64,000 nucleotides of DNA from NCBI GenBank assembly GCA_963793265.1, contig CAWBZI010000002.1:192001-256000 (forward strand), written 5' to 3'. Below are positions 1 through 64,000 of the stretch, one piece after another (position 1 is the first letter of the stretch; every line of letters begins with the position of its first letter). The notes beneath the pieces were generated by a model. It saw only the letters and a program-made list of their open reading frames with translations. It searched no databases and had not been told where the DNA came from. This stretch comes from an uncultured cyanobacterium (GTDB taxonomy: Bacteria > Cyanobacteriota > Cyanobacteriia > Phormidesmidales > Phormidesmidaceae). A program made the position numbers and the translations under genes.

Positions 1-2
1 AG

Positions 3-908
3 GTGTTTGAGCAGGTAGGCGATCAAAAGAAACAGTCGGAAGGTACTGGCTTGGGCCTAGCGATTAGTCAGCGGATTGTTCAGCTTATGGGTAGCGTGAT
101 TAAGCTAGAGAGTGAGTTAGGAAAGGGCAGTGAGTTTTACTTTACCGCTGAGCTACCGCTGGCCGACAATTGGGCGCAGCATCAGGGCGAGCTAGACGAT
201 AAAGAGCGGATTATTGGCTACGAAGGCGATCGCCGCCAGATTTTAGTGATCGATGACCGTTGGGAAAACCGTGCGGTGCTCCGAAATCTGTTGGAGCCGT
301 TAGGATTCAATATTATTGAAGCTGAAAATGGAGAAGTTGGCCTTGCTCAACTTAATAGCTTGCAGCCAGACTTAACTATTACAGATCTGGCGATGCCGGT
401 TATGGACGGCTTTGAATTTCTACAGCAGGTTCGCAACACAGACACATTAAAGTCTGCTCGAATCGTTGTTTCTTCGGCCTCAGTTGCACAAACCGATCAG
501 GAAATGGCTTTGGAGGCGGGCGGCAACGATTTTCTGACTAAGCCCGTGGACGCAAGAGCTTTGTTCCGAATAATATCTGCACAGTTAAATTTGACCTGGA
601 TTTGTGAGGCTTCTGCAGAGAGCTACCGTCAGCTAGAGCCGCTGCCGAATGAGCTGGTTTTGCCTCCCCTATCGACGCTAGAAAAACTGCTAGAGACGGC
701 CCGAAAAACAGATATTAAAGCACTGCGGACTCAAGTTGAGCAGCTTGTCAAAGCAGATTTGAGCTACCATCTTTTTGCGCAGCCTATTCTTCAGCTAGCG
801 AGTCAGTTTATGGTTGAAGAAATTGAATCACTATTAGAAAATCATATACAAGAACATAATAAGCAATCCAAAGAACAAGCGGCTGAGGAACTGACCTATG
901 CAAAATAA
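3..908 (+). CDS. Hybrid sensor histidine kinase, C-terminal part (HATPase end + receiver); 5' end outside window
   Basis: G2 box [15 protein letters not shown]; receiver ILVIDD...DLAMPVMDG...FLTKP. Confidence 0.9.
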   Translation: MFEQVGDQKKQSEGTGLGLAISQRIVQLMGSVIKLESELGKGSEFYFTAELPLADNWAQHQGELDDKERIIGYEGDRRQILVIDDRWENRAVLRNLLEPLGFNIIEAENGEVGLAQLNSLQPDLTITDLAMPVMDGFEFLQQVRNTDTLKSARIVVSSASVAQTDQEMALEAGGNDFLTKPVDARALFRIISAQLNLTWICEASAESYRQLEPLPNELVLPPLSTLEKLLETARKTDIKALRTQVEQLVKADLSYHLFAQPILQLASQFMVEEIESLLENHIQEHNKQSKEQAAEELTYAK

Positions 909-2190
909 ATCTAAACTGCTGGTGGTAGACGATACGCCTGCTAACCTTGAATTTATTACCGAAGCCCTTTCCTCAGCGGGATATCAGGTGACCATTGCTA
1001 TTAGCGGCGATCGCGCCCTGAACCGGCTAAAGACCTACACGCCCGATTTAATTCTGCTAGACGTTCAAATGCCTGGAATCGATGGATTTGAAACCTGTCG
1101 GCAAATTAAGGAGAATCCTAACCTGGCGGATATTCCTATTATCTTTATCACCGCACTTTCTGATCCAGAGAGTATTGCCAGAGGATTTTCACTAGGCGCG
1201 GTGGACTATATCAACAAACCCTTTCAAGAAGCAGAGCTATTTGCTAGGGTAAAGAACCACATCCAAACAAAACAGTTTGCCGAGCGTCTGACTCAGCAGG
1301 TAGAAGAGCGCACAAAGTCGTTAGAAACAGCGATGGCAAAGCTGAAGTCTTCTCAAATTCAGATTATCCAGCAAGAGAAAATGTCGGCATTAGGAAACTT
1401 AGTGGCAGGGGTTGCTCACGAGATTAATAATCCAATTGGATTTGTCAGAGGCAACGTTAAGGAACTCCAGCGAAATTTAAAAGACATATTTGACCACTTA
1501 GAGATTTGTTGCCAAGAACATGCTTCTGATGAACGTAAAGAACATGCTGAGGACATTGATCTGGCCTTTTTGCTGGAAGATATGCCTAAAATGCTTGAAT
1601 CTATGGCGATAGGGTGCGATCGCATCCGCGATATCAGCGTCAGCCTGCGAACGTTTTCCCGCGAAGATAGAGATACTCAAGCCGCTTTTGATCTGCACGA
1701 AGGCATCGACAGCACGCTTTTAATCTTGAAGCACCGCCTTAAGGCCAGCGATACTAAGCCCGAGATAGAAGTCATTAAAGACTACCGGGAACTGCCCTTG
1801 GTTTACTGCTTTCCAGGACAGCTCAACCAGGTGCTTATGAATATTTTAGCCAATGCCATTGACGCGCTAGAAGAAAAAAACACTTGCCAATCTCTCTCTG
1901 AAATAAACGCAGCGCCCAATCAAATTACGATACAAACGGACACGCTGGAAGATCAGGTTTATATACGGATTCGAGACAATGGTATGGGGATGCCGGAGAC
2001 TGTGAGGCAGCACATTTTTGATCACCTTTATACGACTAAGGATGTTGGAAAAGGAACGGGGTTAGGGCTAGCGATCGCCCGTCAAATTGTAGTTGAAAAG
2101 CACGGTGGAAAAATCACGGTAGAATCAGCGCCCGGCCAGGGAACAGAATTTACCATTGCATTGCCGGTTGCGGGCATAGTATCGTCTTAA
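898..2190 (+). CDS. Receiver-HisKA-HATPase hybrid histidine kinase
   Basis: LLVVDD/DVQMP/KP receiver; H box AHEINNP; N box [17 protein letters not shown]; 11-nt overlap with upstream kinase. Confidence 0.92.
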
Positions 2191-2306
2191 GTTTCTTCGG
2201 GCGAAGTGGTTGGAATGCGAGTCACTGAGCGCAGATCGTCGGGGCCGGTTCCGACTGCACAAACAAGCTTAGTGCCACCGACTTCTATTGCTCCTAAAAG
2301 TGACAT
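2187..2306 (-). pseudogene. N-terminal 39-aa relic of ROK-family (fructokinase-like) kinase
   Basis: Hand translation [39 protein letters not shown]; ExGGTK phosphate-1 motif; not in ORF track. Confidence 0.8.
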
Positions 2307-2428
2307 CGCTGCAAACTCCTATTGTCTTAACCTATCGCTTCTCAGGATATCTCTAACTGCGTACTTTAGTTCAGTACAGGCTGGCCCTTTTCAAAGAACT
2401 AGCCCGTAACAACAAAATGACCAGCGCC

Positions 2429-2740
2429 TTATAGTTGTTTTCGCAACAGGCTAATCGCCTCACTCTGAGCGGGCGTGATAATCAGCGGCTCTTCAATGCT
2501 CAAAACGGGCGTCCACAGCAGCGTTTCGGTGTAGCGAAGCGTATGAAGCAGGCGAATGGTTTTGCGAATTGCGTCTGGCTCACCGAGCAGAATATGCCGG
2601 ATAGACTGCTTGGCTGGATTGCCGGACGGGTCGAGCTGGGGCTGAGGATTCAGGTGGGCAGAAATGGTTTGAGCGGTGGGCACTATGGGCTGTGACTGAC
2701 CTGTAGAAGACAGGCCAGTCAGGCGATTTGCAGATTTCAT
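2429..2740 (-). CDS. Small hypothetical protein with long structured leader
   Basis: 103-aa ORF, GGAG RBS, core IRHILLGEPDAIRKTIRLLHTLRY resembles a recurrent cyanobacterial small-protein family. Confidence 0.65.
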   Translation of the reverse strand: MKSANRLTGLSSTGQSQPIVPTAQTISAHLNPQPQLDPSGNPAKQSIRHILLGEPDAIRKTIRLLHTLRYTETLLWTPVLSIEEPLIITPAQSEAISLLRKQL

Positions 2741-2765
2741 GGGGCTCTCCGGGTGTTAGGTTTAG

Positions 2766-2925
2766 AAAGCCGCACGAAAAAGATAGCTACCCTCAACTTG
2801 CCAAGAGTCAGGGTGGCTGTGCCATCATAGGCACAACCCACTGACCGGGTAAGACGGTCTGGGGGCGAGCTGACGGCGATTGCTTCAACAATTGTCGTCA
2901 GTGGCTAAATTTTTCGGGGCGGTTT
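2766..2925. ncRNA. Candidate structured RNA (leader or cis-antisense RNA)
   Basis: Hairpins 2784-2819, 2837-2865 and 2870-2901, closed by long-range pairing of 2766-2782 with 2911-2925; mismatches become G-U pairs on the + strand. Confidence 0.45.
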
Positions 2926-2969
2926 AGCTGCTACGTATCAGATGAGTGCTAATAACAGCTATGAGAGCT

Positions 2970-2999
2970 AGCGTAGCGCTACGGTATTGATGATGTCAA
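2970..2999 (-). promoter_or_regulatory. Sigma70-like promoter TTGACA-N18-TACGCT with overlapping palindrome CGTAGCGCTACG
   Basis: Read directly; points into the structured leader. Confidence 0.45.
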
Positions 3000-3096
3000 T
3001 TATTTGACACGAAATCCTCACAAATGCGGAGCGGATAAAGTCAAGCTGCTAGCTTTGCCCCATATATGATGAAGCGAGTGAGGTTTGAAAATAGAA

Positions 3097-3507
3097 ATGT
3101 CTGATAATGCAACTTTTGAGTTTGTGACTTCAACGAACTGTAATCGAGTAGCAGTAGAAGTTTCGTCGAGATGGAATGGCTTCGGATACTCCTCTGACGT
3201 TTATGTCTATCCAGATATTCGGGATAGAATATTTTGCACGTTAGAATATTTCTTTGGTGCTCAAAAAGAGCGCTCTATGCTTATTCAGGTACTAAAGTAC
3301 TTGAAAGATATCTCTTCCGACAAGAAGATATACTACTATCGCTGTGATGACCTTGCTCCTCTAATAAACTTACATATTCCAATCCTTGAGATCAATGCTG
3401 AAGATATATTTACTGCTGATTTCTCACCATGTCTTGGTGCCTCAATAGTGACTAAGTACGCATTATCTCCTGAGAGTATTGATAGATGTCATACTCAGCA
3501 TGTTTGA
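3097..3507 (+). CDS. Hypothetical protein (AT-rich)
   Basis: Uninterrupted ORF; ATG at 3097 chosen; no recognisable motif. Confidence 0.55.
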   Translation: MSDNATFEFVTSTNCNRVAVEVSSRWNGFGYSSDVYVYPDIRDRIFCTLEYFFGAQKERSMLIQVLKYLKDISSDKKIYYYRCDDLAPLINLHIPILEINAEDIFTADFSPCLGASIVTKYALSPESIDRCHTQHV

Positions 3508-3647
3508 GCGAATGACTCAAGCGCCGTAAGGTATGAGTTTTCAGAAGGTTTATTCCCAAAAAATCTTACCGAGTTTTTGACAATCTAAGGCTATCATACG
3601 ACTATTCTTTCTTATGATTCCTTATCAGCCTGTGTTTCAACTAGCGT

Positions 3648-5360
3648 ATGAATAAGTCGCTATGGCCGCTGCTGATTATCACTTTAGTAGCCCTACTCTG
3701 CAATCTCAACAGTTGGGGGGTGCTTGAAGCGAGTGAAGCCCGATACGCCGAAATTAGCCGAGAAATGTTTCGCACTGGCGACTGGCTGCATCCTACCCTG
3801 CTCAACATCTATCACTATCACAAGCCGCCCGTCACCTTTTGGCTCACCAGTCTGGGCTTCAGCCTATTCGGCGTCAACGCATTTGGGGCTCGCTTCTTTC
3901 TACAGATATCGCTCATTGCACAGGCCGCACTGGTCTATTTTATTGCAAGACAGCTCTTTGAAACAATCGGTCAAACAACAGTTCAATCGACAGCCGCTAC
4001 GCTAGCAAAAGCGCGTCTCGCTGCCATTATCTATCTCTCTTTCCCGCTCAGTATCCTTAGCGCGCGCAATCTTACTACCGACAGCTTTCTCACCACCTTT
4101 GCTTTAGCCACTATCTACTGCATGACGGCCTATTACGCTCGGCAAAAGGTTTGGGGCATCTACGGCAGCGCTTTTTTCATTGGCATTGGTTTTCTAACCA
4201 AAGGGCCAGCCATTTTCGTCGTTCCTTTCTTCTTTTGGCTCTACCTTATGTTCGCGCGGCGGCTCGACTACCGAGTGCCTATTAAGCATTTACTCATAGC
4301 CTTACTTTTGTGTGTGGGCCTCGGCCTGTCGTGGTACGTGTATGTTGCAGGGAAAGTCCCTGGACTCGCTGACTACTTCATCAGCCAGCAAGTGGTCGCG
4401 CGGGTCACTGATGATCAGGCATTCAACAGAGCCAAGCCCGGCTGGTATTATCCGCTGATATTGGCAGTAACGACGCTACCGTGGGGTGTGCTCTATATTG
4501 TGAGTTTCTTCTCTAATAAGTACAACATATCTAAATCAGCAGAGACAAGACAGCTTTTGCTTTATTGGATAGCGCTTCCCTTCGCTGTCTTTGCGCTCTC
4601 TAGCTCCAAGCTTATGATGTACTTGCTACCCCTCTATCCAGGCATAGCGCTAGTGTCTGCCTGTTTGCTCACCAATCTGGCGCGGCCTAGTTTAGTGCAG
4701 TTGGCAGTGACATTTGCCTGCTTCTACACGGTGTTGGGTATCGTGGCGTCCGTTGCTCTGCCGCTAGTCACGCAGCTATCAACGACAGCAATAAAAACCG
4801 CTTGGCCGATGTATTTGTTTAGTTTGTTGCTGGTGATAACGCCCTTCTTAATCTACAGACTGTTCAAGAATGACAGGCTAAGGGTCGGAATTATGGCGGT
4901 GTCTTCGGTGTTGATATTGACAATTTATGGCGGCTATTTCTTAGGTGCAAACGAACTGTTGCTTAGTGGGACGCGGCCTGTCGCTCAGTTTATTCAGTCT
5001 CAAGGGCTACAGGATCGGCCTATGCTAGTGTATGGCGAGCTGCTGCCCTCACTGGCTTTTAACCTAGATCAAGACATTATTACAATTAGCGATGATGCCA
5101 TAGGCTATGGCGTAGAACGGGAAACTCAGTTTCAAGAGATAGGGCAAACAGAGGGGCAGTTGAGCGACCAGTGGCGACAGTTCTGGATTTACCTTGAGCA
5201 ACCAGACTCACAGCGCTATTTAGAAAGGTTGGTGCGATCACCTTCCGTACTCATCATCAGAGAAACTATCCTTGAAGTCTTGCCAGAGAGTCGGCGCTGG
5301 GTGCTACAAAACTACCCACAGTATAAAACCATGGGGCCATGGACGATGCTTTACCAATAG
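3648..5360 (+). CDS. ArnT/GT39-like (GT-C fold) membrane glycosyltransferase
   Basis: EARYAEISREM, HKPP, FLTKGP motifs; many TM helices. Confidence 0.88.
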   Translation: MNKSLWPLLIITLVALLCNLNSWGVLEASEARYAEISREMFRTGDWLHPTLLNIYHYHKPPVTFWLTSLGFSLFGVNAFGARFFLQISLIAQAALVYFIARQLFETIGQTTVQSTAATLAKARLAAIIYLSFPLSILSARNLTTDSFLTTFALATIYCMTAYYARQKVWGIYGSAFFIGIGFLTKGPAIFVVPFFFWLYLMFARRLDYRVPIKHLLIALLLCVGLGLSWYVYVAGKVPGLADYFISQQVVARVTDDQAFNRAKPGWYYPLILAVTTLPWGVLYIVSFFSNKYNISKSAETRQLLLYWIALPFAVFALSSSKLMMYLLPLYPGIALVSACLLTNLARPSLVQLAVTFACFYTVLGIVASVALPLVTQLSTTAIKTAWPMYLFSLLLVITPFLIYRLFKNDRLRVGIMAVSSVLILTIYGGYFLGANELLLSGTRPVAQFIQSQGLQDRPMLVYGELLPSLAFNLDQDIITISDDAIGYGVERETQFQEIGQTEGQLSDQWRQFWIYLEQPDSQRYLERLVRSPSVLIIRETILEVLPESRRWVLQNYPQYKTMGPWTMLYQ

Positions 5361-5384
5361 CGCGTGCTAGATGAGAGTTTAGAA

Positions 5385-5456
5385 AGCGGGTGACGCGATT
5401 CGAACGCGCGACAGGCTGCATGGGAAGCAGCTACTCTACCACTGAGTTACACCCGC
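5385..5456 (-). tRNA. tRNA-Gly(CCC), CCA not encoded
   Basis: Reverse complement GCGGGTG..TGGTAGAG..GCTGC-TTCCCAT-GCAGC..GTTCGAAT..CACCCGCT folds as a cloverleaf. Confidence 0.95.
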
Positions 5457-5546
5457 CAGTGAGCTAGCGAGGTCTTATTATGCCTGCTTAGTTTGAGCTT
5501 GTCTATAGATATGCTACAAAGCTTTACGCGAATAGAAAGATATTGC

Positions 5547-5575
5547 GTAGGGGCATAGCAACGTTATACCCCTAC
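5547..5575. repeat. REP-like GTAG...CTAC palindrome
   Basis: GTAGGGGCATAGC-AAC-GTTATACCCCTAC; related units near 28484 and 45700-45770. Confidence 0.65.
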
Positions 5576-5608
5576 AGCGACCGGCGTTGTAAAAGCAGGC
5601 GCTACAGG

Positions 5609-6208
5609 CTATTCCTCGTCTTCTGCTTCCTCCTCATCTTCTCCTTTAATTACAAAAGAACGCGCCATAATTTCGCCATTCTTCTTCACTGGCGCATCCT
5701 TCTCCGGGAACTCATAGGTACCGCGCTCGCCACCGTCAATATGCAATAACACCCACAGCTTGTCCCCAATCTGAGGCGCTTCCCACAAGTCCACAATCAC
5801 ATCTTCGCTATCCCCAGAATCTACACGCGCCTCACCGATACTCTCAGGCAGCGTAATGCTACCGTCTTCCCTGCTTTTGTGTACAGAAACCCAACCGTCG
5901 CGCGAGGTCGCAACCGTTCTCACAATAATCTGACCGGCGGTCTGTTGGTCAGCGACTACCAGCTTGACGTTCTTTTGCTCAACGCCTTCGGTATCCGGAT
6001 TCTCGTCTTCTTTATCCTCAGCGTCAGTCTTTTCGCCATCCGTTTCCTCATCCTCTGCTGCCGCTGGCTCAGTATCCACTACCTCTGAAGCTTCATCCAC
6101 ATCAGTAGAGGGATCATTCATTGTAATTGAGGTGTCGTCTCCAGAGCAGCCTATGAGTAAAAATGAGACTAACAGGGAGGTAAGTAGCGTAGTTGATAGG
6201 TATTTCAT
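5609..6208 (-). CDS. Acidic lipoprotein with beta-rich C-terminal domain
   Basis: Lipobox LIGC; D/E-rich linker; GWVSVH and LHID motifs. Confidence 0.75.
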   Translation of the reverse strand: MKYLSTTLLTSLLVSFLLIGCSGDDTSITMNDPSTDVDEASEVVDTEPAAAEDEETDGEKTDAEDKEDENPDTEGVEQKNVKLVVADQQTAGQIIVRTVATSRDGWVSVHKSREDGSITLPESIGEARVDSGDSEDVIVDLWEAPQIGDKLWVLLHIDGGERGTYEFPEKDAPVKKNGEIMARSFVIKGEDEEEAEDEE

Positions 6209-6250
6209 AGACGATTTGGTAAGATTTGAGACTAACCCAATGTGTAGTTT

Positions 6251-6916
6251 ATGCCAATTATGGTTAATTCTGCGAGTAAACGTCGCTGGCGCAAAATAAT
6301 TAGCTTTACTGCGATCGCCCTCCTTATCATCACCGCTATTGTGCTGCTCAATCGCTACGGTATGGGGCCACTGCGAGCAAAGGTAGAAGAAGTCGGCATC
6401 GTTTGGGCTGCGCTAGGGCTCTTCTTACTGCGCTTTAGCAGTGTGGTTATTCCAGCACTGCCAGGCACAGCCTACGCTATTTTAGCGGGCGGACTCATCG
6501 GATTTGGCCCAGGGCTAGCCGTGGTTTGTATCTCAGATTTTTTGTCTTGTTCGCTGAGCTTTTGGCTGTCTTCTCGGTATGGGCGATCGCTCGTAAAGCG
6601 CCTCACGGGCGATCGATTCATCACCCGCGTTGACCAGCTCGCACAAAAGCATTTAGATCGAAATTTCTTTCTGCTCACCGCCTTTCTAATGACGGGCCTC
6701 TTCGATTTTGTGGCCTATGGTGTGGGCTTAACAAAAGCACCCTGGCGTAGGTTTATACCCGCGCTAGTGCTGAGCATTGCCCTTTCTAACCCGCCGATTG
6801 TGGCTTTGGGCTCTGGGCTATTTGCAGGCGGAAAGCTGTTATTAGGGTTTGCGCTGTTAGGGATGTTCGGCCTAGCTTTGGTAACAGGGCTGGTGCAGCG
6901 GCGAATGAGCGCGTAA
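6251..6916 (+). CDS. TVP38/TMEM64 (DedA/VTT) family membrane protein
   Basis: PALPGTAYAILAGGLIG; SFWLSSRYGR; FDFVAYGVGL. Confidence 0.85.
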   Translation: MPIMVNSASKRRWRKIISFTAIALLIITAIVLLNRYGMGPLRAKVEEVGIVWAALGLFLLRFSSVVIPALPGTAYAILAGGLIGFGPGLAVVCISDFLSCSLSFWLSSRYGRSLVKRLTGDRFITRVDQLAQKHLDRNFFLLTAFLMTGLFDFVAYGVGLTKAPWRRFIPALVLSIALSNPPIVALGSGLFAGGKLLLGFALLGMFGLALVTGLVQRRMSA

Positions 6917-6918
6917 TG

Positions 6919-8046
6919 CTACACGTCCTTAGCAGTCTCTTTAATCAGGTAGTCTACCACCGACTTGAGGCTCTGCGTTTCTTGATACACCTGCTTTTGT
7001 CGTTGGGCGGCGTTGCCGTCAGTCAAGGTAGTGTTGACCAGCTCAGAGACTATCGTCCAGTCGCCGTTTTGTTCTAACGCCGGGCGAAGCTTATTAAGCA
7101 AATTGCCAACAACTTCTTTAGCTGGCAGCGTTTTACTTTGTTCAAAGTCGATCAGGCGATCGCTCAGCCCATGCCTGGCCGCCTGCCACATCGCCGCCCG
7201 CAGCGTAGAGGTTCGCACTTTGGGGTAGGGTTTGTTGTTTTTCACTGCTTGGTAAGCGGTTTGCGCGATCGCCCGGCACAACCCTGCCTGCATCACCGCC
7301 TCATCTATCGTCGCGCACACATCTGCTACTCTAAACTCAATCGTGGGGAAGCGTTTAGAAAGCCGAATATCCCAGTAAATCTTAGTCGGATCGTCAATAA
7401 TCTCATAGTCAATAAGCTGTTGAATACCTGCTTCATGCTCATCGTAATTTTCAAAAATAGGCGGCGGGCCTGCCGCTGGCAACCGGCACCATTGCTCCAT
7501 ACGGTAGCTGTCGTAGCCGGTTTCTTCGCCCATCCAATACGGTGAGTTCGCAGAAAGCGCCAACAATAGCGGCAGGTAAATGCGCGCTCGATTCACGACC
7601 TGAACGGCCATCTCACGATCTTCTAGTCCGACATGCACGTGGCAGCCGTAAATGATTAGCTCTCTAATCACCTGCTGCAACACATTGTCTAATTCGTGAT
7701 AACGCTCTTTGTCAGTTGTCTGCTGATCGCGCCAGCTAGAAAATGGATGTGTGCCCGCAGCAACAACTTCGCACTTGTTCTCTCTAGCAGCTTCAACAAC
7801 ATTTCGCCGGGCCTGAGTCAGCGCTGCTCGCACATCATCTAGCGTGTGGCAGATATCGGTGGCAATTTCAACCTGACAGCGATGCATTTCAGGCTGAATT
7901 GGATTCTCTTCATCGCCCGGTGTTGCCTTAGCCTTAATGATAGATCGCGCCTGGCTAGAGAGTTCGCGGCTCTGCGGATCGATGACCTGATACTCTTCTT
8001 CAACGCCCAGAGTAAAACCTAAGTCGGTAGCTTTAGTTTGAGGCAT
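6919..8046 (-). CDS. ybdK: Carboxylate-amine ligase (GCS2, putative glutamate-cysteine ligase 2)
   Basis: TLGVEEEYQ, AGTHPF, GCHVHVG, SANSPY, YWDIR, TIEFRVAD. Confidence 0.9.
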   Translation of the reverse strand: MPQTKATDLGFTLGVEEEYQVIDPQSRELSSQARSIIKAKATPGDEENPIQPEMHRCQVEIATDICHTLDDVRAALTQARRNVVEAARENKCEVVAAGTHPFSSWRDQQTTDKERYHELDNVLQQVIRELIIYGCHVHVGLEDREMAVQVVNRARIYLPLLLALSANSPYWMGEETGYDSYRMEQWCRLPAAGPPPIFENYDEHEAGIQQLIDYEIIDDPTKIYWDIRLSKRFPTIEFRVADVCATIDEAVMQAGLCRAIAQTAYQAVKNNKPYPKVRTSTLRAAMWQAARHGLSDRLIDFEQSKTLPAKEVVGNLLNKLRPALEQNGDWTIVSELVNTTLTDGNAAQRQKQVYQETQSLKSVVDYLIKETAKDV

Positions 8047-8180
8047 AGTACTTTCCCAAGATCTACCTATCAGCATCTCGTTTTTGAGTAAGATCAGAGC
8101 CTATCGTAGGACTGATCTATTCAGGCGATCGCAATCGTCAGTTTTGATCTACCATAAACGGTAGCTTGAAGGATATTTGG

Positions 8181-8837
8181 ATGAATAGCCATAGTTTTAC
8201 GCTCTACAGCGACTCTAAATTAGTTAGTCCTTATGTGATGTCCAATTTCATTGCTTTAACCGAGAAAGACCTCGCTTTTGAGCTAAAGACGGTGGACTTA
8301 GCAGAAAACGAACATAGCCAAGCGCCCTATGCAGACGTTTCTTTGTCTAAAAGAGTACCAAGCTTAGTTCATCAAACGTCTGAAGGCGAAAGCTTCACGC
8401 TCTCTGAGTCTTCAGCGATTTCAGAATATTTAGAAGACCGTTTTGCACCACCCGAATTTATGCGGCTGTATCCGAGCGATTTGCAAGCTAAAGCTAAGGC
8501 AAGAGAAATTCAGGCTTGGTTGCGCAGCGATCTTGTTCCTATCCGAGACGAGCGACCTACCGAAGTCATTTATTTTCAACCCGTTGAAGAACCCCTTTCC
8601 CAAAATGCTGTAGCGGCGGCAAACAAGCTTTTTTCGGCGGTAGAGCGTTTGCTTAGCCTATCTGATGGCCCCAACCTGTTTGGAGAGTGGTGTGTTGCTG
8701 ATGCTGATTTGGCGCTGATGATTAACCGACTGGTGATGAATGGCGATCGCGTTCCTGAAAAAGTGGCGACCTATGCCACGCACCAGTGGCAGCGACCTTC
8801 TGTACAATTGTGGGTGAACCAAACGCGCGGTGAATGA
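8181..8837 (+). CDS. yfcF: Glutathione S-transferase, YfcF-like
   Basis: SPYV; RVP; LSESSAISEYLED; ARAREIQAWLRSDL-like; LFGEWCVADADLA. Confidence 0.85.
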   Translation: MNSHSFTLYSDSKLVSPYVMSNFIALTEKDLAFELKTVDLAENEHSQAPYADVSLSKRVPSLVHQTSEGESFTLSESSAISEYLEDRFAPPEFMRLYPSDLQAKAKAREIQAWLRSDLVPIRDERPTEVIYFQPVEEPLSQNAVAAANKLFSAVERLLSLSDGPNLFGEWCVADADLALMINRLVMNGDRVPEKVATYATHQWQRPSVQLWVNQTRGE

Positions 8838-8846
8838 AAATAACGG

Positions 8847-9734
8847 ATGAAAGACACCGCTCAAAATCAAATCAAGCTTTCACAGCTTAAAATAGTCGTT
8901 GCCGTTTCTAACAAAGAGAGTTTTGGTGAAGCGGCTTTGGACTTAGGCATTTCGCAATCGGCAGTGAGTCATGCGATCGCCGCTCTTGAAACCCACTTAG
9001 GCGTCATCCTTTTCTCTAGAGGCCGTCACGGCGCGCGACTCACCCCCATCGGCGCGCGCATTCTCCCTCACGCCAAAACCATCGTTGGCAGCACCACCGC
9101 CATCTTGCAAGAAGCCGCCATTGGCAAAGGCTTAGAAAGCGGCAAAGTCCGCATCGCCACCTTCCGCAGCATCGCCGCCCGCATTTTACCCGAAGCTATC
9201 AAACAGCTCCACGAGCGCTTTCCCGGCATCATCACCAACCTATCCGAGCACGACACCAGCCCACAAGTAGAACAAACTCTAAAAGAAGGCCGTGCTGATC
9301 TGGGCATTATCACGTTGCCTGCGGGCAAAGGTATCACCGCCTGGGAGCTTCTAAAAGATGAATTTATCGTGCTGCTACCGCCTGAAACTAAACTCAAAGA
9401 AGATTGTTTAACCTGGGATGAACTAGCTGCACAGCCCTTAATTATGCCACCGATTGATCATGCAATGATGCGCCCTATTTATGAGCATATCAACGGTTTG
9501 GGCTATTGGCTCAATGTTGTAAACGAGATAGAAACCGATGCAACAACTGTCAGCTTAGTTGCCCAAGGGCTCGGGGGCACTATTTTGCCACGGCTAGCGG
9601 CTGAGCCAATTCCTGAGACGGTGCAGGTTTATTCTTTGCCGATTCCTTTAGAGCGATCGATTGGGGTGGCGATCGCAACAGAGGCACTTCAGCCGCCAGC
9701 GGTGTATGCTTTGCTTGAGATATTGAGGGATTGA
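8847..9734 (+). CDS. LysR-family transcriptional regulator
   Basis: SFGEAALDLGISQSAVSHAIAALE HTH; LysR substrate domain. Confidence 0.92.
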   Translation: MKDTAQNQIKLSQLKIVVAVSNKESFGEAALDLGISQSAVSHAIAALETHLGVILFSRGRHGARLTPIGARILPHAKTIVGSTTAILQEAAIGKGLESGKVRIATFRSIAARILPEAIKQLHERFPGIITNLSEHDTSPQVEQTLKEGRADLGIITLPAGKGITAWELLKDEFIVLLPPETKLKEDCLTWDELAAQPLIMPPIDHAMMRPIYEHINGLGYWLNVVNEIETDATTVSLVAQGLGGTILPRLAAEPIPETVQVYSLPIPLERSIGVAIATEALQPPAVYALLEILRD

Positions 9735-9878
9735 TATAGTGGCGATCGCACAGTACAGATCTCATAACAGACACACGATTTGCCAAAACCATACGCTGCA
9801 TAAGCATTATGCATACAAGCAACTATCAATTAGAATGAAGATACAGAAACGACCCTATCGTTTTTCGAGGTAATCCGA

Positions 9879-10439
9879 ATGGTTCAAGCGCCCTCTAAAA
9901 CGCTGACGTTACAAGAATTTCTGCAACTGCCAGAAACCAAACCCGCTAGCGAATACATCAACGGTTATATTATCAAAAAGCCTATGCCAAAGGGACGACA
10001 TAGCCGTTTACAAGGAAAACTCTGTGCCACTATCAACCAAGTCGCAGAGTCTGAGAAGATAGCTTATGCCTTCCCAGAATTACGATGTAGCTTTGGCGGG
10101 CGATCAATCGTACCCGATGTAGCAGTCTTTCGATGGGAACGTATTCCCTTTACACCTGAAGGAAACGTTCCTGATAACTTTAATCTTTCCCCCGACTGGA
10201 CGATTGAGATTCTTTCTCCTTACCAAAGACCTAACAAGGTGCTAGGCAATATTCTTCATTGTTTAGAGCACGGCAGTCACTTAGGCTGGTTCGTTGATCC
10301 AGATGACCTCAGCATTTTGTACTTACTACCGCAGCAACAGCCTGTACTCTGCCAAGGCAACCAACGCCTTCCCATCGTCCCTAACTTAGATCTGACGCTT
10401 ACCGTCGATCAGGTGTTTGGCTGGTTGAAGATGTCCTGA
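9879..10439 (+). CDS. Uma2-family putative endonuclease
   Basis: KPASEYING, PMP..HSRLQ, IVPDVAV, PDWTIEILSP. Confidence 0.9.
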   Translation: MVQAPSKTLTLQEFLQLPETKPASEYINGYIIKKPMPKGRHSRLQGKLCATINQVAESEKIAYAFPELRCSFGGRSIVPDVAVFRWERIPFTPEGNVPDNFNLSPDWTIEILSPYQRPNKVLGNILHCLEHGSHLGWFVDPDDLSILYLLPQQQPVLCQGNQRLPIVPNLDLTLTVDQVFGWLKMS

Positions 10440-10467
10440 CTTTCTATAACTTAAAAGAGAGCTTCGT

Positions 10468-11820
10468 TCATCGGGCGCGCTGGTAAGCTAGCTCTCCTAA
10501 AATATAGGTGGCCTGAACCGCGCGATCGTCTCCCATCATCATCAGTGAGAAAACGCGATCGGCAAGTTCAGTGAGTGTGCTGGGCGTAGTTGAAGCATTC
10601 CTAAAAGCCATAAGGGGAGTAGCCCGCGCGTCTAGTACGATAAAGTCTGCTGCTTTGCCGATTTCAAAGTTGCCGAGCGTATCTTCTAAACACAGCGCTC
10701 TTGCACCGCCTAAGGTAGCTAAAAACAAAGCTTTGAAAGGCGATAGCTTTTGCTGGCGTAGCTGCGCGACCTTGTAGGCTTCGTTAGCAGTTTGCAACAT
10801 TGAAAAGCTAGTGCCAGCGCCCACATCTGTACCTAAGCCTACTTTCACCGGATACTCTGCTGATTTTGCCTGTTCGATTTTGAAGAGGCCGCTGCCGAGG
10901 AATAAATTTGAAGTGGGGCAAAAGGCGATCGCACTCCCTGCCTCTGAAAGCCGCTGAAACTCAGAGTCGGTCAAATGAATACCATGCGCAAACACACAGC
11001 GCTCCCTCACCAGTCCAGCCTGGTCGTACGCATCTAAATAACCCTCGCACTCCGGGAACAGCTCTTTTACCCACGCCACCTCATCCACGTTTTCAGAAAT
11101 ATGCGTGTGCATATACACATCTGGAAACTCTTCAAGCAGCTCTCCAGCTTTGCGCAGTTGTTCATTCGTAGAAGTAATAGCAAAACGCGGTGTCACGGCA
11201 TAGCGTAAACGACCCCTCTTATGCCATTTTTGAATAAGTGCTTTTGTCTCGTGATAAGAAGCATCAGCGCTATCACAAAGAAAGTCCGGGGCATTGCGAT
11301 CCATCATCACCTTGCCCGCAATCATGCAAAGGTTGCGACGCTCAGCAGCTTCAAAAAAAGCCTCTACAGACTGCGGAAACACGGCTGCAAACACTAGCGC
11401 CGTGGTCGTGCCGTTGCTCAGCAGTTGGTCTAAAAAAATCTCCGCTACCTTTTGAGCATACGCCTCATCTTGAAACTTACCTTCGACCGGAAAAACATAC
11501 TGCTCTAGCCACTCCAGCAGTTGTTCCCCATAGGCCGCAATTATCTCGGTTTGGGGATAGTGAATGTGTGTGTCAATAAACCCCGGCATAATCAGCCGCT
11601 CGTCATAAACTGTCGTTGGAATGTCTCCATAGTCACTGTGTAAGTCGGCGTAGGCTCCGAATGCTTTTATTTTGCCGTCTTCGATGACAAGCAGCCCGTC
11701 TTGCAGGTAGCGAGCGCTTTCTTCTTCGGGTGCATAAAAAGGGTCGTCCACAAAGTCTAAGAATGCTCCGCGAATAGCGCTTAAACGGGGCTGATTGGGT
11801 TGACTTTGTGGAGAAGACAT
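10468..11820 (-). CDS. guaD: Guanine deaminase
   Basis: PGFIDTHIHYPQ, LLEWLE, TPRFA, HTHISEN, HGIHL, CPTSN, GTDVGAG. Confidence 0.95.
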   Translation of the reverse strand: MSSPQSQPNQPRLSAIRGAFLDFVDDPFYAPEEESARYLQDGLLVIEDGKIKAFGAYADLHSDYGDIPTTVYDERLIMPGFIDTHIHYPQTEIIAAYGEQLLEWLEQYVFPVEGKFQDEAYAQKVAEIFLDQLLSNGTTTALVFAAVFPQSVEAFFEAAERRNLCMIAGKVMMDRNAPDFLCDSADASYHETKALIQKWHKRGRLRYAVTPRFAITSTNEQLRKAGELLEEFPDVYMHTHISENVDEVAWVKELFPECEGYLDAYDQAGLVRERCVFAHGIHLTDSEFQRLSEAGSAIAFCPTSNLFLGSGLFKIEQAKSAEYPVKVGLGTDVGAGTSFSMLQTANEAYKVAQLRQQKLSPFKALFLATLGGARALCLEDTLGNFEIGKAADFIVLDARATPLMAFRNASTTPSTLTELADRVFSLMMMGDDRAVQATYILGELAYQRAR

Positions 11821-11857
11821 ACTCGAAGAACTTCTAATTGTGATAGAAAGACATTAA

Positions 11858-13294
11858 CTACCCAAATCGTAGTGCCTCGAATGCAAATCGGAAAATAAAG
11901 ATGGCAGCGAGCACCCAGGTAATGATCGGGATCTCACGAGAGCGCCCAGCAGCTAGCTTGGTGAAGGGGTAGAGAATCATGCCTGCTGATAACCCGGCGG
12001 CAATAGAGAAGCCTAGCGGAATAAAGAACATGGTGACAAAGGCCGGGATAGCCTCTGTTAGATCGCCCCAGCGAATGCTAGAGACAGCAGACATCATCAG
12101 CACGCCAACAATTAGCAGCGCCGGTGCTGTTGCAAAGGCGGGAACTGCTTCAAAAATAGGAACAAACAATAGGGCAATCACGAACATAACAGCAGCGACA
12201 ACAGCGGTCAGCCCAGTGCGGCCACCTTCAGAAACGCCTGCTGCTGATTCTGCAAAGGTAGTGACGGTAGACGTGCCCATGATGGCTCCGGCTGTAGTGG
12301 CGATCGCATCTGCCGAAAGCGCCTGATTAGCCCGAGGCAGCTCACCCCGCTCGTCAATATAGCCCGCCTGCGTGCCCACACCCATCAGCGTCCCAATCGT
12401 GTCGAACATATCGACAAACAAGAAGACAAGTAGCACTGCTAGAAAATCGATAATATTGCCGCCGTTGATACCGCCAAGCCCCACAAATGCTTGGCCGAAG
12501 AGATTAGATGGAAATGCTGGAATCGCCGCAATGCCGGTAGGAGCCTGAGCGACGCCAAACATCCAGCCTAAAATAGCCGTACCGCCAATGCCCCAAAGCA
12601 GAGCGCCTTTAATGCGCCTGATGATGAAAAATGCCGAAAGCAAGATACCGAAAGTCGCCAACAAAGTAGCCGGTTCTGTAAAGCTACCAAAAGCGGTCTT
12701 CGTCACCTCGTTAGCTACAATGAGCCCTGCACCCCCAATTGCCGGATCGCCACTCAGACCGATGTAGGCCAAGAACATGCCAATTCCTACCGTTGTAGAA
12801 GCTTTAATACACTCAGGAACCGCCGCAATCAAGTGGCGGCGAACATCTGTGACGGTGAGCGCTATAAAAATAATTCCCTCAATCAGCACTGCCGCCAAGG
12901 CAACTCGCCATTCAATACCTAAGCCCAATACAACAGAGTAGGCAAAAAAGGCGTTGGTGCCCATACCCGGTGCTTGCACGAACGGATATTTGGCATAAAG
13001 CCCCATGACTAAGCTGCCAATCGCAGCCGTAATCCCGGTAACAACAACTAACTCTCTAAATAAGTCGCCCGACTCTTGTAAAAAAACGGCATCTGACATG
13101 ATCAGCGGATGCACTACTAAAATGTAGGCCATGGTCATAAAGGTCGTTAACCCAGCCAGTATCTCGGTGCGAAAGTCTGTTTTGTGATAGTCGAAGTCGA
13201 AGTACTTAGCGACTTTCGCCTGCCATCCCGAATAGCGTGGTGGCGGCGACGATTGAGGTGGCTTGGGCTGAAGTTCTACGTTAGTTTGGCTCAT
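11858..13294 (-). CDS. NCS2 AzgA-like purine (guanine/hypoxanthine/adenine) permease
   Basis: AGLTTFMTMAYI, APGMG, DMFDTIGT, ESAAG..GGRTGLTA. Confidence 0.92.
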   Translation of the reverse strand: MSQTNVELQPKPPQSSPPPRYSGWQAKVAKYFDFDYHKTDFRTEILAGLTTFMTMAYILVVHPLIMSDAVFLQESGDLFRELVVVTGITAAIGSLVMGLYAKYPFVQAPGMGTNAFFAYSVVLGLGIEWRVALAAVLIEGIIFIALTVTDVRRHLIAAVPECIKASTTVGIGMFLAYIGLSGDPAIGGAGLIVANEVTKTAFGSFTEPATLLATFGILLSAFFIIRRIKGALLWGIGGTAILGWMFGVAQAPTGIAAIPAFPSNLFGQAFVGLGGINGGNIIDFLAVLLVFLFVDMFDTIGTLMGVGTQAGYIDERGELPRANQALSADAIATTAGAIMGTSTVTTFAESAAGVSEGGRTGLTAVVAAVMFVIALLFVPIFEAVPAFATAPALLIVGVLMMSAVSSIRWGDLTEAIPAFVTMFFIPLGFSIAAGLSAGMILYPFTKLAAGRSREIPIITWVLAAIFIFRFAFEALRFG

Positions 13295-13392
13295 GAAGGT
13301 TTCCTAGAGAGACAGTGCTTCATAAATGACACGCAAAATCTAAAAGATTAGGTGTTCAAATTAAGGTCGTAAATGTAAATAGGATTCTCAAG

Positions 13393-13434
13393 ACTCTACC
13401 GAGCGACATCCACTCGATTTGTTACATAGATCAC
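13393..13434 (-). promoter_or_regulatory. Imperfect NtcA-type promoter GTG-N8-AAC-N22-TAGAGT for permease-guaD
   Basis: Canonical spacing but degenerate box. Confidence 0.35.
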
Positions 13435-13449
13435 AATACCTATAGCAAA

Positions 13450-13481
13450 GCGACTTCTAGATGCATAGATCTAGAAGTCGC
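13450..13481 (-). terminator. Intrinsic terminator-like hairpin
   Basis: GCGACTTCTAGAT-N6-ATCTAGAAGTCGC, followed by TTTG on the minus strand, downstream of two small ORFs. Confidence 0.6.
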
Positions 13482-13509
13482 CTGATTGATGAAAATAAAG
13501 GGGCCTAGC

Positions 13510-13737
13510 TCAGTAGAGTCTGTCTAGCCAGTCACGCTGTTCTTCGCATTGAGGTAGGTAAAGATACAGCCTGGCTTTAGCACCATATCTGTCTTTGGCT
13601 AAAGGTGTGGGGGACTGTTCGGAGGGCTGTGGGTGGTGCACCATGAAGGTCTTAACGGCTTCATAGAGGCTCCGAAGCGAGTGACTTAGCGCCTTCTGAT
13701 GTTGAGAGGATGAATCGAAGTGAGAATTGCTTTGCAC
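13510..13737 (-). CDS. Small hypothetical protein
   Basis: 75-aa ORF followed by terminator hairpin. Confidence 0.45.
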   Translation of the reverse strand: MQSNSHFDSSSQHQKALSHSLRSLYEAVKTFMVHHPQPSEQSPTPLAKDRYGAKARLYLYLPQCEEQRDWLDRLY

Positions 13738-13784
13738 GATCTAGCCTGAAAATGAAACTGTATACTTTCGCTGTTGAGACTTCC

Positions 13785-13979
13785 TTAGTTATAAAAGGAC
13801 TTCGCTGCCGACATCGCTAATAGCTGCTGAGTTGTCCAGCCTGCTTTGTGAGCTGCGCGTTTGTTATCGGCACTCATTGCACCGACGCCGTATGCACTTT
13901 CGAGCACTTTGCCCAGGCTGAGGCGCTGAGCGATTTGGGTGAAGGCATGGCGAGAAGTGTTGCTTGCAGTGTTTTTCAT
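13785..13979 (-). CDS. Small hypothetical protein
   Basis: 64-aa ORF with AAGGA RBS and promoter-like upstream region. Confidence 0.55.
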   Translation of the reverse strand: MKNTASNTSRHAFTQIAQRLSLGKVLESAYGVGAMSADNKRAAHKAGWTTQQLLAMSAAKSFYN

Positions 13980-14131
13980 AGGGTTTTGCTTTCCTTAAGA
14001 GAGACTTCTTTGAACATCTTTATAATAGAAAACCGTAGCGTATGATACCAAAAGTAGCTCGCATCTTATACATGCGAGCTACTCATGGGTAAATATTCCT
14101 TTAGAAAGTGCTTAGAGCCTTCTATACCCAG

Positions 14132-16054
14132 CTAGAACCCAAACTGAGCCTGAAGGTTGAACACGTAAAGATCTGGGTTATCCCCAAAGTTATTCACGTT
14201 ATTAATCCAATAAACCGATGGAATGACCGCAAAATTCGGGCTTACCGGATACCGATAAGAGACTTCTATTTCTTCTTGCACAGCGCCGTCACCGCTACCG
14301 GAGGCCAAAAAGCTGCTGCCACTGAGTACGTCAAACGGCTGCACGTAAGAGATATTGCCCTGGGCTCCTGCTTTAAACAAATCGGGAAACGCCAGGCCAA
14401 CCTGAACAGATTGAGCATTAATGGTGCCATCTTCTAAACCATCGTCTGTAGGAAAAAGGTTGGTGCTGCCGTAGCTGTAGCGACCAAACAAGCCAAATCC
14501 TTTGGTAATGAGCCAGTCGAAGTTGAATAGAAATGTGTCGGCAGTGGCGATGTTTAAGGGCCCACCGAAGCCGTCATCTGCAAAGCCGTAGATAGGCTCG
14601 CTGATTGCGCCGCCGACAAAGCCTGCTGCGTTCGGCTCTAAGTTGCTGCGGGTGTACAAGAACCTCAAGTTAAGATTGTCTGTGGGATAAACGCCCACTT
14701 GCCCAGTTAGCGTTGTGGTGCCATCAAAGAGGCCATTTTTGCTAGAACTTCGTGGCCCCAGCAAAAACTCTGTGTTCTCCGCTAAGTAGCCCACGCGAAA
14801 GTCTAGCCAGTCTGCAACTTCCCACTCAGCCACTAATCCCGCGCCGCGATCGACCGCGTTTGCCTGGGTGCTGCCGCTAGAGTTGAAGCTGTTGGCTCCG
14901 GTGCCAAAGAAAGTAAAGCGGTTACCGTCGAAGTGTCGGTACCAGTTGATGGCAGGGCCGATGGTGAAGGCTAGCTTGTCGCTGACTGGAAAAGAGTAAA
15001 ACACTTCTCGAACGATGATGTTGTCTTCGCCAATGGTGCCGGTCTGTAGTGTAAACGGCGTACCAAACGTGTTGAACAAACCTGCTGATCCGTAAAAGTT
15101 GGCAGGGCCAGAGCCATCGCCGCTGACAAGCTGAATTTGAAGCCTGTCTTCTCCGGTGAAAGAGGTGCCGAAGTTTATCCAGGTGTAGTAGCTAAAGGTT
15201 GGCTCAGGGTCTTCGGTGATGGTTCTGACGATGGGTTCATTTGTATCGGGGTCGCGAGCAGGGGCAAATACGTTAATGCCCTCTGCAAGTACGTCGCCGC
15301 TGGCGGTGGCATAGTCGAGGTGGGTGTAGAGCTGAACGCTGAGCTTGGTAGTAGTTGAGAACTGATTGGCTTCTAGTAGAGCAACGTCAGATTCTAGGGT
15401 GTCTACTTGCGATCGCACTCTCACCAGCTCCGCCGCAAAATCCTCCTGCAACCGCCGTAGATCTTCTGGATTACTGTCTCCGCCATCCAGCTGAATCACT
15501 ACGTCTAAACAGGCGTTTAGCCCCGCCGCAAACTCATAGCGAGTCAGCGCCCGATTGCCGCGAAAGCTGCCGTCTGGATAGCCTTCTAAGCAGCCATATT
15601 CTTCCACTAATCGCTGGAGCGCCGTATAGGCCCAGTCGCTAGGCTGCACGTCTGATAGCTCCGATACGCTGGTCACCTGAGCCAGTTCAGGCGTCTCGTT
15701 TGCTGTGGTTTCAAGCTCAGGATCACTCGTTAGGTCGCTAGCTGCTACCGCCTCAAGCCCTGTCTCTACCGCCTCTGCTGCTCTCTCTACCGTCTGTTCG
15801 TCAGCAGAAACTACGTCTTCAACAGACTCCTCAACGTCTACTTCCTCAGCTATTCCATCAATGGCTATTGTCTGAACCAGCTCTACTGATTCGCGCTCAG
15901 CCTCCAATCGCTCGGCAGTGATCGTACCTTCGGTCGCGATCGCCTCTCCTACGCCTATCCCTATACAAGCGCCCAAAGCCCCCACGTTAACCAGCAGCCT
16001 GCACAAAAAGACAGAGACTCTGCGAGTCTTGCATACCACATTGTTCTTTTGCAT
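14132..16054 (-). CDS. SLH-domain OprB-family cyanobacterial outer-membrane porin
   Basis: AQVTSVSELSDVQPSDWAY..LVEEYGC..TRYEFAAGLNAC; QFSTTTKL; terminal Phe. Confidence 0.93.
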   Translation of the reverse strand: MQKNNVVCKTRRVSVFLCRLLVNVGALGACIGIGVGEAIATEGTITAERLEAERESVELVQTIAIDGIAEEVDVEESVEDVVSADEQTVERAAEAVETGLEAVAASDLTSDPELETTANETPELAQVTSVSELSDVQPSDWAYTALQRLVEEYGCLEGYPDGSFRGNRALTRYEFAAGLNACLDVVIQLDGGDSNPEDLRRLQEDFAAELVRVRSQVDTLESDVALLEANQFSTTTKLSVQLYTHLDYATASGDVLAEGINVFAPARDPDTNEPIVRTITEDPEPTFSYYTWINFGTSFTGEDRLQIQLVSGDGSGPANFYGSAGLFNTFGTPFTLQTGTIGEDNIIVREVFYSFPVSDKLAFTIGPAINWYRHFDGNRFTFFGTGANSFNSSGSTQANAVDRGAGLVAEWEVADWLDFRVGYLAENTEFLLGPRSSSKNGLFDGTTTLTGQVGVYPTDNLNLRFLYTRSNLEPNAAGFVGGAISEPIYGFADDGFGGPLNIATADTFLFNFDWLITKGFGLFGRYSYGSTNLFPTDDGLEDGTINAQSVQVGLAFPDLFKAGAQGNISYVQPFDVLSGSSFLASGSGDGAVQEEIEVSYRYPVSPNFAVIPSVYWINNVNNFGDNPDLYVFNLQAQFGF

Positions 16055-16179
16055 CGTAATTTCTCACACCTTTGTAGAAGCCCTCTAGCCGCAGCGATTA
16101 TGCAGGGCATTAGAGGACTATAGAACTTTCATCAAACGTAAATACTAAAACGCCGTAACGGCTATGCTTTTAGCGTTGG

Positions 16180-17589
16180 CTACTCTCTTGCGCCTGGCAG
16201 CACCATGTTCAGCACCAGCGCTGTTAGCCCGCCCGTGCTGATACCTGAAGAAAAAATGCTCTTAACTAGGGTCGGCATCTTGTCTAAAGCATCGGGTACT
16301 ACGCTCACGCCCAAGCCCAATCCAATCGACACCGCTAGAATAATCGAAGCTCTTTTGTCTAAATTGACCGTCGAGATAATTTTGATGCCAGCGACCGCCA
16401 CCGTGCCAAACATGATGATAGTGGCCCCGCCTAATACCGGCTGCGGAATGGTTTGAAACAGACCGGCAATCACAGGTACCAGGCCGAGAATAACAAACAC
16501 GCCTGCAATGAAAAAACCGACATAGCGACTGCCGATGCCCGTAAGCTGGATGACGCCGTTGTTTTGGCTGAAGGTTGTGTTTGGGAAAGTGTTGAAAATA
16601 GCAGCGATCGCTGAATTAACCCCGTCTCCTAAAATCCCGCCTTGAATGCGATCAAAATACTTTTTGCCCGCAATCGGCTGGCCCGTCAAAAGCGAGGTCG
16701 CCGTTAAATCGCCAGTAGACTCGATGGTTGTAATCAAAAACAAAAACGCAAAGGGAATAAAAGCTGCAATATTAAAGCCAAATCCGTAGCGGAAAGGAAT
16801 TGGGACAGTAAAAGCAGGCAACCCCGCTAGATTACTGAAGTTCACCAGGCCCATCGGAATTGCAACAATGTAGCCGACTAACAAACCAATTGCCACTGAA
16901 GACATTCTCAAAAACGTGTTGTTGACGCTATTTAAGACCACAATAATGGCCAGAACCAAGCCCGCTAGCAAGAGATAAGCAGGGCTGCCAAACGTCTCGT
17001 CGGCTCTAGCTGCAAAGCCACCCGCCATACTGGTAATGCCCACATTAATCAGCGTTAGGCCAATGAGGGTGACCACAATACCCGTCACTAAAGGCGTCAC
17101 AATTCGGCTAGCAAACTGAATAAACCGGCTCAAAAACATTTCAATAAATGAGCCAAAAAAGCAAAGGCCAAAGATAGTACCTAGCGCCTCTTGAGGCGTA
17201 CCGCCTGCGCCCGTAACCGCTGCTCCGGCTGCAATAATCGGGCCGATAAAAGCAAAGCTAGTGCCCTGAACGCTCAATAGTCCTGAGCCAATAGGGCCGA
17301 CTCTTTTCGCCTGAATAAACGTTGCAATGCCCGAGACAAACAAAGACATACTTACTAAATAAGCACTGTCAGCAGGCGGCAGTTGAAGGGCTCCAGAGAT
17401 AATGAGTGCGGGCGTGATGATGCCGACAAAGCAAGCAAAAACGTGTTGAACGGCGGCAAAAATAGACTCACGAACCGGAGGTCTATCTTCTAACCCATAG
17501 ATTAGCCCAAGTTCGGCAGCCGTCTGCGGCACGGCTGCTCCCATTTCAGACGTTATCGGTTCATTCGTTATTATTTCAGGGTTACTCAT
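16180..17589 (-). CDS. NCS2 NAT-family xanthine/urate permease
   Basis: QH motif; QGTSF; ESTGD; NAT signature FSQNNGVIQLTG; PVLGGA. Confidence 0.93.
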   Translation of the reverse strand: MSNPEIITNEPITSEMGAAVPQTAAELGLIYGLEDRPPVRESIFAAVQHVFACFVGIITPALIISGALQLPPADSAYLVSMSLFVSGIATFIQAKRVGPIGSGLLSVQGTSFAFIGPIIAAGAAVTGAGGTPQEALGTIFGLCFFGSFIEMFLSRFIQFASRIVTPLVTGIVVTLIGLTLINVGITSMAGGFAARADETFGSPAYLLLAGLVLAIIVVLNSVNNTFLRMSSVAIGLLVGYIVAIPMGLVNFSNLAGLPAFTVPIPFRYGFGFNIAAFIPFAFLFLITTIESTGDLTATSLLTGQPIAGKKYFDRIQGGILGDGVNSAIAAIFNTFPNTTFSQNNGVIQLTGIGSRYVGFFIAGVFVILGLVPVIAGLFQTIPQPVLGGATIIMFGTVAVAGIKIISTVNLDKRASIILAVSIGLGLGVSVVPDALDKMPTLVKSIFSSGISTGGLTALVLNMVLPGARE

Positions 17590-17660
17590 AGCAGATGATT
17601 CCTAAACACAAGGGGCTCTCGATCATGTAAGAGCACGACGACAACACGGATAGAATAGCG

Positions 17661-17670
17661 TTGTATACAA
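17661..17670. promoter_or_regulatory. TTGTATACAA palindrome, putative FCD-type GntR operator (site 1)
   Basis: Identical copies at 24537 and 49230. Confidence 0.65.
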
Positions 17671-17679
17671 TCTTGTCTG

Positions 17680-17721
17680 AGAGTAGTATGAGAAAAACTA
17701 TAGAAAGGTATTGAACGATAC
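17680..17721 (-). promoter_or_regulatory. NtcA-activated promoter GTA-N8-TAC-N22-TACTCT
   Basis: Box at 17708-17721, -10 at 17680-17685. Confidence 0.75.
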
Positions 17722-17741
17722 ACGATCCAAATTAATTAAGA

Positions 17742-18116
17742 TCAGCTTCCGCGATAGGTACTGTACGACCACGGCGAAACGAGCAACGGAACGTGATAGT
17801 GAGCTTCTATATCTGCAATGCCAAAGCGAATAGGTATGAGATTTAAGAAAGGGTGCGATAGGGATAGAGACGCATCGGCTTTGGAGAAATAATCTCCAAC
17901 CGCGAAAACAATTTCGTAGGTTCCCAACTGAAAATCTTCGCCTTTTAACAGCGGGGAGTCCGTGCGGCCATCTTGATTTGTTCTTACTGTTTTAAGCAAG
18001 CGGCGGTTGGTTTCTTGTTTGTTTTCAGAAGTATCTAGCTGCCATAGCGTCAGCTCTATATTCGCTGCCGGGGTGCCATTTGCGGTATCGAGAACGTGTG
18101 TTGATAGCCAGCCCAT
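17742..18116 (-). CDS. uraH: 5-hydroxyisourate hydrolase
   Basis: LSTHVLD, DGRTD, HYHVPLL, terminal YRGS. Confidence 0.96.
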
Positions 18117-18123
18117 AAATTTT

Positions 18124-19287
18124 CTACCCCAGAGGCCCCGCCGAGATAATCTTCTCTAGTGCCCCAATCACCGCGTCAGCGTCTTCATGTCGAAGCTGAG
18201 CATACCAGTCTTTTGTCATTTCCTCATCTTTTCCATAAATCGTATCGGTACGCTTACGCGCTTTTAGCACCAGATCAGCCGTCCGCGACTTGCGCGCTTT
18301 CTCATAGCGTAATAAAGCATCTTCTACACTAATGTTGGTTGTCACCAAAGTCCGAGAGAGTACCAGGGCATCTTCCATCGCCTGACAGCCGCCCTGACCC
18401 AGGGTTGGCGTCGTCGCGTGAGCCGAGTCGCCTAGCACTGCAATCCGTCCTTTTACCAACCGCTCCGGCGGGTCAATATCGCAAATCTCAATGCGGTTTG
18501 TCTTTGTCGGATCGAGGGCCTTAATCAAAGATTGAACCGCCTCAGGCCAGCCTTCAAAGTGTTGAAATAGCTCCTCACGGCGGTCTTCAGGCGCGGTTTG
18601 AGAGCCTTCTGCCATGGGTACCCCAAAAAAGAAGTAGAAGCGATCGCCCGCCACCGGCATCATCGAAGCCCGCTTACCATCGCCCACATACAGCACCCAG
18701 TTGTCGGCATCGCACAGCACCGGGTCAGCGTCCACCAGCCCATTCCAGTTCACATAGCCCGCATAGCGCAAATCTATTGGCTTGCCCAGCACGTGGGCGC
18801 GCGTAATCGAATGAATCCCATCGGCTCCAATCAATACGTCTCCTGTTGCACTGCTGCCGTCTTCAAAAAATGCGGTTGCACTGTTCTCATCCTGTTTTAC
18901 TGACGTACACTTCATACCCAAACGTACCTCATCTTCGCCAAATGCCTCTAGCAGCATCTTTTGCAGGTCAGTTCGCGCCACCGGATACGGCCTTTGCCCG
19001 ACTTTTTCAAACAGCGGCTCCAGTGGAATATTCGTCAATCGCTCATCTTGATGGCTGCGATATTCCATCCGGTTCATCTGCCCGCCAATCGCCGCCATCT
19101 CACGGCCTAATCCCAGTTGATTAAGCACCTTAACACCGTTAGACCAAAGCGAAATCCCAGCGCCCGCCGGACGAAGTTCGCGCACCCGATCGTAAATCTC
19201 AACGCTGTAGCCTAGCTGTTTGAGCGCGATGCCAGTAGTGAGTCCGCCGATTCCGGCACCGATAATAATGACTTTGAGATCGTACAC
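18124..19287 (-). CDS. hpxO: FAD-dependent urate hydroxylase
   Basis: [41 protein letters not shown]; adjacent to uraH. Confidence 0.9.
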
Positions 19288-19333
19288 AGTGAAGGGGGCT
19301 CCGTAGGTGCTTGGCTGTTATGTTAGCGCCATG

Positions 19334-20575
19334 TTAGCGATAGAGACGGTCTAGTTTTAGTAGCGATCGCAACAAAACATTAGCCCCCCGCGTACATTGC
19401 TCAGGAGAAGTATATTCATCCCCCGAATGACTAATGCCCTCCTTACTCGGCACAAAAATCATTCCCATGTCCGTAAAGCGCCCAATCTCTTGCGCATCGT
19501 GACTCGCCCGACTCGGCAAATGCGTGAAAGAAAGTCCTAGCTCCTCACAGCTTTCAACAATCAGCGCCTGCACATTCACTGCCGCCAGCGTGGGCTCTAC
19601 CTGAAGCTCCGGCTTAATCCGAATGCGCGTCCGCGTCGCCACCGCCACCGTTTCAATTTTCCGGCGCAGTTGATTGAGCATATGGTTAATCACATCTTGA
19701 GAGAGATCGCGCATATCTAAGCTAAATTCAACAGAACCCGGCACGGTGTTAATAGAGTTAGGCCAAACTTGCAGCGTGCCGACCGTCGCGACCGGATCGC
19801 CTGGAAAGTGTTTGGCAATATCTTCTATCGCCAGAATTAAGTGTGCGGCTGTAGTCAAAGCATCTTTACGCATGTTCATCGGCGTAGTCCCAGCATGATT
19901 TGCGCGTCCTTGAATCGTAATTCGGTGCCGCTGCTGGCCAACAATCCCTTCAACCACGCCAATATCAGTTTCAATCGCCTCTAAAACGCCGCCCTGTTCC
20001 ACGTGAAGTTCAACAAAGCAAGCAATGTCTTCGCGAGTACGACGCGCGGTTGCAAGTTTGTCCCAATCGCCGCCTGCCTTAGCTAAACACGTCTGAATCG
20101 GTTCGTCATTGAGGGTTTCATAGCGTTCGGGCTCCTGAGCAGCGGTGCCTGCGATCGCCTTAGAGCCCACCATCGTCCGCTCCTCATCGGCAAAGGCAAT
20201 CACCTCAAAAGGGTGTTGTAGCCTCATGTCATTCTCTTGCAGCACCCGCACCACCTCTAGCCCGGCCATCACCCCCAGCGAGCCATCAAAGCGCCCCCCG
20301 GAAAATACCGTGTCAATATGAGAGCCTGTGGCCAGCGCCCTTGCCTCAGCATCTAACCCCGGATAGCGCCCAATAATATTGCTGCCCGCATCGGTATGCA
20401 CCGTCATGCCTGCCGCCTGCATCCAGTCGCGCAGCTTTTCTCTAGCCGCCAAGTCCGCATCAGAAAACGCCAGTCGCTTGATGGTTTTATCGGGCTGTCT
20501 GCCGATCTGGGCGAGTTCTTCCAGGGTTTGATTGAGGCGATCGCCATTGACCGCGAGCGATAACGTTTGGGGCAT
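19334..20575 (-). CDS. M20 Zn-dependent amidohydrolase (allantoate amidohydrolase / N-carbamoylase / beta-ureidopropionase family); start approximate
   Basis: GSHIDTV, FDG, DEE, ELHVEQG, NHAGTTPM, SHDAQ, GISHS. Confidence 0.88.
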   Translation of the reverse strand: MPQTLSLAVNGDRLNQTLEELAQIGRQPDKTIKRLAFSDADLAAREKLRDWMQAAGMTVHTDAGSNIIGRYPGLDAEARALATGSHIDTVFSGGRFDGSLGVMAGLEVVRVLQENDMRLQHPFEVIAFADEERTMVGSKAIAGTAAQEPERYETLNDEPIQTCLAKAGGDWDKLATARRTREDIACFVELHVEQGGVLEAIETDIGVVEGIVGQQRHRITIQGRANHAGTTPMNMRKDALTTAAHLILAIEDIAKHFPGDPVATVGTLQVWPNSINTVPGSVEFSLDMRDLSQDVINHMLNQLRRKIETVAVATRTRIRIKPELQVEPTLAAVNVQALIVESCEELGLSFTHLPSRASHDAQEIGRFTDMGMIFVPSKEGISHSGDEYTSPEQCTRGANVLLRSLLKLDRLYR

Positions 20576-20847
20576 AAGCATGAGTGCTATAGAGCAAGTA
20601 GTGTAAAAGGAACCTGCCACTGAGCATAGAACAACTCGGTAAAATTATCTGCCCATCTGATCTCCTAGCTACCGTGTCCATATGTCGTATAGGGCGATCT
20701 CAATTTCTACAATAATCAAAATGGTAAGGTACTCAGCCTTTTGGCGATAGTGGTTAGCGATCACGTTGCATTACAGCTTAAAGTAGGAAGTAAGTTTCGT
20801 AGTTGTAGCCTAGCGAGAAATGATTGTCTTTGGTGGAGGTAGTGACA

Positions 20848-21153
20848 GTGAGTGAATTTATATTGGAGCGTGATCGCCTGCAAAATCTGCTAAGAGACTT
20901 TATGAATCAGCACGGAGCTGACTATCATCTACAAAAAATTGGCTTTTTCGGTTCTTACGCTCGCGGACAGGCAACGGCTGACAGTGACGTAGATATTGTG
21001 TTTGCCACTGATAAACCTAACTTAATGACGACTTCTGCGATAAAGCAAGACTTAGAAGCTTTGCTAGGTCGAAAAGTCGATGTGATCCGTTTGCATCAAT
21101 ATCTAAGTCCGGGATTTAGAGCAAGGATAGAAGAAGAGGCCGTTTATGTCTAG
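20848..21153 (+). CDS. Minimal nucleotidyltransferase (MntA-like antitoxin)
   Basis: FGSYARG...SDVDI; LGRKVDV; overlaps HEPN gene. Confidence 0.88.
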   Translation: MSEFILERDRLQNLLRDFMNQHGADYHLQKIGFFGSYARGQATADSDVDIVFATDKPNLMTTSAIKQDLEALLGRKVDVIRLHQYLSPGFRARIEEEAVYV

Positions 21154-21539
21154 TAGCGATATCGTTTTGCTCCGGCAGCGACTACAGGCTGTTCTGACTG
21201 CGCTAGAAAGGATTCCTCAGCGTTTTGAGACCATCTCCGAACCTGATGACTTTGTAAGTACTGACTTCGGCCTAGAAAAGTTAGACAGTATCTGTATGGT
21301 ATTGATTGCCGCAGGCGAAGAATTCAAGCAAATTGATCGCAAAACTGAAGGCAAGCTATTTGCGAAGTACGCTCAAATATCATGGCGAGACGCAATTGGA
21401 TTACGCAATGTACTCGCGCACGCTTATTTTCCAAGTTGACCCAGCCCAGATTTACGGTATCTGTGAGCAAAATGTCCCGGAGCTGATTGAAGCTTTGCAG
21501 CAAATGATTCGCGATCTAAAGCATGATTCTACGCTCTAA
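21146..21539 (+). pseudogene. HEPN/DUF86 (HepT-like) toxin with +1 frameshift near 21430
   Basis: RNVLAHAY (RX4HXY), then the natural C-terminus QVDPAQIYGIC... continues in another frame. Confidence 0.8.
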
Positions 21540-21805
21540 AGGCATTAAGAATCATGCTCAACTAAGAAGGAGGCTCCATAGCAAGTGGAACTATGACCTC
21601 ATATATTATGTAGCTTCTATCGAATTGCTCAAATAACTTTAAGACCTACAATGCTAGATGTAAATATGTCTGACGGTATTAGGAGAGTGGATGCCTATGG
21701 TTTCAACGCTTTTATCGTGGGTCAGTAGGCTCTGCTTCAATAATACACTTGATAAGCTGTTCAAATTCTTCAGCACCTTCCAAAGAGATTGTTTCTGAGT
21801 TATTA

Positions 21806-23089
21806 GGGGATAGCAAACAAATAGATTACCAGTCATAATGAGAGTCCGTCAGGTGAGGGTAGTCAATGCTAGAAGACCGGGTAAAAGTGACGCTGAAGGA
21901 TGCAGCTAAGAAGCTAACGGGTTCAAAGAAGCGTGCGTTTATGGCACAGGTCGCAGCGGACTACTTCGAGAGTTCAGCAAGAAAGGCAGAAACCTATCTG
22001 GGCTGGGGCGAGCAACCGTTCAACTAGGTCTGCATGAACGCCGAGTGGGCGTTGTGTGTCTAGACAATTATCAAGCTAGAGGCGACAAAACAACGGAAGC
22101 AAAACAGCCACAGCTAGAGATAGATATCCGACAATTAGTGGACGGTCAGTCGCAGGCAGACCCGCAACTGAGAACCACGTTTTACTATGCTAGGGTGAGC
22201 GCTCAAGCGGTGAGAGACGCGCTGATAGAAGAGAAAGGCTACACCGACGAGTCACTGCCCTCGCGCCAGACTATCGGCACAATGCTCAACCGGATGGGCT
22301 ACCGCCTAAAAAAACGCAAAAAGTAAAGCCGCATAAGAAAGCGCCTGAAACTGACGCTATCTTTGAGAACGTCGCCTCTGCTCACAAGCTAGCTGATGCG
22401 AACCCTAAAGTACTGCGATTGTCTATCGATACAAAGGCGAAGGTCGCAATTGGCAATCTCTCTAGAGGCGGGAAAGCGAGAGTCCTCGAACCGTTGCAAG
22501 CCGACGACCACGACCATTACCAGCAAGCGACGCTGGTGCCGTTCGGCATTCTTGATGTTTTAGGTCATCAACTCTCTATCTATTTCGGTCAGTCAGCTGA
22601 AACCAGCGACTTCATTGTCGATTGCCTAAGGGCTTGGTGGCAGCGCCATCGAAGTGATTATCCAGGCATCGAAGAATGGGTCATTGACTTGGACAATGGG
22701 CCTGCCATCAACAGTCATCGGACTCAGTTCATCAAGCGGATGGTCGAGCTTGCTCAAAATATACAGCTCAAGATACGCCTAATCTACTATCCGCCTTATC
22801 ACAGCAAATATAATTCAATAGAGCGCGCTGCTGGGCTGCGCTAGAACATTATTGGAATGGCGCTATTCTAGATACCGTTGAGACAGCTCTACAGTGGACG
22901 ACCAATATGAAATGGAATGGCTTTACACCCATTGTAGAGTTAGTCGAAACTGTCTATCCCAAAGGCGTCAAGCTCTCTGCTGCTGAACTAAAGCCCTTCG
23001 CTGAACAATGGCTGCGATCTGAAACTCTGCCCAAATGGGATATCACCATTGTTCCTATTTAGACGGTACCTTATTCTTTTGCTACTCCC
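21806..23089 (+). mobile_element. ISAzo13-family insertion sequence, 1284 bp, TTA target duplication
   Basis: IRL GGGGATAGCAAACAAATAGATTACC vs IRR(rc) GGGAGTAGCAAAAGAATAAGGTACC; TTA at 21803-21805 and 23090-23092. Confidence 0.88.
21866..23062 (+). pseudogene. ISAzo13 DDE transposase with frameshifts (~22007, A7 run 22308-22314, ~22826)
   Basis: SIDTKAKV.IG, DNGP, YYPPYHSKYNSIER, then CWAALEHYW in a shifted frame. Confidence 0.88.
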
Positions 23090-23092
23090 TTA

Positions 23093-23345
23093 TTGCAGCA
23101 GTTGCTGCCGAATGATAGGAAACACTATTGCTGATCGACGAAAGCTAAAAGAAAAACTTGAAATCGCTATTCGAGACATTGAATTTCTGCTAAAAGTAGA
23201 AGAAAGCCACTGCGAACATAACCGACACAATAACAGACCCTCGCGCAAGAATACTGTCCGTGACGAAGTGAGAGAAAGAGAGACGAACCTAGATTTTTCA
23301 GGGCAGTTTACGCCTGGGAGAGTGCGAGCTAACAAGCGGTTTTGA
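23093..23345 (+). pseudogene. 3' part of hypothetical gene interrupted by the IS (5' part ~21691-21805)
   Basis: MIGNTIADRRKLKEKLEIAIRDIEFLL...SGQFTPGRVR; joining across the TSD gives a degraded hydrophobic N-terminus. Confidence 0.45.
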
Positions 23346-23379
23346 TAGCCACCACCGCTGAAGTATCTAGCACGCGAAT

Positions 23380-23529
23380 TCATTTACGGTTAGCCGCCTC
23401 TCGCCGCCGCCAAATCTGAAGGAAAGCCAATCCCATCCCCGATCTATTGCTCATTGTGCCAACCTGCCCCTTACGAAGACTCAGATCAGGCAAATCCTTA
23501 GTCAGAATGACAACATCTAAAAATTCCAC
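23380..23529 (-). pseudogene. DUF4926-like N-terminal fragment fused to an unrelated tail
   Basis: GGAG RBS; VEFLDVVILTKDLPDLSLRKGQVGT then an unrelated sequence. Confidence 0.65.
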
Positions 23530-23547
23530 AACACTGATCTCCTAAAC

Positions 23548-23714
23548 CTAAAGAACATAGCAAGTAATAAGTCGAGGAAAAGTTTCGCCACTATCCCTAA
23601 CACAGCGCGAAAAACAACGGCCTTATGACGGCCTTCGGAATGCTCTTGGTTGAGCGCGTAACCCTCTAACTTTCCTGAGGGTATAGTCGCTTTATCAGGA
23701 TTAGGTAGCTTCAT
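23548..23714 (-). pseudogene. DUF6883-like gene with internal deletion
   Basis: N-terminus MKLPNPDKATIPSGKLEGYALNQEHSEGRHKAVVF joined out of frame to C-terminus RDSGETFPRLITCYVL*. Confidence 0.65.
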
Positions 23715-23732
23715 AAATTAGCGCCTGATATG

Positions 23733-24437
23733 CTAGGCCCGCGGCTTGCGAAACAGCGAACCCTCTGATCTAATCCCCTGAAGCTCCTGAACAACTCTAG
23801 CCTTACTCGCCACCAAATGCTCACGTATCGCCAGCGTTGCTGCTTCGGGTTCGCGCTGCACAATTGCGGTCACAATTCGCTCATGCTCCGCCCAAATTTC
23901 TAATACCTCTGGATTGCTGTAGGTCGTTGTTAGCCGCAGCAGTGCCATCTTACTAAAAATCTGCTCTAGCAGCTCAGCGAGCCAGGGATTGCCCGAACTT
24001 TCGGCCAGTAGCCGGTGAAAGCTCTGGTCAATTTGTAAACGATTCTCTAGCTCATCGGCCTGATCTTGCCGCTCGCCCATAGTTTTCACAGCATCCGCCA
24101 AATTAGCCTGGGCCAGGCAGTCTTGCAAATCCTCAATCTGCCGGGCCGTCGCGTTCTCACAGGCACCAACCACCGCTACCTGTTCCAAGCCCAAGCGACA
24201 GTCGTATAGATGGATTGCATCGGCAATCGTGATGGTTGTAACCCTGATGCCGCTGCCGCGATCGCCCTCTATTAGCCCCTCCTGCTGTAGCTGCCGAATC
24301 GCCTCTCGAATAGGCGTTCTGCTCACCGAAAAGCGATCAGCCAAATTCTGTTCTATCAGGCTCTCGCCAGCGGCAATATTGCCAGATAATATTGCCTGCC
24401 GTAGCGCTAGATACGTTTTGCTAAAAAGCTTGCCCAT
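23733..24437 (-). CDS. GntR-family regulator (FadR/FCD type)
   Basis: wHTH VSRTPIREAI; FCD DQSFH..SGN..EHERI..H. Confidence 0.93.
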   Translation of the reverse strand: MGKLFSKTYLALRQAILSGNIAAGESLIEQNLADRFSVSRTPIREAIRQLQQEGLIEGDRGSGIRVTTITIADAIHLYDCRLGLEQVAVVGACENATARQIEDLQDCLAQANLADAVKTMGERQDQADELENRLQIDQSFHRLLAESSGNPWLAELLEQIFSKMALLRLTTTYSNPEVLEIWAEHERIVTAIVQREPEAATLAIREHLVASKARVVQELQGIRSEGSLFRKPRA

Positions 24438-24536
24438 ATATAAAAGCTAGAAAGTAAACAGCATCAAAAGGTTAGACATGCATAACATTTTAGCCGGGCG
24501 CGATCGCTATTTTGATGCTAATCTGCTCGTATTCCA

Positions 24537-24546
24537 TTGTATACAA
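24537..24546. promoter_or_regulatory. TTGTATACAA operator (site 2), in the GntR-FCD divergent promoter
   Basis: Exact palindrome next to the regulator gene. Confidence 0.65.
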
Positions 24547-24597
24547 ATTAATGGTTAGAAGTTTTACATTTCCAAAGCCGTTCATAGGAATCGCTGC

Positions 24598-25305
24598 GTG
24601 CCTTCTCCTGATATTGCCTACCAGCCGCAACCTGACTCAATCACCAGCAGCCCGGCCTTTTACAGTAGCCTGGTGGTCGAGCATATTGTTGCTAAAAGCA
24701 AAACTGCCGCCTTTGAGAACTGGTATCACACGCTAGCGCAAGCAGCAGCCCGCCATCAGGGCTTTGTTCGATCTGATAAATGCCCGCCTTTGGACTGCGC
24801 GGACGACGTTACTAAGTGGTATACCATTGTTCACTTTGACTCTCCTCAGCATCTGGATGCCTGGATCGGGTCTGAAGAACGTCAGAAAATTTTAAGGCTC
24901 GGACAAAAGTTTATGAGAGCCTATCGATTCAAGTCGTTTACAACAGGCTTGGAAGGATGGTTTTCGCAGCAATCTGCTAGCAGTGAACAGTCTGGCCTCG
25001 GCCCGCCCGCCTGGAAGCAAATTCTATCCGTTGTGTTTGGCCTGTATCCGATTGTGATGCTCAGGCTGAAGCTATTTCCGATGACGGGCATTATTGGCAC
25101 CTGGTCACCTGCGGGCGAGATGCTGCTAACCACGCTAGTGACCTCTTCTATTTTAGGCGTGGTTGTGATGCCGATGGTCACACGAATACTGGGCTTTTGG
25201 CTATATCCAGCCTATCGCCGCTCTGCGGTAAAAACTGACGCTTTGGGTTTAGCTATTATTCTCTTAGGACTGCTTTTTATGACCGCTATATTCGATAGAA
25301 TTTAA
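24598..25305 (+). CDS. ABM-like domain plus transmembrane protein
   Basis: IVHFDSPQHLDAWIGSEER; TGLEGWF; PPAWKQ; TM helices. Confidence 0.8.
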   Translation: MPSPDIAYQPQPDSITSSPAFYSSLVVEHIVAKSKTAAFENWYHTLAQAAARHQGFVRSDKCPPLDCADDVTKWYTIVHFDSPQHLDAWIGSEERQKILRLGQKFMRAYRFKSFTTGLEGWFSQQSASSEQSGLGPPAWKQILSVVFGLYPIVMLRLKLFPMTGIIGTWSPAGEMLLTTLVTSSILGVVVMPMVTRILGFWLYPAYRRSAVKTDALGLAIILLGLLFMTAIFDRI

Positions 25306-26130
25306 GACGTTTAGTGAGAGCTGGCCTAGAAAAAAACGTAGCTGCTGCTGAGTTTGCCAAATGTAGTCTGTTGGATTCCAAAGGCTTTGTAAGCCAAAGT
25401 CGATAAGCTGGGCCGGGACAAGGCGATCGCGTCGTTCTGCCAGCATCATTCGCTCTAGTATCCAAGGGTCGCGAGAATATTCTGGATGACCTGAAAACAC
25501 CAGAATGTGACTACCTAGCATCCAACCTAAGTGTTCGGTGACGCCGCTTGTGCCTAAAGAAACAGCACCCGGTGGCAGTCGAGTCACGCCATCGTTGTGA
25601 TGAACCTGAATGTCGTAGGCATCACGCTCCGTATGAAAATATTCCCGAGCAGCTTTCGTAAGACGAATAGTCACGACAGAAAGTTCGGTGCCGGGTGGGT
25701 TGGGCTCCACCTTGCCGCCTAGTGCCTGCGCTACGATTTGCGGTGCGAAGGAAAAACCTGAGAGCGGAATTTTTTGCTTGTGATAGTCTCTGATGACTTC
25801 ACATAGGCGCAATATCCAGTCGTCTGTGTCGTACGCGCCGCTAGCAGAGCCTGAGATAACAACGCCGTCTAAGCCGTTGAGTTCTGTGGGTGTGGGATAG
25901 TGAAATTTGCGCGGCTCATATTTGATTAGCTCGACATGACTGAGCGCAACGCCGCCTAAATCTGTTGGATCGCTTTGCTGGCAAACCTCTGTAAAGAGCT
26001 GCTGGTGCATATCGTAGAAACCGTCAGGGTAGCGCTCTAACAGCTCGGGAGCCCACCAGCGTAGGTCATCGGTGCCAACGTCAAAGCTGGCGAGGCGAAG
26101 GCTTTTAGAAATAGGCAGTTTAGAGGGCAT
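25264..26130 (-). CDS. Class I glutamine amidotransferase-like (gamma-glutamyl hydrolase-like) protein with Ser at the nucleophile position
   Basis: GVVISGS..AYD..WI; GFSFAPQ..AQALGG; HPE. Confidence 0.82.
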   Translation of the reverse strand: MPSKLPISKSLRLASFDVGTDDLRWWAPELLERYPDGFYDMHQQLFTEVCQQSDPTDLGGVALSHVELIKYEPRKFHYPTPTELNGLDGVVISGSASGAYDTDDWILRLCEVIRDYHKQKIPLSGFSFAPQIVAQALGGKVEPNPPGTELSVVTIRLTKAAREYFHTERDAYDIQVHHNDGVTRLPPGAVSLGTSGVTEHLGWMLGSHILVFSGHPEYSRDPWILERMMLAERRDRLVPAQLIDFGLQSLWNPTDYIWQTQQQLRFFLGQLSLNVLNSIEYSGHKKQS

Positions 26131-26141
26131 AGTTGCAGTTC

Positions 26142-27044
26142 TTACAGCGCTAAAGCATCCTGACAATAGTCTTCTAAGAACGGCGTACGGTAGCCGTTTT
26201 GCTGGCTCCACAGAATAGGGTAGAAACTTTCGTGTAGTTCCAACGTATCCATCAGGCGATAGCGGTCAAAGATATAGCCGTTGCCGTTACCGAATGTTCT
26301 TTTTTGAGGCTTGTATTGAGCTTCGCCTGCTAGCGTTGTGATAGAAAGACTTTGCCTGGTTTTGGTATCACTCAGATTACGGTCTGAGCCATGCCACAGG
26401 TCACCGTGCAGGAAAACAGCGCTGCCGTTTGGAACTGTCAAAGAGAGAATTTCTGGTTTTGCAATGCCTGCTTCGTCTGCTGCTTGCCAGAGGGGGGCGC
26501 GGTAGTCTTCTTCGGGCGCGTGGAGAAAGCGAGCCTTTTCTGCTTTGAGACTGTGGGGAGCGCGGGGCCACTGATGAGAGCCCGCAGCCACCTCCAAGGG
26601 ACTGGTGTCGAGGGTAGCGTGGCTGAGGGCGATCCAACAGGTTGTGGAGACTGGTGGGTCAATGGCCTGAACGTAGGCGTTGTTGCGGTGAAAATATAGC
26701 TCGGGGGCGTTGGGTGGTTTGGCCCAGAAGGTGTCTAGGCCGTAGCGGGCGCTGGCTTGGCCCATAAGGGTGGCGTTAAGGCGGGCGATCGCACTCGAAA
26801 GCGTAAAGCCAGCCAGGGTGCGATCACATCGCCAGAGCCCTGTCATTTGTCGGGTGGCATTCGGCTGGCTAAGGCCGGGGCGACCATACCATTCATCGGG
26901 ATAAATGCCGGTTTCAAACTGGGTGTGAAATAGGCGATCGCACCGCTCAATAATCAGTGAAACCTGTTCTTCATTCAGCAGATTATCAACAACAAGATAG
27001 CCCTGCTTATGGAAGATCTTCTTCTGTTCAGCAGTGATCTTCAT
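26142..27044 (-). CDS. PhyH-family Fe(II)/2OG dioxygenase paralog 1 (HxN variant)
   Basis: FETGIYPDEW; KPP..FHRN; CWIAL; LHGDLWHGS. Confidence 0.85.
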   Translation of the reverse strand: MKITAEQKKIFHKQGYLVVDNLLNEEQVSLIIERCDRLFHTQFETGIYPDEWYGRPGLSQPNATRQMTGLWRCDRTLAGFTLSSAIARLNATLMGQASARYGLDTFWAKPPNAPELYFHRNNAYVQAIDPPVSTTCWIALSHATLDTSPLEVAAGSHQWPRAPHSLKAEKARFLHAPEEDYRAPLWQAADEAGIAKPEILSLTVPNGSAVFLHGDLWHGSDRNLSDTKTRQSLSITTLAGEAQYKPQKRTFGNGNGYIFDRYRLMDTLELHESFYPILWSQQNGYRTPFLEDYCQDALAL

Positions 27045-27931
27045 AGGTCACGATCTAAGAACGGCGTACGATAGCCGTCTTCGCGCCAAACAATCGGGAA
27101 AAAGCTCTCGTCCATGGTGTCGTCGCCATGGCGGCGGTATTTAGCCGCGATGTAGCCGCCGGGAATGTAGGAACCTGCTGATTGAAACTTAGACTCGGCA
27201 GGCACATGAATAATCACCAAACTGCGGCGCACAACGTTTGCGATGTTTTGCCCTGAACCGTGCCAGATGTTGCCATGATGAAAAACGCAGCTTCCGGGAG
27301 AAAGCGTCATCTGCACAACTTCTGGACTTTTAGCGCCCGCCTGCTCGGCAGCAACTTCCATTTGAGAAAGGTAGCTTTTATCTTTATTATGAAACTCTGC
27401 GACGGCTCCTGATCTGGGCCAGGTGTGCGAGCCCGGTACATACTCAATCGTGCTAGCGCCCGGAAAAGCGTTGCTCAAAGCTACCCAGCAGGTCGTTGTT
27501 TCACCAACGGGCGTATGGGCGTTAATGTACATAGAGTCTTGATGCAGCGTAGTTTCTTTGGCATTGTGAGGCTTTTGCCACAGGCCATCGGTGAGCAGCC
27601 TAGCGCCTGACCAGCCTTCTAGAGTCGCGGCGATTTGGCCTGCTTTTTGAGACATCACCATGGCGGCTAGGGTGCGATCACATCGCCATACGCCCGTCAT
27701 TTGCCCGGCCACTTCCGAGCACCCCATATGCGGATTCCAGTGCCACTCATCAGGATAAACGCCCGTCTCAAACTCTCCTGCATACAGCAGATCGAATCGT
27801 TTCAAAAGACTTTCTACTTGCTCGGGTGAGAACAGATTTTCTACTACCAAAAAACCATCTTTTTGAAACTGCGCGATTTGTTCACGAGTCACCAGTGAGG
27901 GCTGTTTCGACAGTAGCGTATGAGTAGACAT
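27041..27931 (-). CDS. PhyH-family Fe(II)/2OG dioxygenase paralog 2 (canonical)
   Basis: HQD; PGSH; FHHGNIWHGSGQN..RRS. Confidence 0.9.
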   Translation of the reverse strand: MSTHTLLSKQPSLVTREQIAQFQKDGFLVVENLFSPEQVESLLKRFDLLYAGEFETGVYPDEWHWNPHMGCSEVAGQMTGVWRCDRTLAAMVMSQKAGQIAATLEGWSGARLLTDGLWQKPHNAKETTLHQDSMYINAHTPVGETTTCWVALSNAFPGASTIEYVPGSHTWPRSGAVAEFHNKDKSYLSQMEVAAEQAGAKSPEVVQMTLSPGSCVFHHGNIWHGSGQNIANVVRRSLVIIHVPAESKFQSAGSYIPGGYIAAKYRRHGDDTMDESFFPIVWREDGYRTPFLDRDL

Positions 27932-27958
27932 CGGATTTTATCTCTTTTATCAAAGTTA

Positions 27959-28429
27959 CTAATAATCGCGCGACCTAGCTTTTCGCGACAGTTGCTTTTT
28001 GTTTATCCGACGACCGCGCCTTTTCGCCTGCGCCTTAGAACGACCTAAAGGCGATAATCCCGCGCTCACTAGCCCTAACAGACCAAAGGGAACCGCCCTT
28101 CTCGAAGCCCCAAGCATATCCGCCTGAGCCGTCTTTTCTGGCCTTTTATCCATACGGGCTGACGGCTTCAAATCAGCCGCAACCAGAGAGAGCAGCCCAA
28201 TAACAATAAACGAACTCAGCCGATCCAGCGATTTATTCATCGTAGAAGGATGAGAATGAATGGTGTAGGTAGAGGCAATAAACCAAATAAATATGCCGAC
28301 AGCGACCAGCAGCGCAATGTTGTTAATAATCGGCGTACTGGCAAAGGTGTAAATGGCTCCTTCCGTTGGCCCGTCAGCGGCGGTATTGAACGCCTCTATG
28401 GTTGAAAATGGACTCGACATAAATTCCAC
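27959..28429 (-). CDS. Small membrane protein downstream of amt
   Basis: GAIYTFA + TM helices, basic tail; AGAGG RBS. Confidence 0.7.
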   Translation of the reverse strand: MEFMSSPFSTIEAFNTAADGPTEGAIYTFASTPIINNIALLVAVGIFIWFIASTYTIHSHPSTMNKSLDRLSSFIVIGLLSLVAADLKPSARMDKRPEKTAQADMLGASRRAVPFGLLGLVSAGLSPLGRSKAQAKRRGRRINKKQLSRKARSRDY

Positions 28430-28483
28430 CTCTTTGCTTGTCTTGTTTGGAGATTGGTCTGTTTCGTAGGTTGTTGCGTCGGA

Positions 28484-28506
28484 GGGCGTAAGCCTTACGC
28501 CCCTAC
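28484..28506. repeat. REP-like hairpin
   Basis: GGGCGTAAG-C-CTTACGCCCCTAC. Confidence 0.5.
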
Positions 28507-28518
28507 GGGTGGACGCGA

Positions 28519-29919
28519 TTATATTTGTGGAGCACTTACCTGTGGAACGGGCATTGCAGGCGCAGGTGCACGACCATTCTCTTCAGGAACAAGCGGATAT
28601 TCTGGATACCCTTGCAAGCCGTATTCAGAGAGATCTAGCCCGCCGATCTCTTCTGCTGCCGATACTCTCAGCATTCCGAGCTTTTTGAGCACAAAGCTCA
28701 CGCCGTATCCCGGAATAAAGCCCAACAGAACCGTACACACAAGCGTACCGACTAGCTGCCCAACAAAGCCCGTGAGGGGAATGCCGTCACCCTGCGGATA
28801 GCCCGAAGCCATGACACCCACCGCCATCGCGCCAATCACGCCGCAGTATCCATGTACCGCAAATGCACCTACCGCGTCGTCAATACCTGCTTTTTCAACC
28901 GCATTGCCAACAAAGGGCATGGTGTAAGCACCAATAAAAGCAATTAAAATAACAATTGCGGGGCTGTACAGGTCTAGCCCTGCGCCCACTGAGATAATGC
29001 CAGCCAGACCACCCGAGATTGTGTAGAAAGGATCGGCTTTAGAAGAGATATAAGCGCCCACGATGCCAGAGCACAGAGCCAGCGTTGTATTAACCCCCAC
29101 AGAAGCCAGCGTCATCGGCGTTCCATAGATCGTAATTTCCCCCGTTTGACCCGGCACGAATATTACACAAGCTGCTAAGAAGGCATAAAAGCCAACAAAA
29201 ATCAGCATCAGGCCCACCATGGTAAGTGGCAGGTTGTGAGGCAAAATCGCTCGCCCTCTGCCCTGAGCATCAAACTTACCAATGCGTGGCCCTAAGTTAA
29301 TCAGCACCCCTAGCGCGAAGAATCCAGCGACGCCATGCAGCACCGCCGAGCAGCCGAAGTCATGATAGCCAAACTGTGTGAGAAACCAGCCGTAAGGGTT
29401 CCATCCCCAGGCAGCGGCAACCACCCAGGTAAACGAGCCCAGCACCACTGCCAAAATTGCATAGGCACCCACTTTTATTCGCTCTATAACCGCACCAGAG
29501 AGAATAGAGGCAGTCGTCATCGCAAACAGAGCGAATGCAAACCAGAAAACGCCTGTAAGATTGTCGGAAACGTTCGCACCTAGCGCTGGTGACCAGGGAT
29601 AAGAGGCTTGAACCAACCCTAACACCTCGCCAACCGTGCCTTCAGCGTTAGGATCAGTCCATGGCCCAACAATCCCGCCCGTGAGCGGGAATAGTGGAAA
29701 AGCGTTATACACCCACCAGCCAAAGAAGAAGAAGGTAAGGCCCACAATTGAGAGGGTTAGCAGGTTTTTGACCATGGTGGCTAGCACGTTTTTGGCGCGA
29801 GAAGCACCGCCCTCGTAAGCCAAAAAGCCCACGTGAATGAGCAACATAAATACGGAAGCCCAGTAGTAGTAGGATTCCGAGACGAAAGTAGCTAGAAATT
29901 CTTGTGATTCGGGAGTCAT
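28519..29919 (-). CDS. amt: Ammonium/methylammonium transporter (Amt family, divergent)
   Basis: GAVIER; HDFGCSAVLH; LGPRIGKF; DDAVGAFAVHG (twin His kept). Confidence 0.92.
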   Translation of the reverse strand: MTPESQEFLATFVSESYYYWASVFMLLIHVGFLAYEGGASRAKNVLATMVKNLLTLSIVGLTFFFFGWWVYNAFPLFPLTGGIVGPWTDPNAEGTVGEVLGLVQASYPWSPALGANVSDNLTGVFWFAFALFAMTTASILSGAVIERIKVGAYAILAVVLGSFTWVVAAAWGWNPYGWFLTQFGYHDFGCSAVLHGVAGFFALGVLINLGPRIGKFDAQGRGRAILPHNLPLTMVGLMLIFVGFYAFLAACVIFVPGQTGEITIYGTPMTLASVGVNTTLALCSGIVGAYISSKADPFYTISGGLAGIISVGAGLDLYSPAIVILIAFIGAYTMPFVGNAVEKAGIDDAVGAFAVHGYCGVIGAMAVGVMASGYPQGDGIPLTGFVGQLVGTLVCTVLLGFIPGYGVSFVLKKLGMLRVSAAEEIGGLDLSEYGLQGYPEYPLVPEENGRAPAPAMPVPQVSAPQI

Positions 29920-30000
29920 AAATGGGCTCCGATAGTTTGAGAGAAATCTTTGTTGGCTAAAGCATTAGCCAGAGTGTTGGTAAGAACCGCTCTGGCAGAA

Positions 30001-30056
30001 CTTGTTATATCAAGAGTATGCAACGGGCAAAACATCCAAGCTGTAGTGAACAATAC
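30001..30056 (-). promoter_or_regulatory. NtcA box (30043-30056)-N22-CATACT plus HutC-type operator CTTGTTATATCAAG (30001-30014)
   Basis: Read directly upstream of amt. Confidence 0.72.
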
Positions 30057-30113
30057 TGAAAGGTGATTAATGTCACAATTTGATATGCCATTGAATATGT
30101 CGATGAAAATTGC

Positions 30114-30596
30114 TTACGGCATGGACACCTGTCTTTTTAGACTATCAATGTTTGTCATTGAAACATGCAGTTCCACAACGGGTTTATGCTCAATCATATG
30201 CCGCCAAATTAGGATCGGAATGGTGTCTAGGCAGGCTGGGACTGCCTGGTGATTGGGTAGGGCAGTAAGTCGATGAGGTGCTCTGACGGTAGCCTGCTGT
30301 ATGAGGGCGGGAAGCTGGTCGTTAGGTAGAGTTATTGACTTTAGCCATGGATATTGCTTGACCCATACACAGCGCTGTAGTGGGATAACGTGCTGATGGA
30401 GTGAGCCCGCGTAGCGAATGCGAAAGTTGCGATCGCACAGCCTTAAAACCGCACAGTCTTGCCCCTGTAGCACTGTCTCAACAGACTGAAACGGCGACAG
30501 ATATCCCACCGCCTCGCCAAACAACAGCCGAGCTACGTCCAGTCCTTCTGCTCCTGCCATATCCCAAAGCTTACTCACGCTTTTTTTACCTCGCAT
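30114..30596 (-). CDS. Hypothetical protein, possibly SoxG/GcvT-fold accessory subunit
   Basis: Overlaps the Tdm-like gene end; LWDMAG...VLRL pattern; weak resemblance only. Confidence 0.55.
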   Translation of the reverse strand: MRGKKSVSKLWDMAGAEGLDVARLLFGEAVGYLSPFQSVETVLQGQDCAVLRLCDRNFRIRYAGSLHQHVIPLQRCVWVKQYPWLKSITLPNDQLPALIQQATVRAPHRLTALPNHQAVPACLDTIPILIWRHMIEHKPVVELHVSMTNIDSLKRQVSMP

Positions 30597-32503
30597 CTAG
30601 CTCGACTCTTGGTCGGATCGAAAGCTGCAAGCGGCCCCACCGTAGCCGTCACTCGCCGCTTAAACCCGTCGAGAAATCCTACCTCTACCTCATGGTTGAG
30701 CTGAGCATATTCGGGCACAATTTGGGCCATGGCGATGCTACGACCCAGAATAGGAGAAAACGTAGCGCTGGTGATTTGGCCAATCCGCCAGCGTTCGCCT
30801 CTAGCATAAATATCCTGGCCGTGAGCTGCCACTTCACTGCCAGTCAGCACTAATCCGACAGCAGTTTTAGGCGGATGTTGTTGAATAAAAGATAGGGCCT
30901 CTTTGCCGATAAAGTCTGACTTTTTCATCGCGACCGTCCAGCCAATACCGGCTTGAAAGGGCGAGATTAAATCATTGAATTCGTAGCCCGAGGCCAGCAG
31001 TCCGGCTTCAATCCTAGCTCTTTCTAGCGCTTTCATTCCTAGCGCCTGCATTCCCTTAGGCTGGCCTGCTGCCATCAGCGTTTCCCAAAGCTGCGGGCCA
31101 TCATTAGGATGAACAAACAGCTCGTAACCTAGCTCACCCGTATAGCCTGTACGCGAGATGAGAACAGGAATTTTCTCTGTAGCACTAACAATTTCAACAG
31201 ATTTGTGTCCGAAATAGCCTAGATCGTCAAGTGCGTTTGATACGGCTAATAGTGGCTTGAGAATACTGTAAGACTCGGGGCCTTGCAGCGCCAGGTTATG
31301 CAGGCGATCGCTCACGTCCTCAACAGTCACCGTCCATCCCTGCTGCTGGGCAATGCGCCGCAGCCAGTCGCCATCCGTATCACAGTTACCCACGTAGCGA
31401 TAGTGCGCTGCGCCAAAACAAAAGACAATCCCATCATCAACAATACCGCCGTGAGGATTGAGCAAGCAGCCATAGGCAGCGCGACCCGCCTTTATTTTCT
31501 CTAGATTGCGAGAAAAGGCATATTGAAGCAGCGAAAAGGCATCTACACCCGTAATTTCAAACTTACGCAGTGCTGAGAGATCCATGAGCGCTGCTCGCTG
31601 CCGAAGCGCCCAGTATTCAGCCTGATCGCCTTGATGCGCGAAGGTATTAGGCACCCAAAAGCTGTTGTAGTCGCTGAGATCGTCAGTTAGGCGGCGAATG
31701 CTGGGGGTAAAGGCGCTGTTTTGAGTGAGGCGAAGCGGCAGATCTGCGGTGCGTCTGCCAGTGGCCCGGTAGAAGGATTGCTTAGCTGCGTATATGCGGA
31801 TGTGAATGGGGGTGGGCTGCCAGCCGTTCGCTGCGTCGATGTCGTCAGGACAGGCGGAGCTAGCGCAGAGCAGCGTTTGATGCGCTTTGAGTAGAACGTA
31901 ATCACCGGGGCGTGACCAGGACTCGGCGGCGATAATGTTGCCGCTACAGTCGATTTCGGTATTGAAGAAGAAGTTAATAGCGGGCCAGCCCGGCTTGGCA
32001 GGTAGACCGTAAGGAGCCAAGATGCGGTTAAAGTTGTCGCTACAGCTCGGGTGACCAGGATAGCCTGCGTCTTCGTAGTAGCGGGGGGTGCAGGCTAACA
32101 GAAAGCTGTCGTGGCGATCGCACGTATCTTGAATCACCTCTACCATCGGCTGCATGGCCTGAGAAAAATACTTGCTATGCAGCCCGGCTTTGGGGTTCAC
32201 AATACCGTTGAGCGATCGCGTAACGGTGCTGTCGAGCGTTTGAGAATAATCCTCACCCGCAAAAGCCAAAAAATCAGAACATTGCGATCCGTCTACATCG
32301 ATAATTTGAATGTATTGGCCTAGCTGAACCGGGTAGGCTTGAGCGCTGCCCGGTTCAATGCGATACTCGGCAACCATCTCTCCTAGCGCCGCCGGGACAT
32401 CCTTGTATGGACTTTCCGAACGCAGGCTCTCTAGCAGCTCATTGGGCGGCTCACTGGGCATCTCACTGGGCGGCTCATCTGACCGTCTACTGACAACAAG
32501 CAT
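30575..32503 (-). CDS. DUF1989 + GcvT aminomethyltransferase, TMAO demethylase (Tdm)-like; start 32503 or 32461
   Basis: QCSDF; HDSFLLAC..YPGHPSC..GW..SSACP; GcvT DLSALRKFE, SRTGYTGELGYE, RIEAG. Confidence 0.88.
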   Translation of the reverse strand: MLVVSRRSDEPPSEMPSEPPNELLESLRSESPYKDVPAALGEMVAEYRIEPGSAQAYPVQLGQYIQIIDVDGSQCSDFLAFAGEDYSQTLDSTVTRSLNGIVNPKAGLHSKYFSQAMQPMVEVIQDTCDRHDSFLLACTPRYYEDAGYPGHPSCSDNFNRILAPYGLPAKPGWPAINFFFNTEIDCSGNIIAAESWSRPGDYVLLKAHQTLLCASSACPDDIDAANGWQPTPIHIRIYAAKQSFYRATGRRTADLPLRLTQNSAFTPSIRRLTDDLSDYNSFWVPNTFAHQGDQAEYWALRQRAALMDLSALRKFEITGVDAFSLLQYAFSRNLEKIKAGRAAYGCLLNPHGGIVDDGIVFCFGAAHYRYVGNCDTDGDWLRRIAQQQGWTVTVEDVSDRLHNLALQGPESYSILKPLLAVSNALDDLGYFGHKSVEIVSATEKIPVLISRTGYTGELGYELFVHPNDGPQLWETLMAAGQPKGMQALGMKALERARIEAGLLASGYEFNDLISPFQAGIGWTVAMKKSDFIGKEALSFIQQHPPKTAVGLVLTGSEVAAHGQDIYARGERWRIGQITSATFSPILGRSIAMAQIVPEYAQLNHEVEVGFLDGFKRRVTATVGPLAAFDPTKSRARCEVKKA

Positions 32504-34442
32504 GTTTACTGCCGTGATTCTTGGGCGAAGGGGGCACATCGTTAGCCGGATTTTCATCGAAGAAATTCAGCGGCTTCAGCATAAAACCAATGGTCGCAAC
32601 CGGCATCACAGGCCAGTCTTCAGCGCGAGGAGAATGGCTGTGCGCAAAGGTGTACCAGACCACAATATCGGTGTTTTCTATGGGGCGATCGCCTTCAGTC
32701 CAGTGAGGCAAGCCCGCACCACCCGGATGCTGATTAGGATAGTCGCCAGCAGGATAGTTTTCGTCCTCGTGGTAGGGCGTCACCCACAGATGCCGGGTCA
32801 TGTAGGTGGCTCTTTTAGTGACGCTGGCACCTGGGCGAGCCATCGGTAGCGTGTTTTCTCCGGGCATAAGCTTGTACCCGGTCGGGTAGCCCATCGCATT
32901 TGTTTTAGACGGGTTAACCACTTTCCAATAGCGCCCTTTCATCGGATCGATATAGCGCTGAGCGGCCTGCTCTGTGGGCAGCAGGGTAGATTTGGCATAG
33001 AAGGCGTTGCCGTAAGGATTATCGTTGTCTTCTTCGGGCACGATATCCACTTCATAAATAGAATTTTGAGCGCCATCTACGCACATGTCCATGCGTATAT
33101 TAAAGATGTGTTGGTGAATAGGCGCATTGAGCTGGGGAGCGACTAAGGTGCCGTACTTGGGCACTTCTCCGGGCATGACGGCGGCTGTGCTGACGACGCC
33201 TGTGAGCTTAACTTCGTATTGAATGGTGCCGTCCTGGTAGAAGTACCAGTAAAAGCCGTACTCGTAGTTGCCAACGGTGGCGATAAAAGAGATGACTAAA
33301 CGACGCGATCGCCTCACTTCAGTCTGTTCTGTACGCCAGTCCATATGCTTCCACAAAATGCCAAAGTCTTCTTCATGCAGACAAATGGCATTTTCAATTT
33401 TTGCGACCTCGCCGCGAGAGTTGGTGATAAAGCCGTCGAAGTAATAAATCTCTCCCAAGCAGTCGCAGCCCAGCGTCAGAGAATTCGCCAGCGACCCAAT
33501 GCCATATTCACCCACGTCAAATGCATTTTTGCGGTAGTGATGCGGTGCTGGATCGCCATAGGGTACGGTCATCTCAGCCAGCGAGGCCCGGTAGAAAATG
33601 GGCCGCTCTGTATCGCTGTCTGTATAGGTGACATCGTAGAGCACCAGCCCTTCGCGGGGCGTAAAGCCGACTCGAATCTTCCACTTTTGCCAGCGAATCT
33701 CATGATCATTGACTTGAAAGCTGGGGCCTTCTGGCTGCACAATTTCCAGCGGCTTAACATCGGTACGGTAGTTTTTCACATATTCCGGCGTATAGTTGCC
33801 ATCATTAGGCGGCAAAGGTACTACGCCATAGTCTTCTACCCGAATTACCTCCATCTTATTGAGGTCTACGACTGGAATAACGCCCTCAATGGGCCTGGCG
33901 TAGCCGTGATCGGTAGGATTTGCCCTTACCCAGCACAGCGCGCGAGATAGGCGTACGCCTTCTTCTTCGACGATGCCGTAGTTACCTGCTGACCAGGGAT
34001 CGACCATGACCAGATCGGGATCGGTGATGCCGCGTTTAGCGATCGCAGCTTGAAAATCTGGATTGGCCTTAACTGCCGCCTCGCACTCAACAAACTCATC
34101 TAGCATGATCGGCGGCTGCACGTTGGGAATATAGTCCCAAGCGGTCACGGTCGAGCTGTTGAGTGAGACAACGGCCTCGTAGGTTTTAGCGGTGGCGTTG
34201 TCCAGCAGAATAATGAAGGCATCTCGGGCGATCGCGTCTCCTTTTTTAAAGCTGAGAACAGTCTCTTTCGCCGGTTCTTTGAGCGTGACGGTGGCAAAAC
34301 GAACGCTGTTGCCAAGCGATTTTTGCTCGCGGACAATGCTGACAGCCGCGGTGATTTCTTCAGGCGTCAGCGGTTCTAAAGGATGGCTGACGAGCGAATT
34401 CGCACTTATTTTAGAAACCGTTCTTTCTTGGGCAAGTGTCAT
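32487..34442 (-). CDS. Copper/TPQ primary amine oxidase
   Basis: HPLEPLT; TPQ motif TVGNYEY; HQH copper ligands; EDWPVMP; AGGAGA RBS; no signal peptide. Confidence 0.95.
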   Translation of the reverse strand: MTLAQERTVSKISANSLVSHPLEPLTPEEITAAVSIVREQKSLGNSVRFATVTLKEPAKETVLSFKKGDAIARDAFIILLDNATAKTYEAVVSLNSSTVTAWDYIPNVQPPIMLDEFVECEAAVKANPDFQAAIAKRGITDPDLVMVDPWSAGNYGIVEEEGVRLSRALCWVRANPTDHGYARPIEGVIPVVDLNKMEVIRVEDYGVVPLPPNDGNYTPEYVKNYRTDVKPLEIVQPEGPSFQVNDHEIRWQKWKIRVGFTPREGLVLYDVTYTDSDTERPIFYRASLAEMTVPYGDPAPHHYRKNAFDVGEYGIGSLANSLTLGCDCLGEIYYFDGFITNSRGEVAKIENAICLHEEDFGILWKHMDWRTEQTEVRRSRRLVISFIATVGNYEYGFYWYFYQDGTIQYEVKLTGVVSTAAVMPGEVPKYGTLVAPQLNAPIHQHIFNIRMDMCVDGAQNSIYEVDIVPEEDNDNPYGNAFYAKSTLLPTEQAAQRYIDPMKGRYWKVVNPSKTNAMGYPTGYKLMPGENTLPMARPGASVTKRATYMTRHLWVTPYHEDENYPAGDYPNQHPGGAGLPHWTEGDRPIENTDIVVWYTFAHSHSPRAEDWPVMPVATIGFMLKPLNFFDENPANDVPPSPKNHGSKHACCQ

Positions 34443-34479
34443 CGTAGTGAGTCTCCTGAATACTTTTTCAGCTTTTCTT

Positions 34480-35931
34480 TTAGCTACTAACGCCAACCAT
34501 CACAGGTCTTTTTGACTGAACCTCGTTCTCTTCCGTTTCACGCGTTGCCACCTCTGCTAAGAGTGTCTCCGCTAGCTTGCGTTTCTCCTCATCGCCCATT
34601 TTCTTCAGCTCGCTATTCAACGCCCTTTCATTCACAGACTGACTCCAATAGTCCAGACTCTCAAACCCCAGCAGCGCCGACTTCCCGACAAACTGACGCA
34701 AAATCTCGTTAGTTGGCCCCATCACCCAGCCCGCTTTGCCATCGCGTAAATAGCGCTCTATTTCCATATCCTTCTTAAAGCCAGAGCCACCGCAGGCGTG
34801 AAGCATTTTGTCGCAAACGTGAGCTACGTTTTTCGCTGCCGAAAACTTAATTTGCCAGTACCAGTGCAGATAAGCAGAGCGCGGTAGCGCCGTTACATCC
34901 GCATGAACCGACCAGTCACAGTTATTCGTAAGCTGATCCATAAGCTGACCCATCGAAAAGGTATACATCCGACAGGCGCTAGTGTCGATAATGCTCTCTC
35001 CAAAGTAGTCTTGAATGGTGGGATAGTCGGCCACTCTCATGCCGACATCAACGTGCTTTTTACGGGTGACGTGCTTCTTGGCAATGTCAATTGCGCCTAT
35101 TGCGATCCCGTTCCAACAGGCCGACGAACACAGCAAGAAAAAGGGATCAACAATCTCATCATTAGAGGCCACGCCGTCGCCCTCGGGGCCAATCATGCGC
35201 TGCTCAGGAATCACCACGCCATCGACTAAAAGCGCACCTGACTGATTGCCCCGCAGACCGAGCGCATCCCACTTGTGAGGTTCCGCCTGGGCTTCGTTGC
35301 CGTAAATCAAAAAACAGGAGAGATCGGAATAGTCGCCGCTGAAGTTAGGGCTAGTTGTTTGCACAACGTACCAGTCTGCAAAGCCTGCTGAAGTTGTCCA
35401 GGAGGCTCGCTTGAATACCTGCCATCCTGAGGCCGTTTTCTCAGCCCGAGAAGACACCGGATACCAAAAGTGAGAGCCTGTTTCTGGGTCTGAATAGGAG
35501 AGCGTGCCGATGGCGACATCAGTATCTAATCGCTTGAGCAGGGTCTGAAGCTCTGGGTTGCTGTGGGCGCGAAATAGGGTCGCTGCCACTGCGCCCAAGT
35601 GCATGGTGTAGCACATTGCCGTGCTAGGACAGCCATAGCGGGCAATGGTTTCTACGACCATCGCCGCGCAGGTGTGGTTTTCGCCTAAGCCGCCCCACGA
35701 CTGAGGAACTAAAAGACCTAATAGGCCCAGAGAAGCCAGGGCTTTGAAGTTTTCGCGAGGGTAGATGAGCTGACGATCGGAGGCGATCGCATTCGGCCTC
35801 AGCACCCTAGCGCACAGGTCAATCAGCTTTGCCTGAAGCGCTTTTTGCGCGGGCGTCAGCATCCACTGCGGATCAAAATCCTCACTAATACCGCCAAAAG
35901 AAGCCTGATCAAAACAAGTCGCAGCAGCCAT
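34480..35931 (-). CDS. Acyl-CoA dehydrogenase-fold flavoprotein
   Basis: LSYSDPETGS; WTT; WDALGLRG; GGSGF..IERYLRD. Confidence 0.85.
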   Translation of the reverse strand: MAAATCFDQASFGGISEDFDPQWMLTPAQKALQAKLIDLCARVLRPNAIASDRQLIYPRENFKALASLGLLGLLVPQSWGGLGENHTCAAMVVETIARYGCPSTAMCYTMHLGAVAATLFRAHSNPELQTLLKRLDTDVAIGTLSYSDPETGSHFWYPVSSRAEKTASGWQVFKRASWTTSAGFADWYVVQTTSPNFSGDYSDLSCFLIYGNEAQAEPHKWDALGLRGNQSGALLVDGVVIPEQRMIGPEGDGVASNDEIVDPFFLLCSSACWNGIAIGAIDIAKKHVTRKKHVDVGMRVADYPTIQDYFGESIIDTSACRMYTFSMGQLMDQLTNNCDWSVHADVTALPRSAYLHWYWQIKFSAAKNVAHVCDKMLHACGGSGFKKDMEIERYLRDGKAGWVMGPTNEILRQFVGKSALLGFESLDYWSQSVNERALNSELKKMGDEEKRKLAETLLAEVATRETEENEVQSKRPVMVGVSS

Positions 35932-35975
35932 AGAAAAGTTTGTAGGTGAACGTTACAGGTGAAAAGAGATAGAAA

Positions 35976-36878
35976 CTATCCAACAGAAACCGCTGCCGTC
36001 TCCGCCAGCGGATCGGCGCAGTAATCAGCCAAATGAGGACTCCGGTAGCCATCCTTTTGCCAGAGCACCGGGAAAAAGCTCTCATCCATCTCGTTACTGC
36101 CGAGCCGCTTGTAGCGCCCGTAGATATATCCGGCCTGATGCGTTGGATGAAACTGTGAATTCGACGGAATCGTGTGCAAGCCAATGCTGTGAAACGTGCC
36201 TTCTGTGCGCGTTGTTTTACACAGTCCATGCCAGGTGCGCCCGTGATGAAAGGCGCAGCCGCCTGCGGGCACTTCTACCACCACCAGTTCAGGCTGCTCT
36301 ACCCCGGCATTTTCTGCCGCCTGAAGCATTGCCCAGCGGTAGTCTTTAGTCGGCGCATGAAACTCTCCTTCTACGGCTGCTAGGGGCCACTTATGAGATC
36401 CTTTCACGTACACCAGCGTTCCATCGGCGGCAGTGGCATCGTCTAGCGCGACCCAGCAGGTCATCATTTGCGCGGGATTCAAATAGTCTATGTAGGCTCC
36501 GTCTTGATGCATGGCGATCGCCTTCGCCCCAGGCGGCTTCATCCACAGGCTGTCCTGACCAATTCTCGCCCCTTGCCAACCTGCCAAGGTCGCGGTTAGT
36601 CGGCCAATCTCGGCCGAGAGTACCAGGCTAGCAATCGTGCGATCGCACTTCCAGGCATTACACATCTCTCTGGTGACATCTGGCAGGCTCAGTCCGGGCC
36701 GCCAGTACCACTCGTCGGGATAAATGCCCGTTTCAAACTCTCCATGAAACAGCGGCTCCATTCGAGCCGCGAGCCGCTTGGCGAAATCGGGCGGCACAAA
36801 GTTTTCGACAATTAAGAAGCCGTCTGCTTGAAACTGTTTAATCTGCGCTTGCGTAAGCGTAACGGGCTGATAGCTCAT
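35976..36878 (-). CDS. PhyH-family dioxygenase paralog 3 (HQD kept, 2OG-binding Arg apparently replaced)
   Basis: MSYQPV start; HQD; FHHGRTWHGLCKT..GTFHS. Confidence 0.88.
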   Translation of the reverse strand: MSYQPVTLTQAQIKQFQADGFLIVENFVPPDFAKRLAARMEPLFHGEFETGIYPDEWYWRPGLSLPDVTREMCNAWKCDRTIASLVLSAEIGRLTATLAGWQGARIGQDSLWMKPPGAKAIAMHQDGAYIDYLNPAQMMTCWVALDDATAADGTLVYVKGSHKWPLAAVEGEFHAPTKDYRWAMLQAAENAGVEQPELVVVEVPAGGCAFHHGRTWHGLCKTTRTEGTFHSIGLHTIPSNSQFHPTHQAGYIYGRYKRLGSNEMDESFFPVLWQKDGYRSPHLADYCADPLAETAAVSVG

Positions 36879-36930
36879 TGACTGATAGCCGATTTGAAAA
36901 TATTTGACAAAAAAGAATAAACAAACTCTA

Positions 36931-36977
36931 CTTGTCATAATAAGTTTCTTTTGAGAAGAAACGGTGCGCTTCGCTAC
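36931..36977. promoter_or_regulatory. Operator CTTGTCATAATAAG (36931-36944) and imperfect NtcA box (36964-36977) in divergent promoter
   Basis: Matches the repeated operator; the minus strand reads GTA-N8-CAC-N21-TATTAT. Confidence 0.6.
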
Positions 36978-37027
36978 ACTTTCACAAAACACATGACAAA
37001 ACATCTGGGAGAATCAGGGAAACAGCC

Positions 37028-37771
37028 ATGAAATCTGAAGAAACATTAACTGCGCAATTAACCATGCAGCCCGGCCATCTAAACATTGTGGCCAGTGACT
37101 TTGATGCTCGTCCGATGAGCTACATTGATGCAGAGGGCTATCGGACAGGGTATGAGGTAGAGCTGGCAAGGGTGGTGTGCGATCGCCTCAATCTCAAACC
37201 CGTCTGGCACAATCTCCCAATGAAAGACTTTTACACCAGCTTAGATCCCAATCAAAACAAGCAGTACGACATTGTTTGGTTCAATCAGGCGATTACCCCC
37301 GCCCGGCAGCAGCAGGTTGACTTTACTCAACCCTACGGCCTGTTTGACGAAGCCGTACTGGTCAAGCAGCCAAGCTCTGTCACTGCGCCTGAAGACCTGG
37401 CAAACCTGCGGGTTGGTGGACTTGCAGGCAGTACAAATATTGAGCTAGTAGACGGCTTTTCTGGTGCCAAAGCAGTGCCTTACCTGGGCAGCGATAAGGT
37501 ATTACCTGAAATGCTATCTGCCCTACGAGCAGGCGAGATCGATGCTCTAATTGATGATGAGCTGGTGCTGATTGTTGCTGCTGAAGAAGATCCTAAATTA
37601 CGTTTGGCATTTAGTTTGCCGACCAAAGCACCTTTTGCTATTGGAGTATCTAAAGCTCAGCCCATGCTGCAAGAGAAGCTAGACGCTACACTCTCTGCGG
37701 TGATCGCAGACGGCACGCTAGGGCAGCTTTGGGAAAAGTGGATTCCCTGGAAACCGTTTCCGTTCTCGTAG
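37028..37771 (+). CDS. Family-3 solute-binding protein without signal peptide
   Basis: PMSY..GYEVELA; ITPARQQQVDFTQPY; G+STN; no hydrophobic N-terminus. Confidence 0.82.
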   Translation: MKSEETLTAQLTMQPGHLNIVASDFDARPMSYIDAEGYRTGYEVELARVVCDRLNLKPVWHNLPMKDFYTSLDPNQNKQYDIVWFNQAITPARQQQVDFTQPYGLFDEAVLVKQPSSVTAPEDLANLRVGGLAGSTNIELVDGFSGAKAVPYLGSDKVLPEMLSALRAGEIDALIDDELVLIVAAEEDPKLRLAFSLPTKAPFAIGVSKAQPMLQEKLDATLSAVIADGTLGQLWEKWIPWKPFPFS

Positions 37772-37809
37772 CTCTTGATACAAACTTGTCATAACAGGTT
37801 AGCTTTACT
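37768..37809 (+). promoter_or_regulatory. NtcA box GTAGCTCTTGATAC (37768-37781), operator CTTGTCATAACAGG (37785-37798), TTTACT at 22 nt
   Basis: Read directly. Confidence 0.72.
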
Positions 37810-37870
37810 TAAAAGGAAATAGGTCTGTTTCACATTCGCCTTTGCAAATTACCTCGGAGACTTTTAAAAA

Positions 37871-39394
37871 GTGACTGGAACTCTTATCAAAAGCAGCGCT
37901 TCAAAAAACTCTTCAAAAAATGACACAACAGACATTGAAGCCTACGTGAGTGCCGAAGGCCGCGCTGAAAAAGTCAGGCAGGTACGCGCCAAAATTGATG
38001 AGCTAGGCGTTCAATATATCTACTATCAGTTCATTTCTATTACGGGGAAAATTGTTGGGAAGGGTGTTCCTGCTGACCATTGGGAAACGACCGCGAAAGG
38101 TGGCATTCAGCTTGTGTACGGTGCCACGGTAAACCTAGCAATTGACCGCCAGCAGCAGTATTTGGGCTACGGGCCTGAGTCTGCTGAGCTAGTGGCCATC
38201 CCCGATCCAGACACCTTTTGTCAGTTGCCCTGGGATAAGCGGGTGGCAAGAGTTTATTGCGTGTGCTTTCGCAACCGTGAAGAAGAAGAGAATCCGGGTG
38301 CTTTTCTCACGTCAGACTGTCGCGGCAATCTCATGCGTATCCATGCAGATTTTCAACAGAAGCACGGGCTTCAGCTACGCCACGGCTGTGAGCCAGAAAT
38401 GATGTGGCTTAAAAAAGGGCCAGATGGTAAGCCGGATGGCGGTGTGACTAAGCCGAACTGCTACCACATCGATCAGTTTGAGGAGCTGCGGCCTGTGTTT
38501 TTGCGCGTGATTGAGTACTCACGGGCAATGGGCTTAGATATGATTCAAGGCGATCATGAGGACGCGCCAGGGCAGCTAGAGCTGAACTTTATGTATGATG
38601 ATGCGCTGCGGACGTGCGATCGCCTTACCACCTACCGCCAAATTTGCGCTCAGGTTGCCCGTGAATTCAATCTCATTGCCTGCTTCATGTCCAAGCCATT
38701 CCTGGGCGTTTCTGCCTCGGGCTGTCATCACAATCTCTCTCTTTGGCGCGGTGGCGATACCGCCGTCAAGTCATTTGGTATGGAGAGTTTACTTGGGCTC
38801 GAAGGCAACTACACCTACAGTCAGGGTGGAGAAAACACCTTTATGCCTGTTAAGGGAGAGTCGCCGCGCATACCGGGGCCAGTGGGGCTGCACTGCATTG
38901 GCGGCGTGATTGCTCACTTGGGCGCACTGACGGCGGTGGGCTGCTCTACCGTGAATTCTTACCGGCGGCTGTGGGATGCGGGTTTCTGGGCTCCGGTCTA
39001 TTCGGACTGGGGCTATCAAAATCGTACCTGCGGGCTCCGGGTTTCAGCGCCCGGAAGATTTGAATATAGAGCGGTGGATTCTATGGTGAATCCTTATTTG
39101 ATGGCGGGTGCGATGCTGAAGGCGTTTGATGACGGATTGAGTAACCAGTTAGATCCGGGTAAGCCTGAGCAGCGCAACATTTACGAGGCGATGGAGGCGG
39201 GCAAGCAAACGAAAAAGCTGCCGATGTCGTTGGGAGAAGCGTTAGATCGGCTGGCTGAGGACGAGGTAATCAAGTCAGCGATGCCGGGTGAAATGTATCG
39301 GTTGTTTGAAGAATATAAGAGAGATGAGTGGATTCGATTTTTGGCGACGACTAGCAACTGGGATGCTGAGAACTATATGCACTGCTTGCCGTGA
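37871..39394 (+). CDS. Glutamine synthetase-like gamma-glutamyl ligase
   Basis: GCEPE; DHEDAPGQLE; SGCHHN; NRT..RV; FEYRAVD; GTG start after GGAG. Confidence 0.9.
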   Translation: MTGTLIKSSASKNSSKNDTTDIEAYVSAEGRAEKVRQVRAKIDELGVQYIYYQFISITGKIVGKGVPADHWETTAKGGIQLVYGATVNLAIDRQQQYLGYGPESAELVAIPDPDTFCQLPWDKRVARVYCVCFRNREEEENPGAFLTSDCRGNLMRIHADFQQKHGLQLRHGCEPEMMWLKKGPDGKPDGGVTKPNCYHIDQFEELRPVFLRVIEYSRAMGLDMIQGDHEDAPGQLELNFMYDDALRTCDRLTTYRQICAQVAREFNLIACFMSKPFLGVSASGCHHNLSLWRGGDTAVKSFGMESLLGLEGNYTYSQGGENTFMPVKGESPRIPGPVGLHCIGGVIAHLGALTAVGCSTVNSYRRLWDAGFWAPVYSDWGYQNRTCGLRVSAPGRFEYRAVDSMVNPYLMAGAMLKAFDDGLSNQLDPGKPEQRNIYEAMEAGKQTKKLPMSLGEALDRLAEDEVIKSAMPGEMYRLFEEYKRDEWIRFLATTSNWDAENYMHCLP

Positions 39395-39441
39395 GGGATT
39401 TGCATGTCATGTTTCAAACGCACCTACTCAAACGCACAGCA

Positions 39442-40212
39442 CTAAGACTGTTTCTTTTTGTCATTGAGTGCGTTTTCTGCTCGCTCAATTGTTAAAGAAT
39501 AGCAAAAGCGGTCGGCTCTAGAAATAGTCTCACCGTGCAAAACGGGCGTTTCACGTTCCGTATAAGCTGTGTATCTGTAAACGATTAGCGGATGCCCTAA
39601 AGGCACTTCTAAATGGTTGCTCATTTCGTAGTCAGCGTGAGTGCATTCAATGGTGGCTTCTATTTTCTCAATAGGAACGGCGTTTGCTTCTAGGGTAGGA
39701 AACGTCATTTGGCGTTTGAGCTGTGTTCCTAACTTTTGCCCTAGCCCCAGCAAAATATAGGTCACGTCAACGGCTCCGGCTGCGCCATCCATCCGCAGCA
39801 GTTTTTTTTGCAGATATACGCTCGGGTATGTGCCCGAAGCTGAGGTCGAATCTTTGCTGAGCTGCAAGGCCACTCGAACGGGCTTAGGCGGACGAACTTT
39901 TTTGAACGTGAGATTATCAAACGAAAGCTTTATTCCTTTGCTGGCGATATCTTGCTCTAAAAAAACCAGCGGGCTAGAAAGGGAGTAGGCGGTTTTGACT
40001 TGCGGGGTGACGAAGACGCCTTTTCCCTGCTGCGATCGCGCTAACCCCTGACTGACCAAATTCGTCACGGCCTGCCTCACCGTAATCCGGCTCACCCCAA
40101 ACGTTTTCATAAGCTGATGCTCGCTAGGCAGCTTTTCACCCGGCAAATACTCACCGATTTCTATCTGATGACGGAGCTTTTCAGAGATACTGATATGAAG
40201 AGGAACGCTCAT
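39442..40212 (-). CDS. GntR-family regulator (HutC/UTRA type)
   Basis: KLPSEHQL..FGVSRITVRQA..QGKGVFV; UTRA ending SRADRF. Confidence 0.92.
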   Translation of the reverse strand: MSVPLHISISEKLRHQIEIGEYLPGEKLPSEHQLMKTFGVSRITVRQAVTNLVSQGLARSQQGKGVFVTPQVKTAYSLSSPLVFLEQDIASKGIKLSFDNLTFKKVRPPKPVRVALQLSKDSTSASGTYPSVYLQKKLLRMDGAAGAVDVTYILLGLGQKLGTQLKRQMTFPTLEANAVPIEKIEATIECTHADYEMSNHLEVPLGHPLIVYRYTAYTERETPVLHGETISRADRFCYSLTIERAENALNDKKKQS

Positions 40213-40277
40213 AAGTTGGGTCAAAAGAAACACAAAAAAAGTGGACTTGGCGGCAGTATAGGCTTGCTACGTCAGCT

Positions 40278-40323
40278 CTTGTTATACCAGCTTGGGTATG
40301 TTAACTTTACTTGTTATAACAAG
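40278..40323. promoter_or_regulatory. Two operators: CTTGTTATACCAGC (40278) and perfect palindrome CTTGTTATAACAAG (40310-40323)
   Basis: In the HutC-GntR / desaturase divergent promoter. Confidence 0.72.
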
Positions 40324-40349
40324 CTATCGTTCAGAGGCACTACGCTTAT

Positions 40350-41330
40350 ATGACCGCTAATATCCTTGGTAAAACAGCCTCACCAGCCACGCCACCTAAT
40401 GCTTCACAGGTTAATCTACCTGCGGCAAACCCACGTCAGCTCTTGAGCACTCAGCAGCTATCATCCCTCAATCAGCGCTCAGACATGATTGGAATGCTGC
40501 GGTTCGTCTCTCACCTATCCGTTCTGTGCGTCAGTGGATATGTGTGGGGCACGGCTACGGGCATATGGAGCGTCATAGGGCTAGTCGTCTACGGGGCTAG
40601 TTTAGCGCTGATGTTTTGCGCGGTGCATGAATGTGTGCACAGAACGGCTTTTTCTCATACCCGAGTAAATGACGCGATCGCCTGGATAGCAGGCTTACTA
40701 TCATTTTACAACAGTACGTTTTACCGGCGCTATCACAAGTGGCATCATCGCTACACGCGCGTTGCTGGGAAAGATCCTGAGCTAACTGACTTAGAGCCTA
40801 GCAATATAGGAGAGTACCTTTGGGTATTAAGCGGATTGCCCTGGTGGAAAGGAAAAATAGAAGGCCATATAAAAGCAGCGCTCGGTCAGCTTGACGAGTG
40901 CTTTTACCTGCCGGAAAGTTCGCATTCGTCGGTTATTCGCTCTACCCGATTACAGCTTGCGGCCTATGGCGCGATCGCTCTAACATCCGCCGCCCTCGGC
41001 CACCCCTGGTTTATCGCCACCTACTGGCTATTGCCGCTAGCCGTCGGCCAGCCTATCCTCCGGTTTGTGCTCCTAGCCGAACATACCGGATGCAGCTACG
41101 GTGATAATTTCCTAACCAATACCCGCACGACGCTTACCTTCTGGCCGTTGCGTTTGCTCATGTGGAACATGCCCTATCACGCAGAGCATCACCTTTATCC
41201 GTCTATCCCCTTCCACTCACTGCCCGCCGCTCATGAGCAGTTAAGAGAGAAATTCTCTCATGTCGATCAAGGATATATGCAGGTGAATAGAGATATTGTA
41301 GACGCGTTTCAACTATCTGAGCCCGTATAA
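40350..41330 (+). CDS. Membrane diiron desaturase/hydroxylase (MocD-like)
   Basis: His boxes HECVH, HKWHH, EH, HAEHH; DPE. Confidence 0.87.
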   Translation: MTANILGKTASPATPPNASQVNLPAANPRQLLSTQQLSSLNQRSDMIGMLRFVSHLSVLCVSGYVWGTATGIWSVIGLVVYGASLALMFCAVHECVHRTAFSHTRVNDAIAWIAGLLSFYNSTFYRRYHKWHHRYTRVAGKDPELTDLEPSNIGEYLWVLSGLPWWKGKIEGHIKAALGQLDECFYLPESSHSSVIRSTRLQLAAYGAIALTSAALGHPWFIATYWLLPLAVGQPILRFVLLAEHTGCSYGDNFLTNTRTTLTFWPLRLLMWNMPYHAEHHLYPSIPFHSLPAAHEQLREKFSHVDQGYMQVNRDIVDAFQLSEPV

Positions 41331-41331
41331 G

Positions 41332-42345
41332 ATGAGCCGTCCTAGCAGCTTTGTGCTTAAAGATTTTCCTTTGCAGTGCGGCGTTGTGCTGCCGGAGGCT
41401 CAAGTTGTTTATCAAACATATGGAGCGTTGAATAGCGATCGCAGCAATGCCGTTCTTTACCCGACTTCCTATGGCGCTCAGCACAGCGATGTAGACTGGC
41501 TAGTGCGCCCTGACGGCATTTTAGATCCGACAGATTGGTTTGTGATTATGCCTAATATGTTTGGCAATGGGCTTTCAACTTCTCCAAGCAACTGTGCGAT
41601 CGCGAAAAAGGCAGGCTTCTACTTTACGCACTACGACAACGTTCGCGCTCAGTGCGAACTGTTGAACAGTTTAGGTATCGAACAGCTAGCGCTAGTCTAC
41701 GGATGGTCAATGGGCGCACAGCAAGGATATCACTGGGGAGCTTTGTATCCTGAGCGGACTCAGAGAATCGCCGCAATTTGTGGGACTGCAAAAACAACCG
41801 ATCACAACCGCATTTTTCTCTATAGCCTGCGAGCGGCGCTACAGGGCGATCCTGCCTGGAATGGCGAACGGTTTGAGAGCGTCCCTGATCGCGGCTTTCA
41901 TACCTTCACTCAAATTTACGCTAGCTGGGCAGCTTCTCAGGCATACTACCGGGCAAAGCCTTATTTGGCATGGGGCTATGCGTCTTTAGAAGACTATTTG
42001 ATGCGGAGTTGGGAGGCTGGCTATCGCAGGCGCGATCCGCACGACTTGCTGGCTATGATTGAAACCTGGCTGCACTGTGACATTGGAGACAATCCAGTAT
42101 ATGAAGGAGACTATAAGAAAGCGCTGGCTTCTATCACAGCGAAAACGCTAGTCATGCCTGCTACGACAGATTTGTACTTTACGCCAGAAGATTGCGAGAT
42201 TGAAGCTAGTGAAATTCCAAAGAGCGAGTATCGCCCGATTCCGTCTATCTGGGGTCATCGGGCGGGAAATCCCTATCAGAACGCTGAGGATGAGCTGTTT
42301 ATTAAACAGGCCGTTGCAGCGCTGCTGAGTACTGAGAAACACTAA
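41332..42345 (+). CDS. Alpha/beta hydrolase, homoserine acetyltransferase-like
   Basis: YQTYGALN; GWSMGA nucleophile; TDLYF; WGH. Confidence 0.85.
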   Translation: MSRPSSFVLKDFPLQCGVVLPEAQVVYQTYGALNSDRSNAVLYPTSYGAQHSDVDWLVRPDGILDPTDWFVIMPNMFGNGLSTSPSNCAIAKKAGFYFTHYDNVRAQCELLNSLGIEQLALVYGWSMGAQQGYHWGALYPERTQRIAAICGTAKTTDHNRIFLYSLRAALQGDPAWNGERFESVPDRGFHTFTQIYASWAASQAYYRAKPYLAWGYASLEDYLMRSWEAGYRRRDPHDLLAMIETWLHCDIGDNPVYEGDYKKALASITAKTLVMPATTDLYFTPEDCEIEASEIPKSEYRPIPSIWGHRAGNPYQNAEDELFIKQAVAALLSTEKH

Positions 42346-43667
42346 ACATCTACATACTGGTTTAGCTCCCAATCGGTGATTTGAGAACAGAATGCACTCC
42401 ATTCTTTGTGCTTGAACTCGAAGAAAGTTTTAGCGCCTAGTTCGCCTAGCATGTTCATTAACAGCTCATTTTGCTTGAGTGCCGAGAGCGCCTCGAACAA
42501 ATTAGTCGGTAGGGTTGCTAAATTTGGAAACTCTGCGCCTCGGGCGAACAGGTTTTCGTCAATGCGATCGCCCGGAGAAATCTCATGACTCATCCCATCC
42601 AATCCCGCCGCCAGTATCCCCGCGAGCGCCAAATACATATTCGCTGAACCATCAATAAGGCGACACTCAAACCGGCCTGCTTCAGGAATTCGCAGCATGT
42701 GAGAACGGTTGTTGCCGCCGTACGAAATATAGCGCGGCGTCCAGGTGCTGCCCGAGGTGGTTGCACTCGCTCCCAAGCGGCGATAGGAATTGACGGTAGG
42801 TGCAAACAGCGCCGTTAGACCCTTTGCATGTTTGAGCACACCGCCTAGAAAGTGATAGCCTACCGGAGAAAGCCCGCCCGCATCGGCATCTTGTTCAAAG
42901 CTGTTGATATCGCCTTGCCATAGGCTGTTGTGCACGTGTCCGCCGCTGCCGGTAAGCGTGCTAAAAGGCTTTGGCATAAAGGTTGCTGTTAGGCCGCGTT
43001 TTTCGGCCAGCGTTTTGACCATGTACTTAAAAAATACGTGGTGATCGCACGTCGTCTTTGCATCGCTATAGCCCCAGTTCAGCTCAAACTGTCCGTTGGC
43101 ATCTTCATGATCGCACTGGTAGGGCTCCCAGCCGAGCTGTTCCATATAGCCGACAATCGTGGAGATTAGATCGAACTGGCGCATGAGGTTAAGCTGGTCG
43201 TAGCAGGGGCGCTCGGCGGTGTCTCTTTCGTCAGCGATCGCATAGCCACCTTCTGTTTTCTTTAGCAAAAAGAACTCTGCCTCTACCCCAGCTTTGTAGG
43301 TGTAGCCTAGCTGCTCGCACTGGTCTATTACCCGATTCAAAATCATCCGGGGCGCAGCCGGAAAAGGCTCGCCCTCAAAGTACACATCGCTCGCCACCCA
43401 GCCTACTGTAGGCTCCCACGGCAGTTGAATAAGAGAACTCACATCAGGAATCGCGGCAATTTCCGCTGCATCTGGCCCCAGCCCTAAGTTAGAAGCAAAT
43501 GAGCTGAAGAAAGCGCCACTTTTCTCAACGGATGCAATTTTAGTCGCAGGTACGAGCTTTGCTCTGGTTCCGCCCAGCAAATCGGTGTAAGACACCAAGA
43601 AGAACTTGATACCTAGCTTTTCGGCTTGCTCCGTTAGGCTTTTAGATTTTGCTAGCGTTTTGACCAT
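42342..43667 (-). CDS. glnT: Type III glutamate-ammonia ligase (GlnT / GmaS-like)
   Basis: SYTDLLG..RAKLVP; KAGVEAEFF; PCYDQ; YQCDHEDANGQFE; NNRSHM. Confidence 0.85.
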   Translation of the reverse strand: MVKTLAKSKSLTEQAEKLGIKFFLVSYTDLLGGTRAKLVPATKIASVEKSGAFFSSFASNLGLGPDAAEIAAIPDVSSLIQLPWEPTVGWVASDVYFEGEPFPAAPRMILNRVIDQCEQLGYTYKAGVEAEFFLLKKTEGGYAIADERDTAERPCYDQLNLMRQFDLISTIVGYMEQLGWEPYQCDHEDANGQFELNWGYSDAKTTCDHHVFFKYMVKTLAEKRGLTATFMPKPFSTLTGSGGHVHNSLWQGDINSFEQDADAGGLSPVGYHFLGGVLKHAKGLTALFAPTVNSYRRLGASATTSGSTWTPRYISYGGNNRSHMLRIPEAGRFECRLIDGSANMYLALAGILAAGLDGMSHEISPGDRIDENLFARGAEFPNLATLPTNLFEALSALKQNELLMNMLGELGAKTFFEFKHKEWSAFCSQITDWELNQYVDV

Positions 43668-43708
43668 AGCTTCTACCGTAGTGGCTACCTTTATTCGCTT
43701 CTCCCACC

Positions 43709-43750
43709 AGTAAAACAGCCTGACCTCATAGGATTTGTAGTATCTGCTAC
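43709..43750 (-). promoter_or_regulatory. NtcA box (43737-43750)-N22-TTTACT for glnT
   Basis: GTAGTATCTGCTAC; same spacing and hexamer as the promoter at 37768. Confidence 0.72.
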
Positions 43751-43753
43751 TGA

Positions 43754-45622
43754 CTAGGCTTTGTTCTTTAAATCACGCTCCCGCTTCATTTTCACGCTTA
43801 TTATCCCTATGCTAACTATAGCTAGCGCAGGCACCTGCCCTGGCTCTGGCACGACTGCTGCCCCTGACGCGTCAAATTCGAAGACTTCACCCGGTAGCGG
43901 TGGCGTATTTGCAGGTGATCGCCTTACTTGAGTCGCCTGCTCAAAGGCGAAAGCTAGAGCTAAAAGCTCAGGTTCACTGTAGGCAGGGGCAAAGAAAGAG
44001 AGTCCTACGGGTAGTCCCGCCTCTGTAAATCCGGCAGGAACAGTGATATCTGGAAAGCCCGTTAAGTTTGCTAAGTAGCCAACTCGGTAAGGATCACCTT
44101 CAATCGCATCGAAGTCACAGAAAAAAGTCGGATCTTCAATTTCGCTGCCGTCATCTGTTGTAATTGGCGAAGGCGGACAGCCAACTGTCGGGTAGATTAA
44201 AGCATTCAGGTTGCTCGATGAGAACGTACTAGAAATGTCGTTTCTAAGCCCTGGTAGTTGGGCAAGCGTTGCTAAATACTCTGGATTAGAGAGCCCGCCC
44301 GTTTCCAAAGAGTCTTGATACACGGCTATTCGATTAGGATTAACGGGCGTTTCAGAATTGACCAAATCTGGATCTAAACTGGCCTCAATGAGCGCTTCTA
44401 GCGTCTGTGGATACTCTTCATCCAGTGTTTGCAAGTAGGTTTCAATCTGTGGAAAAAACTCCGATTGCACAATTGAGTTGAGGAGTGGGCTGTAGTTAGC
44501 CGCTGCCAGCACGTCAGGAGAGAACTCTGCATCTACAACCGTTGCACCTGAGCCTAGTATCGTAGTCAGCGCGTCTTCAAAGATCTGATCAACTTCAGGA
44601 TTTCCTCCTAAAAAATCTCGAACAATTCCAACCCGAGCCCCGTCTAAAGCATCCGCATCTAGAAATTGCGTATAGTCGTCGAAGGTTCTACCTACACTCT
44701 CTAGCGTGGCCGGATCGCTCGGGTCAATCCCTGCCATTACGCCCAGCCCAATCGCTGCGTCAGTAACCGTTTTTGCAATCGGCCCGCCGACATCTACCGA
44801 CAGCGCCAACGGAATAATCCCGTCCCGGCTAGTGAGGCCCAACGTTGGCTTAATACCTACTAACCCTGTAAAAGAAGCGGGGCCGCGAATAGAGCCAGCG
44901 GTATCGGTACCTGTACTAAGTACCGCAAAATTGGCAGCGATCGCGGCTGCCGATCCACTGCTTGAACCAGAAGCATCTCGACTCAAGTTATACGGATTGA
45001 GCGTGAGTCCGCCTAGAGAGCTATAGCCTAGTCGCCCAGAAGAAAGCGCAAACTCACTCATATTGGCTTTCCCCAAAATAATTGCGCCTGCTTCTCTAAA
45101 CTGCTGCACCGTGAACGCATCGTCAGGTGGAATTGAGCCTGCCAAAACATCAGAACCGCCTGTAGTAGGCAGATCTGCTGTGTCAAAGTTGTCTTTGAGA
45201 ATAATGGGAATGCCGTAGAGCGGCCCAGGGTTCTCCGGTCTAGTGAGGTCTAACGCTCTAGCGGTAGCTAGGGCATTAGGATTAATAGTAATTAGAGAGT
45301 TTATGGCCGGGCCTTGGTTGTCGTAAGCTTCAATCCGATTCAAATAGAGCTGAACGAGCTGTTCGGACGTGAGCGCTTTGGCTTCAAAAGCCTGATTGAT
45401 ATCGGCAATGGTCGCTGTCTCAAGATTGAAGGTAACCGCTTTAGCAGCAGGCACCATAGCCAGCATCACGGCTTGCATAGCGACAAACGCTATCGATCTT
45501 TTGAGCGTTTTTAGGGTTGTTTTTATATTAGCTGTTCGTCTGCTAGCGAGTTTTTCAATATTGGACTGTTGAATATCAATTCTGCTATCGGCAGTATTTC
45601 TGACTGTCTTCAAGGTCTGCAT
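43754..45622 (-). CDS. Secreted amidase-signature enzyme with PEP-CTERM sorting signal; start uncertain
   Basis: LKDN, GKANM, GSSSGS, TDTAGSIRGP; AKA signal cleavage; VPEP + TM + KMKRER. Confidence 0.88.
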   Translation of the reverse strand: MQTLKTVRNTADSRIDIQQSNIEKLASRRTANIKTTLKTLKRSIAFVAMQAVMLAMVPAAKAVTFNLETATIADINQAFEAKALTSEQLVQLYLNRIEAYDNQGPAINSLITINPNALATARALDLTRPENPGPLYGIPIILKDNFDTADLPTTGGSDVLAGSIPPDDAFTVQQFREAGAIILGKANMSEFALSSGRLGYSSLGGLTLNPYNLSRDASGSSSGSAAAIAANFAVLSTGTDTAGSIRGPASFTGLVGIKPTLGLTSRDGIIPLALSVDVGGPIAKTVTDAAIGLGVMAGIDPSDPATLESVGRTFDDYTQFLDADALDGARVGIVRDFLGGNPEVDQIFEDALTTILGSGATVVDAEFSPDVLAAANYSPLLNSIVQSEFFPQIETYLQTLDEEYPQTLEALIEASLDPDLVNSETPVNPNRIAVYQDSLETGGLSNPEYLATLAQLPGLRNDISSTFSSSNLNALIYPTVGCPPSPITTDDGSEIEDPTFFCDFDAIEGDPYRVGYLANLTGFPDITVPAGFTEAGLPVGLSFFAPAYSEPELLALAFAFEQATQVRRSPANTPPLPGEVFEFDASGAAVVPEPGQVPALAIVSIGIISVKMKRERDLKNKA

Positions 45623-45653
45623 AGGTGATTTTAATAGTTTTAAAGCGGCATAA

Positions 45654-45815
45654 GGGACATGCGTCTAAATAAAGTACCGCTGATAGCGCTGTTCATTGCC
45701 TCGGGCATAGCAGTGCTAAGCCCCTACAGAAATTGACGGTGACGTAGGGGCTTAGCACGCTATGCCCAGGGCAATATTTGTCGGTTTGCCGGTACTTTAT
45801 TTGAGCGCAGCTCCC
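45654..45815. mobile_element. 162-bp MITE with ISAzo13-like ends, TAA duplication and internal REP doublet
   Basis: GGGACATGCGTCTAAATAAAGTACCG / rc GGGAGCTGCGCTCAAATAAAGTACCG; TAA at 45651 and 45816. Confidence 0.78.
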
Positions 45816-45931
45816 TAACAACTAGAACCTAACAGGAATAGTTAGAACTGTTTGGTAGCCTCTACTACCGAAGACTCATCTGACAAAGCCACTGTGTCTG
45901 ATATCTGAAAGTCTTTGACAAATCAGCAGTC

Positions 45932-47287
45932 TTATAACAGCTCTGCTGCTAACCGATTACACTTGCTCACTAGCTGCTGCAAATCTACCGTCACCAGTCG
46001 GCTTGTATCAACAACCTTTTTGCCATTAATAAAGCTATAGTCCACCGACGGCGGCTGACAAAAAACAAGCGCTGCAACAACATCATGATGGCTACCCGCC
46101 AGCGCAGGTGTGTCGATATTGAAGGTAATAAAATCAGCCGACATCCCCGGTGCCAAATAGCCAATATCGTCGCGTCCTAGCACTCGCGCGCCCCCTCGTG
46201 TGGCTACCTCCAAAGCCTCTCTAGCCGTCATTGCCGCCGCGCTGTTCTCTCTTACTCTTGCCATCAAAAAAGCCGTCCGTGCCTCTTGCAACAAGTTAGA
46301 AGCGTCGTTCGAGGCCGCGCCATCTACCCCTAACCCGACCGGCACGCCTGCATCTAGCATTTTGCGAACAGGCGCAATGCCACTCGCCAATCGCAGGTTA
46401 CTACAGGGACAGTGAGCTACGCCCGTTCCGGTTGTCGCAAACTTACCAATCGCATCGTCACTCAGCCGGACGCAGTGGGCGTGCCATACATCTTCGCCTA
46501 GCCAGCCTAAAGATTCTGCATAGTCGCCTGGGCTCATGCCAAACTTTTCTAGGCTATATTCAACGTCGCTAATGTTCTCGGCTAGATGCGTATGTAGCCT
46601 TACGCCCGGATAAGCGCGAGCCATTTTCGCGGACTCTCGCATTAAAGCTTGCGACACGCTAAATGGTGAGCAGGGCGCGAGTACCATTCGCGTCATCGCG
46701 TGGCGATCGCAATCATGATACTGCTCAATCAGCCGCTGCGAATCTTTCAAAATATCGGCCTCTGTTTCCACTAAAGCATCCGGCGGCAGTCCGCCCTGGC
46801 TTTCCCCTACGCTCATGCTGCCTCGGCTCGCATGAAACCGGATGCCAATATCTTGCGCCGCTCTAATCTCATCATCGAGCGTGCAGTCATTCGGAAATAG
46901 ATAGAGGTGATCGCTAGCCGTTGTGCAGCCCGAAAGCATCAGCTCAGCCGCCGCCATTTGTGTGCTGGCATAGATTCCCTCGCTCGTCAGCTTCGACCAG
47001 ATGGGGTAGAGCGCCTGTAGCCAGCCGAAAAGATCGCAATTTTGGGCGGCGGGAACAGCGCGTGTGAGGGTTTGAAAAAAATGATGATGGGTGTTTACAA
47101 GGCCCGGTAGGACAACGTGACGACCTTGAAGATCGAGAACTTCGTCGGCAGTGGTGGGGAGTTCGTCGGTAGTGCCGATTTGCGCGATCGCCCGATCCCG
47201 CACAAAAATCCCGCCGCCCGCAATCTCTCTTCTCTCCTCATCCATTGTCACCAGCGTGTGAGCGTTCTTAACCAGCAGCGTGCTCAC
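45932..47287 (-). CDS. 8-oxoguanine deaminase / AtzB-like amidohydrolase
   Basis: PGLVNTHHHFFQ; PCSPF; HTHLAE; HCPCSN; GVDGAASND. Confidence 0.87.
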   Translation of the reverse strand: MSTLLVKNAHTLVTMDEERREIAGGGIFVRDRAIAQIGTTDELPTTADEVLDLQGRHVVLPGLVNTHHHFFQTLTRAVPAAQNCDLFGWLQALYPIWSKLTSEGIYASTQMAAAELMLSGCTTASDHLYLFPNDCTLDDEIRAAQDIGIRFHASRGSMSVGESQGGLPPDALVETEADILKDSQRLIEQYHDCDRHAMTRMVLAPCSPFSVSQALMRESAKMARAYPGVRLHTHLAENISDVEYSLEKFGMSPGDYAESLGWLGEDVWHAHCVRLSDDAIGKFATTGTGVAHCPCSNLRLASGIAPVRKMLDAGVPVGLGVDGAASNDASNLLQEARTAFLMARVRENSAAAMTAREALEVATRGGARVLGRDDIGYLAPGMSADFITFNIDTPALAGSHHDVVAALVFCQPPSVDYSFINGKKVVDTSRLVTVDLQQLVSKCNRLAAELL

Positions 47288-48699
47288 AAGACTCTACCCG
47301 AAGCCGAGCGGCTCAAAAATTTACCCATTCCCGATCGCCCTAGCCACTGCTCACCGTCTACAATCAGCTCGCCTCTCAAAAACACCTTCTCCACTTTCCC
47401 AGTCACGCTACGCCCTTCAAATAGAGAATAGTCCACATTAGAATGATGCGTACTTGCGCTTAACGTATGCTGTTTATCCGGGTCAAACAGCACAATATCA
47501 GCATCGCTACCGACTGCAATTGTTCCTTTTTGCGGAAAAATCCCGAACATTTTAGCAGGCGCTGTTGCCGTGAGCTGAACAAAGCGGTTCAGCTTAATTC
47601 GATTCGCTCTCACACCACCTTCATACAGCAGTTCTAAGCGCAGCTCTACGCCAGGAGCACCGTTTGGAATCTTAGAAAAATCGTCTTTGCCATACTGTTT
47701 GGACTTCAGCAGGCCGAGCGGATTTTCATTCATGCAAAAAGGGCAGTGATCTGTTGAAACAATTTGCAAGTCATCGAACCGCAGTCCACGCCAGAGTTCA
47801 TGCTGACAGTGATGCTCGCGCAAGGGCGGCGTCATTACATACTTTGCGCTCTCAAAGCCGGAATGCTCGTATTCTGACTTGTCTAAAAAGAGATAGTGCG
47901 GGCAGGTTTCAGCAAACGCTGGAATGCCGCGATCGCGCGCCTCTACCACTGCCTCCAACGCCTCGGGAGCCGAAAGATGAACAATATAAACCGGCACCTC
48001 TGCTAGCTCTGCAATCCGAATAACCCGGTGTGTCGCCTCTCCCTCCATCAGCCGAGGCCGCGTCATCTGGTGAAACTTAGGCGACGTATTCCCGGCAGCA
48101 AGCGCCTCCTCAATTAGCGCCTCAATTACCACCCCATTCTCAGCGTGCATATTCACCATGCCGCCATGATCGCCCACCTTGCGCATCACCCGATAGATAT
48201 CAGCGTCATTTACCATCAGCGTATCGGGATACGCCATGTAAAGCTTAAAGCTAGAAATCCCTTCGGTATTAATCAGATCGGGTAGCTCAGCTAGCGCATC
48301 AGGTGTAACATCGGTCAGAATTACATGAAAGCCATAGTCTACGCAGCACTGAGGCTCCGCCGCAGCCAGGCGACGATCCAACGCTTTTTTGGGACTTTCC
48401 CCTTTGAACTGCTGGGCAAAGTCAATGATAGTCGTGGTGCCACCAAAGGCCGCTGAGCGCGTGCCGCTTTCAAACGAGTCGCAGGTTTCCACGCCGTTGC
48501 CCATCGGCGTTTCCATATGCACATGCACGTCCACACCGCCCGGCATCACCAGCAGTCCGCTAGCATCATGCACTTCAGCATCTTCAACAGATAGGCTGCG
48601 CCCAATCGCCTCTATCTTGCCATTTTCGATCAAAATATCTGCGTGGTAGTCATCAACAGCCGTTACCACATGGCCGTTCTTAATAAGCGTTTTGGTCAT
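47284..48699 (-). CDS. hydA: Dihydropyrimidinase / hydantoinase
   Basis: PGGVDVHVH; SFKLYMAY; HAENG; ETCPHY; TDHCPF; IPNG. Confidence 0.92.
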   Translation of the reverse strand: MTKTLIKNGHVVTAVDDYHADILIENGKIEAIGRSLSVEDAEVHDASGLLVMPGGVDVHVHMETPMGNGVETCDSFESGTRSAAFGGTTTIIDFAQQFKGESPKKALDRRLAAAEPQCCVDYGFHVILTDVTPDALAELPDLINTEGISSFKLYMAYPDTLMVNDADIYRVMRKVGDHGGMVNMHAENGVVIEALIEEALAAGNTSPKFHQMTRPRLMEGEATHRVIRIAELAEVPVYIVHLSAPEALEAVVEARDRGIPAFAETCPHYLFLDKSEYEHSGFESAKYVMTPPLREHHCQHELWRGLRFDDLQIVSTDHCPFCMNENPLGLLKSKQYGKDDFSKIPNGAPGVELRLELLYEGGVRANRIKLNRFVQLTATAPAKMFGIFPQKGTIAVGSDADIVLFDPDKQHTLSASTHHSNVDYSLFEGRSVTGKVEKVFLRGELIVDGEQWLGRSGMGKFLSRSASGRVL

Positions 48700-49088
48700 G
48701 ATGCTGCCTGCGCCTTGTAAGCTGCCCAGCCGCCAATATCTGAAATATCGGGCCAATTGCCTTCGTCAATAAGCTGCTTAGGATAGAGCATCGCGATCGC
48801 CTTCTCCCCATTTTTCAAATTCACTTCTTCAGGATACATATCTGGCGGCTCTGTTGAAACCAAATACTCATACTGTTCAGCCGTCAGCTCATACACCTCT
48901 CCTGGAATTGAGATACCGTTCTCTTTAACTTCGTAAATGCCAGGATGCCAGCCATCTTTAACCGCATGTAGCCGGTAGTTAGGTGCAGTTTGCGCGGTGC
49001 CAATGAATGTTGCAGACTGAAGATTTTGATGATCGGGCTGTCCTTTTAACGCAGAACCGCAGATAAACACACGTTGATTAGAAGACAT
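48696..49088 (-). CDS. Stand-alone allophanate hydrolase C-terminal-like (GGCT-fold) protein
   Basis: ICGSALKGQP; TAPNYRL; PG; SIPGEVYEL; DISDIGGWAAY; ATGA overlap with hydA. Confidence 0.75.
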   Translation of the reverse strand: MSSNQRVFICGSALKGQPDHQNLQSATFIGTAQTAPNYRLHAVKDGWHPGIYEVKENGISIPGEVYELTAEQYEYLVSTEPPDMYPEEVNLKNGEKAIAMLYPKQLIDEGNWPDISDIGGWAAYKAQAAS

Positions 49089-49229
49089 CTTGTTCAAAGT
49101 TAAATTAACGACACTAAACAGAGCCTTTAATAGATAATAGAGAGATCTCGCACCAAAAAAGTGTTAAATAATCTCAAGTAATCTCAGCTTAGGTTTAGAT
49201 AGATTTGATACAGATTAGCGCTGCGCGCC

Positions 49230-49239
49230 TTGTATACAA
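49230..49239. promoter_or_regulatory. TTGTATACAA operator (site 3), overlapping a TACAAT -10
   Basis: In the divergent promoter between the hydA operon and the ABC transporter. Confidence 0.65.
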
Positions 49240-49283
49240 TACAGCTATCTTCGCGATCCGAAACGTCATTGAGAGCTGTCAGT

Positions 49284-50498
49284 ATGAAAACTCAATCTTT
49301 AGAAGTAGACGCTTCAAAGGAATTGAAGTCAGGGACTTTGTCCGATAGCCTGACTGTCAATGTACCCGGCGATCTACGGCCCGAAGCGGCAGGCGTTTCT
49401 CTACGTTCGGTCACGAAACGCTATGGCCCCGTCACCGCTATTAAGAACATTAGTTTAGATATTCCGGCGGGTTCTTACTGCTGCCTGCTAGGGCCTAGCG
49501 GCTGTGGTAAAACAACGGCGCTGCGCATCATAGCAGGGCATGAGGACGTGAGCGAAGGTGAGGTGCTGATTGGCAATCGATCTGTTAACCATCTGCCGCC
49601 TGCGAAGCGAAACACGGCCATGATGTTTCAAAACTACGCGCTGTTTCCGCATAAAACCGTTTGGCAGAATGTAGAGTTTGGCCTGAAAATGAACAAGGTT
49701 AAAGCGGCTGAGCGGCGGCAGCGAGTCGGGGAGATTTTGGAGCTAGTGGGCCTTGGCCATACTGCCGATAGACGCCCAGATGCTTTGAGTGGCGGACAGC
49801 AGCAGCGAATTGCGCTGGCTAGGGCCTTGGTAACTCGCCCGCAAGTGCTCATGCTCGATGAGCCTTTGAGCGCGCTAGATGAAAATCTCAGGGTGCGAAT
49901 GAGAGGAGAGCTGCGAAAAATTCAAAAGCAGTTTGGCCTGACCTTTATTCAGGTGACTCACCATGTAGAAGAAGCCTTTTCACTATCTGATCAAATTGTG
50001 GTGATGAGTGATGGCCATATAGAACAGGTCGCCTCGCCTGAAGATCTATTTAATGCGCCTGCTTCTCAATTTGTTGCAAAATTTATCGGTGACAACAACA
50101 TCTTTGAAGGTAGCATTGTCAATGCCGCGCCTGATGTAGATGGCAAGGATCTTATAGAGCTGTCTGTTGAGGGGATAGGTTCTTTGTTTTGCAAGGGCGT
50201 TGCACCTGCTATGGGTGCGATCGCTGCCTGTTCTGTTCGCCCCGATTTGATCTCTTTAGAGCCGTTTTCTGATACGTCTGCTATGCCCCCGAACCCAAAG
50301 GCAAACCACATCGTAGCGCGCATCGCTGACGTTGAGCTAACGGGCTATGTCACGCGCGTTTTACTGCTACAGGAGGCGACCGAAAAGACGCTTCTATACA
50401 ACGTGAAAACAACTGAATGGGCGGCTATGGGCCTTACTGAAGGTCAGGCTGTTGCCGTCCGATGGTCTGCTCAAGACTGCGTTTTCCTGCCTTATTAG
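49284..50498 (+). CDS. ABC transporter ATP-binding protein (PotA-like)
   Basis: GPSGCGKT; LSGGQQQR; LDEP; TOBE tail. Confidence 0.93.
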   Translation: MKTQSLEVDASKELKSGTLSDSLTVNVPGDLRPEAAGVSLRSVTKRYGPVTAIKNISLDIPAGSYCCLLGPSGCGKTTALRIIAGHEDVSEGEVLIGNRSVNHLPPAKRNTAMMFQNYALFPHKTVWQNVEFGLKMNKVKAAERRQRVGEILELVGLGHTADRRPDALSGGQQQRIALARALVTRPQVLMLDEPLSALDENLRVRMRGELRKIQKQFGLTFIQVTHHVEEAFSLSDQIVVMSDGHIEQVASPEDLFNAPASQFVAKFIGDNNIFEGSIVNAAPDVDGKDLIELSVEGIGSLFCKGVAPAMGAIAACSVRPDLISLEPFSDTSAMPPNPKANHIVARIADVELTGYVTRVLLLQEATEKTLLYNVKTTEWAAMGLTEGQAVAVRWSAQDCVFLPY

Positions 50499-50592
50499 CC
50501 GGGTTCGGCTCGGCTTTAGTGGTGTGCGATCGCTCCCCTATCAAAATCTTTTCTACTGTTTTCTACTGCCCCTAACACCTGCTTTCAACAAC

Positions 50593-51909
50593 ATGTCTAG
50601 AATTACCCGTCGTCGTCTGATTCAAACTGGTTTGGCTGCAAGCGCCGCGCTGGCGACTGCTCGCTGCGGTGGCAACAATGAAGCGCCGCTGGGCACTCCT
50701 AACAACCCAGATACCTCGCCTGAACTGAACGCCAACGCGATTAAAGATGTCACACTTCGCTTTATTGGCACCGGGGTGGCGCAGATCAACGACATCCGTG
50801 ACAAAGCTCAAGAAGATCTGGGCTTTAAGATCGACCTGAGAGCGCTCGGCACAGACGAAAACAATCAAATCGCCATCACGCAGCCCAAGCAGTACGACAT
50901 GTTTGACGGGGAGTACTTTAGCCTACCGCTAGTGGTTCCTTCGGGTAACTTGCAGCCTATCGACGTGAAGCGGATAGAAAGATTCGATCAGATTGTGCCG
51001 ATTTTCACCACCGGTCAGTTTGAAGGTCTGCCTGTAGAAAATGCTCAGGGGACTTCTCCTATTAAGGTGATGTATCTAAAGGGCCAAGACTCAAAGGAGT
51101 TCTCAGATACACCGACAGACTGGGCCACGATGATTCCGTTTCAATACAACGCCGATACCTTAGGCTACCGTCCAGATTTGGTAGGGCGCACAATAGAGAG
51201 CTGGGCTGAACTGTTCGATCCGGCCTTCAAGGGTAAAACCTCTATTCTCGATATTCCTTCTATTGGCATTATGGATGCTGCTATGGTCGCAGAAGCTGCC
51301 GGGCTGATGACCTTTGCCGATAAAGGAAATATGACCAGAGCTGAGATCGATCAGATCACAGAGATTTTAAAGCAGAAAAAGCAAGAAGGTCAGTTTAGAG
51401 CCTTTTGGAAAACGTTTGATGAGTCAGTAAACCTGATGTCGTCGGGTGAAGTTGTTTTGCAGTCTATGTGGTCGCCAGCCGTCACCGCTGTGAAGTCACA
51501 GGGACTTGAATGTGTGTACGGGCCGCTAAAGGAGGGCTATCGTGCCTGGGGCGGCGGTATTGGACTCTCTCGTAATTTGACAGGGCCTGCGCTCGATGCT
51601 GCCTACGCCTACATGAACTGGATGTTAGATGGCTGGATGGGCGCTTTTTTAGGGCGTCAGGGCTATTACAGTGCGGTGCTGGACACGACAAAAAAAACGA
51701 TGACGCCGGAGGAATGGGCGTTTTGGTACGAGGGCGAACCGGCGGCGGTCGATATGGTCGATCCGTTTGGAAAGACCTTAGAAAAGGCTGGTGCAGTGCG
51801 CGATGGCGGCTCGTTTGAAGAGCGGATGGGCAATGTTGTTGTTTGGAACTCGACGATGGATGAACAGGTGTATTTGGTGCAGAAGTGGAATGAATTTATT
51901 GCGGCTTAA
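50593..51909 (+). CDS. ABC substrate-binding lipoprotein with Tat signal (PotD-like fold)
   Basis: MSRITRRRLIQ..ARC; YNADTLG; IGIMDAAM; QSMWSP. Confidence 0.88.
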   Translation: MSRITRRRLIQTGLAASAALATARCGGNNEAPLGTPNNPDTSPELNANAIKDVTLRFIGTGVAQINDIRDKAQEDLGFKIDLRALGTDENNQIAITQPKQYDMFDGEYFSLPLVVPSGNLQPIDVKRIERFDQIVPIFTTGQFEGLPVENAQGTSPIKVMYLKGQDSKEFSDTPTDWATMIPFQYNADTLGYRPDLVGRTIESWAELFDPAFKGKTSILDIPSIGIMDAAMVAEAAGLMTFADKGNMTRAEIDQITEILKQKKQEGQFRAFWKTFDESVNLMSSGEVVLQSMWSPAVTAVKSQGLECVYGPLKEGYRAWGGGIGLSRNLTGPALDAAYAYMNWMLDGWMGAFLGRQGYYSAVLDTTKKTMTPEEWAFWYEGEPAAVDMVDPFGKTLEKAGAVRDGGSFEERMGNVVVWNSTMDEQVYLVQKWNEFIAA

Positions 51910-51912
51910 ATC

Positions 51913-52776
51913 ATGCAAAATAATCTCCGCTGGAGGGCGCTTCAGCCTTACCTGCTCGCAGCGCCCCAAACGCTTATCTTCTTAGCCTTTTTGGTTTTTC
52001 CCATCGCCATGATTTTTGTCGTGAGTTTTTGGCAGTTCACCGGCTATTCGATGACGCCTGCTTTTAGCTTCGATAATTACATCGGCATTTTTCAGTCTCA
52101 GGTCACACTATCGACCTATCTCAATACGCTTAAGTTTGTGGCGCTCGTTTGGGCCTTTTGTTTAGCGATCGCCTTCCCCGTCTCCTACTTCCTCGCCTTT
52201 AGTATCGAGCGCGAAAGCCTCCGCATTCTCCTCTTCCTCCTCTGCACCATCCCCTTTTGGACATCCAACATCATCCGCATGATTTCCTGGATTCCGCTGC
52301 TCGGCAGAGAAGGTTTAGTGAACCAAGCGCTTTTAGGTTTGGGCTTGATCAACAGCCCGGTAGAGTGGCTGCTGTACTCCGACTTTGCCATCGTGCTAGG
52401 CATGGTGCATCTCTACTGCTTTTTTATGATTGCCCCTGTGTTCAACAGCATGATGCGTATTGATCGCACGCTAATCACCGCCGCAAAAGACATGGGCGCA
52501 TCGAGCTTTAACGTACTCAAAGAGATTATTCTGCCGCTGAGCGCGCCGGGCATTGCCATCGGCTCTATTTTTGTGGTGACACTTACCATGGGAGAGTTTG
52601 TCACCGTGCGGCTCATGGGCGGCGGGCAGTCCGCCTCTATTGGCAAGCTCATCAGTACCCAAATTGGCAGTCTGCAATATCCGCTGGCAGCGGCAAACGC
52701 CGTTATTTTGCTGATTGTAACACTGGTATTTGTGGTCGGAATTCTGCGCGTTGTCGATATCAGAAAGGAGCTGTAG
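51913..52776 (+). CDS. ABC permease (PotB-like)
   Basis: IPFWTS; EAA-like AAKDMGAS. Confidence 0.92.
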   Translation: MQNNLRWRALQPYLLAAPQTLIFLAFLVFPIAMIFVVSFWQFTGYSMTPAFSFDNYIGIFQSQVTLSTYLNTLKFVALVWAFCLAIAFPVSYFLAFSIERESLRILLFLLCTIPFWTSNIIRMISWIPLLGREGLVNQALLGLGLINSPVEWLLYSDFAIVLGMVHLYCFFMIAPVFNSMMRIDRTLITAAKDMGASSFNVLKEIILPLSAPGIAIGSIFVVTLTMGEFVTVRLMGGGQSASIGKLISTQIGSLQYPLAAANAVILLIVTLVFVVGILRVVDIRKEL

Positions 52777-52778
52777 GC

Positions 52779-53591
52779 ATGTCTAGAACTAAACGTCCGC
52801 TTTCTTTTTACTTGCTTGCTGCTTTCTTCGGCCTGTTTGTGCTGTTTCTATACGGCCCCATGCTTGCTATTTTCACGCTCTCCTTGCAAGGCTCCGATGG
52901 TGCGCTTACCTTCCCGCTGCGTAGCTTTGGTTTTTATTGGCTTGGCCAGGTGTTCCAAGAGCAACGTGTCGGCAGCTTTACCGAGTCTTTTGTCCGCTCT
53001 TTTGGCTTAGGTCTTCTGGTTGTTGCCATCGCCATTGTCGTGAGCGTGATGGCCAGCATGGCCTTTCGTAGCCGCTTTTCAGGGGCCAGATCGCTCTTTT
53101 ATCTCACCATCTCTAGCCTAGTTGTCCCCGGCGTTTTAATCTCGCTAGGCATCGGCATCACCTTTCAAGTACTAGGCATTCAAACTAACTGGTATTCTTC
53201 TGGTCTAGGCGCGCACCTCACCTGGACAGTGCCCTTTGCCTTTTTAATTATGCTGGGCGTTTTCAATCGTTTTAATCCATTCTATGAAGAAGCTGCCAGG
53301 GATTTAGGCGCAGGCGATATCGCTACTTTTAGAGAGATTGTGCTGCCGTTGATTGCACCGAGTCTGATTGGCATTGCGCTACTAAGCTTTACGCTCTCGT
53401 ACGATGAATTCATTCGGACATCGCTAGTGTCTGGGCAAAACAACACGCTGCCGCTAGAGATTTTTGGTATGACGACCAACGTCACCTCGCCTGCACTCTA
53501 CGCATTAGGGACGCTCACGACGCTGTTCTCAGTGACAATGATTGCGATCGCCTTTTTCTCCTATAGGTTTCTCTCCAAGACTTCGCCATAG
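52779..53591 (+). CDS. ABC permease (PotC-like)
   Basis: FLYGP; EEAARDLGA; SYDEF; TLPL. Confidence 0.92.
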   Translation: MSRTKRPLSFYLLAAFFGLFVLFLYGPMLAIFTLSLQGSDGALTFPLRSFGFYWLGQVFQEQRVGSFTESFVRSFGLGLLVVAIAIVVSVMASMAFRSRFSGARSLFYLTISSLVVPGVLISLGIGITFQVLGIQTNWYSSGLGAHLTWTVPFAFLIMLGVFNRFNPFYEEAARDLGAGDIATFREIVLPLIAPSLIGIALLSFTLSYDEFIRTSLVSGQNNTLPLEIFGMTTNVTSPALYALGTLTTLFSVTMIAIAFFSYRFLSKTSP

Positions 53592-53599
53592 ATTTACGG

Positions 53600-53841
53600 T
53601 ACTCTATGTGCTTTTTAAAGAGGGCAAATCGCAAAGATTAAGCTGTCAACTGGGCACGATCATTTCGGTAGTTTCGCAGCGCGTAGCCTCAGCCTTCGAC
53701 GAGTCGACCCTGGGTTTTAGCAGATTCAAAAAGTTTCTTCAGAGCGCACCCAAAACAGTTACTTTGTATGAAGTGAATAATATTTGGCACGCAAAAGCAT
53801 ACGCTGCGACAGGCAAGAATAGTCAAAAATTAAATAAATAG
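53600..53841 (+). pseudogene. OST-HTH/LOTUS-like domain fragment
   Basis: QLG....AFDESTLGFSRFKKFL pattern; no credible start. Confidence 0.45.
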
Positions 53842-53876
53842 CTAAGATCGTTTGGAGGCTAAGCTTAGAAACGAAC

Positions 53877-54668
53877 ATGGCTTTATTGACCCCCCCGTTT
53901 GAACTGACTGACCTGGCAGAGGCAGACACCGCTCAGCTAAAGTCTAGCTTGCTAAAACAGGTAGAAGCTCGGGAGACAGAGCCGATGCCTAAAAAAGTCC
54001 GATTTGCTAACGAGACTTTGATGCCCCTGTTCAACGAGCTAGCAAGCCGTAATCCTACGCCTGAGCTAAGTCAGCAAATTCCGCTACTAAAAGGCATTTG
54101 GTTTCCGGTTTGGTCTACTAACCCTTTTCAAGACATTATACCAGGACGGGTATATCACGAGTCCTATCAAATATTTGATGAAAGCGGCTACTATGCCAAC
54201 CTAGCCCGCTACAAGCCGGGGCGAAAGACATGGCTTGTAAGCTGGCTCTCTCGTTGGCTGCTCAGCTACGATTTGATAATCATGCAGAGCTATTCTGTTC
54301 AGGCTCAAGGTGATAGCAACCCGGCTCAGCCTCTGGTACCCAAGCAGACTGAGCAGACATATTGGGACATTCAAAATGTCGCTATTCGGCAATCGCTGCG
54401 CTTTGGATCTATCGCTTTTAGCGCCGAAACAGCTCAAGCTTGGTTTGCTCAAGTCTTAGCCAAGTATCAAGAAACGGCTAAGGCTCAGCCGCAGACTTCT
54501 ACGCCAGCCCAGCAGACTCATCGCATTTCAACGAAACAATACCAACAGATAGCTAAAGCAAAACCTCAACTAGACAACCTATATATCGACTCAGACTTTC
54601 GTCTTGTCAAAACCCAGCGCGAGAAATCTCAGCGCCCTTCATATACCGTAGCAACGCGGTTGGGCTAA
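53877..54668 (+). CDS. Hypothetical protein, PAP/fibrillin-like
   Basis: L..RNPTP..LLKGIW..WST; LYIDSDFR. Confidence 0.55.
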   Translation: MALLTPPFELTDLAEADTAQLKSSLLKQVEARETEPMPKKVRFANETLMPLFNELASRNPTPELSQQIPLLKGIWFPVWSTNPFQDIIPGRVYHESYQIFDESGYYANLARYKPGRKTWLVSWLSRWLLSYDLIIMQSYSVQAQGDSNPAQPLVPKQTEQTYWDIQNVAIRQSLRFGSIAFSAETAQAWFAQVLAKYQETAKAQPQTSTPAQQTHRISTKQYQQIAKAKPQLDNLYIDSDFRLVKTQREKSQRPSYTVATRLG

Positions 54669-54732
54669 ACGGTTATAGTGCACAGCTTTGTTGTGTAGAG
54701 AAGCCATCCTAACAGGTCTTTGCATAGAACCT

Positions 54733-55293
54733 ATGAAAGAAAAAACAGAAAGAGAGAAAATGCTAGCAGGCGAACTGTATCTAGCCACAGATCCTGAATT
54801 AAGTGAGATGCACGCTAAGGCATCGGCGCTGCTTCACACCTTTAATACTTCGCATCCTAAAGATGTTGCCATGCAGAAACAAACAATCCGCCAGTTATTC
54901 GGTAGCATCGGCCAAACATTTAGCATCACGCCACCTTTCTATTGCGACTACGGCTGCCATATCTTTGCCGGAGAAAATCTGTATATCAACGCTGACTGCA
55001 CCATGTTGGATTGCGGTACGATACATATAGGAGACAATGTTTTAATCGCAACTAAGGTGCAGATCTATACGGCCACTCACCCCACAGATCCAACCATTCG
55101 ACTCACGGGTAAAGAGCTAGCCGCGCCGATTCGCATTGGCAACAACGCATGGATTGGTGGCGGGGTGATTATTTGCCCTGGGGTTTCAATTGGCGAGAAT
55201 ACTACGATCGGGGCGGGTAGTGTGGTGACAAAAGATATTCCAAGTAATGCGATCGCGGTAGGTAATCCCTGTCGAGTGATCAAATCAGTTTGA
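54733..55293 (+). CDS. maa: Maltose/sugar O-acetyltransferase
   Basis: EKMLAGELY; CDYG; hexapeptide repeats; VGNPCRVI. Confidence 0.92.
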   Translation: MKEKTEREKMLAGELYLATDPELSEMHAKASALLHTFNTSHPKDVAMQKQTIRQLFGSIGQTFSITPPFYCDYGCHIFAGENLYINADCTMLDCGTIHIGDNVLIATKVQIYTATHPTDPTIRLTGKELAAPIRIGNNAWIGGGVIICPGVSIGENTTIGAGSVVTKDIPSNAIAVGNPCRVIKSV

Positions 55294-55478
55294 TACTGTT
55301 TTTAGCGCTGTTGAAGCGTTCATATGTCTATTGACCTGGCTATACAAGTGCGTTTTGCTACTTGAGTGCTGAGCCGCTGACAGCGGAATTAATGGACTTA
55401 GCAGGTGCAGACGCTCTTCTTATACCGGGCGCTCAGTACTATTTACTTACTATCCTTTGGCGGATTGCTTTTAAGCTT

Positions 55479-55607
55479 CTAAAGAGAACGTTTTCTGCGC
55501 GATCGCTCGATATCTCGAACCATAGCTCGAACCGGCAGTCCCTTTTTCAGTAAGAGGCGTACGATCTCAGAGCCATTATTACCCGTTGCACCCGTTACAA
55601 GTATCAC
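55479..55607 (-). pseudogene. N-terminal relic of NmrA/SDR oxidoreductase
   Basis: GGAG RBS + GTG; VILVTGATGNNGSEIVRLL..VRAMVRD, then similarity ends. Confidence 0.78.
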
Positions 55608-55727
55608 AGCGCTATTCTCCTGTTTGTTATTGTTATTTTTTATTGTGTTGGCGTAGCTGTGCTTCAAAAGTACTATCTGATACACCGTATAGCATGATAC
55701 GATAGAACGCATGAACTAAGCGAAGCT

Positions 55728-56753
55728 ATGATGAGCGAGCAGTCTGAAGCATCCGTTACCAATGACTACGATAGCCCCTGGAAAGAGATTCTCGAAGCTT
55801 ACTTTGAGGAATGCATCGCCTTTTTCTTTCCAGATACGTATCGTGATGTTGATTGGGCCAAAGGCTACGAATTTTTAGACAAAGAGCTTCAGCAGATTGA
55901 CCGCGAAGCCGAAATTGGGAAACGAGTTGCTGACAAGCTGGTCAAAGTATGGACAAATGCGGGAGAACAAGTATGGGTACTCATTCATGTCGAAGTGCAG
56001 AGCCAACGAGAAACTAGCTTCTCGCAGCGTATGTATTCCTACAACTACCGGCTACAAGACTTATTCAATCGCCCTGTTGCTAGCTTTGCTATTCTGAGCG
56101 ATGACAGCCCTACCTGGCGACCGCATCACTATTCATCCGCGCTCTGGGGCACTACCGTAGACTTTGAGTTTCGCACTATAAAGTTGCTAGACTATAAGCA
56201 CCATTGGGACGAGCTGATGGACAGCGAGAATCCTTTCTCTGTTGTTGTGATGGCCCATTTGAAGGCGCTGGAAACCTCAGGCGACCAGGTTAGCCGAAAG
56301 CAGTGGAAGCTGAGCTTGATTAAGCTTCTGTATCAAAGGGGCTACGAACGTCGAGACGTGAAGCAGCTACTGCGGTTTATTGATTGGTTGCTAGCACTGC
56401 CGCTGGCGCTACAAGGCGACCTTTGGCAAGAAATACTGACTTATCAGGAGGAAATGAACATGCCTTATATAACTAGCCTAGAACGCCTTTCTATGAATAA
56501 AGGCTTAGAAGAAGGCCGAAAGAAAGGCTTAGAAGAAGGTCGTGAGGAAGGCCGTGAGGAAGGTTTAGCAGCGGGCTTAAAACGAGGTATTCAGATAGCT
56601 TTAGAACAGCAGTTCGGTAGTTCGGGGCTTGAGTTGATTCCGGCTATTGAAGAGGTCAATGATATCGAAATCCTTGACAGATTGCAGGAGAGACTATTAA
56701 AAAACCAGATTTCGTTAGACGAACTACAGCAGCTCTATCAGCCAGGTTCGTAA
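55728..56753 (+). CDS. Rpn/YhgA-like PD-(D/E)XK nuclease family protein
   Basis: YDSPWKE; ADKLVKV; LIHVEVQ; RMYSYNYR; C-terminal EEGR repeats. Confidence 0.87.
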   Translation: MMSEQSEASVTNDYDSPWKEILEAYFEECIAFFFPDTYRDVDWAKGYEFLDKELQQIDREAEIGKRVADKLVKVWTNAGEQVWVLIHVEVQSQRETSFSQRMYSYNYRLQDLFNRPVASFAILSDDSPTWRPHHYSSALWGTTVDFEFRTIKLLDYKHHWDELMDSENPFSVVVMAHLKALETSGDQVSRKQWKLSLIKLLYQRGYERRDVKQLLRFIDWLLALPLALQGDLWQEILTYQEEMNMPYITSLERLSMNKGLEEGRKKGLEEGREEGREEGLAAGLKRGIQIALEQQFGSSGLELIPAIEEVNDIEILDRLQERLLKNQISLDELQQLYQPGS

Positions 56754-56863
56754 CGTAGCTTGAGACAATCTAGAAAATCGATGTTCCGAAACACAGCACC
56801 AGAAAACACGTCTACATAACATTAGACACCTTCTTCTCTGTCTGCTGCTGTTCGAGCACATCC

Positions 56864-58063
56864 ATGCCACACAAGCCTTTCCGCCTTTCTAAGCTGAAGC
56901 GCCTATTTCTATTAGGGATTACAGCCGTTTACGTAGCCCTTATAATTTGGCTTGATTTTTTGCAAGGGCCTGTCTGGTGGGATGAGGGCACCTTTTGGCA
57001 AACTAGCGTGACGCTGAGCGATCGCATTTTCCCCACGCTCAACGAACTCAGAGACTACACAGAACTCAACACGCCCCTTCCTTTCATACTCTTTGGCGCT
57101 ATCGAGCACGTTTCTCAGGGCGATATTGTCTGGGGACGACTGCTAAACCTGATGCTCTCTATCAGTATGGTGTTTATAGTCGGCTGGCCGACTCACACCA
57201 AAGGGAACAAAGCCCTCTTGTGTGTAGTTGGCCTATTTTTGTGCCCGTACTATCTTTGGCTGAGCGGTCGCTTATACACCGAAATGATCGCCTGCTTTTG
57301 GGTGCTGCTCGGATTTATTGGCTACGTGAATCAGCGATACGTGTGGAGCTGTGTTGCGTTCATTTTGGCGATCGCCTCTCGGCAGTACATGGTCGCTTTC
57401 CCGGCTGCGATCGCCCTTTACGAATTTCTCATCTCTGCCGATATAGCTATACAGCTCAAGCAACTGCATCTTGCACAGCAGTGGAAGTGGCTAGCTTATG
57501 CGGGCGTGACCACAACGATTGTGGGATGGTTTTATCTATTTGACGGGCTCGCGCCCCAGACGGCTTTAGAGACTCGTTTAGCGCCAGCCGTTCAACAGAC
57601 GACCTGGGCGATCGCTCCCGGTGGCGCGATTAACTTTCTCTCTTTTGTTGGATTATATCTGGTTATTCCAGAGGCTTTGTTGTTTCGATATTATCTCAGG
57701 GCCAGGCTAAAAGAGCTGAAAGTCGAAAAGATAGTGCTAGTTGCTTTCGCCCTGCTCGTCTATGCAATCATCTTTCCGCCACACCTGATTGGATCGGGTA
57801 ATATCGGCAAGCTAGTTAGGCTCCTGCCCTACGATGTATTGAAGCTTACCTTGCTGTATGGCCTTGCGCTGCTCGCCTGCGTCAGATTCTCCAAGCCCTC
57901 GTTATTAGCCCTACTGGTTTTGAGCAATAGCATCATTATGATGAAGGCATATCCCTGGGACAGATATGTTTTACCGCTCGTAGTTGTCTTCTGGTATATC
58001 AAGGCAAGCGGTATTGAAGAACAGTTCTCTCTTTGGAAGCCTAAGAGAAAATCACTGCTCTAA
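56864..58063 (+). CDS. Polytopic membrane protein, probable GT-C glycosyltransferase
   Basis: WWDE after TM1; TPLPF; YTE; SRQ; RY near C-terminus. Confidence 0.65.
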   Translation: MPHKPFRLSKLKRLFLLGITAVYVALIIWLDFLQGPVWWDEGTFWQTSVTLSDRIFPTLNELRDYTELNTPLPFILFGAIEHVSQGDIVWGRLLNLMLSISMVFIVGWPTHTKGNKALLCVVGLFLCPYYLWLSGRLYTEMIACFWVLLGFIGYVNQRYVWSCVAFILAIASRQYMVAFPAAIALYEFLISADIAIQLKQLHLAQQWKWLAYAGVTTTIVGWFYLFDGLAPQTALETRLAPAVQQTTWAIAPGGAINFLSFVGLYLVIPEALLFRYYLRARLKELKVEKIVLVAFALLVYAIIFPPHLIGSGNIGKLVRLLPYDVLKLTLLYGLALLACVRFSKPSLLALLVLSNSIIMMKAYPWDRYVLPLVVVFWYIKASGIEEQFSLWKPKRKSLL

Positions 58064-58084
58064 ACAGTCGGTTCTCTCAATTCT

Positions 58085-59197
58085 CTATACGACGAGTGTC
58101 TCTCGCTTCAAGCCTGTTTCAGCCTTAGATCCATCCTTCGGAAAGAATCGCACGCGCTCAGAGTTGACACCTACGCTGACGCGATCGCCCACATCCAACC
58201 GTACGCTCACTGGCGATCGTACCTCCAGCACCTTTCCCGACCCCATCAGCAAAGAATACTGATACTCTCTGCCTAAAAACTGTCGCCCCTGCACCAGCAG
58301 CGAACCAGCGACATCTTGTAAAATATGCAAATCTTCTTGAGCGATCATCACATCACCCTGGTCACTACCATCGGCAGGCAGATCTAGCTGTAGCATCCCT
58401 AGATCTGTCTCCCAGCCCTCAGCCCTGCGCACTGCCGAGAGAAAGTTGGCCTGTGTTACAAACTCAGCTACAAATCGCGATGCTGGATTTTGATAGACGC
58501 GCTCGGGCGTATCAAACTGCATGAGAGAGCCTTGATTCATCACCGCAACTCGGTCGGCAATCGAAAGCGCTTCTTCCTGATCGTGTGTTACAAACACGCC
58601 TGAGGCACCTACGCTCTTTAAAATATCGCGCACCTCTTGCCGCAGCCGCAGCCGCACCTGCACATCCAAGTTACTGAAGGGTTCATCAAGTAAAACCAAA
58701 GGCGGACGTGGTGCCAATGCTCTTGCCAGCGCCACCCGCTGCTGCTGCCCGCCCGATAGCTCATGCGGATAGCGCTTTTCCATACCGGCTAACCCGACCA
58801 AGCTCATCGCCTCGCTAGCCAGTCCTTGAACCTGCTTTTTAAGCATTTTGCCGCGCCGACAGAGCTGCTTCAGGCCGAATGCCACGTTTTCAATCGCGCT
58901 TAAATGTGGAAATAGCGCATAGTCCTGAAAGACTACGCCCACCTGACGCTTTTCTGGCGGTAGCCACACACCTTTGCCACATACCTGCTGCCCAGATAGA
59001 GCAATCTCACCGGCTTCTGGCCGCTCAAATCCTGCTAGTACCCGCAAAAGCGTTGTCTTACCGCAGCCCGACGGCCCCAGCAGCCCTAATAACTCGCCCT
59101 GATGTAGCTCAAATCCAACGTCATCTACCGCGATCGCTGCCTGGTTAAATTGTTTTGTAATGTTTTGGCAGACAAGAACGGGGGCTGGTGACGCCAT
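58085..59197 (-). CDS. futC: Fe(III) ABC transporter ATP-binding protein
   Basis: GPSGCGKTT; PPEKR; LDEPFSNLD; downstream of futA. Confidence 0.85.
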   Translation of the reverse strand: MASPAPVLVCQNITKQFNQAAIAVDDVGFELHQGELLGLLGPSGCGKTTLLRVLAGFERPEAGEIALSGQQVCGKGVWLPPEKRQVGVVFQDYALFPHLSAIENVAFGLKQLCRRGKMLKKQVQGLASEAMSLVGLAGMEKRYPHELSGGQQQRVALARALAPRPPLVLLDEPFSNLDVQVRLRLRQEVRDILKSVGASGVFVTHDQEEALSIADRVAVMNQGSLMQFDTPERVYQNPASRFVAEFVTQANFLSAVRRAEGWETDLGMLQLDLPADGSDQGDVMIAQEDLHILQDVAGSLLVQGRQFLGREYQYSLLMGSGKVLEVRSPVSVRLDVGDRVSVGVNSERVRFFPKDGSKAETGLKRETLVV

Positions 59198-59321
59198 AGT
59201 TTATAGATGATTTCAGGAAATTTCTAAAAAAGTACTAAACAGGAATTTTTCTTACTATACAATACCTCACTTCAGATCCATTCTCATTAAGCCATCTTGC
59301 TCCCGGCTTCATCTGCTGAGC

Positions 59322-59981
59322 TTAATCCACCCACAAACGTAAAAGATTGCTAACGCTTTTTGCGAGTAAATCAAACTCATTCGTTTTACCGTCTTGGGCA
59401 AAGAGCGATCGCTTCACCGTATCTAGCTCAAACAAAATCTCCCGCTTGCCATGGTCGCGAATCAGGCTTTGCACCCAGCCCACCGCCGCCCATCGCACCC
59501 CGCTTGTCACCGGATCTACTCTGTGTAAGCTAGACGATGGGTACACCAGCAAAGAGCCCGCTGCTAGCTTGTAAGACTGCTCGCTATCTATGCCTTCCAC
59601 CACCAGCTCACCGCCTTCATAGCTCTCGGGATCAGATAGAAACAGGGTAAAAGACAAATCGGAGCGCGCGCCGTTCATCAGTGCGTTGTCGGTGTGCCGT
59701 CCGTAGCACATGCGATCGCTATACCGATTGAAGCGGATCGTATGAATTTGCTTAGGCCGCGCTGCCGCCTGAAACAGCGGGTGCTTGAGTGCCGACCGTC
59801 GCACCTGTTGAATCAACGGTGCGGCAATTGGATGCTTGCTATCGAGCTGTTGATTTTGCTTGACGGCTTTTGCGTGCCAGCCCGCCGTCGTTTTGCCATC
59901 TACCATATCGGCGGCAGCCAGCTTTTCGCATAGCTCCGCCGTCTCTTGGGCCGATAGCAGCTCAGGAATCGTAAAAATCAT
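59322..59981 (-). CDS. PKHD-type Fe(II)/2OG hydroxylase (PiuC/YbiX-like)
   Basis: DGKTTAG; YGRHTDN; YEGGEL; YPSSSLHRV; WVQS. Confidence 0.92.
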   Translation of the reverse strand: MIFTIPELLSAQETAELCEKLAAADMVDGKTTAGWHAKAVKQNQQLDSKHPIAAPLIQQVRRSALKHPLFQAAARPKQIHTIRFNRYSDRMCYGRHTDNALMNGARSDLSFTLFLSDPESYEGGELVVEGIDSEQSYKLAAGSLLVYPSSSLHRVDPVTSGVRWAAVGWVQSLIRDHGKREILFELDTVKRSLFAQDGKTNEFDLLAKSVSNLLRLWVD

Positions 59982-59987
59982 TCGCCT

Positions 59988-61070
59988 TTACTGCCACCCT
60001 GCCCGGTCAACAATCTCATTTACCTCGGCATTGTTGCGTCCGTAAGAAGCCACGTTCACCTCATCTACCTTAAACTCGCCTAGCTCTGCCACAATTGGCT
60101 CAAGCTCTACGCCTGCGACCACCGGATACTCGTTGTTACTTTCAGCAAATATCTTCTGGGCCTCGTCGCTCACTAAGAACTCCATAAACCTGACGCCGTT
60201 CTCAGGATGGGGCGCACCCGCTACCAGTCCGATCCCGCTGATGTTTACGTGCGTACCACGGCTATTTTGGTTAGGGAAAAAGACGGCGGTTTTAGCGATC
60301 GCTGCTTGATCTGCCGGGTCATCAGACTTTGCCATCCGCGCCCAGTAGTAGTGATTTGCAATGGCCACATCGCACTGCCCGGCCGCCACCGCCTTAATTT
60401 GATCGACATCGCCACCCTCTGGCTGCCTAGCAAAATTCGCCACTAAGCCCTCAGCCCAGGTTTCCGTCGCCTCAGTCCCGTCAGTCTCAATCATCGAGCC
60501 CACCAGTGACTGGTTGTACACATTCCCCGAGCTGCGCACGCACACCCGGCCCTGCCACTTCGGATCGGCCAAATCTTCGTACGTAGAAAGCTCCGCAGGC
60601 GTCACATTGTCGGTGTTATACACCAGTACACGCGCCCGCGTTGTCAGGCCAAACCAGTTGCCATCAGGCTCTCGCAGCCCCTCAGGCACCCTACTATTCA
60701 AAACCTCCGAGTCTACCGGCTGAAAAATGCCCGCCTCCTGCGCTCGCCACAACCGGCCCGCATCTACCGCCACAAACACGTCTGCTGGGCTTTGAGCCCC
60801 TTCATTCTTAATCCGCTCAATCAGCTCATCCGGCTTCCCTTCAATCACATTCACCTGGATGCCCGTCTCAGTCGTAAAGTCCTCGTACAAAATCTCGTCT
60901 ACGTCGTAATGCCGCGCCGAATACAGGTTCACCACGTTCTCACCGCTGCTCGCCTGCGAGCCACTCTGGCCTGCTTCCTCACCAGATGGCTGACAGGCCA
61001 CAACCGCAACCGACATACACAGCGCCAGTCCCCATAGCTGCCGTCTGGTGAATTTCAAGGATCTCAACAT
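59988..61070 (-). CDS. futA: Fe(III) ABC substrate-binding protein
   Basis: YSARHY; VDAGRL; YNQSL; NHYY; HVNISG; NNEYP. Confidence 0.93.
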   Translation of the reverse strand: MLRSLKFTRRQLWGLALCMSVAVVACQPSGEEAGQSGSQASSGENVVNLYSARHYDVDEILYEDFTTETGIQVNVIEGKPDELIERIKNEGAQSPADVFVAVDAGRLWRAQEAGIFQPVDSEVLNSRVPEGLREPDGNWFGLTTRARVLVYNTDNVTPAELSTYEDLADPKWQGRVCVRSSGNVYNQSLVGSMIETDGTEATETWAEGLVANFARQPEGGDVDQIKAVAAGQCDVAIANHYYWARMAKSDDPADQAAIAKTAVFFPNQNSRGTHVNISGIGLVAGAPHPENGVRFMEFLVSDEAQKIFAESNNEYPVVAGVELEPIVAELGEFKVDEVNVASYGRNNAEVNEIVDRAGWQ

Positions 61071-61087
61071 ATTTTCAACCGGGCCTT

Positions 61088-61111
61088 AATTATTGACTAT
61101 TGACAATAATT
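61088..61111. promoter_or_regulatory. AT-rich inverted repeat AATTATTG-N8-CAATAATT, candidate Fur-type operator
   Basis: Directly upstream of the futA start. Confidence 0.5.
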
Positions 61112-61273
61112 GCTACTAACAACTTCTCAAGTCTAGTACGAAACTCTCTTCTATTTCATGACACTCTTGTTATGAAATTTGGCCGATTCGACTCATTCGG
61201 ATAGCTAGGAACCTTTAAAAAAACCAAAAACCCTCTAAAATGATTTGGATTTATCGAGCCTCCCAGGTGCCCT

Positions 61274-64000
61274 ATGCCTCGTCGAAGTGACCTCAAAAAA
61301 ATAATGCTCATCGGCTCAGGCCCTATCGTGATTGGCCAAGCCTGCGAGTTTGACTACTCAGGCACTCAGGCATGTAAGGCGCTCCGTGAGGAAGGCTATG
61401 AGGTCGTGTTGGTAAACTCCAACCCAGCGACAATCATGACCGATCCAGAAATCGCGGATCGTACCTATATAGAGCCGCTGACCCCAGCCGTGTTAGAGCA
61501 AATCATTGCTCAAGAAAAGCCAGATGCGCTGCTGCCGACGATGGGAGGGCAAACGGCGCTGAATTTGGCCGTAGATCTGGCAAAAAGCGGCGCGCTCGAA
61601 AAGCATGGCGTGGAGCTAATTGGGGCAAAGCTAGAGGCGATTGAGAAAGCCGAAGACCGCAAGCTCTTTAAAGAAGCCATGGTCAAAATTGGCGTGGGCG
61701 TGTGCCCGTCTGGTTTGGCAGAAACCATGGACGAAGCAAAAGCGATTGGTAAGCAGATCGGCAGCTATCCGCTGATTATTCGTCCTGCTTTCACTATGGG
61801 CGGCAGCGGCGGCGGCATCGCCTACAACCAGGAAGAGTTCTATACCATCTGTAACTCTGGGTTAGAGGCCAGCCCCGTCTCGCAGATCCTAATTGAGCAG
61901 TCTCTGCTTGGCTGGAAAGAGTACGAGCTAGAGGTGATGCGCGATCTGGCCGATAACGTAGTGATTATCTGCTCGATTGAAAATATTGATCCGATGGGCG
62001 TTCATACGGGCGATTCGATTACCGTTGCGCCTGCTCAAACGCTGACTGACAAAGAATATCAGCGCCTCCGCGATGCCTCGATTAAGATCATTCGTGAAAT
62101 CGGTGTAGAAACAGGCGGCTCTAACATTCAGTTTTCGGTGAACCCCGAAAATGGCGATGTGGTGGTCATTGAAATGAATCCTCGCGTCTCTCGCAGCTCG
62201 GCTCTAGCCTCCAAAGCCACTGGCTTCCCGATCGCTAAATTCGCCGCAAAGCTCGCTGTGGGCTATCGCCTTAACGAAATTTCTAACGACATCACTGAAA
62301 AAACGCCCGCTAGCTTTGAGCCTACGATCGACTACGTAGTGACTAAAGTTCCGCGTTTTGCCTTCGAGAAGTTTGCAGGCGCGTCGTCTACCCTCACGAC
62401 TCAAATGAAGTCAGTTGGTGAGGCAATGGCGATTGGTCGCACCTTTAACGAGTCTTTTCAAAAGGCGCTGCGATCGCTCGAAACCGGTCGTGCAGGCTGG
62501 GGCTGCGACGGCCCCGAAAAACTCCCCACCCTTTCCCAAGTCCGCTCTGATCTGCGCCGCCCCCATCCCGAGCGCATTTTTGCCATTCGCCACGCCATGC
62601 AGCTCGGCCTTACTGTTGAAGAAATTTACGAACTCACCGCCATTGACCCGTGGTTCTTAGATAAATTCAAAGCGCTGCTAACGGTTGAAAAATTCATCAA
62701 GCGTACGCCGCTGCCCGATGTCACTAAAGCGCAAATGCTCGCGATTAAGCAGGAGGGCTTTAGCGATAAGCAAATTGCCTTTGCGGCTAAGACCACCGAA
62801 GATACTGTGCGTGACACTCGCAAATCGCTTGGCATAGTTCCGGTGTACAAAATGGTAGACACCTGCGCTGCTGAATTCGAGTCCACCACGCCCTACTACT
62901 ATTCTGCCTACGAAGAAGAGAGCGAAGTGCTGCCTTCTGATCGTCGCAAGGTGATGATCCTCGGCGGTGGCCCTAACCGAATTGGGCAGGGGATTGAGTT
63001 TGACTACTGCTGCTGTCATGCCTCTTTTGCGCTGCAAGACGATGACTATGAGACGATCATGGTGAACTCGAATCCTGAGACGGTTTCGACTGACTATGAT
63101 ACGAGCGATCGCCTCTATTTTGAGCCGCTGACTAAAGAAGACGTGCTCAACATTATCGAAGCTGAAAACCCCGACGGTGTGATCATTCAGTTTGGCGGAC
63201 AAACGCCGCTGAAGCTCGCCGTGCCGATTCAAGCCTATTTACAGGCACTCAGCGAAGATTCTGAGATCAAAACGAAGATTTGGGGCACTTCTCCTGATGC
63301 AATCGACGCTGCTGAAGACCGTGAGCGTTTTGAGGCGATCTTAAGAGAGCTTGATATCCGCCAGCCGCCTAATGGTTTGGCGCGTAGCTATGATGAGTCG
63401 TTAGCGATCGCTCAAAAAATCGACTACCCCGTCGTCGTCCGCCCCAGCTACGTCCTCGGCGGCAGAGCCATGGAAATTGTCTACTCTGATGCCGACCTTA
63501 AGCGCTACATGACCACGGCTGTCCAGGTCGAACCCGATCATCCCATCCTGATCGACAAATTCCTCGAAAACGCCGTAGAAGTAGACGTAGACGCCGTATG
63601 TGACCAGACCGGCCAAGTTGTTATCGGCGGCATTATGGAACACATTGAACAAGCAGGCATCCACTCTGGTGACTCCGCCTGTTCTCTCCCGACCGTTACG
63701 CTCTCTGAAGCCGCGCTGTCCACCATTCGCGACTGGACAGTCAAGCTTGCCAAGCGCCTCAAAGTCATCGGTCTGATGAACATTCAATACGCCATCCAAG
63801 GCGATCAGGTGTTCATCATCGAAGCCAACCCCCGCGCTTCTCGCACCGTGCCCTTTGTTTCCAAAACCACCGGAGCCCCGCTGGCCCAAATTGCCGTTCG
63901 CGTTATGTCAGGCAAAACGCTGGCCGAACTCGGCTACACCGAAGAGATCATTCCTCAGCACACCGCTGTCAAAGAAGCCGTTTTTCCCTTCAATAAGTTC
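61274..64000 (+). CDS. carB: Carbamoyl-phosphate synthase large subunit (runs off window end)
   Basis: Hand translation [60 protein letters not shown]; absent from the ORF track. Confidence 0.97.

Follow-up and report, generated by a model that had tools for sequence, protein, structure and literature searches.

A putative methylated-amine nitrogen cluster around a shortened TMAO-demethylase homologue in a cyanobacterium

The window (the whole 64,000-nucleotide stretch that was analyzed) carries what appears to be a nitrogen-regulated cluster of a marine filamentous cyanobacterium, centered on a shortened TMAO demethylase. Gene families were assigned by Pfam and NCBIfam profile searches, and all those that a preliminary description of this DNA had named at 25264-43750 were found there. 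Two small ORFs (unk156 and unk160), the SBP_bac_3 protein (SBP3) and the GntR/UTRA regulator were omitted from that description. Synteny across cyanobacteria, which it had named as a test, is strong in the 64 related loci compared. Purine and pyrimidine catabolism genes lie elsewhere in the window, making this a nitrogen salvage neighborhood. The cluster genes are:

25264-26211, minus strand: GATase1-like protein (Pfam GATase 24.2 bits, cut-off 22.8; NCBIfam weak)
26142-27044, minus strand: PhyH_A (Pfam PhyH 79 bits)
27041-27931, minus strand: PhyH_B (Pfam PhyH 97 bits)
27959-28429, minus strand: unk156, conserved small ORF
28519-29919, minus strand: Amt (Pfam Ammonium_transp 213 bits)
30114-30596, minus strand: unk160, conserved small ORF with a GcvT/SoxG-like half fold
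30575-32461 (longest ORF to 32557), minus strand: DUF1989-GcvT short demethylase (Pfam, NF053776, PDB 9q59)
32487-34496, minus strand: Cu (TPQ) primary-amine oxidase (NF008559 1000.9 bits, cut-off 651)
34480-35931, minus strand: ACAD-like flavoprotein (Pfam ACAD N, M and C domains)
35976-36878 (longest ORF to 37004), minus strand: PhyH_C (Pfam PhyH 85 bits)
37028-37771, plus strand: SBP3 (Pfam SBP_bac_3 93 bits)
37871-39394, plus strand: GSL507, a GS-like ligase of 507 aa (Pfam Gln-synt_C 254 bits)
39442-40233, minus strand: GntR/UTRA (HutC-type) regulator (Pfam GntR and UTRA)
40350-41330, plus strand: desaturase-like oxygenase (Pfam FA_desaturase 138.5 bits)
41332-42345, plus strand: MetX-like hydrolase (NF005757 464 bits, cut-off 332)
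42342-43667, minus strand: GlnT/GmaS-type ligase (TIGR03105 577.7 bits, cut-off 469.6)

The demethylase comprises a DUF1989 core, a GcvT domain and a C-terminal barrel. It likely starts at the Met at 32461 rather than at the longest-ORF start (32557), and a 628-aa form is already on record. The match to NF053776 covers model positions 134-762 at 791.9 bits, below the equivalog cut-off of 1100, and that to PDB 9q59 has an E value of 3.2e-174 (query 52-655 on chain 177-787). For the Paracoccus enzyme, PMC13619132 gives the roles of active-site residues D220, C285, C301, F327, C365 and D367, and reports that the protein aggregated once its N-terminal domain was deleted. As in that solved enzyme, all six residues (substrate, product and zinc) are kept: across 40 cyanobacterial homologues the equivalents of D220, C285, C301, C365 and D367 are invariant, and the position of F327 holds F in 23 of them and Y in the other 17. 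Unlike the Paracoccus and other proteobacterial enzymes, the cyanobacterial short form lacks the N-terminal domain. Judged by sequence, the protein is a TMAO-demethylase homologue, with a predicted intact Zn/Asp/aromatic active site and tetrahydrofolate (GcvT) domain.

In 58 of 62 loci, unk160 is encoded directly 3' of the demethylase. Its AlphaFold2 model (mean pLDDT 94.7) was matched by Foldseek to the aminomethyltransferase 1yx2 (E 2.5e-8, TMq 0.76) and also to the sarcosine oxidase gamma chains 1vrq_C and 2gag_C, and hhalign against the GcvT domain of long Tdm gave a probability of 91.8% (E 7.5e-7). We propose that unk160 is an accessory subunit of the short demethylase. This SoxG-like partner goes beyond the preliminary description, as does the alternation of Tmm and the ACAD-like flavoprotein.

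A canonical Tmm is encoded inside the cluster in 6 of the 64 related cyanobacterial loci; in one of them (L053) it lies between unk160 and GSL507 and scores 793.6 bits against a cut-off of 675. Co-occurrence was assessed in 201 cyanobacterial genomes of one class, 26 of them with the demethylase. Tmm was present in nine of the 201, all nine with GSL507. The demethylase genomes have the ACAD-like protein only (17), Tmm only (8) or neither (1), and none has both; in these 26 genomes the two are mutually exclusive and complementary in distribution. Both states were found within three families. Twenty further genomes, which overlap the class sample, were examined for the ligase, the ACAD-like protein and Tmm: 15 have the ACAD-like protein (one of these also with a half-length Tmm remnant), Tmm is present in 4, and the remaining genome has neither. 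The best NCBIfam match of the ACAD-like protein is Rv1679/FadE16 (206 bits, cut-off 600), its second-nearest Atlas cluster is annotated as "dibenzothiophene monooxygenase", and from a manual motif alignment we take a Gly to occupy the position of the MCAD-type catalytic Glu. It is probably an ACAD-fold flavoprotein and not an acyl-CoA dehydrogenase. Tmm-type clusters have GSL507, PhyH_C and SBP3 and lack the oxidase and ACAD-like genes; in these clusters dimethylamine must be turned into assimilable nitrogen some other way.

The conserved Tdm active site and the canonical Tmm inside related loci support the suggestion, made in the preliminary description, that the block concerns methylated amines. 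The sub-cut-off NF053776 score and the absent N-terminal domain count against this explanation, and both would fit an enzyme that demethylates another N-oxide or N-methyl compound, in a cluster with a different nitrogen source (e.g., a quaternary amine or N-methylated osmolyte). The short forms make their own cluster at 50% clustering, to which the next relative is 45% identical, and DUF1989 chemistries vary, urea-amidolyase-associated DUF1989 models in NCBIfam matching the demethylase at 55-90 bits. Also counting against methylated amines, no TMAO-type transporter was found within the cluster, and OpuAC-family binding proteins occur only elsewhere in the genome. However, the retention of all six active-site residues, and the position of Tmm, whose product is TMAO, beside the demethylase in 6 loci, make such a substrate unlikely.

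GSL507 scores 296 bits against TIGR03105 (cut-off 469.6), and its best PDB match is the glutamate-methylamine ligase 9qur (E 2e-54). It carries an insertion of ~45 residues. Like RhGmaS it has the GmaS catalytic residues (D177, E186, R312, Y147, Q175, E179, N188, W300 and K30' are retained), whereas three pocket-region residues differ. GSL507 is therefore described here as a candidate GmaS-like glutamate-amine ligase. It was found in 20/20 further genomes at 75-93% identity, even where it is ~165 kb away. Across the 201-genome sample, the demethylase is present in 26 genomes, the 507-aa ligase in 31 and PhyH_C-grade matches (E <= 1e-121, a threshold set once scores were known) in 29, and every demethylase genome (26/26) has the other two. 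Presence of the three is patchy inside seven families, and these counts overstate the support because related genomes are not independent. The preliminary description had paired GlnT with the PhyH proteins. The GlnT sequence is that of an orthologue-grade gamma-glutamylmethylamide synthetase (GmaS), matching PDB 7cql (RhGmaS) at E 4.7e-150 and, in our own reading of the alignment, retaining all published RhGmaS catalytic and MMA-pocket residues. GlnT is missing from 5 of the 26 demethylase genomes, which counts against the methylated-amine explanation; the ligase tightly linked to the demethylase is GSL507, not GlnT.

PhyH_C heads the minus-strand operon, likely with a start at 36878, and shares with GSL507 a divergent promoter region that bears an operator. 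Its HxD...H motif is kept in 28/28 sequences. The RxS Arg, which usually binds 2-oxoglutarate, is replaced by Phe in 23 of 28 orthologues, making cosubstrate use uncertain.

The genome is 98.97% complete, and the canonical genes, which the preliminary description did not recognize in the window, are missing genome-wide. Tmm was not found (best 77 bits, cut-off 675), leaving TMA without its canonical entry, a point against the methylated-amine explanation. Neither an MgsB-type gene (the GXGXG motif is confined to two ~1560-aa frames of GOGAT size) nor a SoxB/Mgd-type gene (SoxB best 42 bits versus 529) was found, nor was the HODM/Dmm alpha-subunit family, for which the same search gave no match in control genomes either. 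With known downstream enzymes missing, the later steps probably follow an undescribed route that relies on a glutamate-amine ligase and an iron dioxygenase.

On balance, we favor a regulon that scavenges methylated-amine nitrogen, from TMAO and probably also from TMA, DMA and MMA. The short demethylase with unk160 would convert TMAO to dimethylamine and methylene-tetrahydrofolate, and where Tmm is lacking the ACAD-like flavoprotein may cover the oxidative entry step, a task of Tmm in other genomes. GSL507 would gamma-glutamylate the amine product (dimethylamine and/or methylamine), and PhyH_C would hydroxylate the N-methyl of the gamma-glutamyl amide with release of formaldehyde, repeated demethylation yielding glutamine. 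Parallel entries for methylamine could be provided by GlnT, forming gamma-glutamylmethylamide, and by the Cu amine oxidase, forming formaldehyde, ammonium and H2O2. The literature searched gave no precedent for gamma-glutamylation of a secondary amine or for Fe/2OG N-demethylation of a gamma-glutamyl amide. The glutamylate-then-hydroxylate logic, proposed in the preliminary description, still has the standing of an inference; the 26/26 co-occurrence of demethylase, GSL507 and PhyH_C and the operator-bearing promoter region common to the latter two favor it indirectly, without being proof.

The Cu amine oxidase, apparently cytoplasmic, has N-Y-E-Y and H-x-H sequences that we take to be the motifs of TPQ copper amine oxidases. 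Four of the 26 demethylase genomes lack it, and 36 others of the 201 have it without the demethylase; this absence and this spread count against the methylated-amine explanation. The description of three PhyH dioxygenases stands as to family, and PhyH_B (canonical HxD...H and RxS motifs in 9/9 sequences) is predicted to be a PhyH-family Fe(II)/2-oxoglutarate dioxygenase. PhyH_A, however, has a degenerate metal site, H-x-N rather than H-x-D, with the triad Asp changed to Asn in 9/9 sequences and the distal His kept in only five of them, and is probably not catalytic. Likewise, the class I amidotransferase has its Pfam match, but reads G-F-S-F-A at what is presumably the G-x-C-x-G nucleophile elbow, where Cys is expected; the Ser-containing motif is identical in 7/7 orthologues and an H-P-E motif is kept. 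The protein is classed here as divergent and class-I glutamine-amidotransferase-like. The lost metal triad and the Ser-for-Cys change count against the methylated-amine explanation.

A mosaic of independent nitrogen modules is an alternative that we regard as possible though doubtful. The Tdm homologue would demethylate TMAO, the oxidase would act directly on methylamine, the ACAD-like flavoprotein would perhaps oxidize dimethylamine, and the ligase, PhyH and GATase-like proteins would have no relation to methylamines, serving ethanolamine, amino alcohols, polyamines or ethylamine by Puu/Ipu-like logic. The oxidase is orthologue-grade, and copper amine oxidases use substrates ranging "from methylamine to polypeptides", according to the abstract of PMC3382800. 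Genes for the oxidase and the ACAD-like protein separate PhyH_C from the demethylase in 27-36 of 64 loci, and a GS-like/PhyH_B/PhyH_A/GATase-like module stands apart in 7 loci. In one relative, the neighbors of GlnT encode an aldehyde dehydrogenase and an Fe-alcohol dehydrogenase, an arrangement that resembles amino-alcohol routes. The nitrogen-scavenging character of the whole window also suits a mosaic. Against it are the constant presence of GSL507 and PhyH_C with the demethylase, the loss of the oxidase from 4 of those 26 genomes and its frequency in genomes that have no demethylase, the retention of GSL507, PhyH_C and SBP3 in Tmm-type clusters, and one operator common to the demethylase, Amt, PhyH_C, SBP3 and GSL507 promoters.

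Shared NtcA boxes and an operator, as previously described, are present in the cluster promoters, and both are conserved among relatives. The sites are:

30001-30014: operator palindrome CTTGTTATATCAAG, Amt promoter
30043-30056: NtcA-type box GTAGTGAACAATAC, upstream of Amt
36931-36944: operator palindrome, divergent PhyH_C/SBP3 promoter region
37768-37781: NtcA-type box GTAGCTCTTGATAC, upstream of GSL507
37785-37798: operator palindrome, immediately 3' of NtcA box 37768-37781
40310-40323: perfect operator palindrome CTTGTTATAACAAG, between the regulator and desaturase-like genes
43737-43750: NtcA-type box GTAGTATCTGCTAC, upstream of GlnT

A GTAN8TAC scan, which gave the boxes, found 15 sites in the window versus 7.19 expected (1/100 shuffles reached 15), nine of them intergenic by the ORF map, including those at 30043, 37768 and 43737. 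The motif occurs in 36/36 unk160-Amt gaps of related loci (background 0.20 per kb), 18/22 GSL507-SBP3 gaps and 3/4 Tmm-GSL507 gaps. The operator CTTGTNATAACAAG, a 14-nt palindrome, has 9 strand-matches with up to two mismatches versus 1.53 expected (0/100 shuffles reached 9), comprising the four palindromic sites in cluster promoters and one unrelated site. Related loci have it, with at most one mismatch, in the unk160-Amt gap (30 loci), and at equivalent positions between PhyH_C and SBP3 (12, and 8 more inside an over-long PhyH_C call), beside the GSL507 NtcA box (12) and between the regulator and desaturase-like genes (5). All 88 operator sites across 974 kb of related loci are in cluster promoters. 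The site at 40310 is in the GntR/UTRA regulator's own divergent promoter, making this protein the candidate repressor that binds the palindrome. We infer that the cluster is co-regulated by NtcA and a pathway-specific GntR/HutC-type repressor.

The operator regulon includes the desaturase-like protein, of the membrane di-iron FA_desaturase family, whose best NCBIfam match is weak (GntB arginine hydroxylase, 47 bits). The gene directly 3', for a MetX-like alpha/beta hydrolase or acyltransferase, has this position in related loci too. GS-like ligases, PhyH hydroxylases, membrane di-iron hydroxylases and MetX-like acyltransferases occur in biosynthetic clusters, and GntB is a guanitoxin enzyme, as would suit a cluster that does not degrade amines but builds a natural product with a gamma-glutamyl group as handle. 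This is very improbable given the conserved NtcA boxes of the Amt and GSL507 promoters, the catabolic roles of Amt, Tdm, Tmm and amine oxidase, the nitrogen-salvage genes around the cluster, and the lack of any NRPS, PKS or export genes in the window.

The cluster Amt scores 211 bits against TIGR00836 (cut-off 343) and is only 28% identical to the genome's two other Amt genes; its orthologues, 71-94% identical, are present in 42 of 64 loci. We propose that this divergent Amt-family transporter may import ammonium or methylated ammonium ions. Directly 3' of it is the gene for the small protein unk156, whose sequence has hydrophobic segments and a basic tail and had no match in Pfam, NCBIfam or PDB; this gene adjoins Amt in 38/64 loci. 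SBP3, encoded between PhyH_C and GSL507 in 28/64 loci, has no apparent room upstream of its start for a signal peptide, and thus is probably cytoplasmic.

The source genome (5.68 Mb in 7 contigs, 98.97% complete) carries an amine cluster whose parts were identified by Pfam and NCBIfam scans covering 20 ORFs (23.7-47.3 kb of the window). Every gene family named in the preliminary description, which proposed a pathway for nitrogen from methylated or alkyl amines, is present.

Genes of the amine cluster (positions within the window), from PhyH_C to the GATase1-like protein in minus-strand transcription order
35976-37004 (likely start 36878), minus strand: PhyH_C, a PhyH-family protein, first in transcription order
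34480-35931, minus strand: ACAD-like flavoprotein, after PhyH_C
32487-34496, minus strand: copper amine oxidase (NF008559, 1000.9 bits against a cut-off of 651)
30575-32557 (likely start 32461), minus strand: DUF1989-GcvT protein by Pfam and NCBIfam, a homologue of trimethylamine N-oxide (TMAO) demethylase (Tdm)
30114-30596, minus strand: unk160, a 160-aa ORF, followed by an intergenic region and then Amt
28519-29919, minus strand: Amt
27959-28429, minus strand: unk156, a 156-aa ORF
27041-27931, minus strand: PhyH_B, PhyH-family protein
26142-27044, minus strand: PhyH_A, PhyH-family protein
25264-26211, minus strand: GATase1-like protein, last in transcription order
37028-37771, plus strand: SBP3, a probably cytoplasmic SBP_bac_3-fold protein
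37871-39394, plus strand: GSL507, a GS-like ligase of 507 aa
39442-40233, minus strand: GntR/UTRA regulator
40350-41330, plus strand: desaturase-family protein
41332-42345, plus strand: MetX-like hydrolase
42342-43667, minus strand: GlnT, a GmaS-type ligase (TIGR03105, 577.7 bits against a cut-off of 469.6)

The DUF1989-GcvT protein (hereafter the short demethylase) scores 791.9 bits against the TMAO demethylase model NF053776, under the equivalog cut-off of 1100, and matches model positions 134-762 of 763; the search of its own genome gave the same result. It aligns with the Paracoccus enzyme 9q59 (E 3.2e-174) over about 600 residues (chain residues 177-787). The cryo-EM work on Paracoccus TMAO demethylase (9Q59, 9Q5A and 9Q5L) reports a zinc site of C285, C301 and C365, a requirement of D220 and F327 for activity, and a role for D367 in holding the product (PMC13619132). 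The window protein has the same residue at all six positions in the alignment to 9q59. Five of the six do not vary among 40 cyanobacterial homologues; the sixth, F327, is F in 23 of these and Y in 17. As in the Paracoccus enzyme, the DUF1989 core with these residues is followed by the tetrahydrofolate-type GcvT domain and its barrel (Pfam GCV_T, 215.5 bits; GCV_T_C, 53.2 bits).

Unlike the Paracoccus enzyme, the short demethylase lacks the N-terminal domain: the alignment begins at chain residue 177, nothing in it corresponds to the first approximately 175 residues of the solved chain, and in cyanobacteria the gene for a 160-aa GcvT-fold protein is always next. Deletion of residues 1-150 is reported to cause aggregation of the Paracoccus enzyme (PMC13619132). 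The 120 best-matching homologues in the database have lengths of 582-720 aa, and the names shown for them include no functional name (DUF1989 domain-containing protein, glycine cleavage protein T, aminomethyltransferase). At 50% clustering the short form makes a single cluster, with the next relative, of 790 aa, at 45% identity. An apparently short Tdm of Pseudomonadota (P0132, 625 aa) was set aside as a partial protein on a 2.8-kb contig and so does not show that short forms exist outside cyanobacteria. Three 12-nt direct repeats (family D7, 32434-32477) span the likely start of the demethylase at 32461 and its first codons, which fits the variable N-terminal lengths among homologues.

The small protein unk160 gave no family or PDB sequence match (the PDB searches of unk160 and unk156 were at chance level only). 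Its predicted structure (mean pLDDT 94.7, from a 46-sequence alignment) is the GcvT folate-binding half fold, as in sarcosine oxidase gamma subunits (Foldseek 1vrq_C and 2gag_C). The possibility that unk160 is the split-off N-terminal domain of Tdm was ruled out: in a profile alignment with the long Tdm it pairs with the GcvT domain (columns 459-633, probability 91.8%, E 7.5e-7) rather than with the N-terminal region. We read unk160 as a probable SoxG-like accessory subunit, which may take a stabilising or tetrahydrofolate-site role for the demethylase. Like SoxG of heterotetrameric sarcosine oxidase and N-methylglutamate dehydrogenase, it is a stand-alone GcvT half fold beside a GcvT-bearing large subunit; unlike SoxG, it has a zinc demethylase, not a flavoprotein, as partner and does not match the SoxG family of Pfam (PF04268), with 4 of 46 homologues touching GCV_T weakly (best E 0.0096). 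PF04268 was also not found in the source genome, a weaker negative in that no control genome matched either.

A scan of a genome collection with the demethylase returned 64 related loci, 62 of them from records titled as cyanobacteria and 2 as 'uncultured bacterium'. The cyanobacterial loci include Phormidesmis, Nodosilinea, Leptolyngbya, Elainellaceae and others, and the carriers named in the record titles include culturable strains such as Nodosilinea nodulosa PCC 7104, Leptolyngbya sp. FACHB-60 and Leptothoe sp. PORK10 BA2. The window genes had been described as one block, and their order is indeed kept across these cyanobacterial loci. Counted by tblastn (E <= 1e-10, at least half of the query length) and as lower bounds, since many loci end at contig ends, at least 62 of the 64 loci have the demethylase, 58 unk160, 42 Amt, 38 unk156, 36 the copper amine oxidase, 29 PhyH_C, 29 GSL507, 28 SBP3, 27 the ACAD-like protein and 7 the GATase-like protein. 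Orthologues of PhyH_B and PhyH_A occur in 8 loci each, once overlaps are resolved. Three layouts recur: the complete set found in the window, a minimal Nodosilinea-type set of demethylase-unk160-Amt-unk156, and SBP3-demethylase-unk160-Tmm-ligase. Seven loci have an extra GS-like gene (about 30% identical to GlnT) ahead of PhyH_B-PhyH_A-GATase-like.

GlnT orthologues (83-91% identical) are present in 4 of 5 relatives searched, each adjoined by a GATase1 gene and a second GmaS-grade ligase; in 2 of those 4, regulator, desaturase-like and MetX-like genes are also nearby, on the contig of the cluster. Nodosilinea nodulosa PCC 7104 has the ligase, SBP3, PhyH_C, ACAD-like protein and GlnT at a second locus, which lies about 165 kb away from its demethylase. 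The GntR/FCD gene (23733-24437) and the ORF at 24598-25305 on the left flank, like the amidase and deaminase genes on the right, occur within the 10-kb flanks of 0 of the 64 loci and were therefore left outside the cluster; the amidase adjoins GlnT in one relative. Some relatives have further neighbours. In G003 (L070:6638-9345) an aldehyde dehydrogenase and an Fe-alcohol dehydrogenase adjoin the GlnT orthologue, with the GATase1 and the second GmaS-grade ligase on its other side, an arrangement that suggests an amino-alcohol branch in some relatives. The ligase end of the cluster in G001 (L069:17054-19545) is adjoined by an O-methyltransferase and by an FMO-like gene (Pfam, 210.9 bits) for which NCBIfam gave nothing at E <= 1e-20; another flavin monooxygenase-like gene lies at L069:2210-3940.

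The phylogenetic profile was taken from one evenly drawn sample of 201 cyanobacterial genomes, the source genome included, each at least 90% complete.

Occurrence of cluster genes in the sample, with the threshold applied
Demethylase, E <= 1e-100: 26 of 201 genomes
GSL507, all matches at least 75% identical: 31 of 201 genomes
PhyH_C, E <= 1e-121: 29 of 201 genomes
GlnT, E <= 1e-180: 33 of 201 genomes
Tmm, over cut-off: 9 of 201 genomes
Copper amine oxidase, E <= 1e-200: 58 of 201 genomes
ACAD-like protein, E <= 1e-120: 18 of 201 genomes

Presence is patchy within families (e.g., 4 of 16 genomes in family f1, 7 of 11 in f10 and 6 of 16 in f16). All 26 demethylase genomes have GSL507 and a PhyH_C-grade match, kin among them not being independent and the counts being uncorrected for phylogeny. 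The PhyH_C threshold was set after the scores were seen, and the weaker matches are mostly tandem pairs of the PhyH_B/A type. GSL507 is further found in 9/9 Tmm genomes, in 18/18 ACAD-like genomes and in all 20 genomes reached through the related loci (some of which overlap the sample); it occurs without the demethylase in five genomes (G077, G103, G124, G166 and G185). The link with GlnT (21/26) and with the copper amine oxidase (22/26) is looser, and the oxidase is also encoded by 36 sampled genomes that lack the demethylase.

Lacking from the source genome are the canonical genes on either side of the demethylation step. The best match to the Tmm model in the whole genome reaches 77 bits against a cut-off of 675. 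An FMO-like gene on another contig (C4:158209) was considered as a hidden Tmm and rejected (108 bits as a protein against 675; the nearest structures are other FMO/BVMO enzymes). GXGXG occurs only in two GOGAT-sized frames of about 1560 aa and in no stand-alone protein, and the best SoxB match is 42 bits against 529; neither kind of mgsABC or mgdABCD partner for GlnT was thus found in the genome. PF11927, which we take to be the HODM/Dmm alpha subunit, had no match, a weaker negative given that no control genome matched either. The earlier impression from the window, that tmm, dmm, mgs and mgd are missing, holds in these profile searches for the whole genome, with the reservation on PF11927.

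Tmm is nonetheless a cluster gene in 6 of the 64 loci (L050, L053, L055, L056, L060 and L065). In L053 the gene flanked by unk160 and the ligase reaches 793.6 bits on NF058570, the Tmm equivalog model (cut-off 675). Across the 26 demethylase genomes 17 have only the ACAD-like protein, 8 only Tmm, one (a genome of 980 contigs) neither and none both. Both states are seen within families f1, f10 and f16, which implies at least three switches between Tmm and the ACAD-like protein. The 20 genomes reached through the loci agree, with the ACAD-like protein in 15, Tmm in 4, neither in 1 and both at full length in 0. One of the ACAD-like genomes (G007) has a 268-aa open frame (C60:706-1395) that matches only positions 1-230 of 443 of the Tmm model and may be a decaying tmm.

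The ACAD-like protein itself is far under all acyl-CoA dehydrogenase equivalogs (best 206 bits against 600) and, in a manual motif alignment, has Gly at what is presumably the position of the MCAD-type catalytic Glu. In the Protein Atlas it is surrounded by generic names and one near cluster named dibenzothiophene monooxygenase. The pattern of occurrence and these features provide a lead that the protein replaces Tmm in the oxidative entry step, as an N-oxygenase or as an amine dehydrogenase/oxidase. It could instead act further downstream, because its gene always adjoins PhyH_C.

The two ligases were compared with RhGmaS, for which the catalytic residues R312, D177 and E186 and the methylamine pocket residues have been described (PMC7948447). 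GlnT (E 4.7e-150 to RhGmaS, 7cql) is the sole protein of the source genome over the cut-off of the GmaS model and, by our own reading against that description, keeps Y147, Y174, Q175, D177, E179, E186, N188, W189, Y191, W300, R312 and K30'. GSL507 is 31% identical to GlnT, and its best solved relative is the glutamate-methylamine ligase 9qur (E 2e-54). It reaches 296.3 bits on TIGR03105, under the 469.6 required, the match being interrupted by an insertion of about 45 residues that leaves two stretches. D177, E186, R312, W300, Y147, Q175, E179, N188 and K30' are kept, Trp and not Glu is found at the flap position, and the changes are Y174 to Ile, F185 to Leu and W189 to Phe. From the kept GmaS catalytic residues and most of the pocket residues, we predict that both proteins are amine ligases and not glutamine synthetases. 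No type-I glutamine synthetase (TIGR00653) is over the cut-off in the genome, at its completeness of 98.97%; the best matches are the two GmaS-like cluster ligases and a 734-aa GlnN-type frame (C6:929079-929690), and the organism may rely on GlnN alone.

The active sites of the PhyH proteins were read against motif positions that we assume from PhyH/EctD, including RxS as the binder of the 2-oxoglutarate C5 carboxylate. PhyH_C has the HxD...H metal triad in 28 of 28 sequences; at the RxS Arg position 23 of these have Phe and 5 have Arg, and another basic residue might substitute for this Arg. PhyH_B is canonical for both HxD...H and RxS (9/9). PhyH_A keeps the RxS Arg (9/9) and is probably non-catalytic, because it has HxN in 9/9 and the distal His in only 5/9. 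The Protein Atlas neighbours of PhyH_C have generic family names only. In the GATase-like protein Ser occupies what we assume to be the nucleophile Cys position in 8/8 sequences (the window and 7 orthologues) and HPE is kept, so the Cys-His-Glu triad of a class I gamma-glutamyl hydrolase would be incomplete. The copper amine oxidase passes NF008559 and its sequence has N-Y-E-Y and H-x-H, which we take to be the TPQ consensus and the copper His ligands.

The preliminary description also noted shared NtcA boxes and a shared operator; motif counts bear this out and extend it to the relatives. The NtcA box, GTAN8TAC, occurs 15 times in the window against 7.19 expected, a number reached in 1 of 100 shuffles. 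Nine of the 15 are intergenic by our reading of the ORF map, and three precede Amt (30043), GSL507 (37768) and GlnT (43737). The operator palindrome CTTGTNATAACAAG was traced from a repeat family in the window. When up to 2 mismatches are allowed, there are 9 strand-matches where 1.53 would be expected, a number that none of 100 shuffles attained; these correspond to palindromic sites at 30001, 36931, 37785 and 40310, all four in cluster promoters, and one unrelated match. At Amt and at GSL507 the operator is directly 3' of the NtcA box, and a repressor bound there would be expected to block the NtcA-dependent promoter.

In the 64 related loci (974 kb, up to 1 mismatch) the operator occurs 88 times and in cluster promoters only: 30 in the unk160-Amt gap, 13 upstream of the demethylase, 12 between SBP3 and PhyH_C (with 8 more scored inside an over-long PhyH_C call), 12 between the ligase and SBP3, 5 in the gap between the regulator and the desaturase-like gene, and the other 8 at contig-edge or variant arrangements of cluster genes. 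GTAN8TAC is present in 36/36 unk160-Amt gaps, 18/22 ligase-SBP3 gaps, 3/4 Tmm-ligase gaps and 8/24 SBP3-PhyH_C gaps, and in 0/57 demethylase-unk160 gaps (background 0.20 per kb). The predicted control is by NtcA and a GntR/HutC-type repressor.

Sequence alone establishes the gene content, the conservation of active sites and of regulatory motifs, synteny and co-occurrence, and the lack of canonical downstream genes. From these we infer functional steps that go past family membership. The divergent Amt would import (methyl)ammonium ions. Trimethylamine (TMA) would be oxidised by Tmm, or by the ACAD-like protein in its place, and the short demethylase with its SoxG-like partner would then form dimethylamine (DMA) and methylene-tetrahydrofolate. 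GSL507 would gamma-glutamylate DMA and/or monomethylamine (MMA), and PhyH_C would hydroxylate the N-methyl group, with loss of formaldehyde and glutamine finally left. GlnT and the copper amine oxidase could provide parallel MMA routes. The strongest argument for glutamylation by the ligase and demethylation by PhyH_C is that clusters of the Tmm type consist only of Amt, unk156, PhyH_C, SBP3, the demethylase, unk160, Tmm and the ligase and, so limited, must deliver the nitrogen of DMA. That SBP3 binds or cleaves the N-hydroxymethyl amide is speculation.

Taken jointly, the scheme would convert DMA and MMA to glutamine through a GmaS-like ligase that makes gamma-glutamyl-(di)methylamide and a PhyH-family iron dioxygenase that strips the N-methyls as formaldehyde, with the SBP-fold protein perhaps a carbinolamide lyase or binder. 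This would replace dimethylamine monooxygenase and the N-methylglutamate pathway; the ACAD-fold flavoprotein would be a non-orthologous replacement of Tmm, and the SoxG-like subunit would replace the Tdm N-terminal domain. We put the combination forward tentatively and consider it rather unlikely to be right as a whole.

The entry enzymes are those of the known proteobacterial pathway, and the logic of glutamylating and then oxidising an amine has precedents in the Puu, Ipu and aniline/naphthylamine routes; a new reaction inside an otherwise known type of pathway is plausible. The proteobacterial route has been described in Ruegeria pomeroyi and Methylocella silvestris as Tmm, Tdm, DmmDABC, GmaS, MgsABC and MgdABCD (PMC5520151). 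Shared with it are a Tdm homologue with a kept active site, an orthologue-grade GmaS, an Amt in the cluster, Tmm in the 6 loci and, putatively, the passing of formaldehyde from the first demethylation to tetrahydrofolate. Unlike that route, Dmm (HODM family), MgsB-type and SoxB/Mgd-type genes were not found in the source genome, Tdm lacks the N-terminal domain and is accompanied by a separate SoxG-like protein, and control is predicted to be by NtcA and a GntR/HutC-type regulator. In place of the canonical genes the cluster has an additional GmaS-like ligase, dioxygenases of the PhyH family, an SBP-fold protein that is probably cytoplasmic, a copper amine oxidase and a flavoprotein of ACAD fold.

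In the Ipu route isopropylamine is glutamylated, its alkyl group is hydroxylated and the product is hydrolysed. Other gamma-glutamylation routes described are Puu for putrescine, GlnA2, GlnA3 and GlnA4 of Streptomyces, and the glutamylation of aniline or 1-naphthylamine followed by dioxygenation. As in routes of the Puu/Ipu type, a GS-like ligase would make a gamma-glutamyl amide, an oxygenase candidate adjoins and a gene for a GATase1-like hydrolase is present. Unlike in those routes, the oxygenase would be a PhyH-family Fe(II) enzyme instead of a P450, Rieske or flavin enzyme, the nucleophile position of the GATase-like protein is occupied by Ser, and the proposed N-demethylation leaves glutamine, so that no deglutamylation would be needed. 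The copper amine oxidase is comparable to the Arthrobacter methylamine oxidase and other AGAO-type enzymes: it is of the same family with the same TPQ and copper-ligand motifs, and could oxidise MMA directly. It differs from the Arthrobacter type in that the cyanobacterial homologues, in the 58 sampled genomes, mostly occur without the cluster.

Methylated amines, which are climate-active, form a sizeable pool within marine dissolved organic nitrogen, and their breakdown is ascribed to heterotrophic bacteria. Cyanobacteria have so far been treated as without a methylated-amine pathway. In the open-access papers and preprints searched we found no description of a cyanobacterial Tdm cluster (only an unrelated review and a Trichodesmium preprint), none of gamma-glutamyldimethylamide or of a demethylase for N5-methylglutamine (unrelated sponge-peptide papers only), and no paper that pairs a GS-like ligase with a PhyH enzyme. 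According to the Trichodesmium preprint, 'a yet unknown pathway' would be required for this cyanobacterium to use TMA directly. DMA has been called a genetic bottleneck, many bacteria with Tmm, Tdm and GmaS being without DmmDABC (Lidbury et al., PMC5520151). The cluster, in 26 of 201 sampled cyanobacterial genomes, joins canonical entry enzymes to a conserved and unexplained ligase/dioxygenase pair. If that pair does handle DMA and MMA, phototrophs would reach methylated-amine nitrogen directly, the DMA step would have a second solution, and Fe-dependent N-demethylation of a gamma-glutamyl amide would be added as a new reaction type.

The remainder of the window encodes nitrogen-salvage genes: guanine deaminase, two xanthine/uracil-type permeases, the urate hydroxylase HpxO, hydroxyisourate hydrolase, allantoate amidohydrolase, an amidase, an 8-oxoguanine-deaminase-like protein, dihydropyrimidinase and ABC transporters. 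The purine-catabolism block (10468-20620) also has an OprB/SLH porin and NtcA-type boxes at 13554, 14035 and 17708, and is separated from the amine cluster by a transposase fragment (DDE_Tnp_ISAZ013, 141 aa, 22419-22844). The downstream neighbours (43754-49097), namely the amidase with an NtcA-type box at 45855, the 8-oxoguanine-deaminase-like protein, dihydropyrimidinase and a stand-alone allophanate-hydrolase C-terminal domain protein, look nitrogen-regulated too. Two more NtcA-type boxes (55670 and 55687, 17 nt apart) lie upstream of the ORFs 55728-56753 and 56864-58063, which, like the ORF 53877-54668, have no Pfam or NCBIfam match. The cluster Amt is only 28% identical to the two other Amt genes of the genome, and binding proteins of the OpuAC type are encoded elsewhere in the genome, with none in the cluster.

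No RNA runs were among the listed runs that contain the stretch. It was found in DNA runs labelled macroalgae, sediment and marine metagenomes, and three runs from two studies contain at least half of its sampled words, the best-matching run possibly being the source sample itself.
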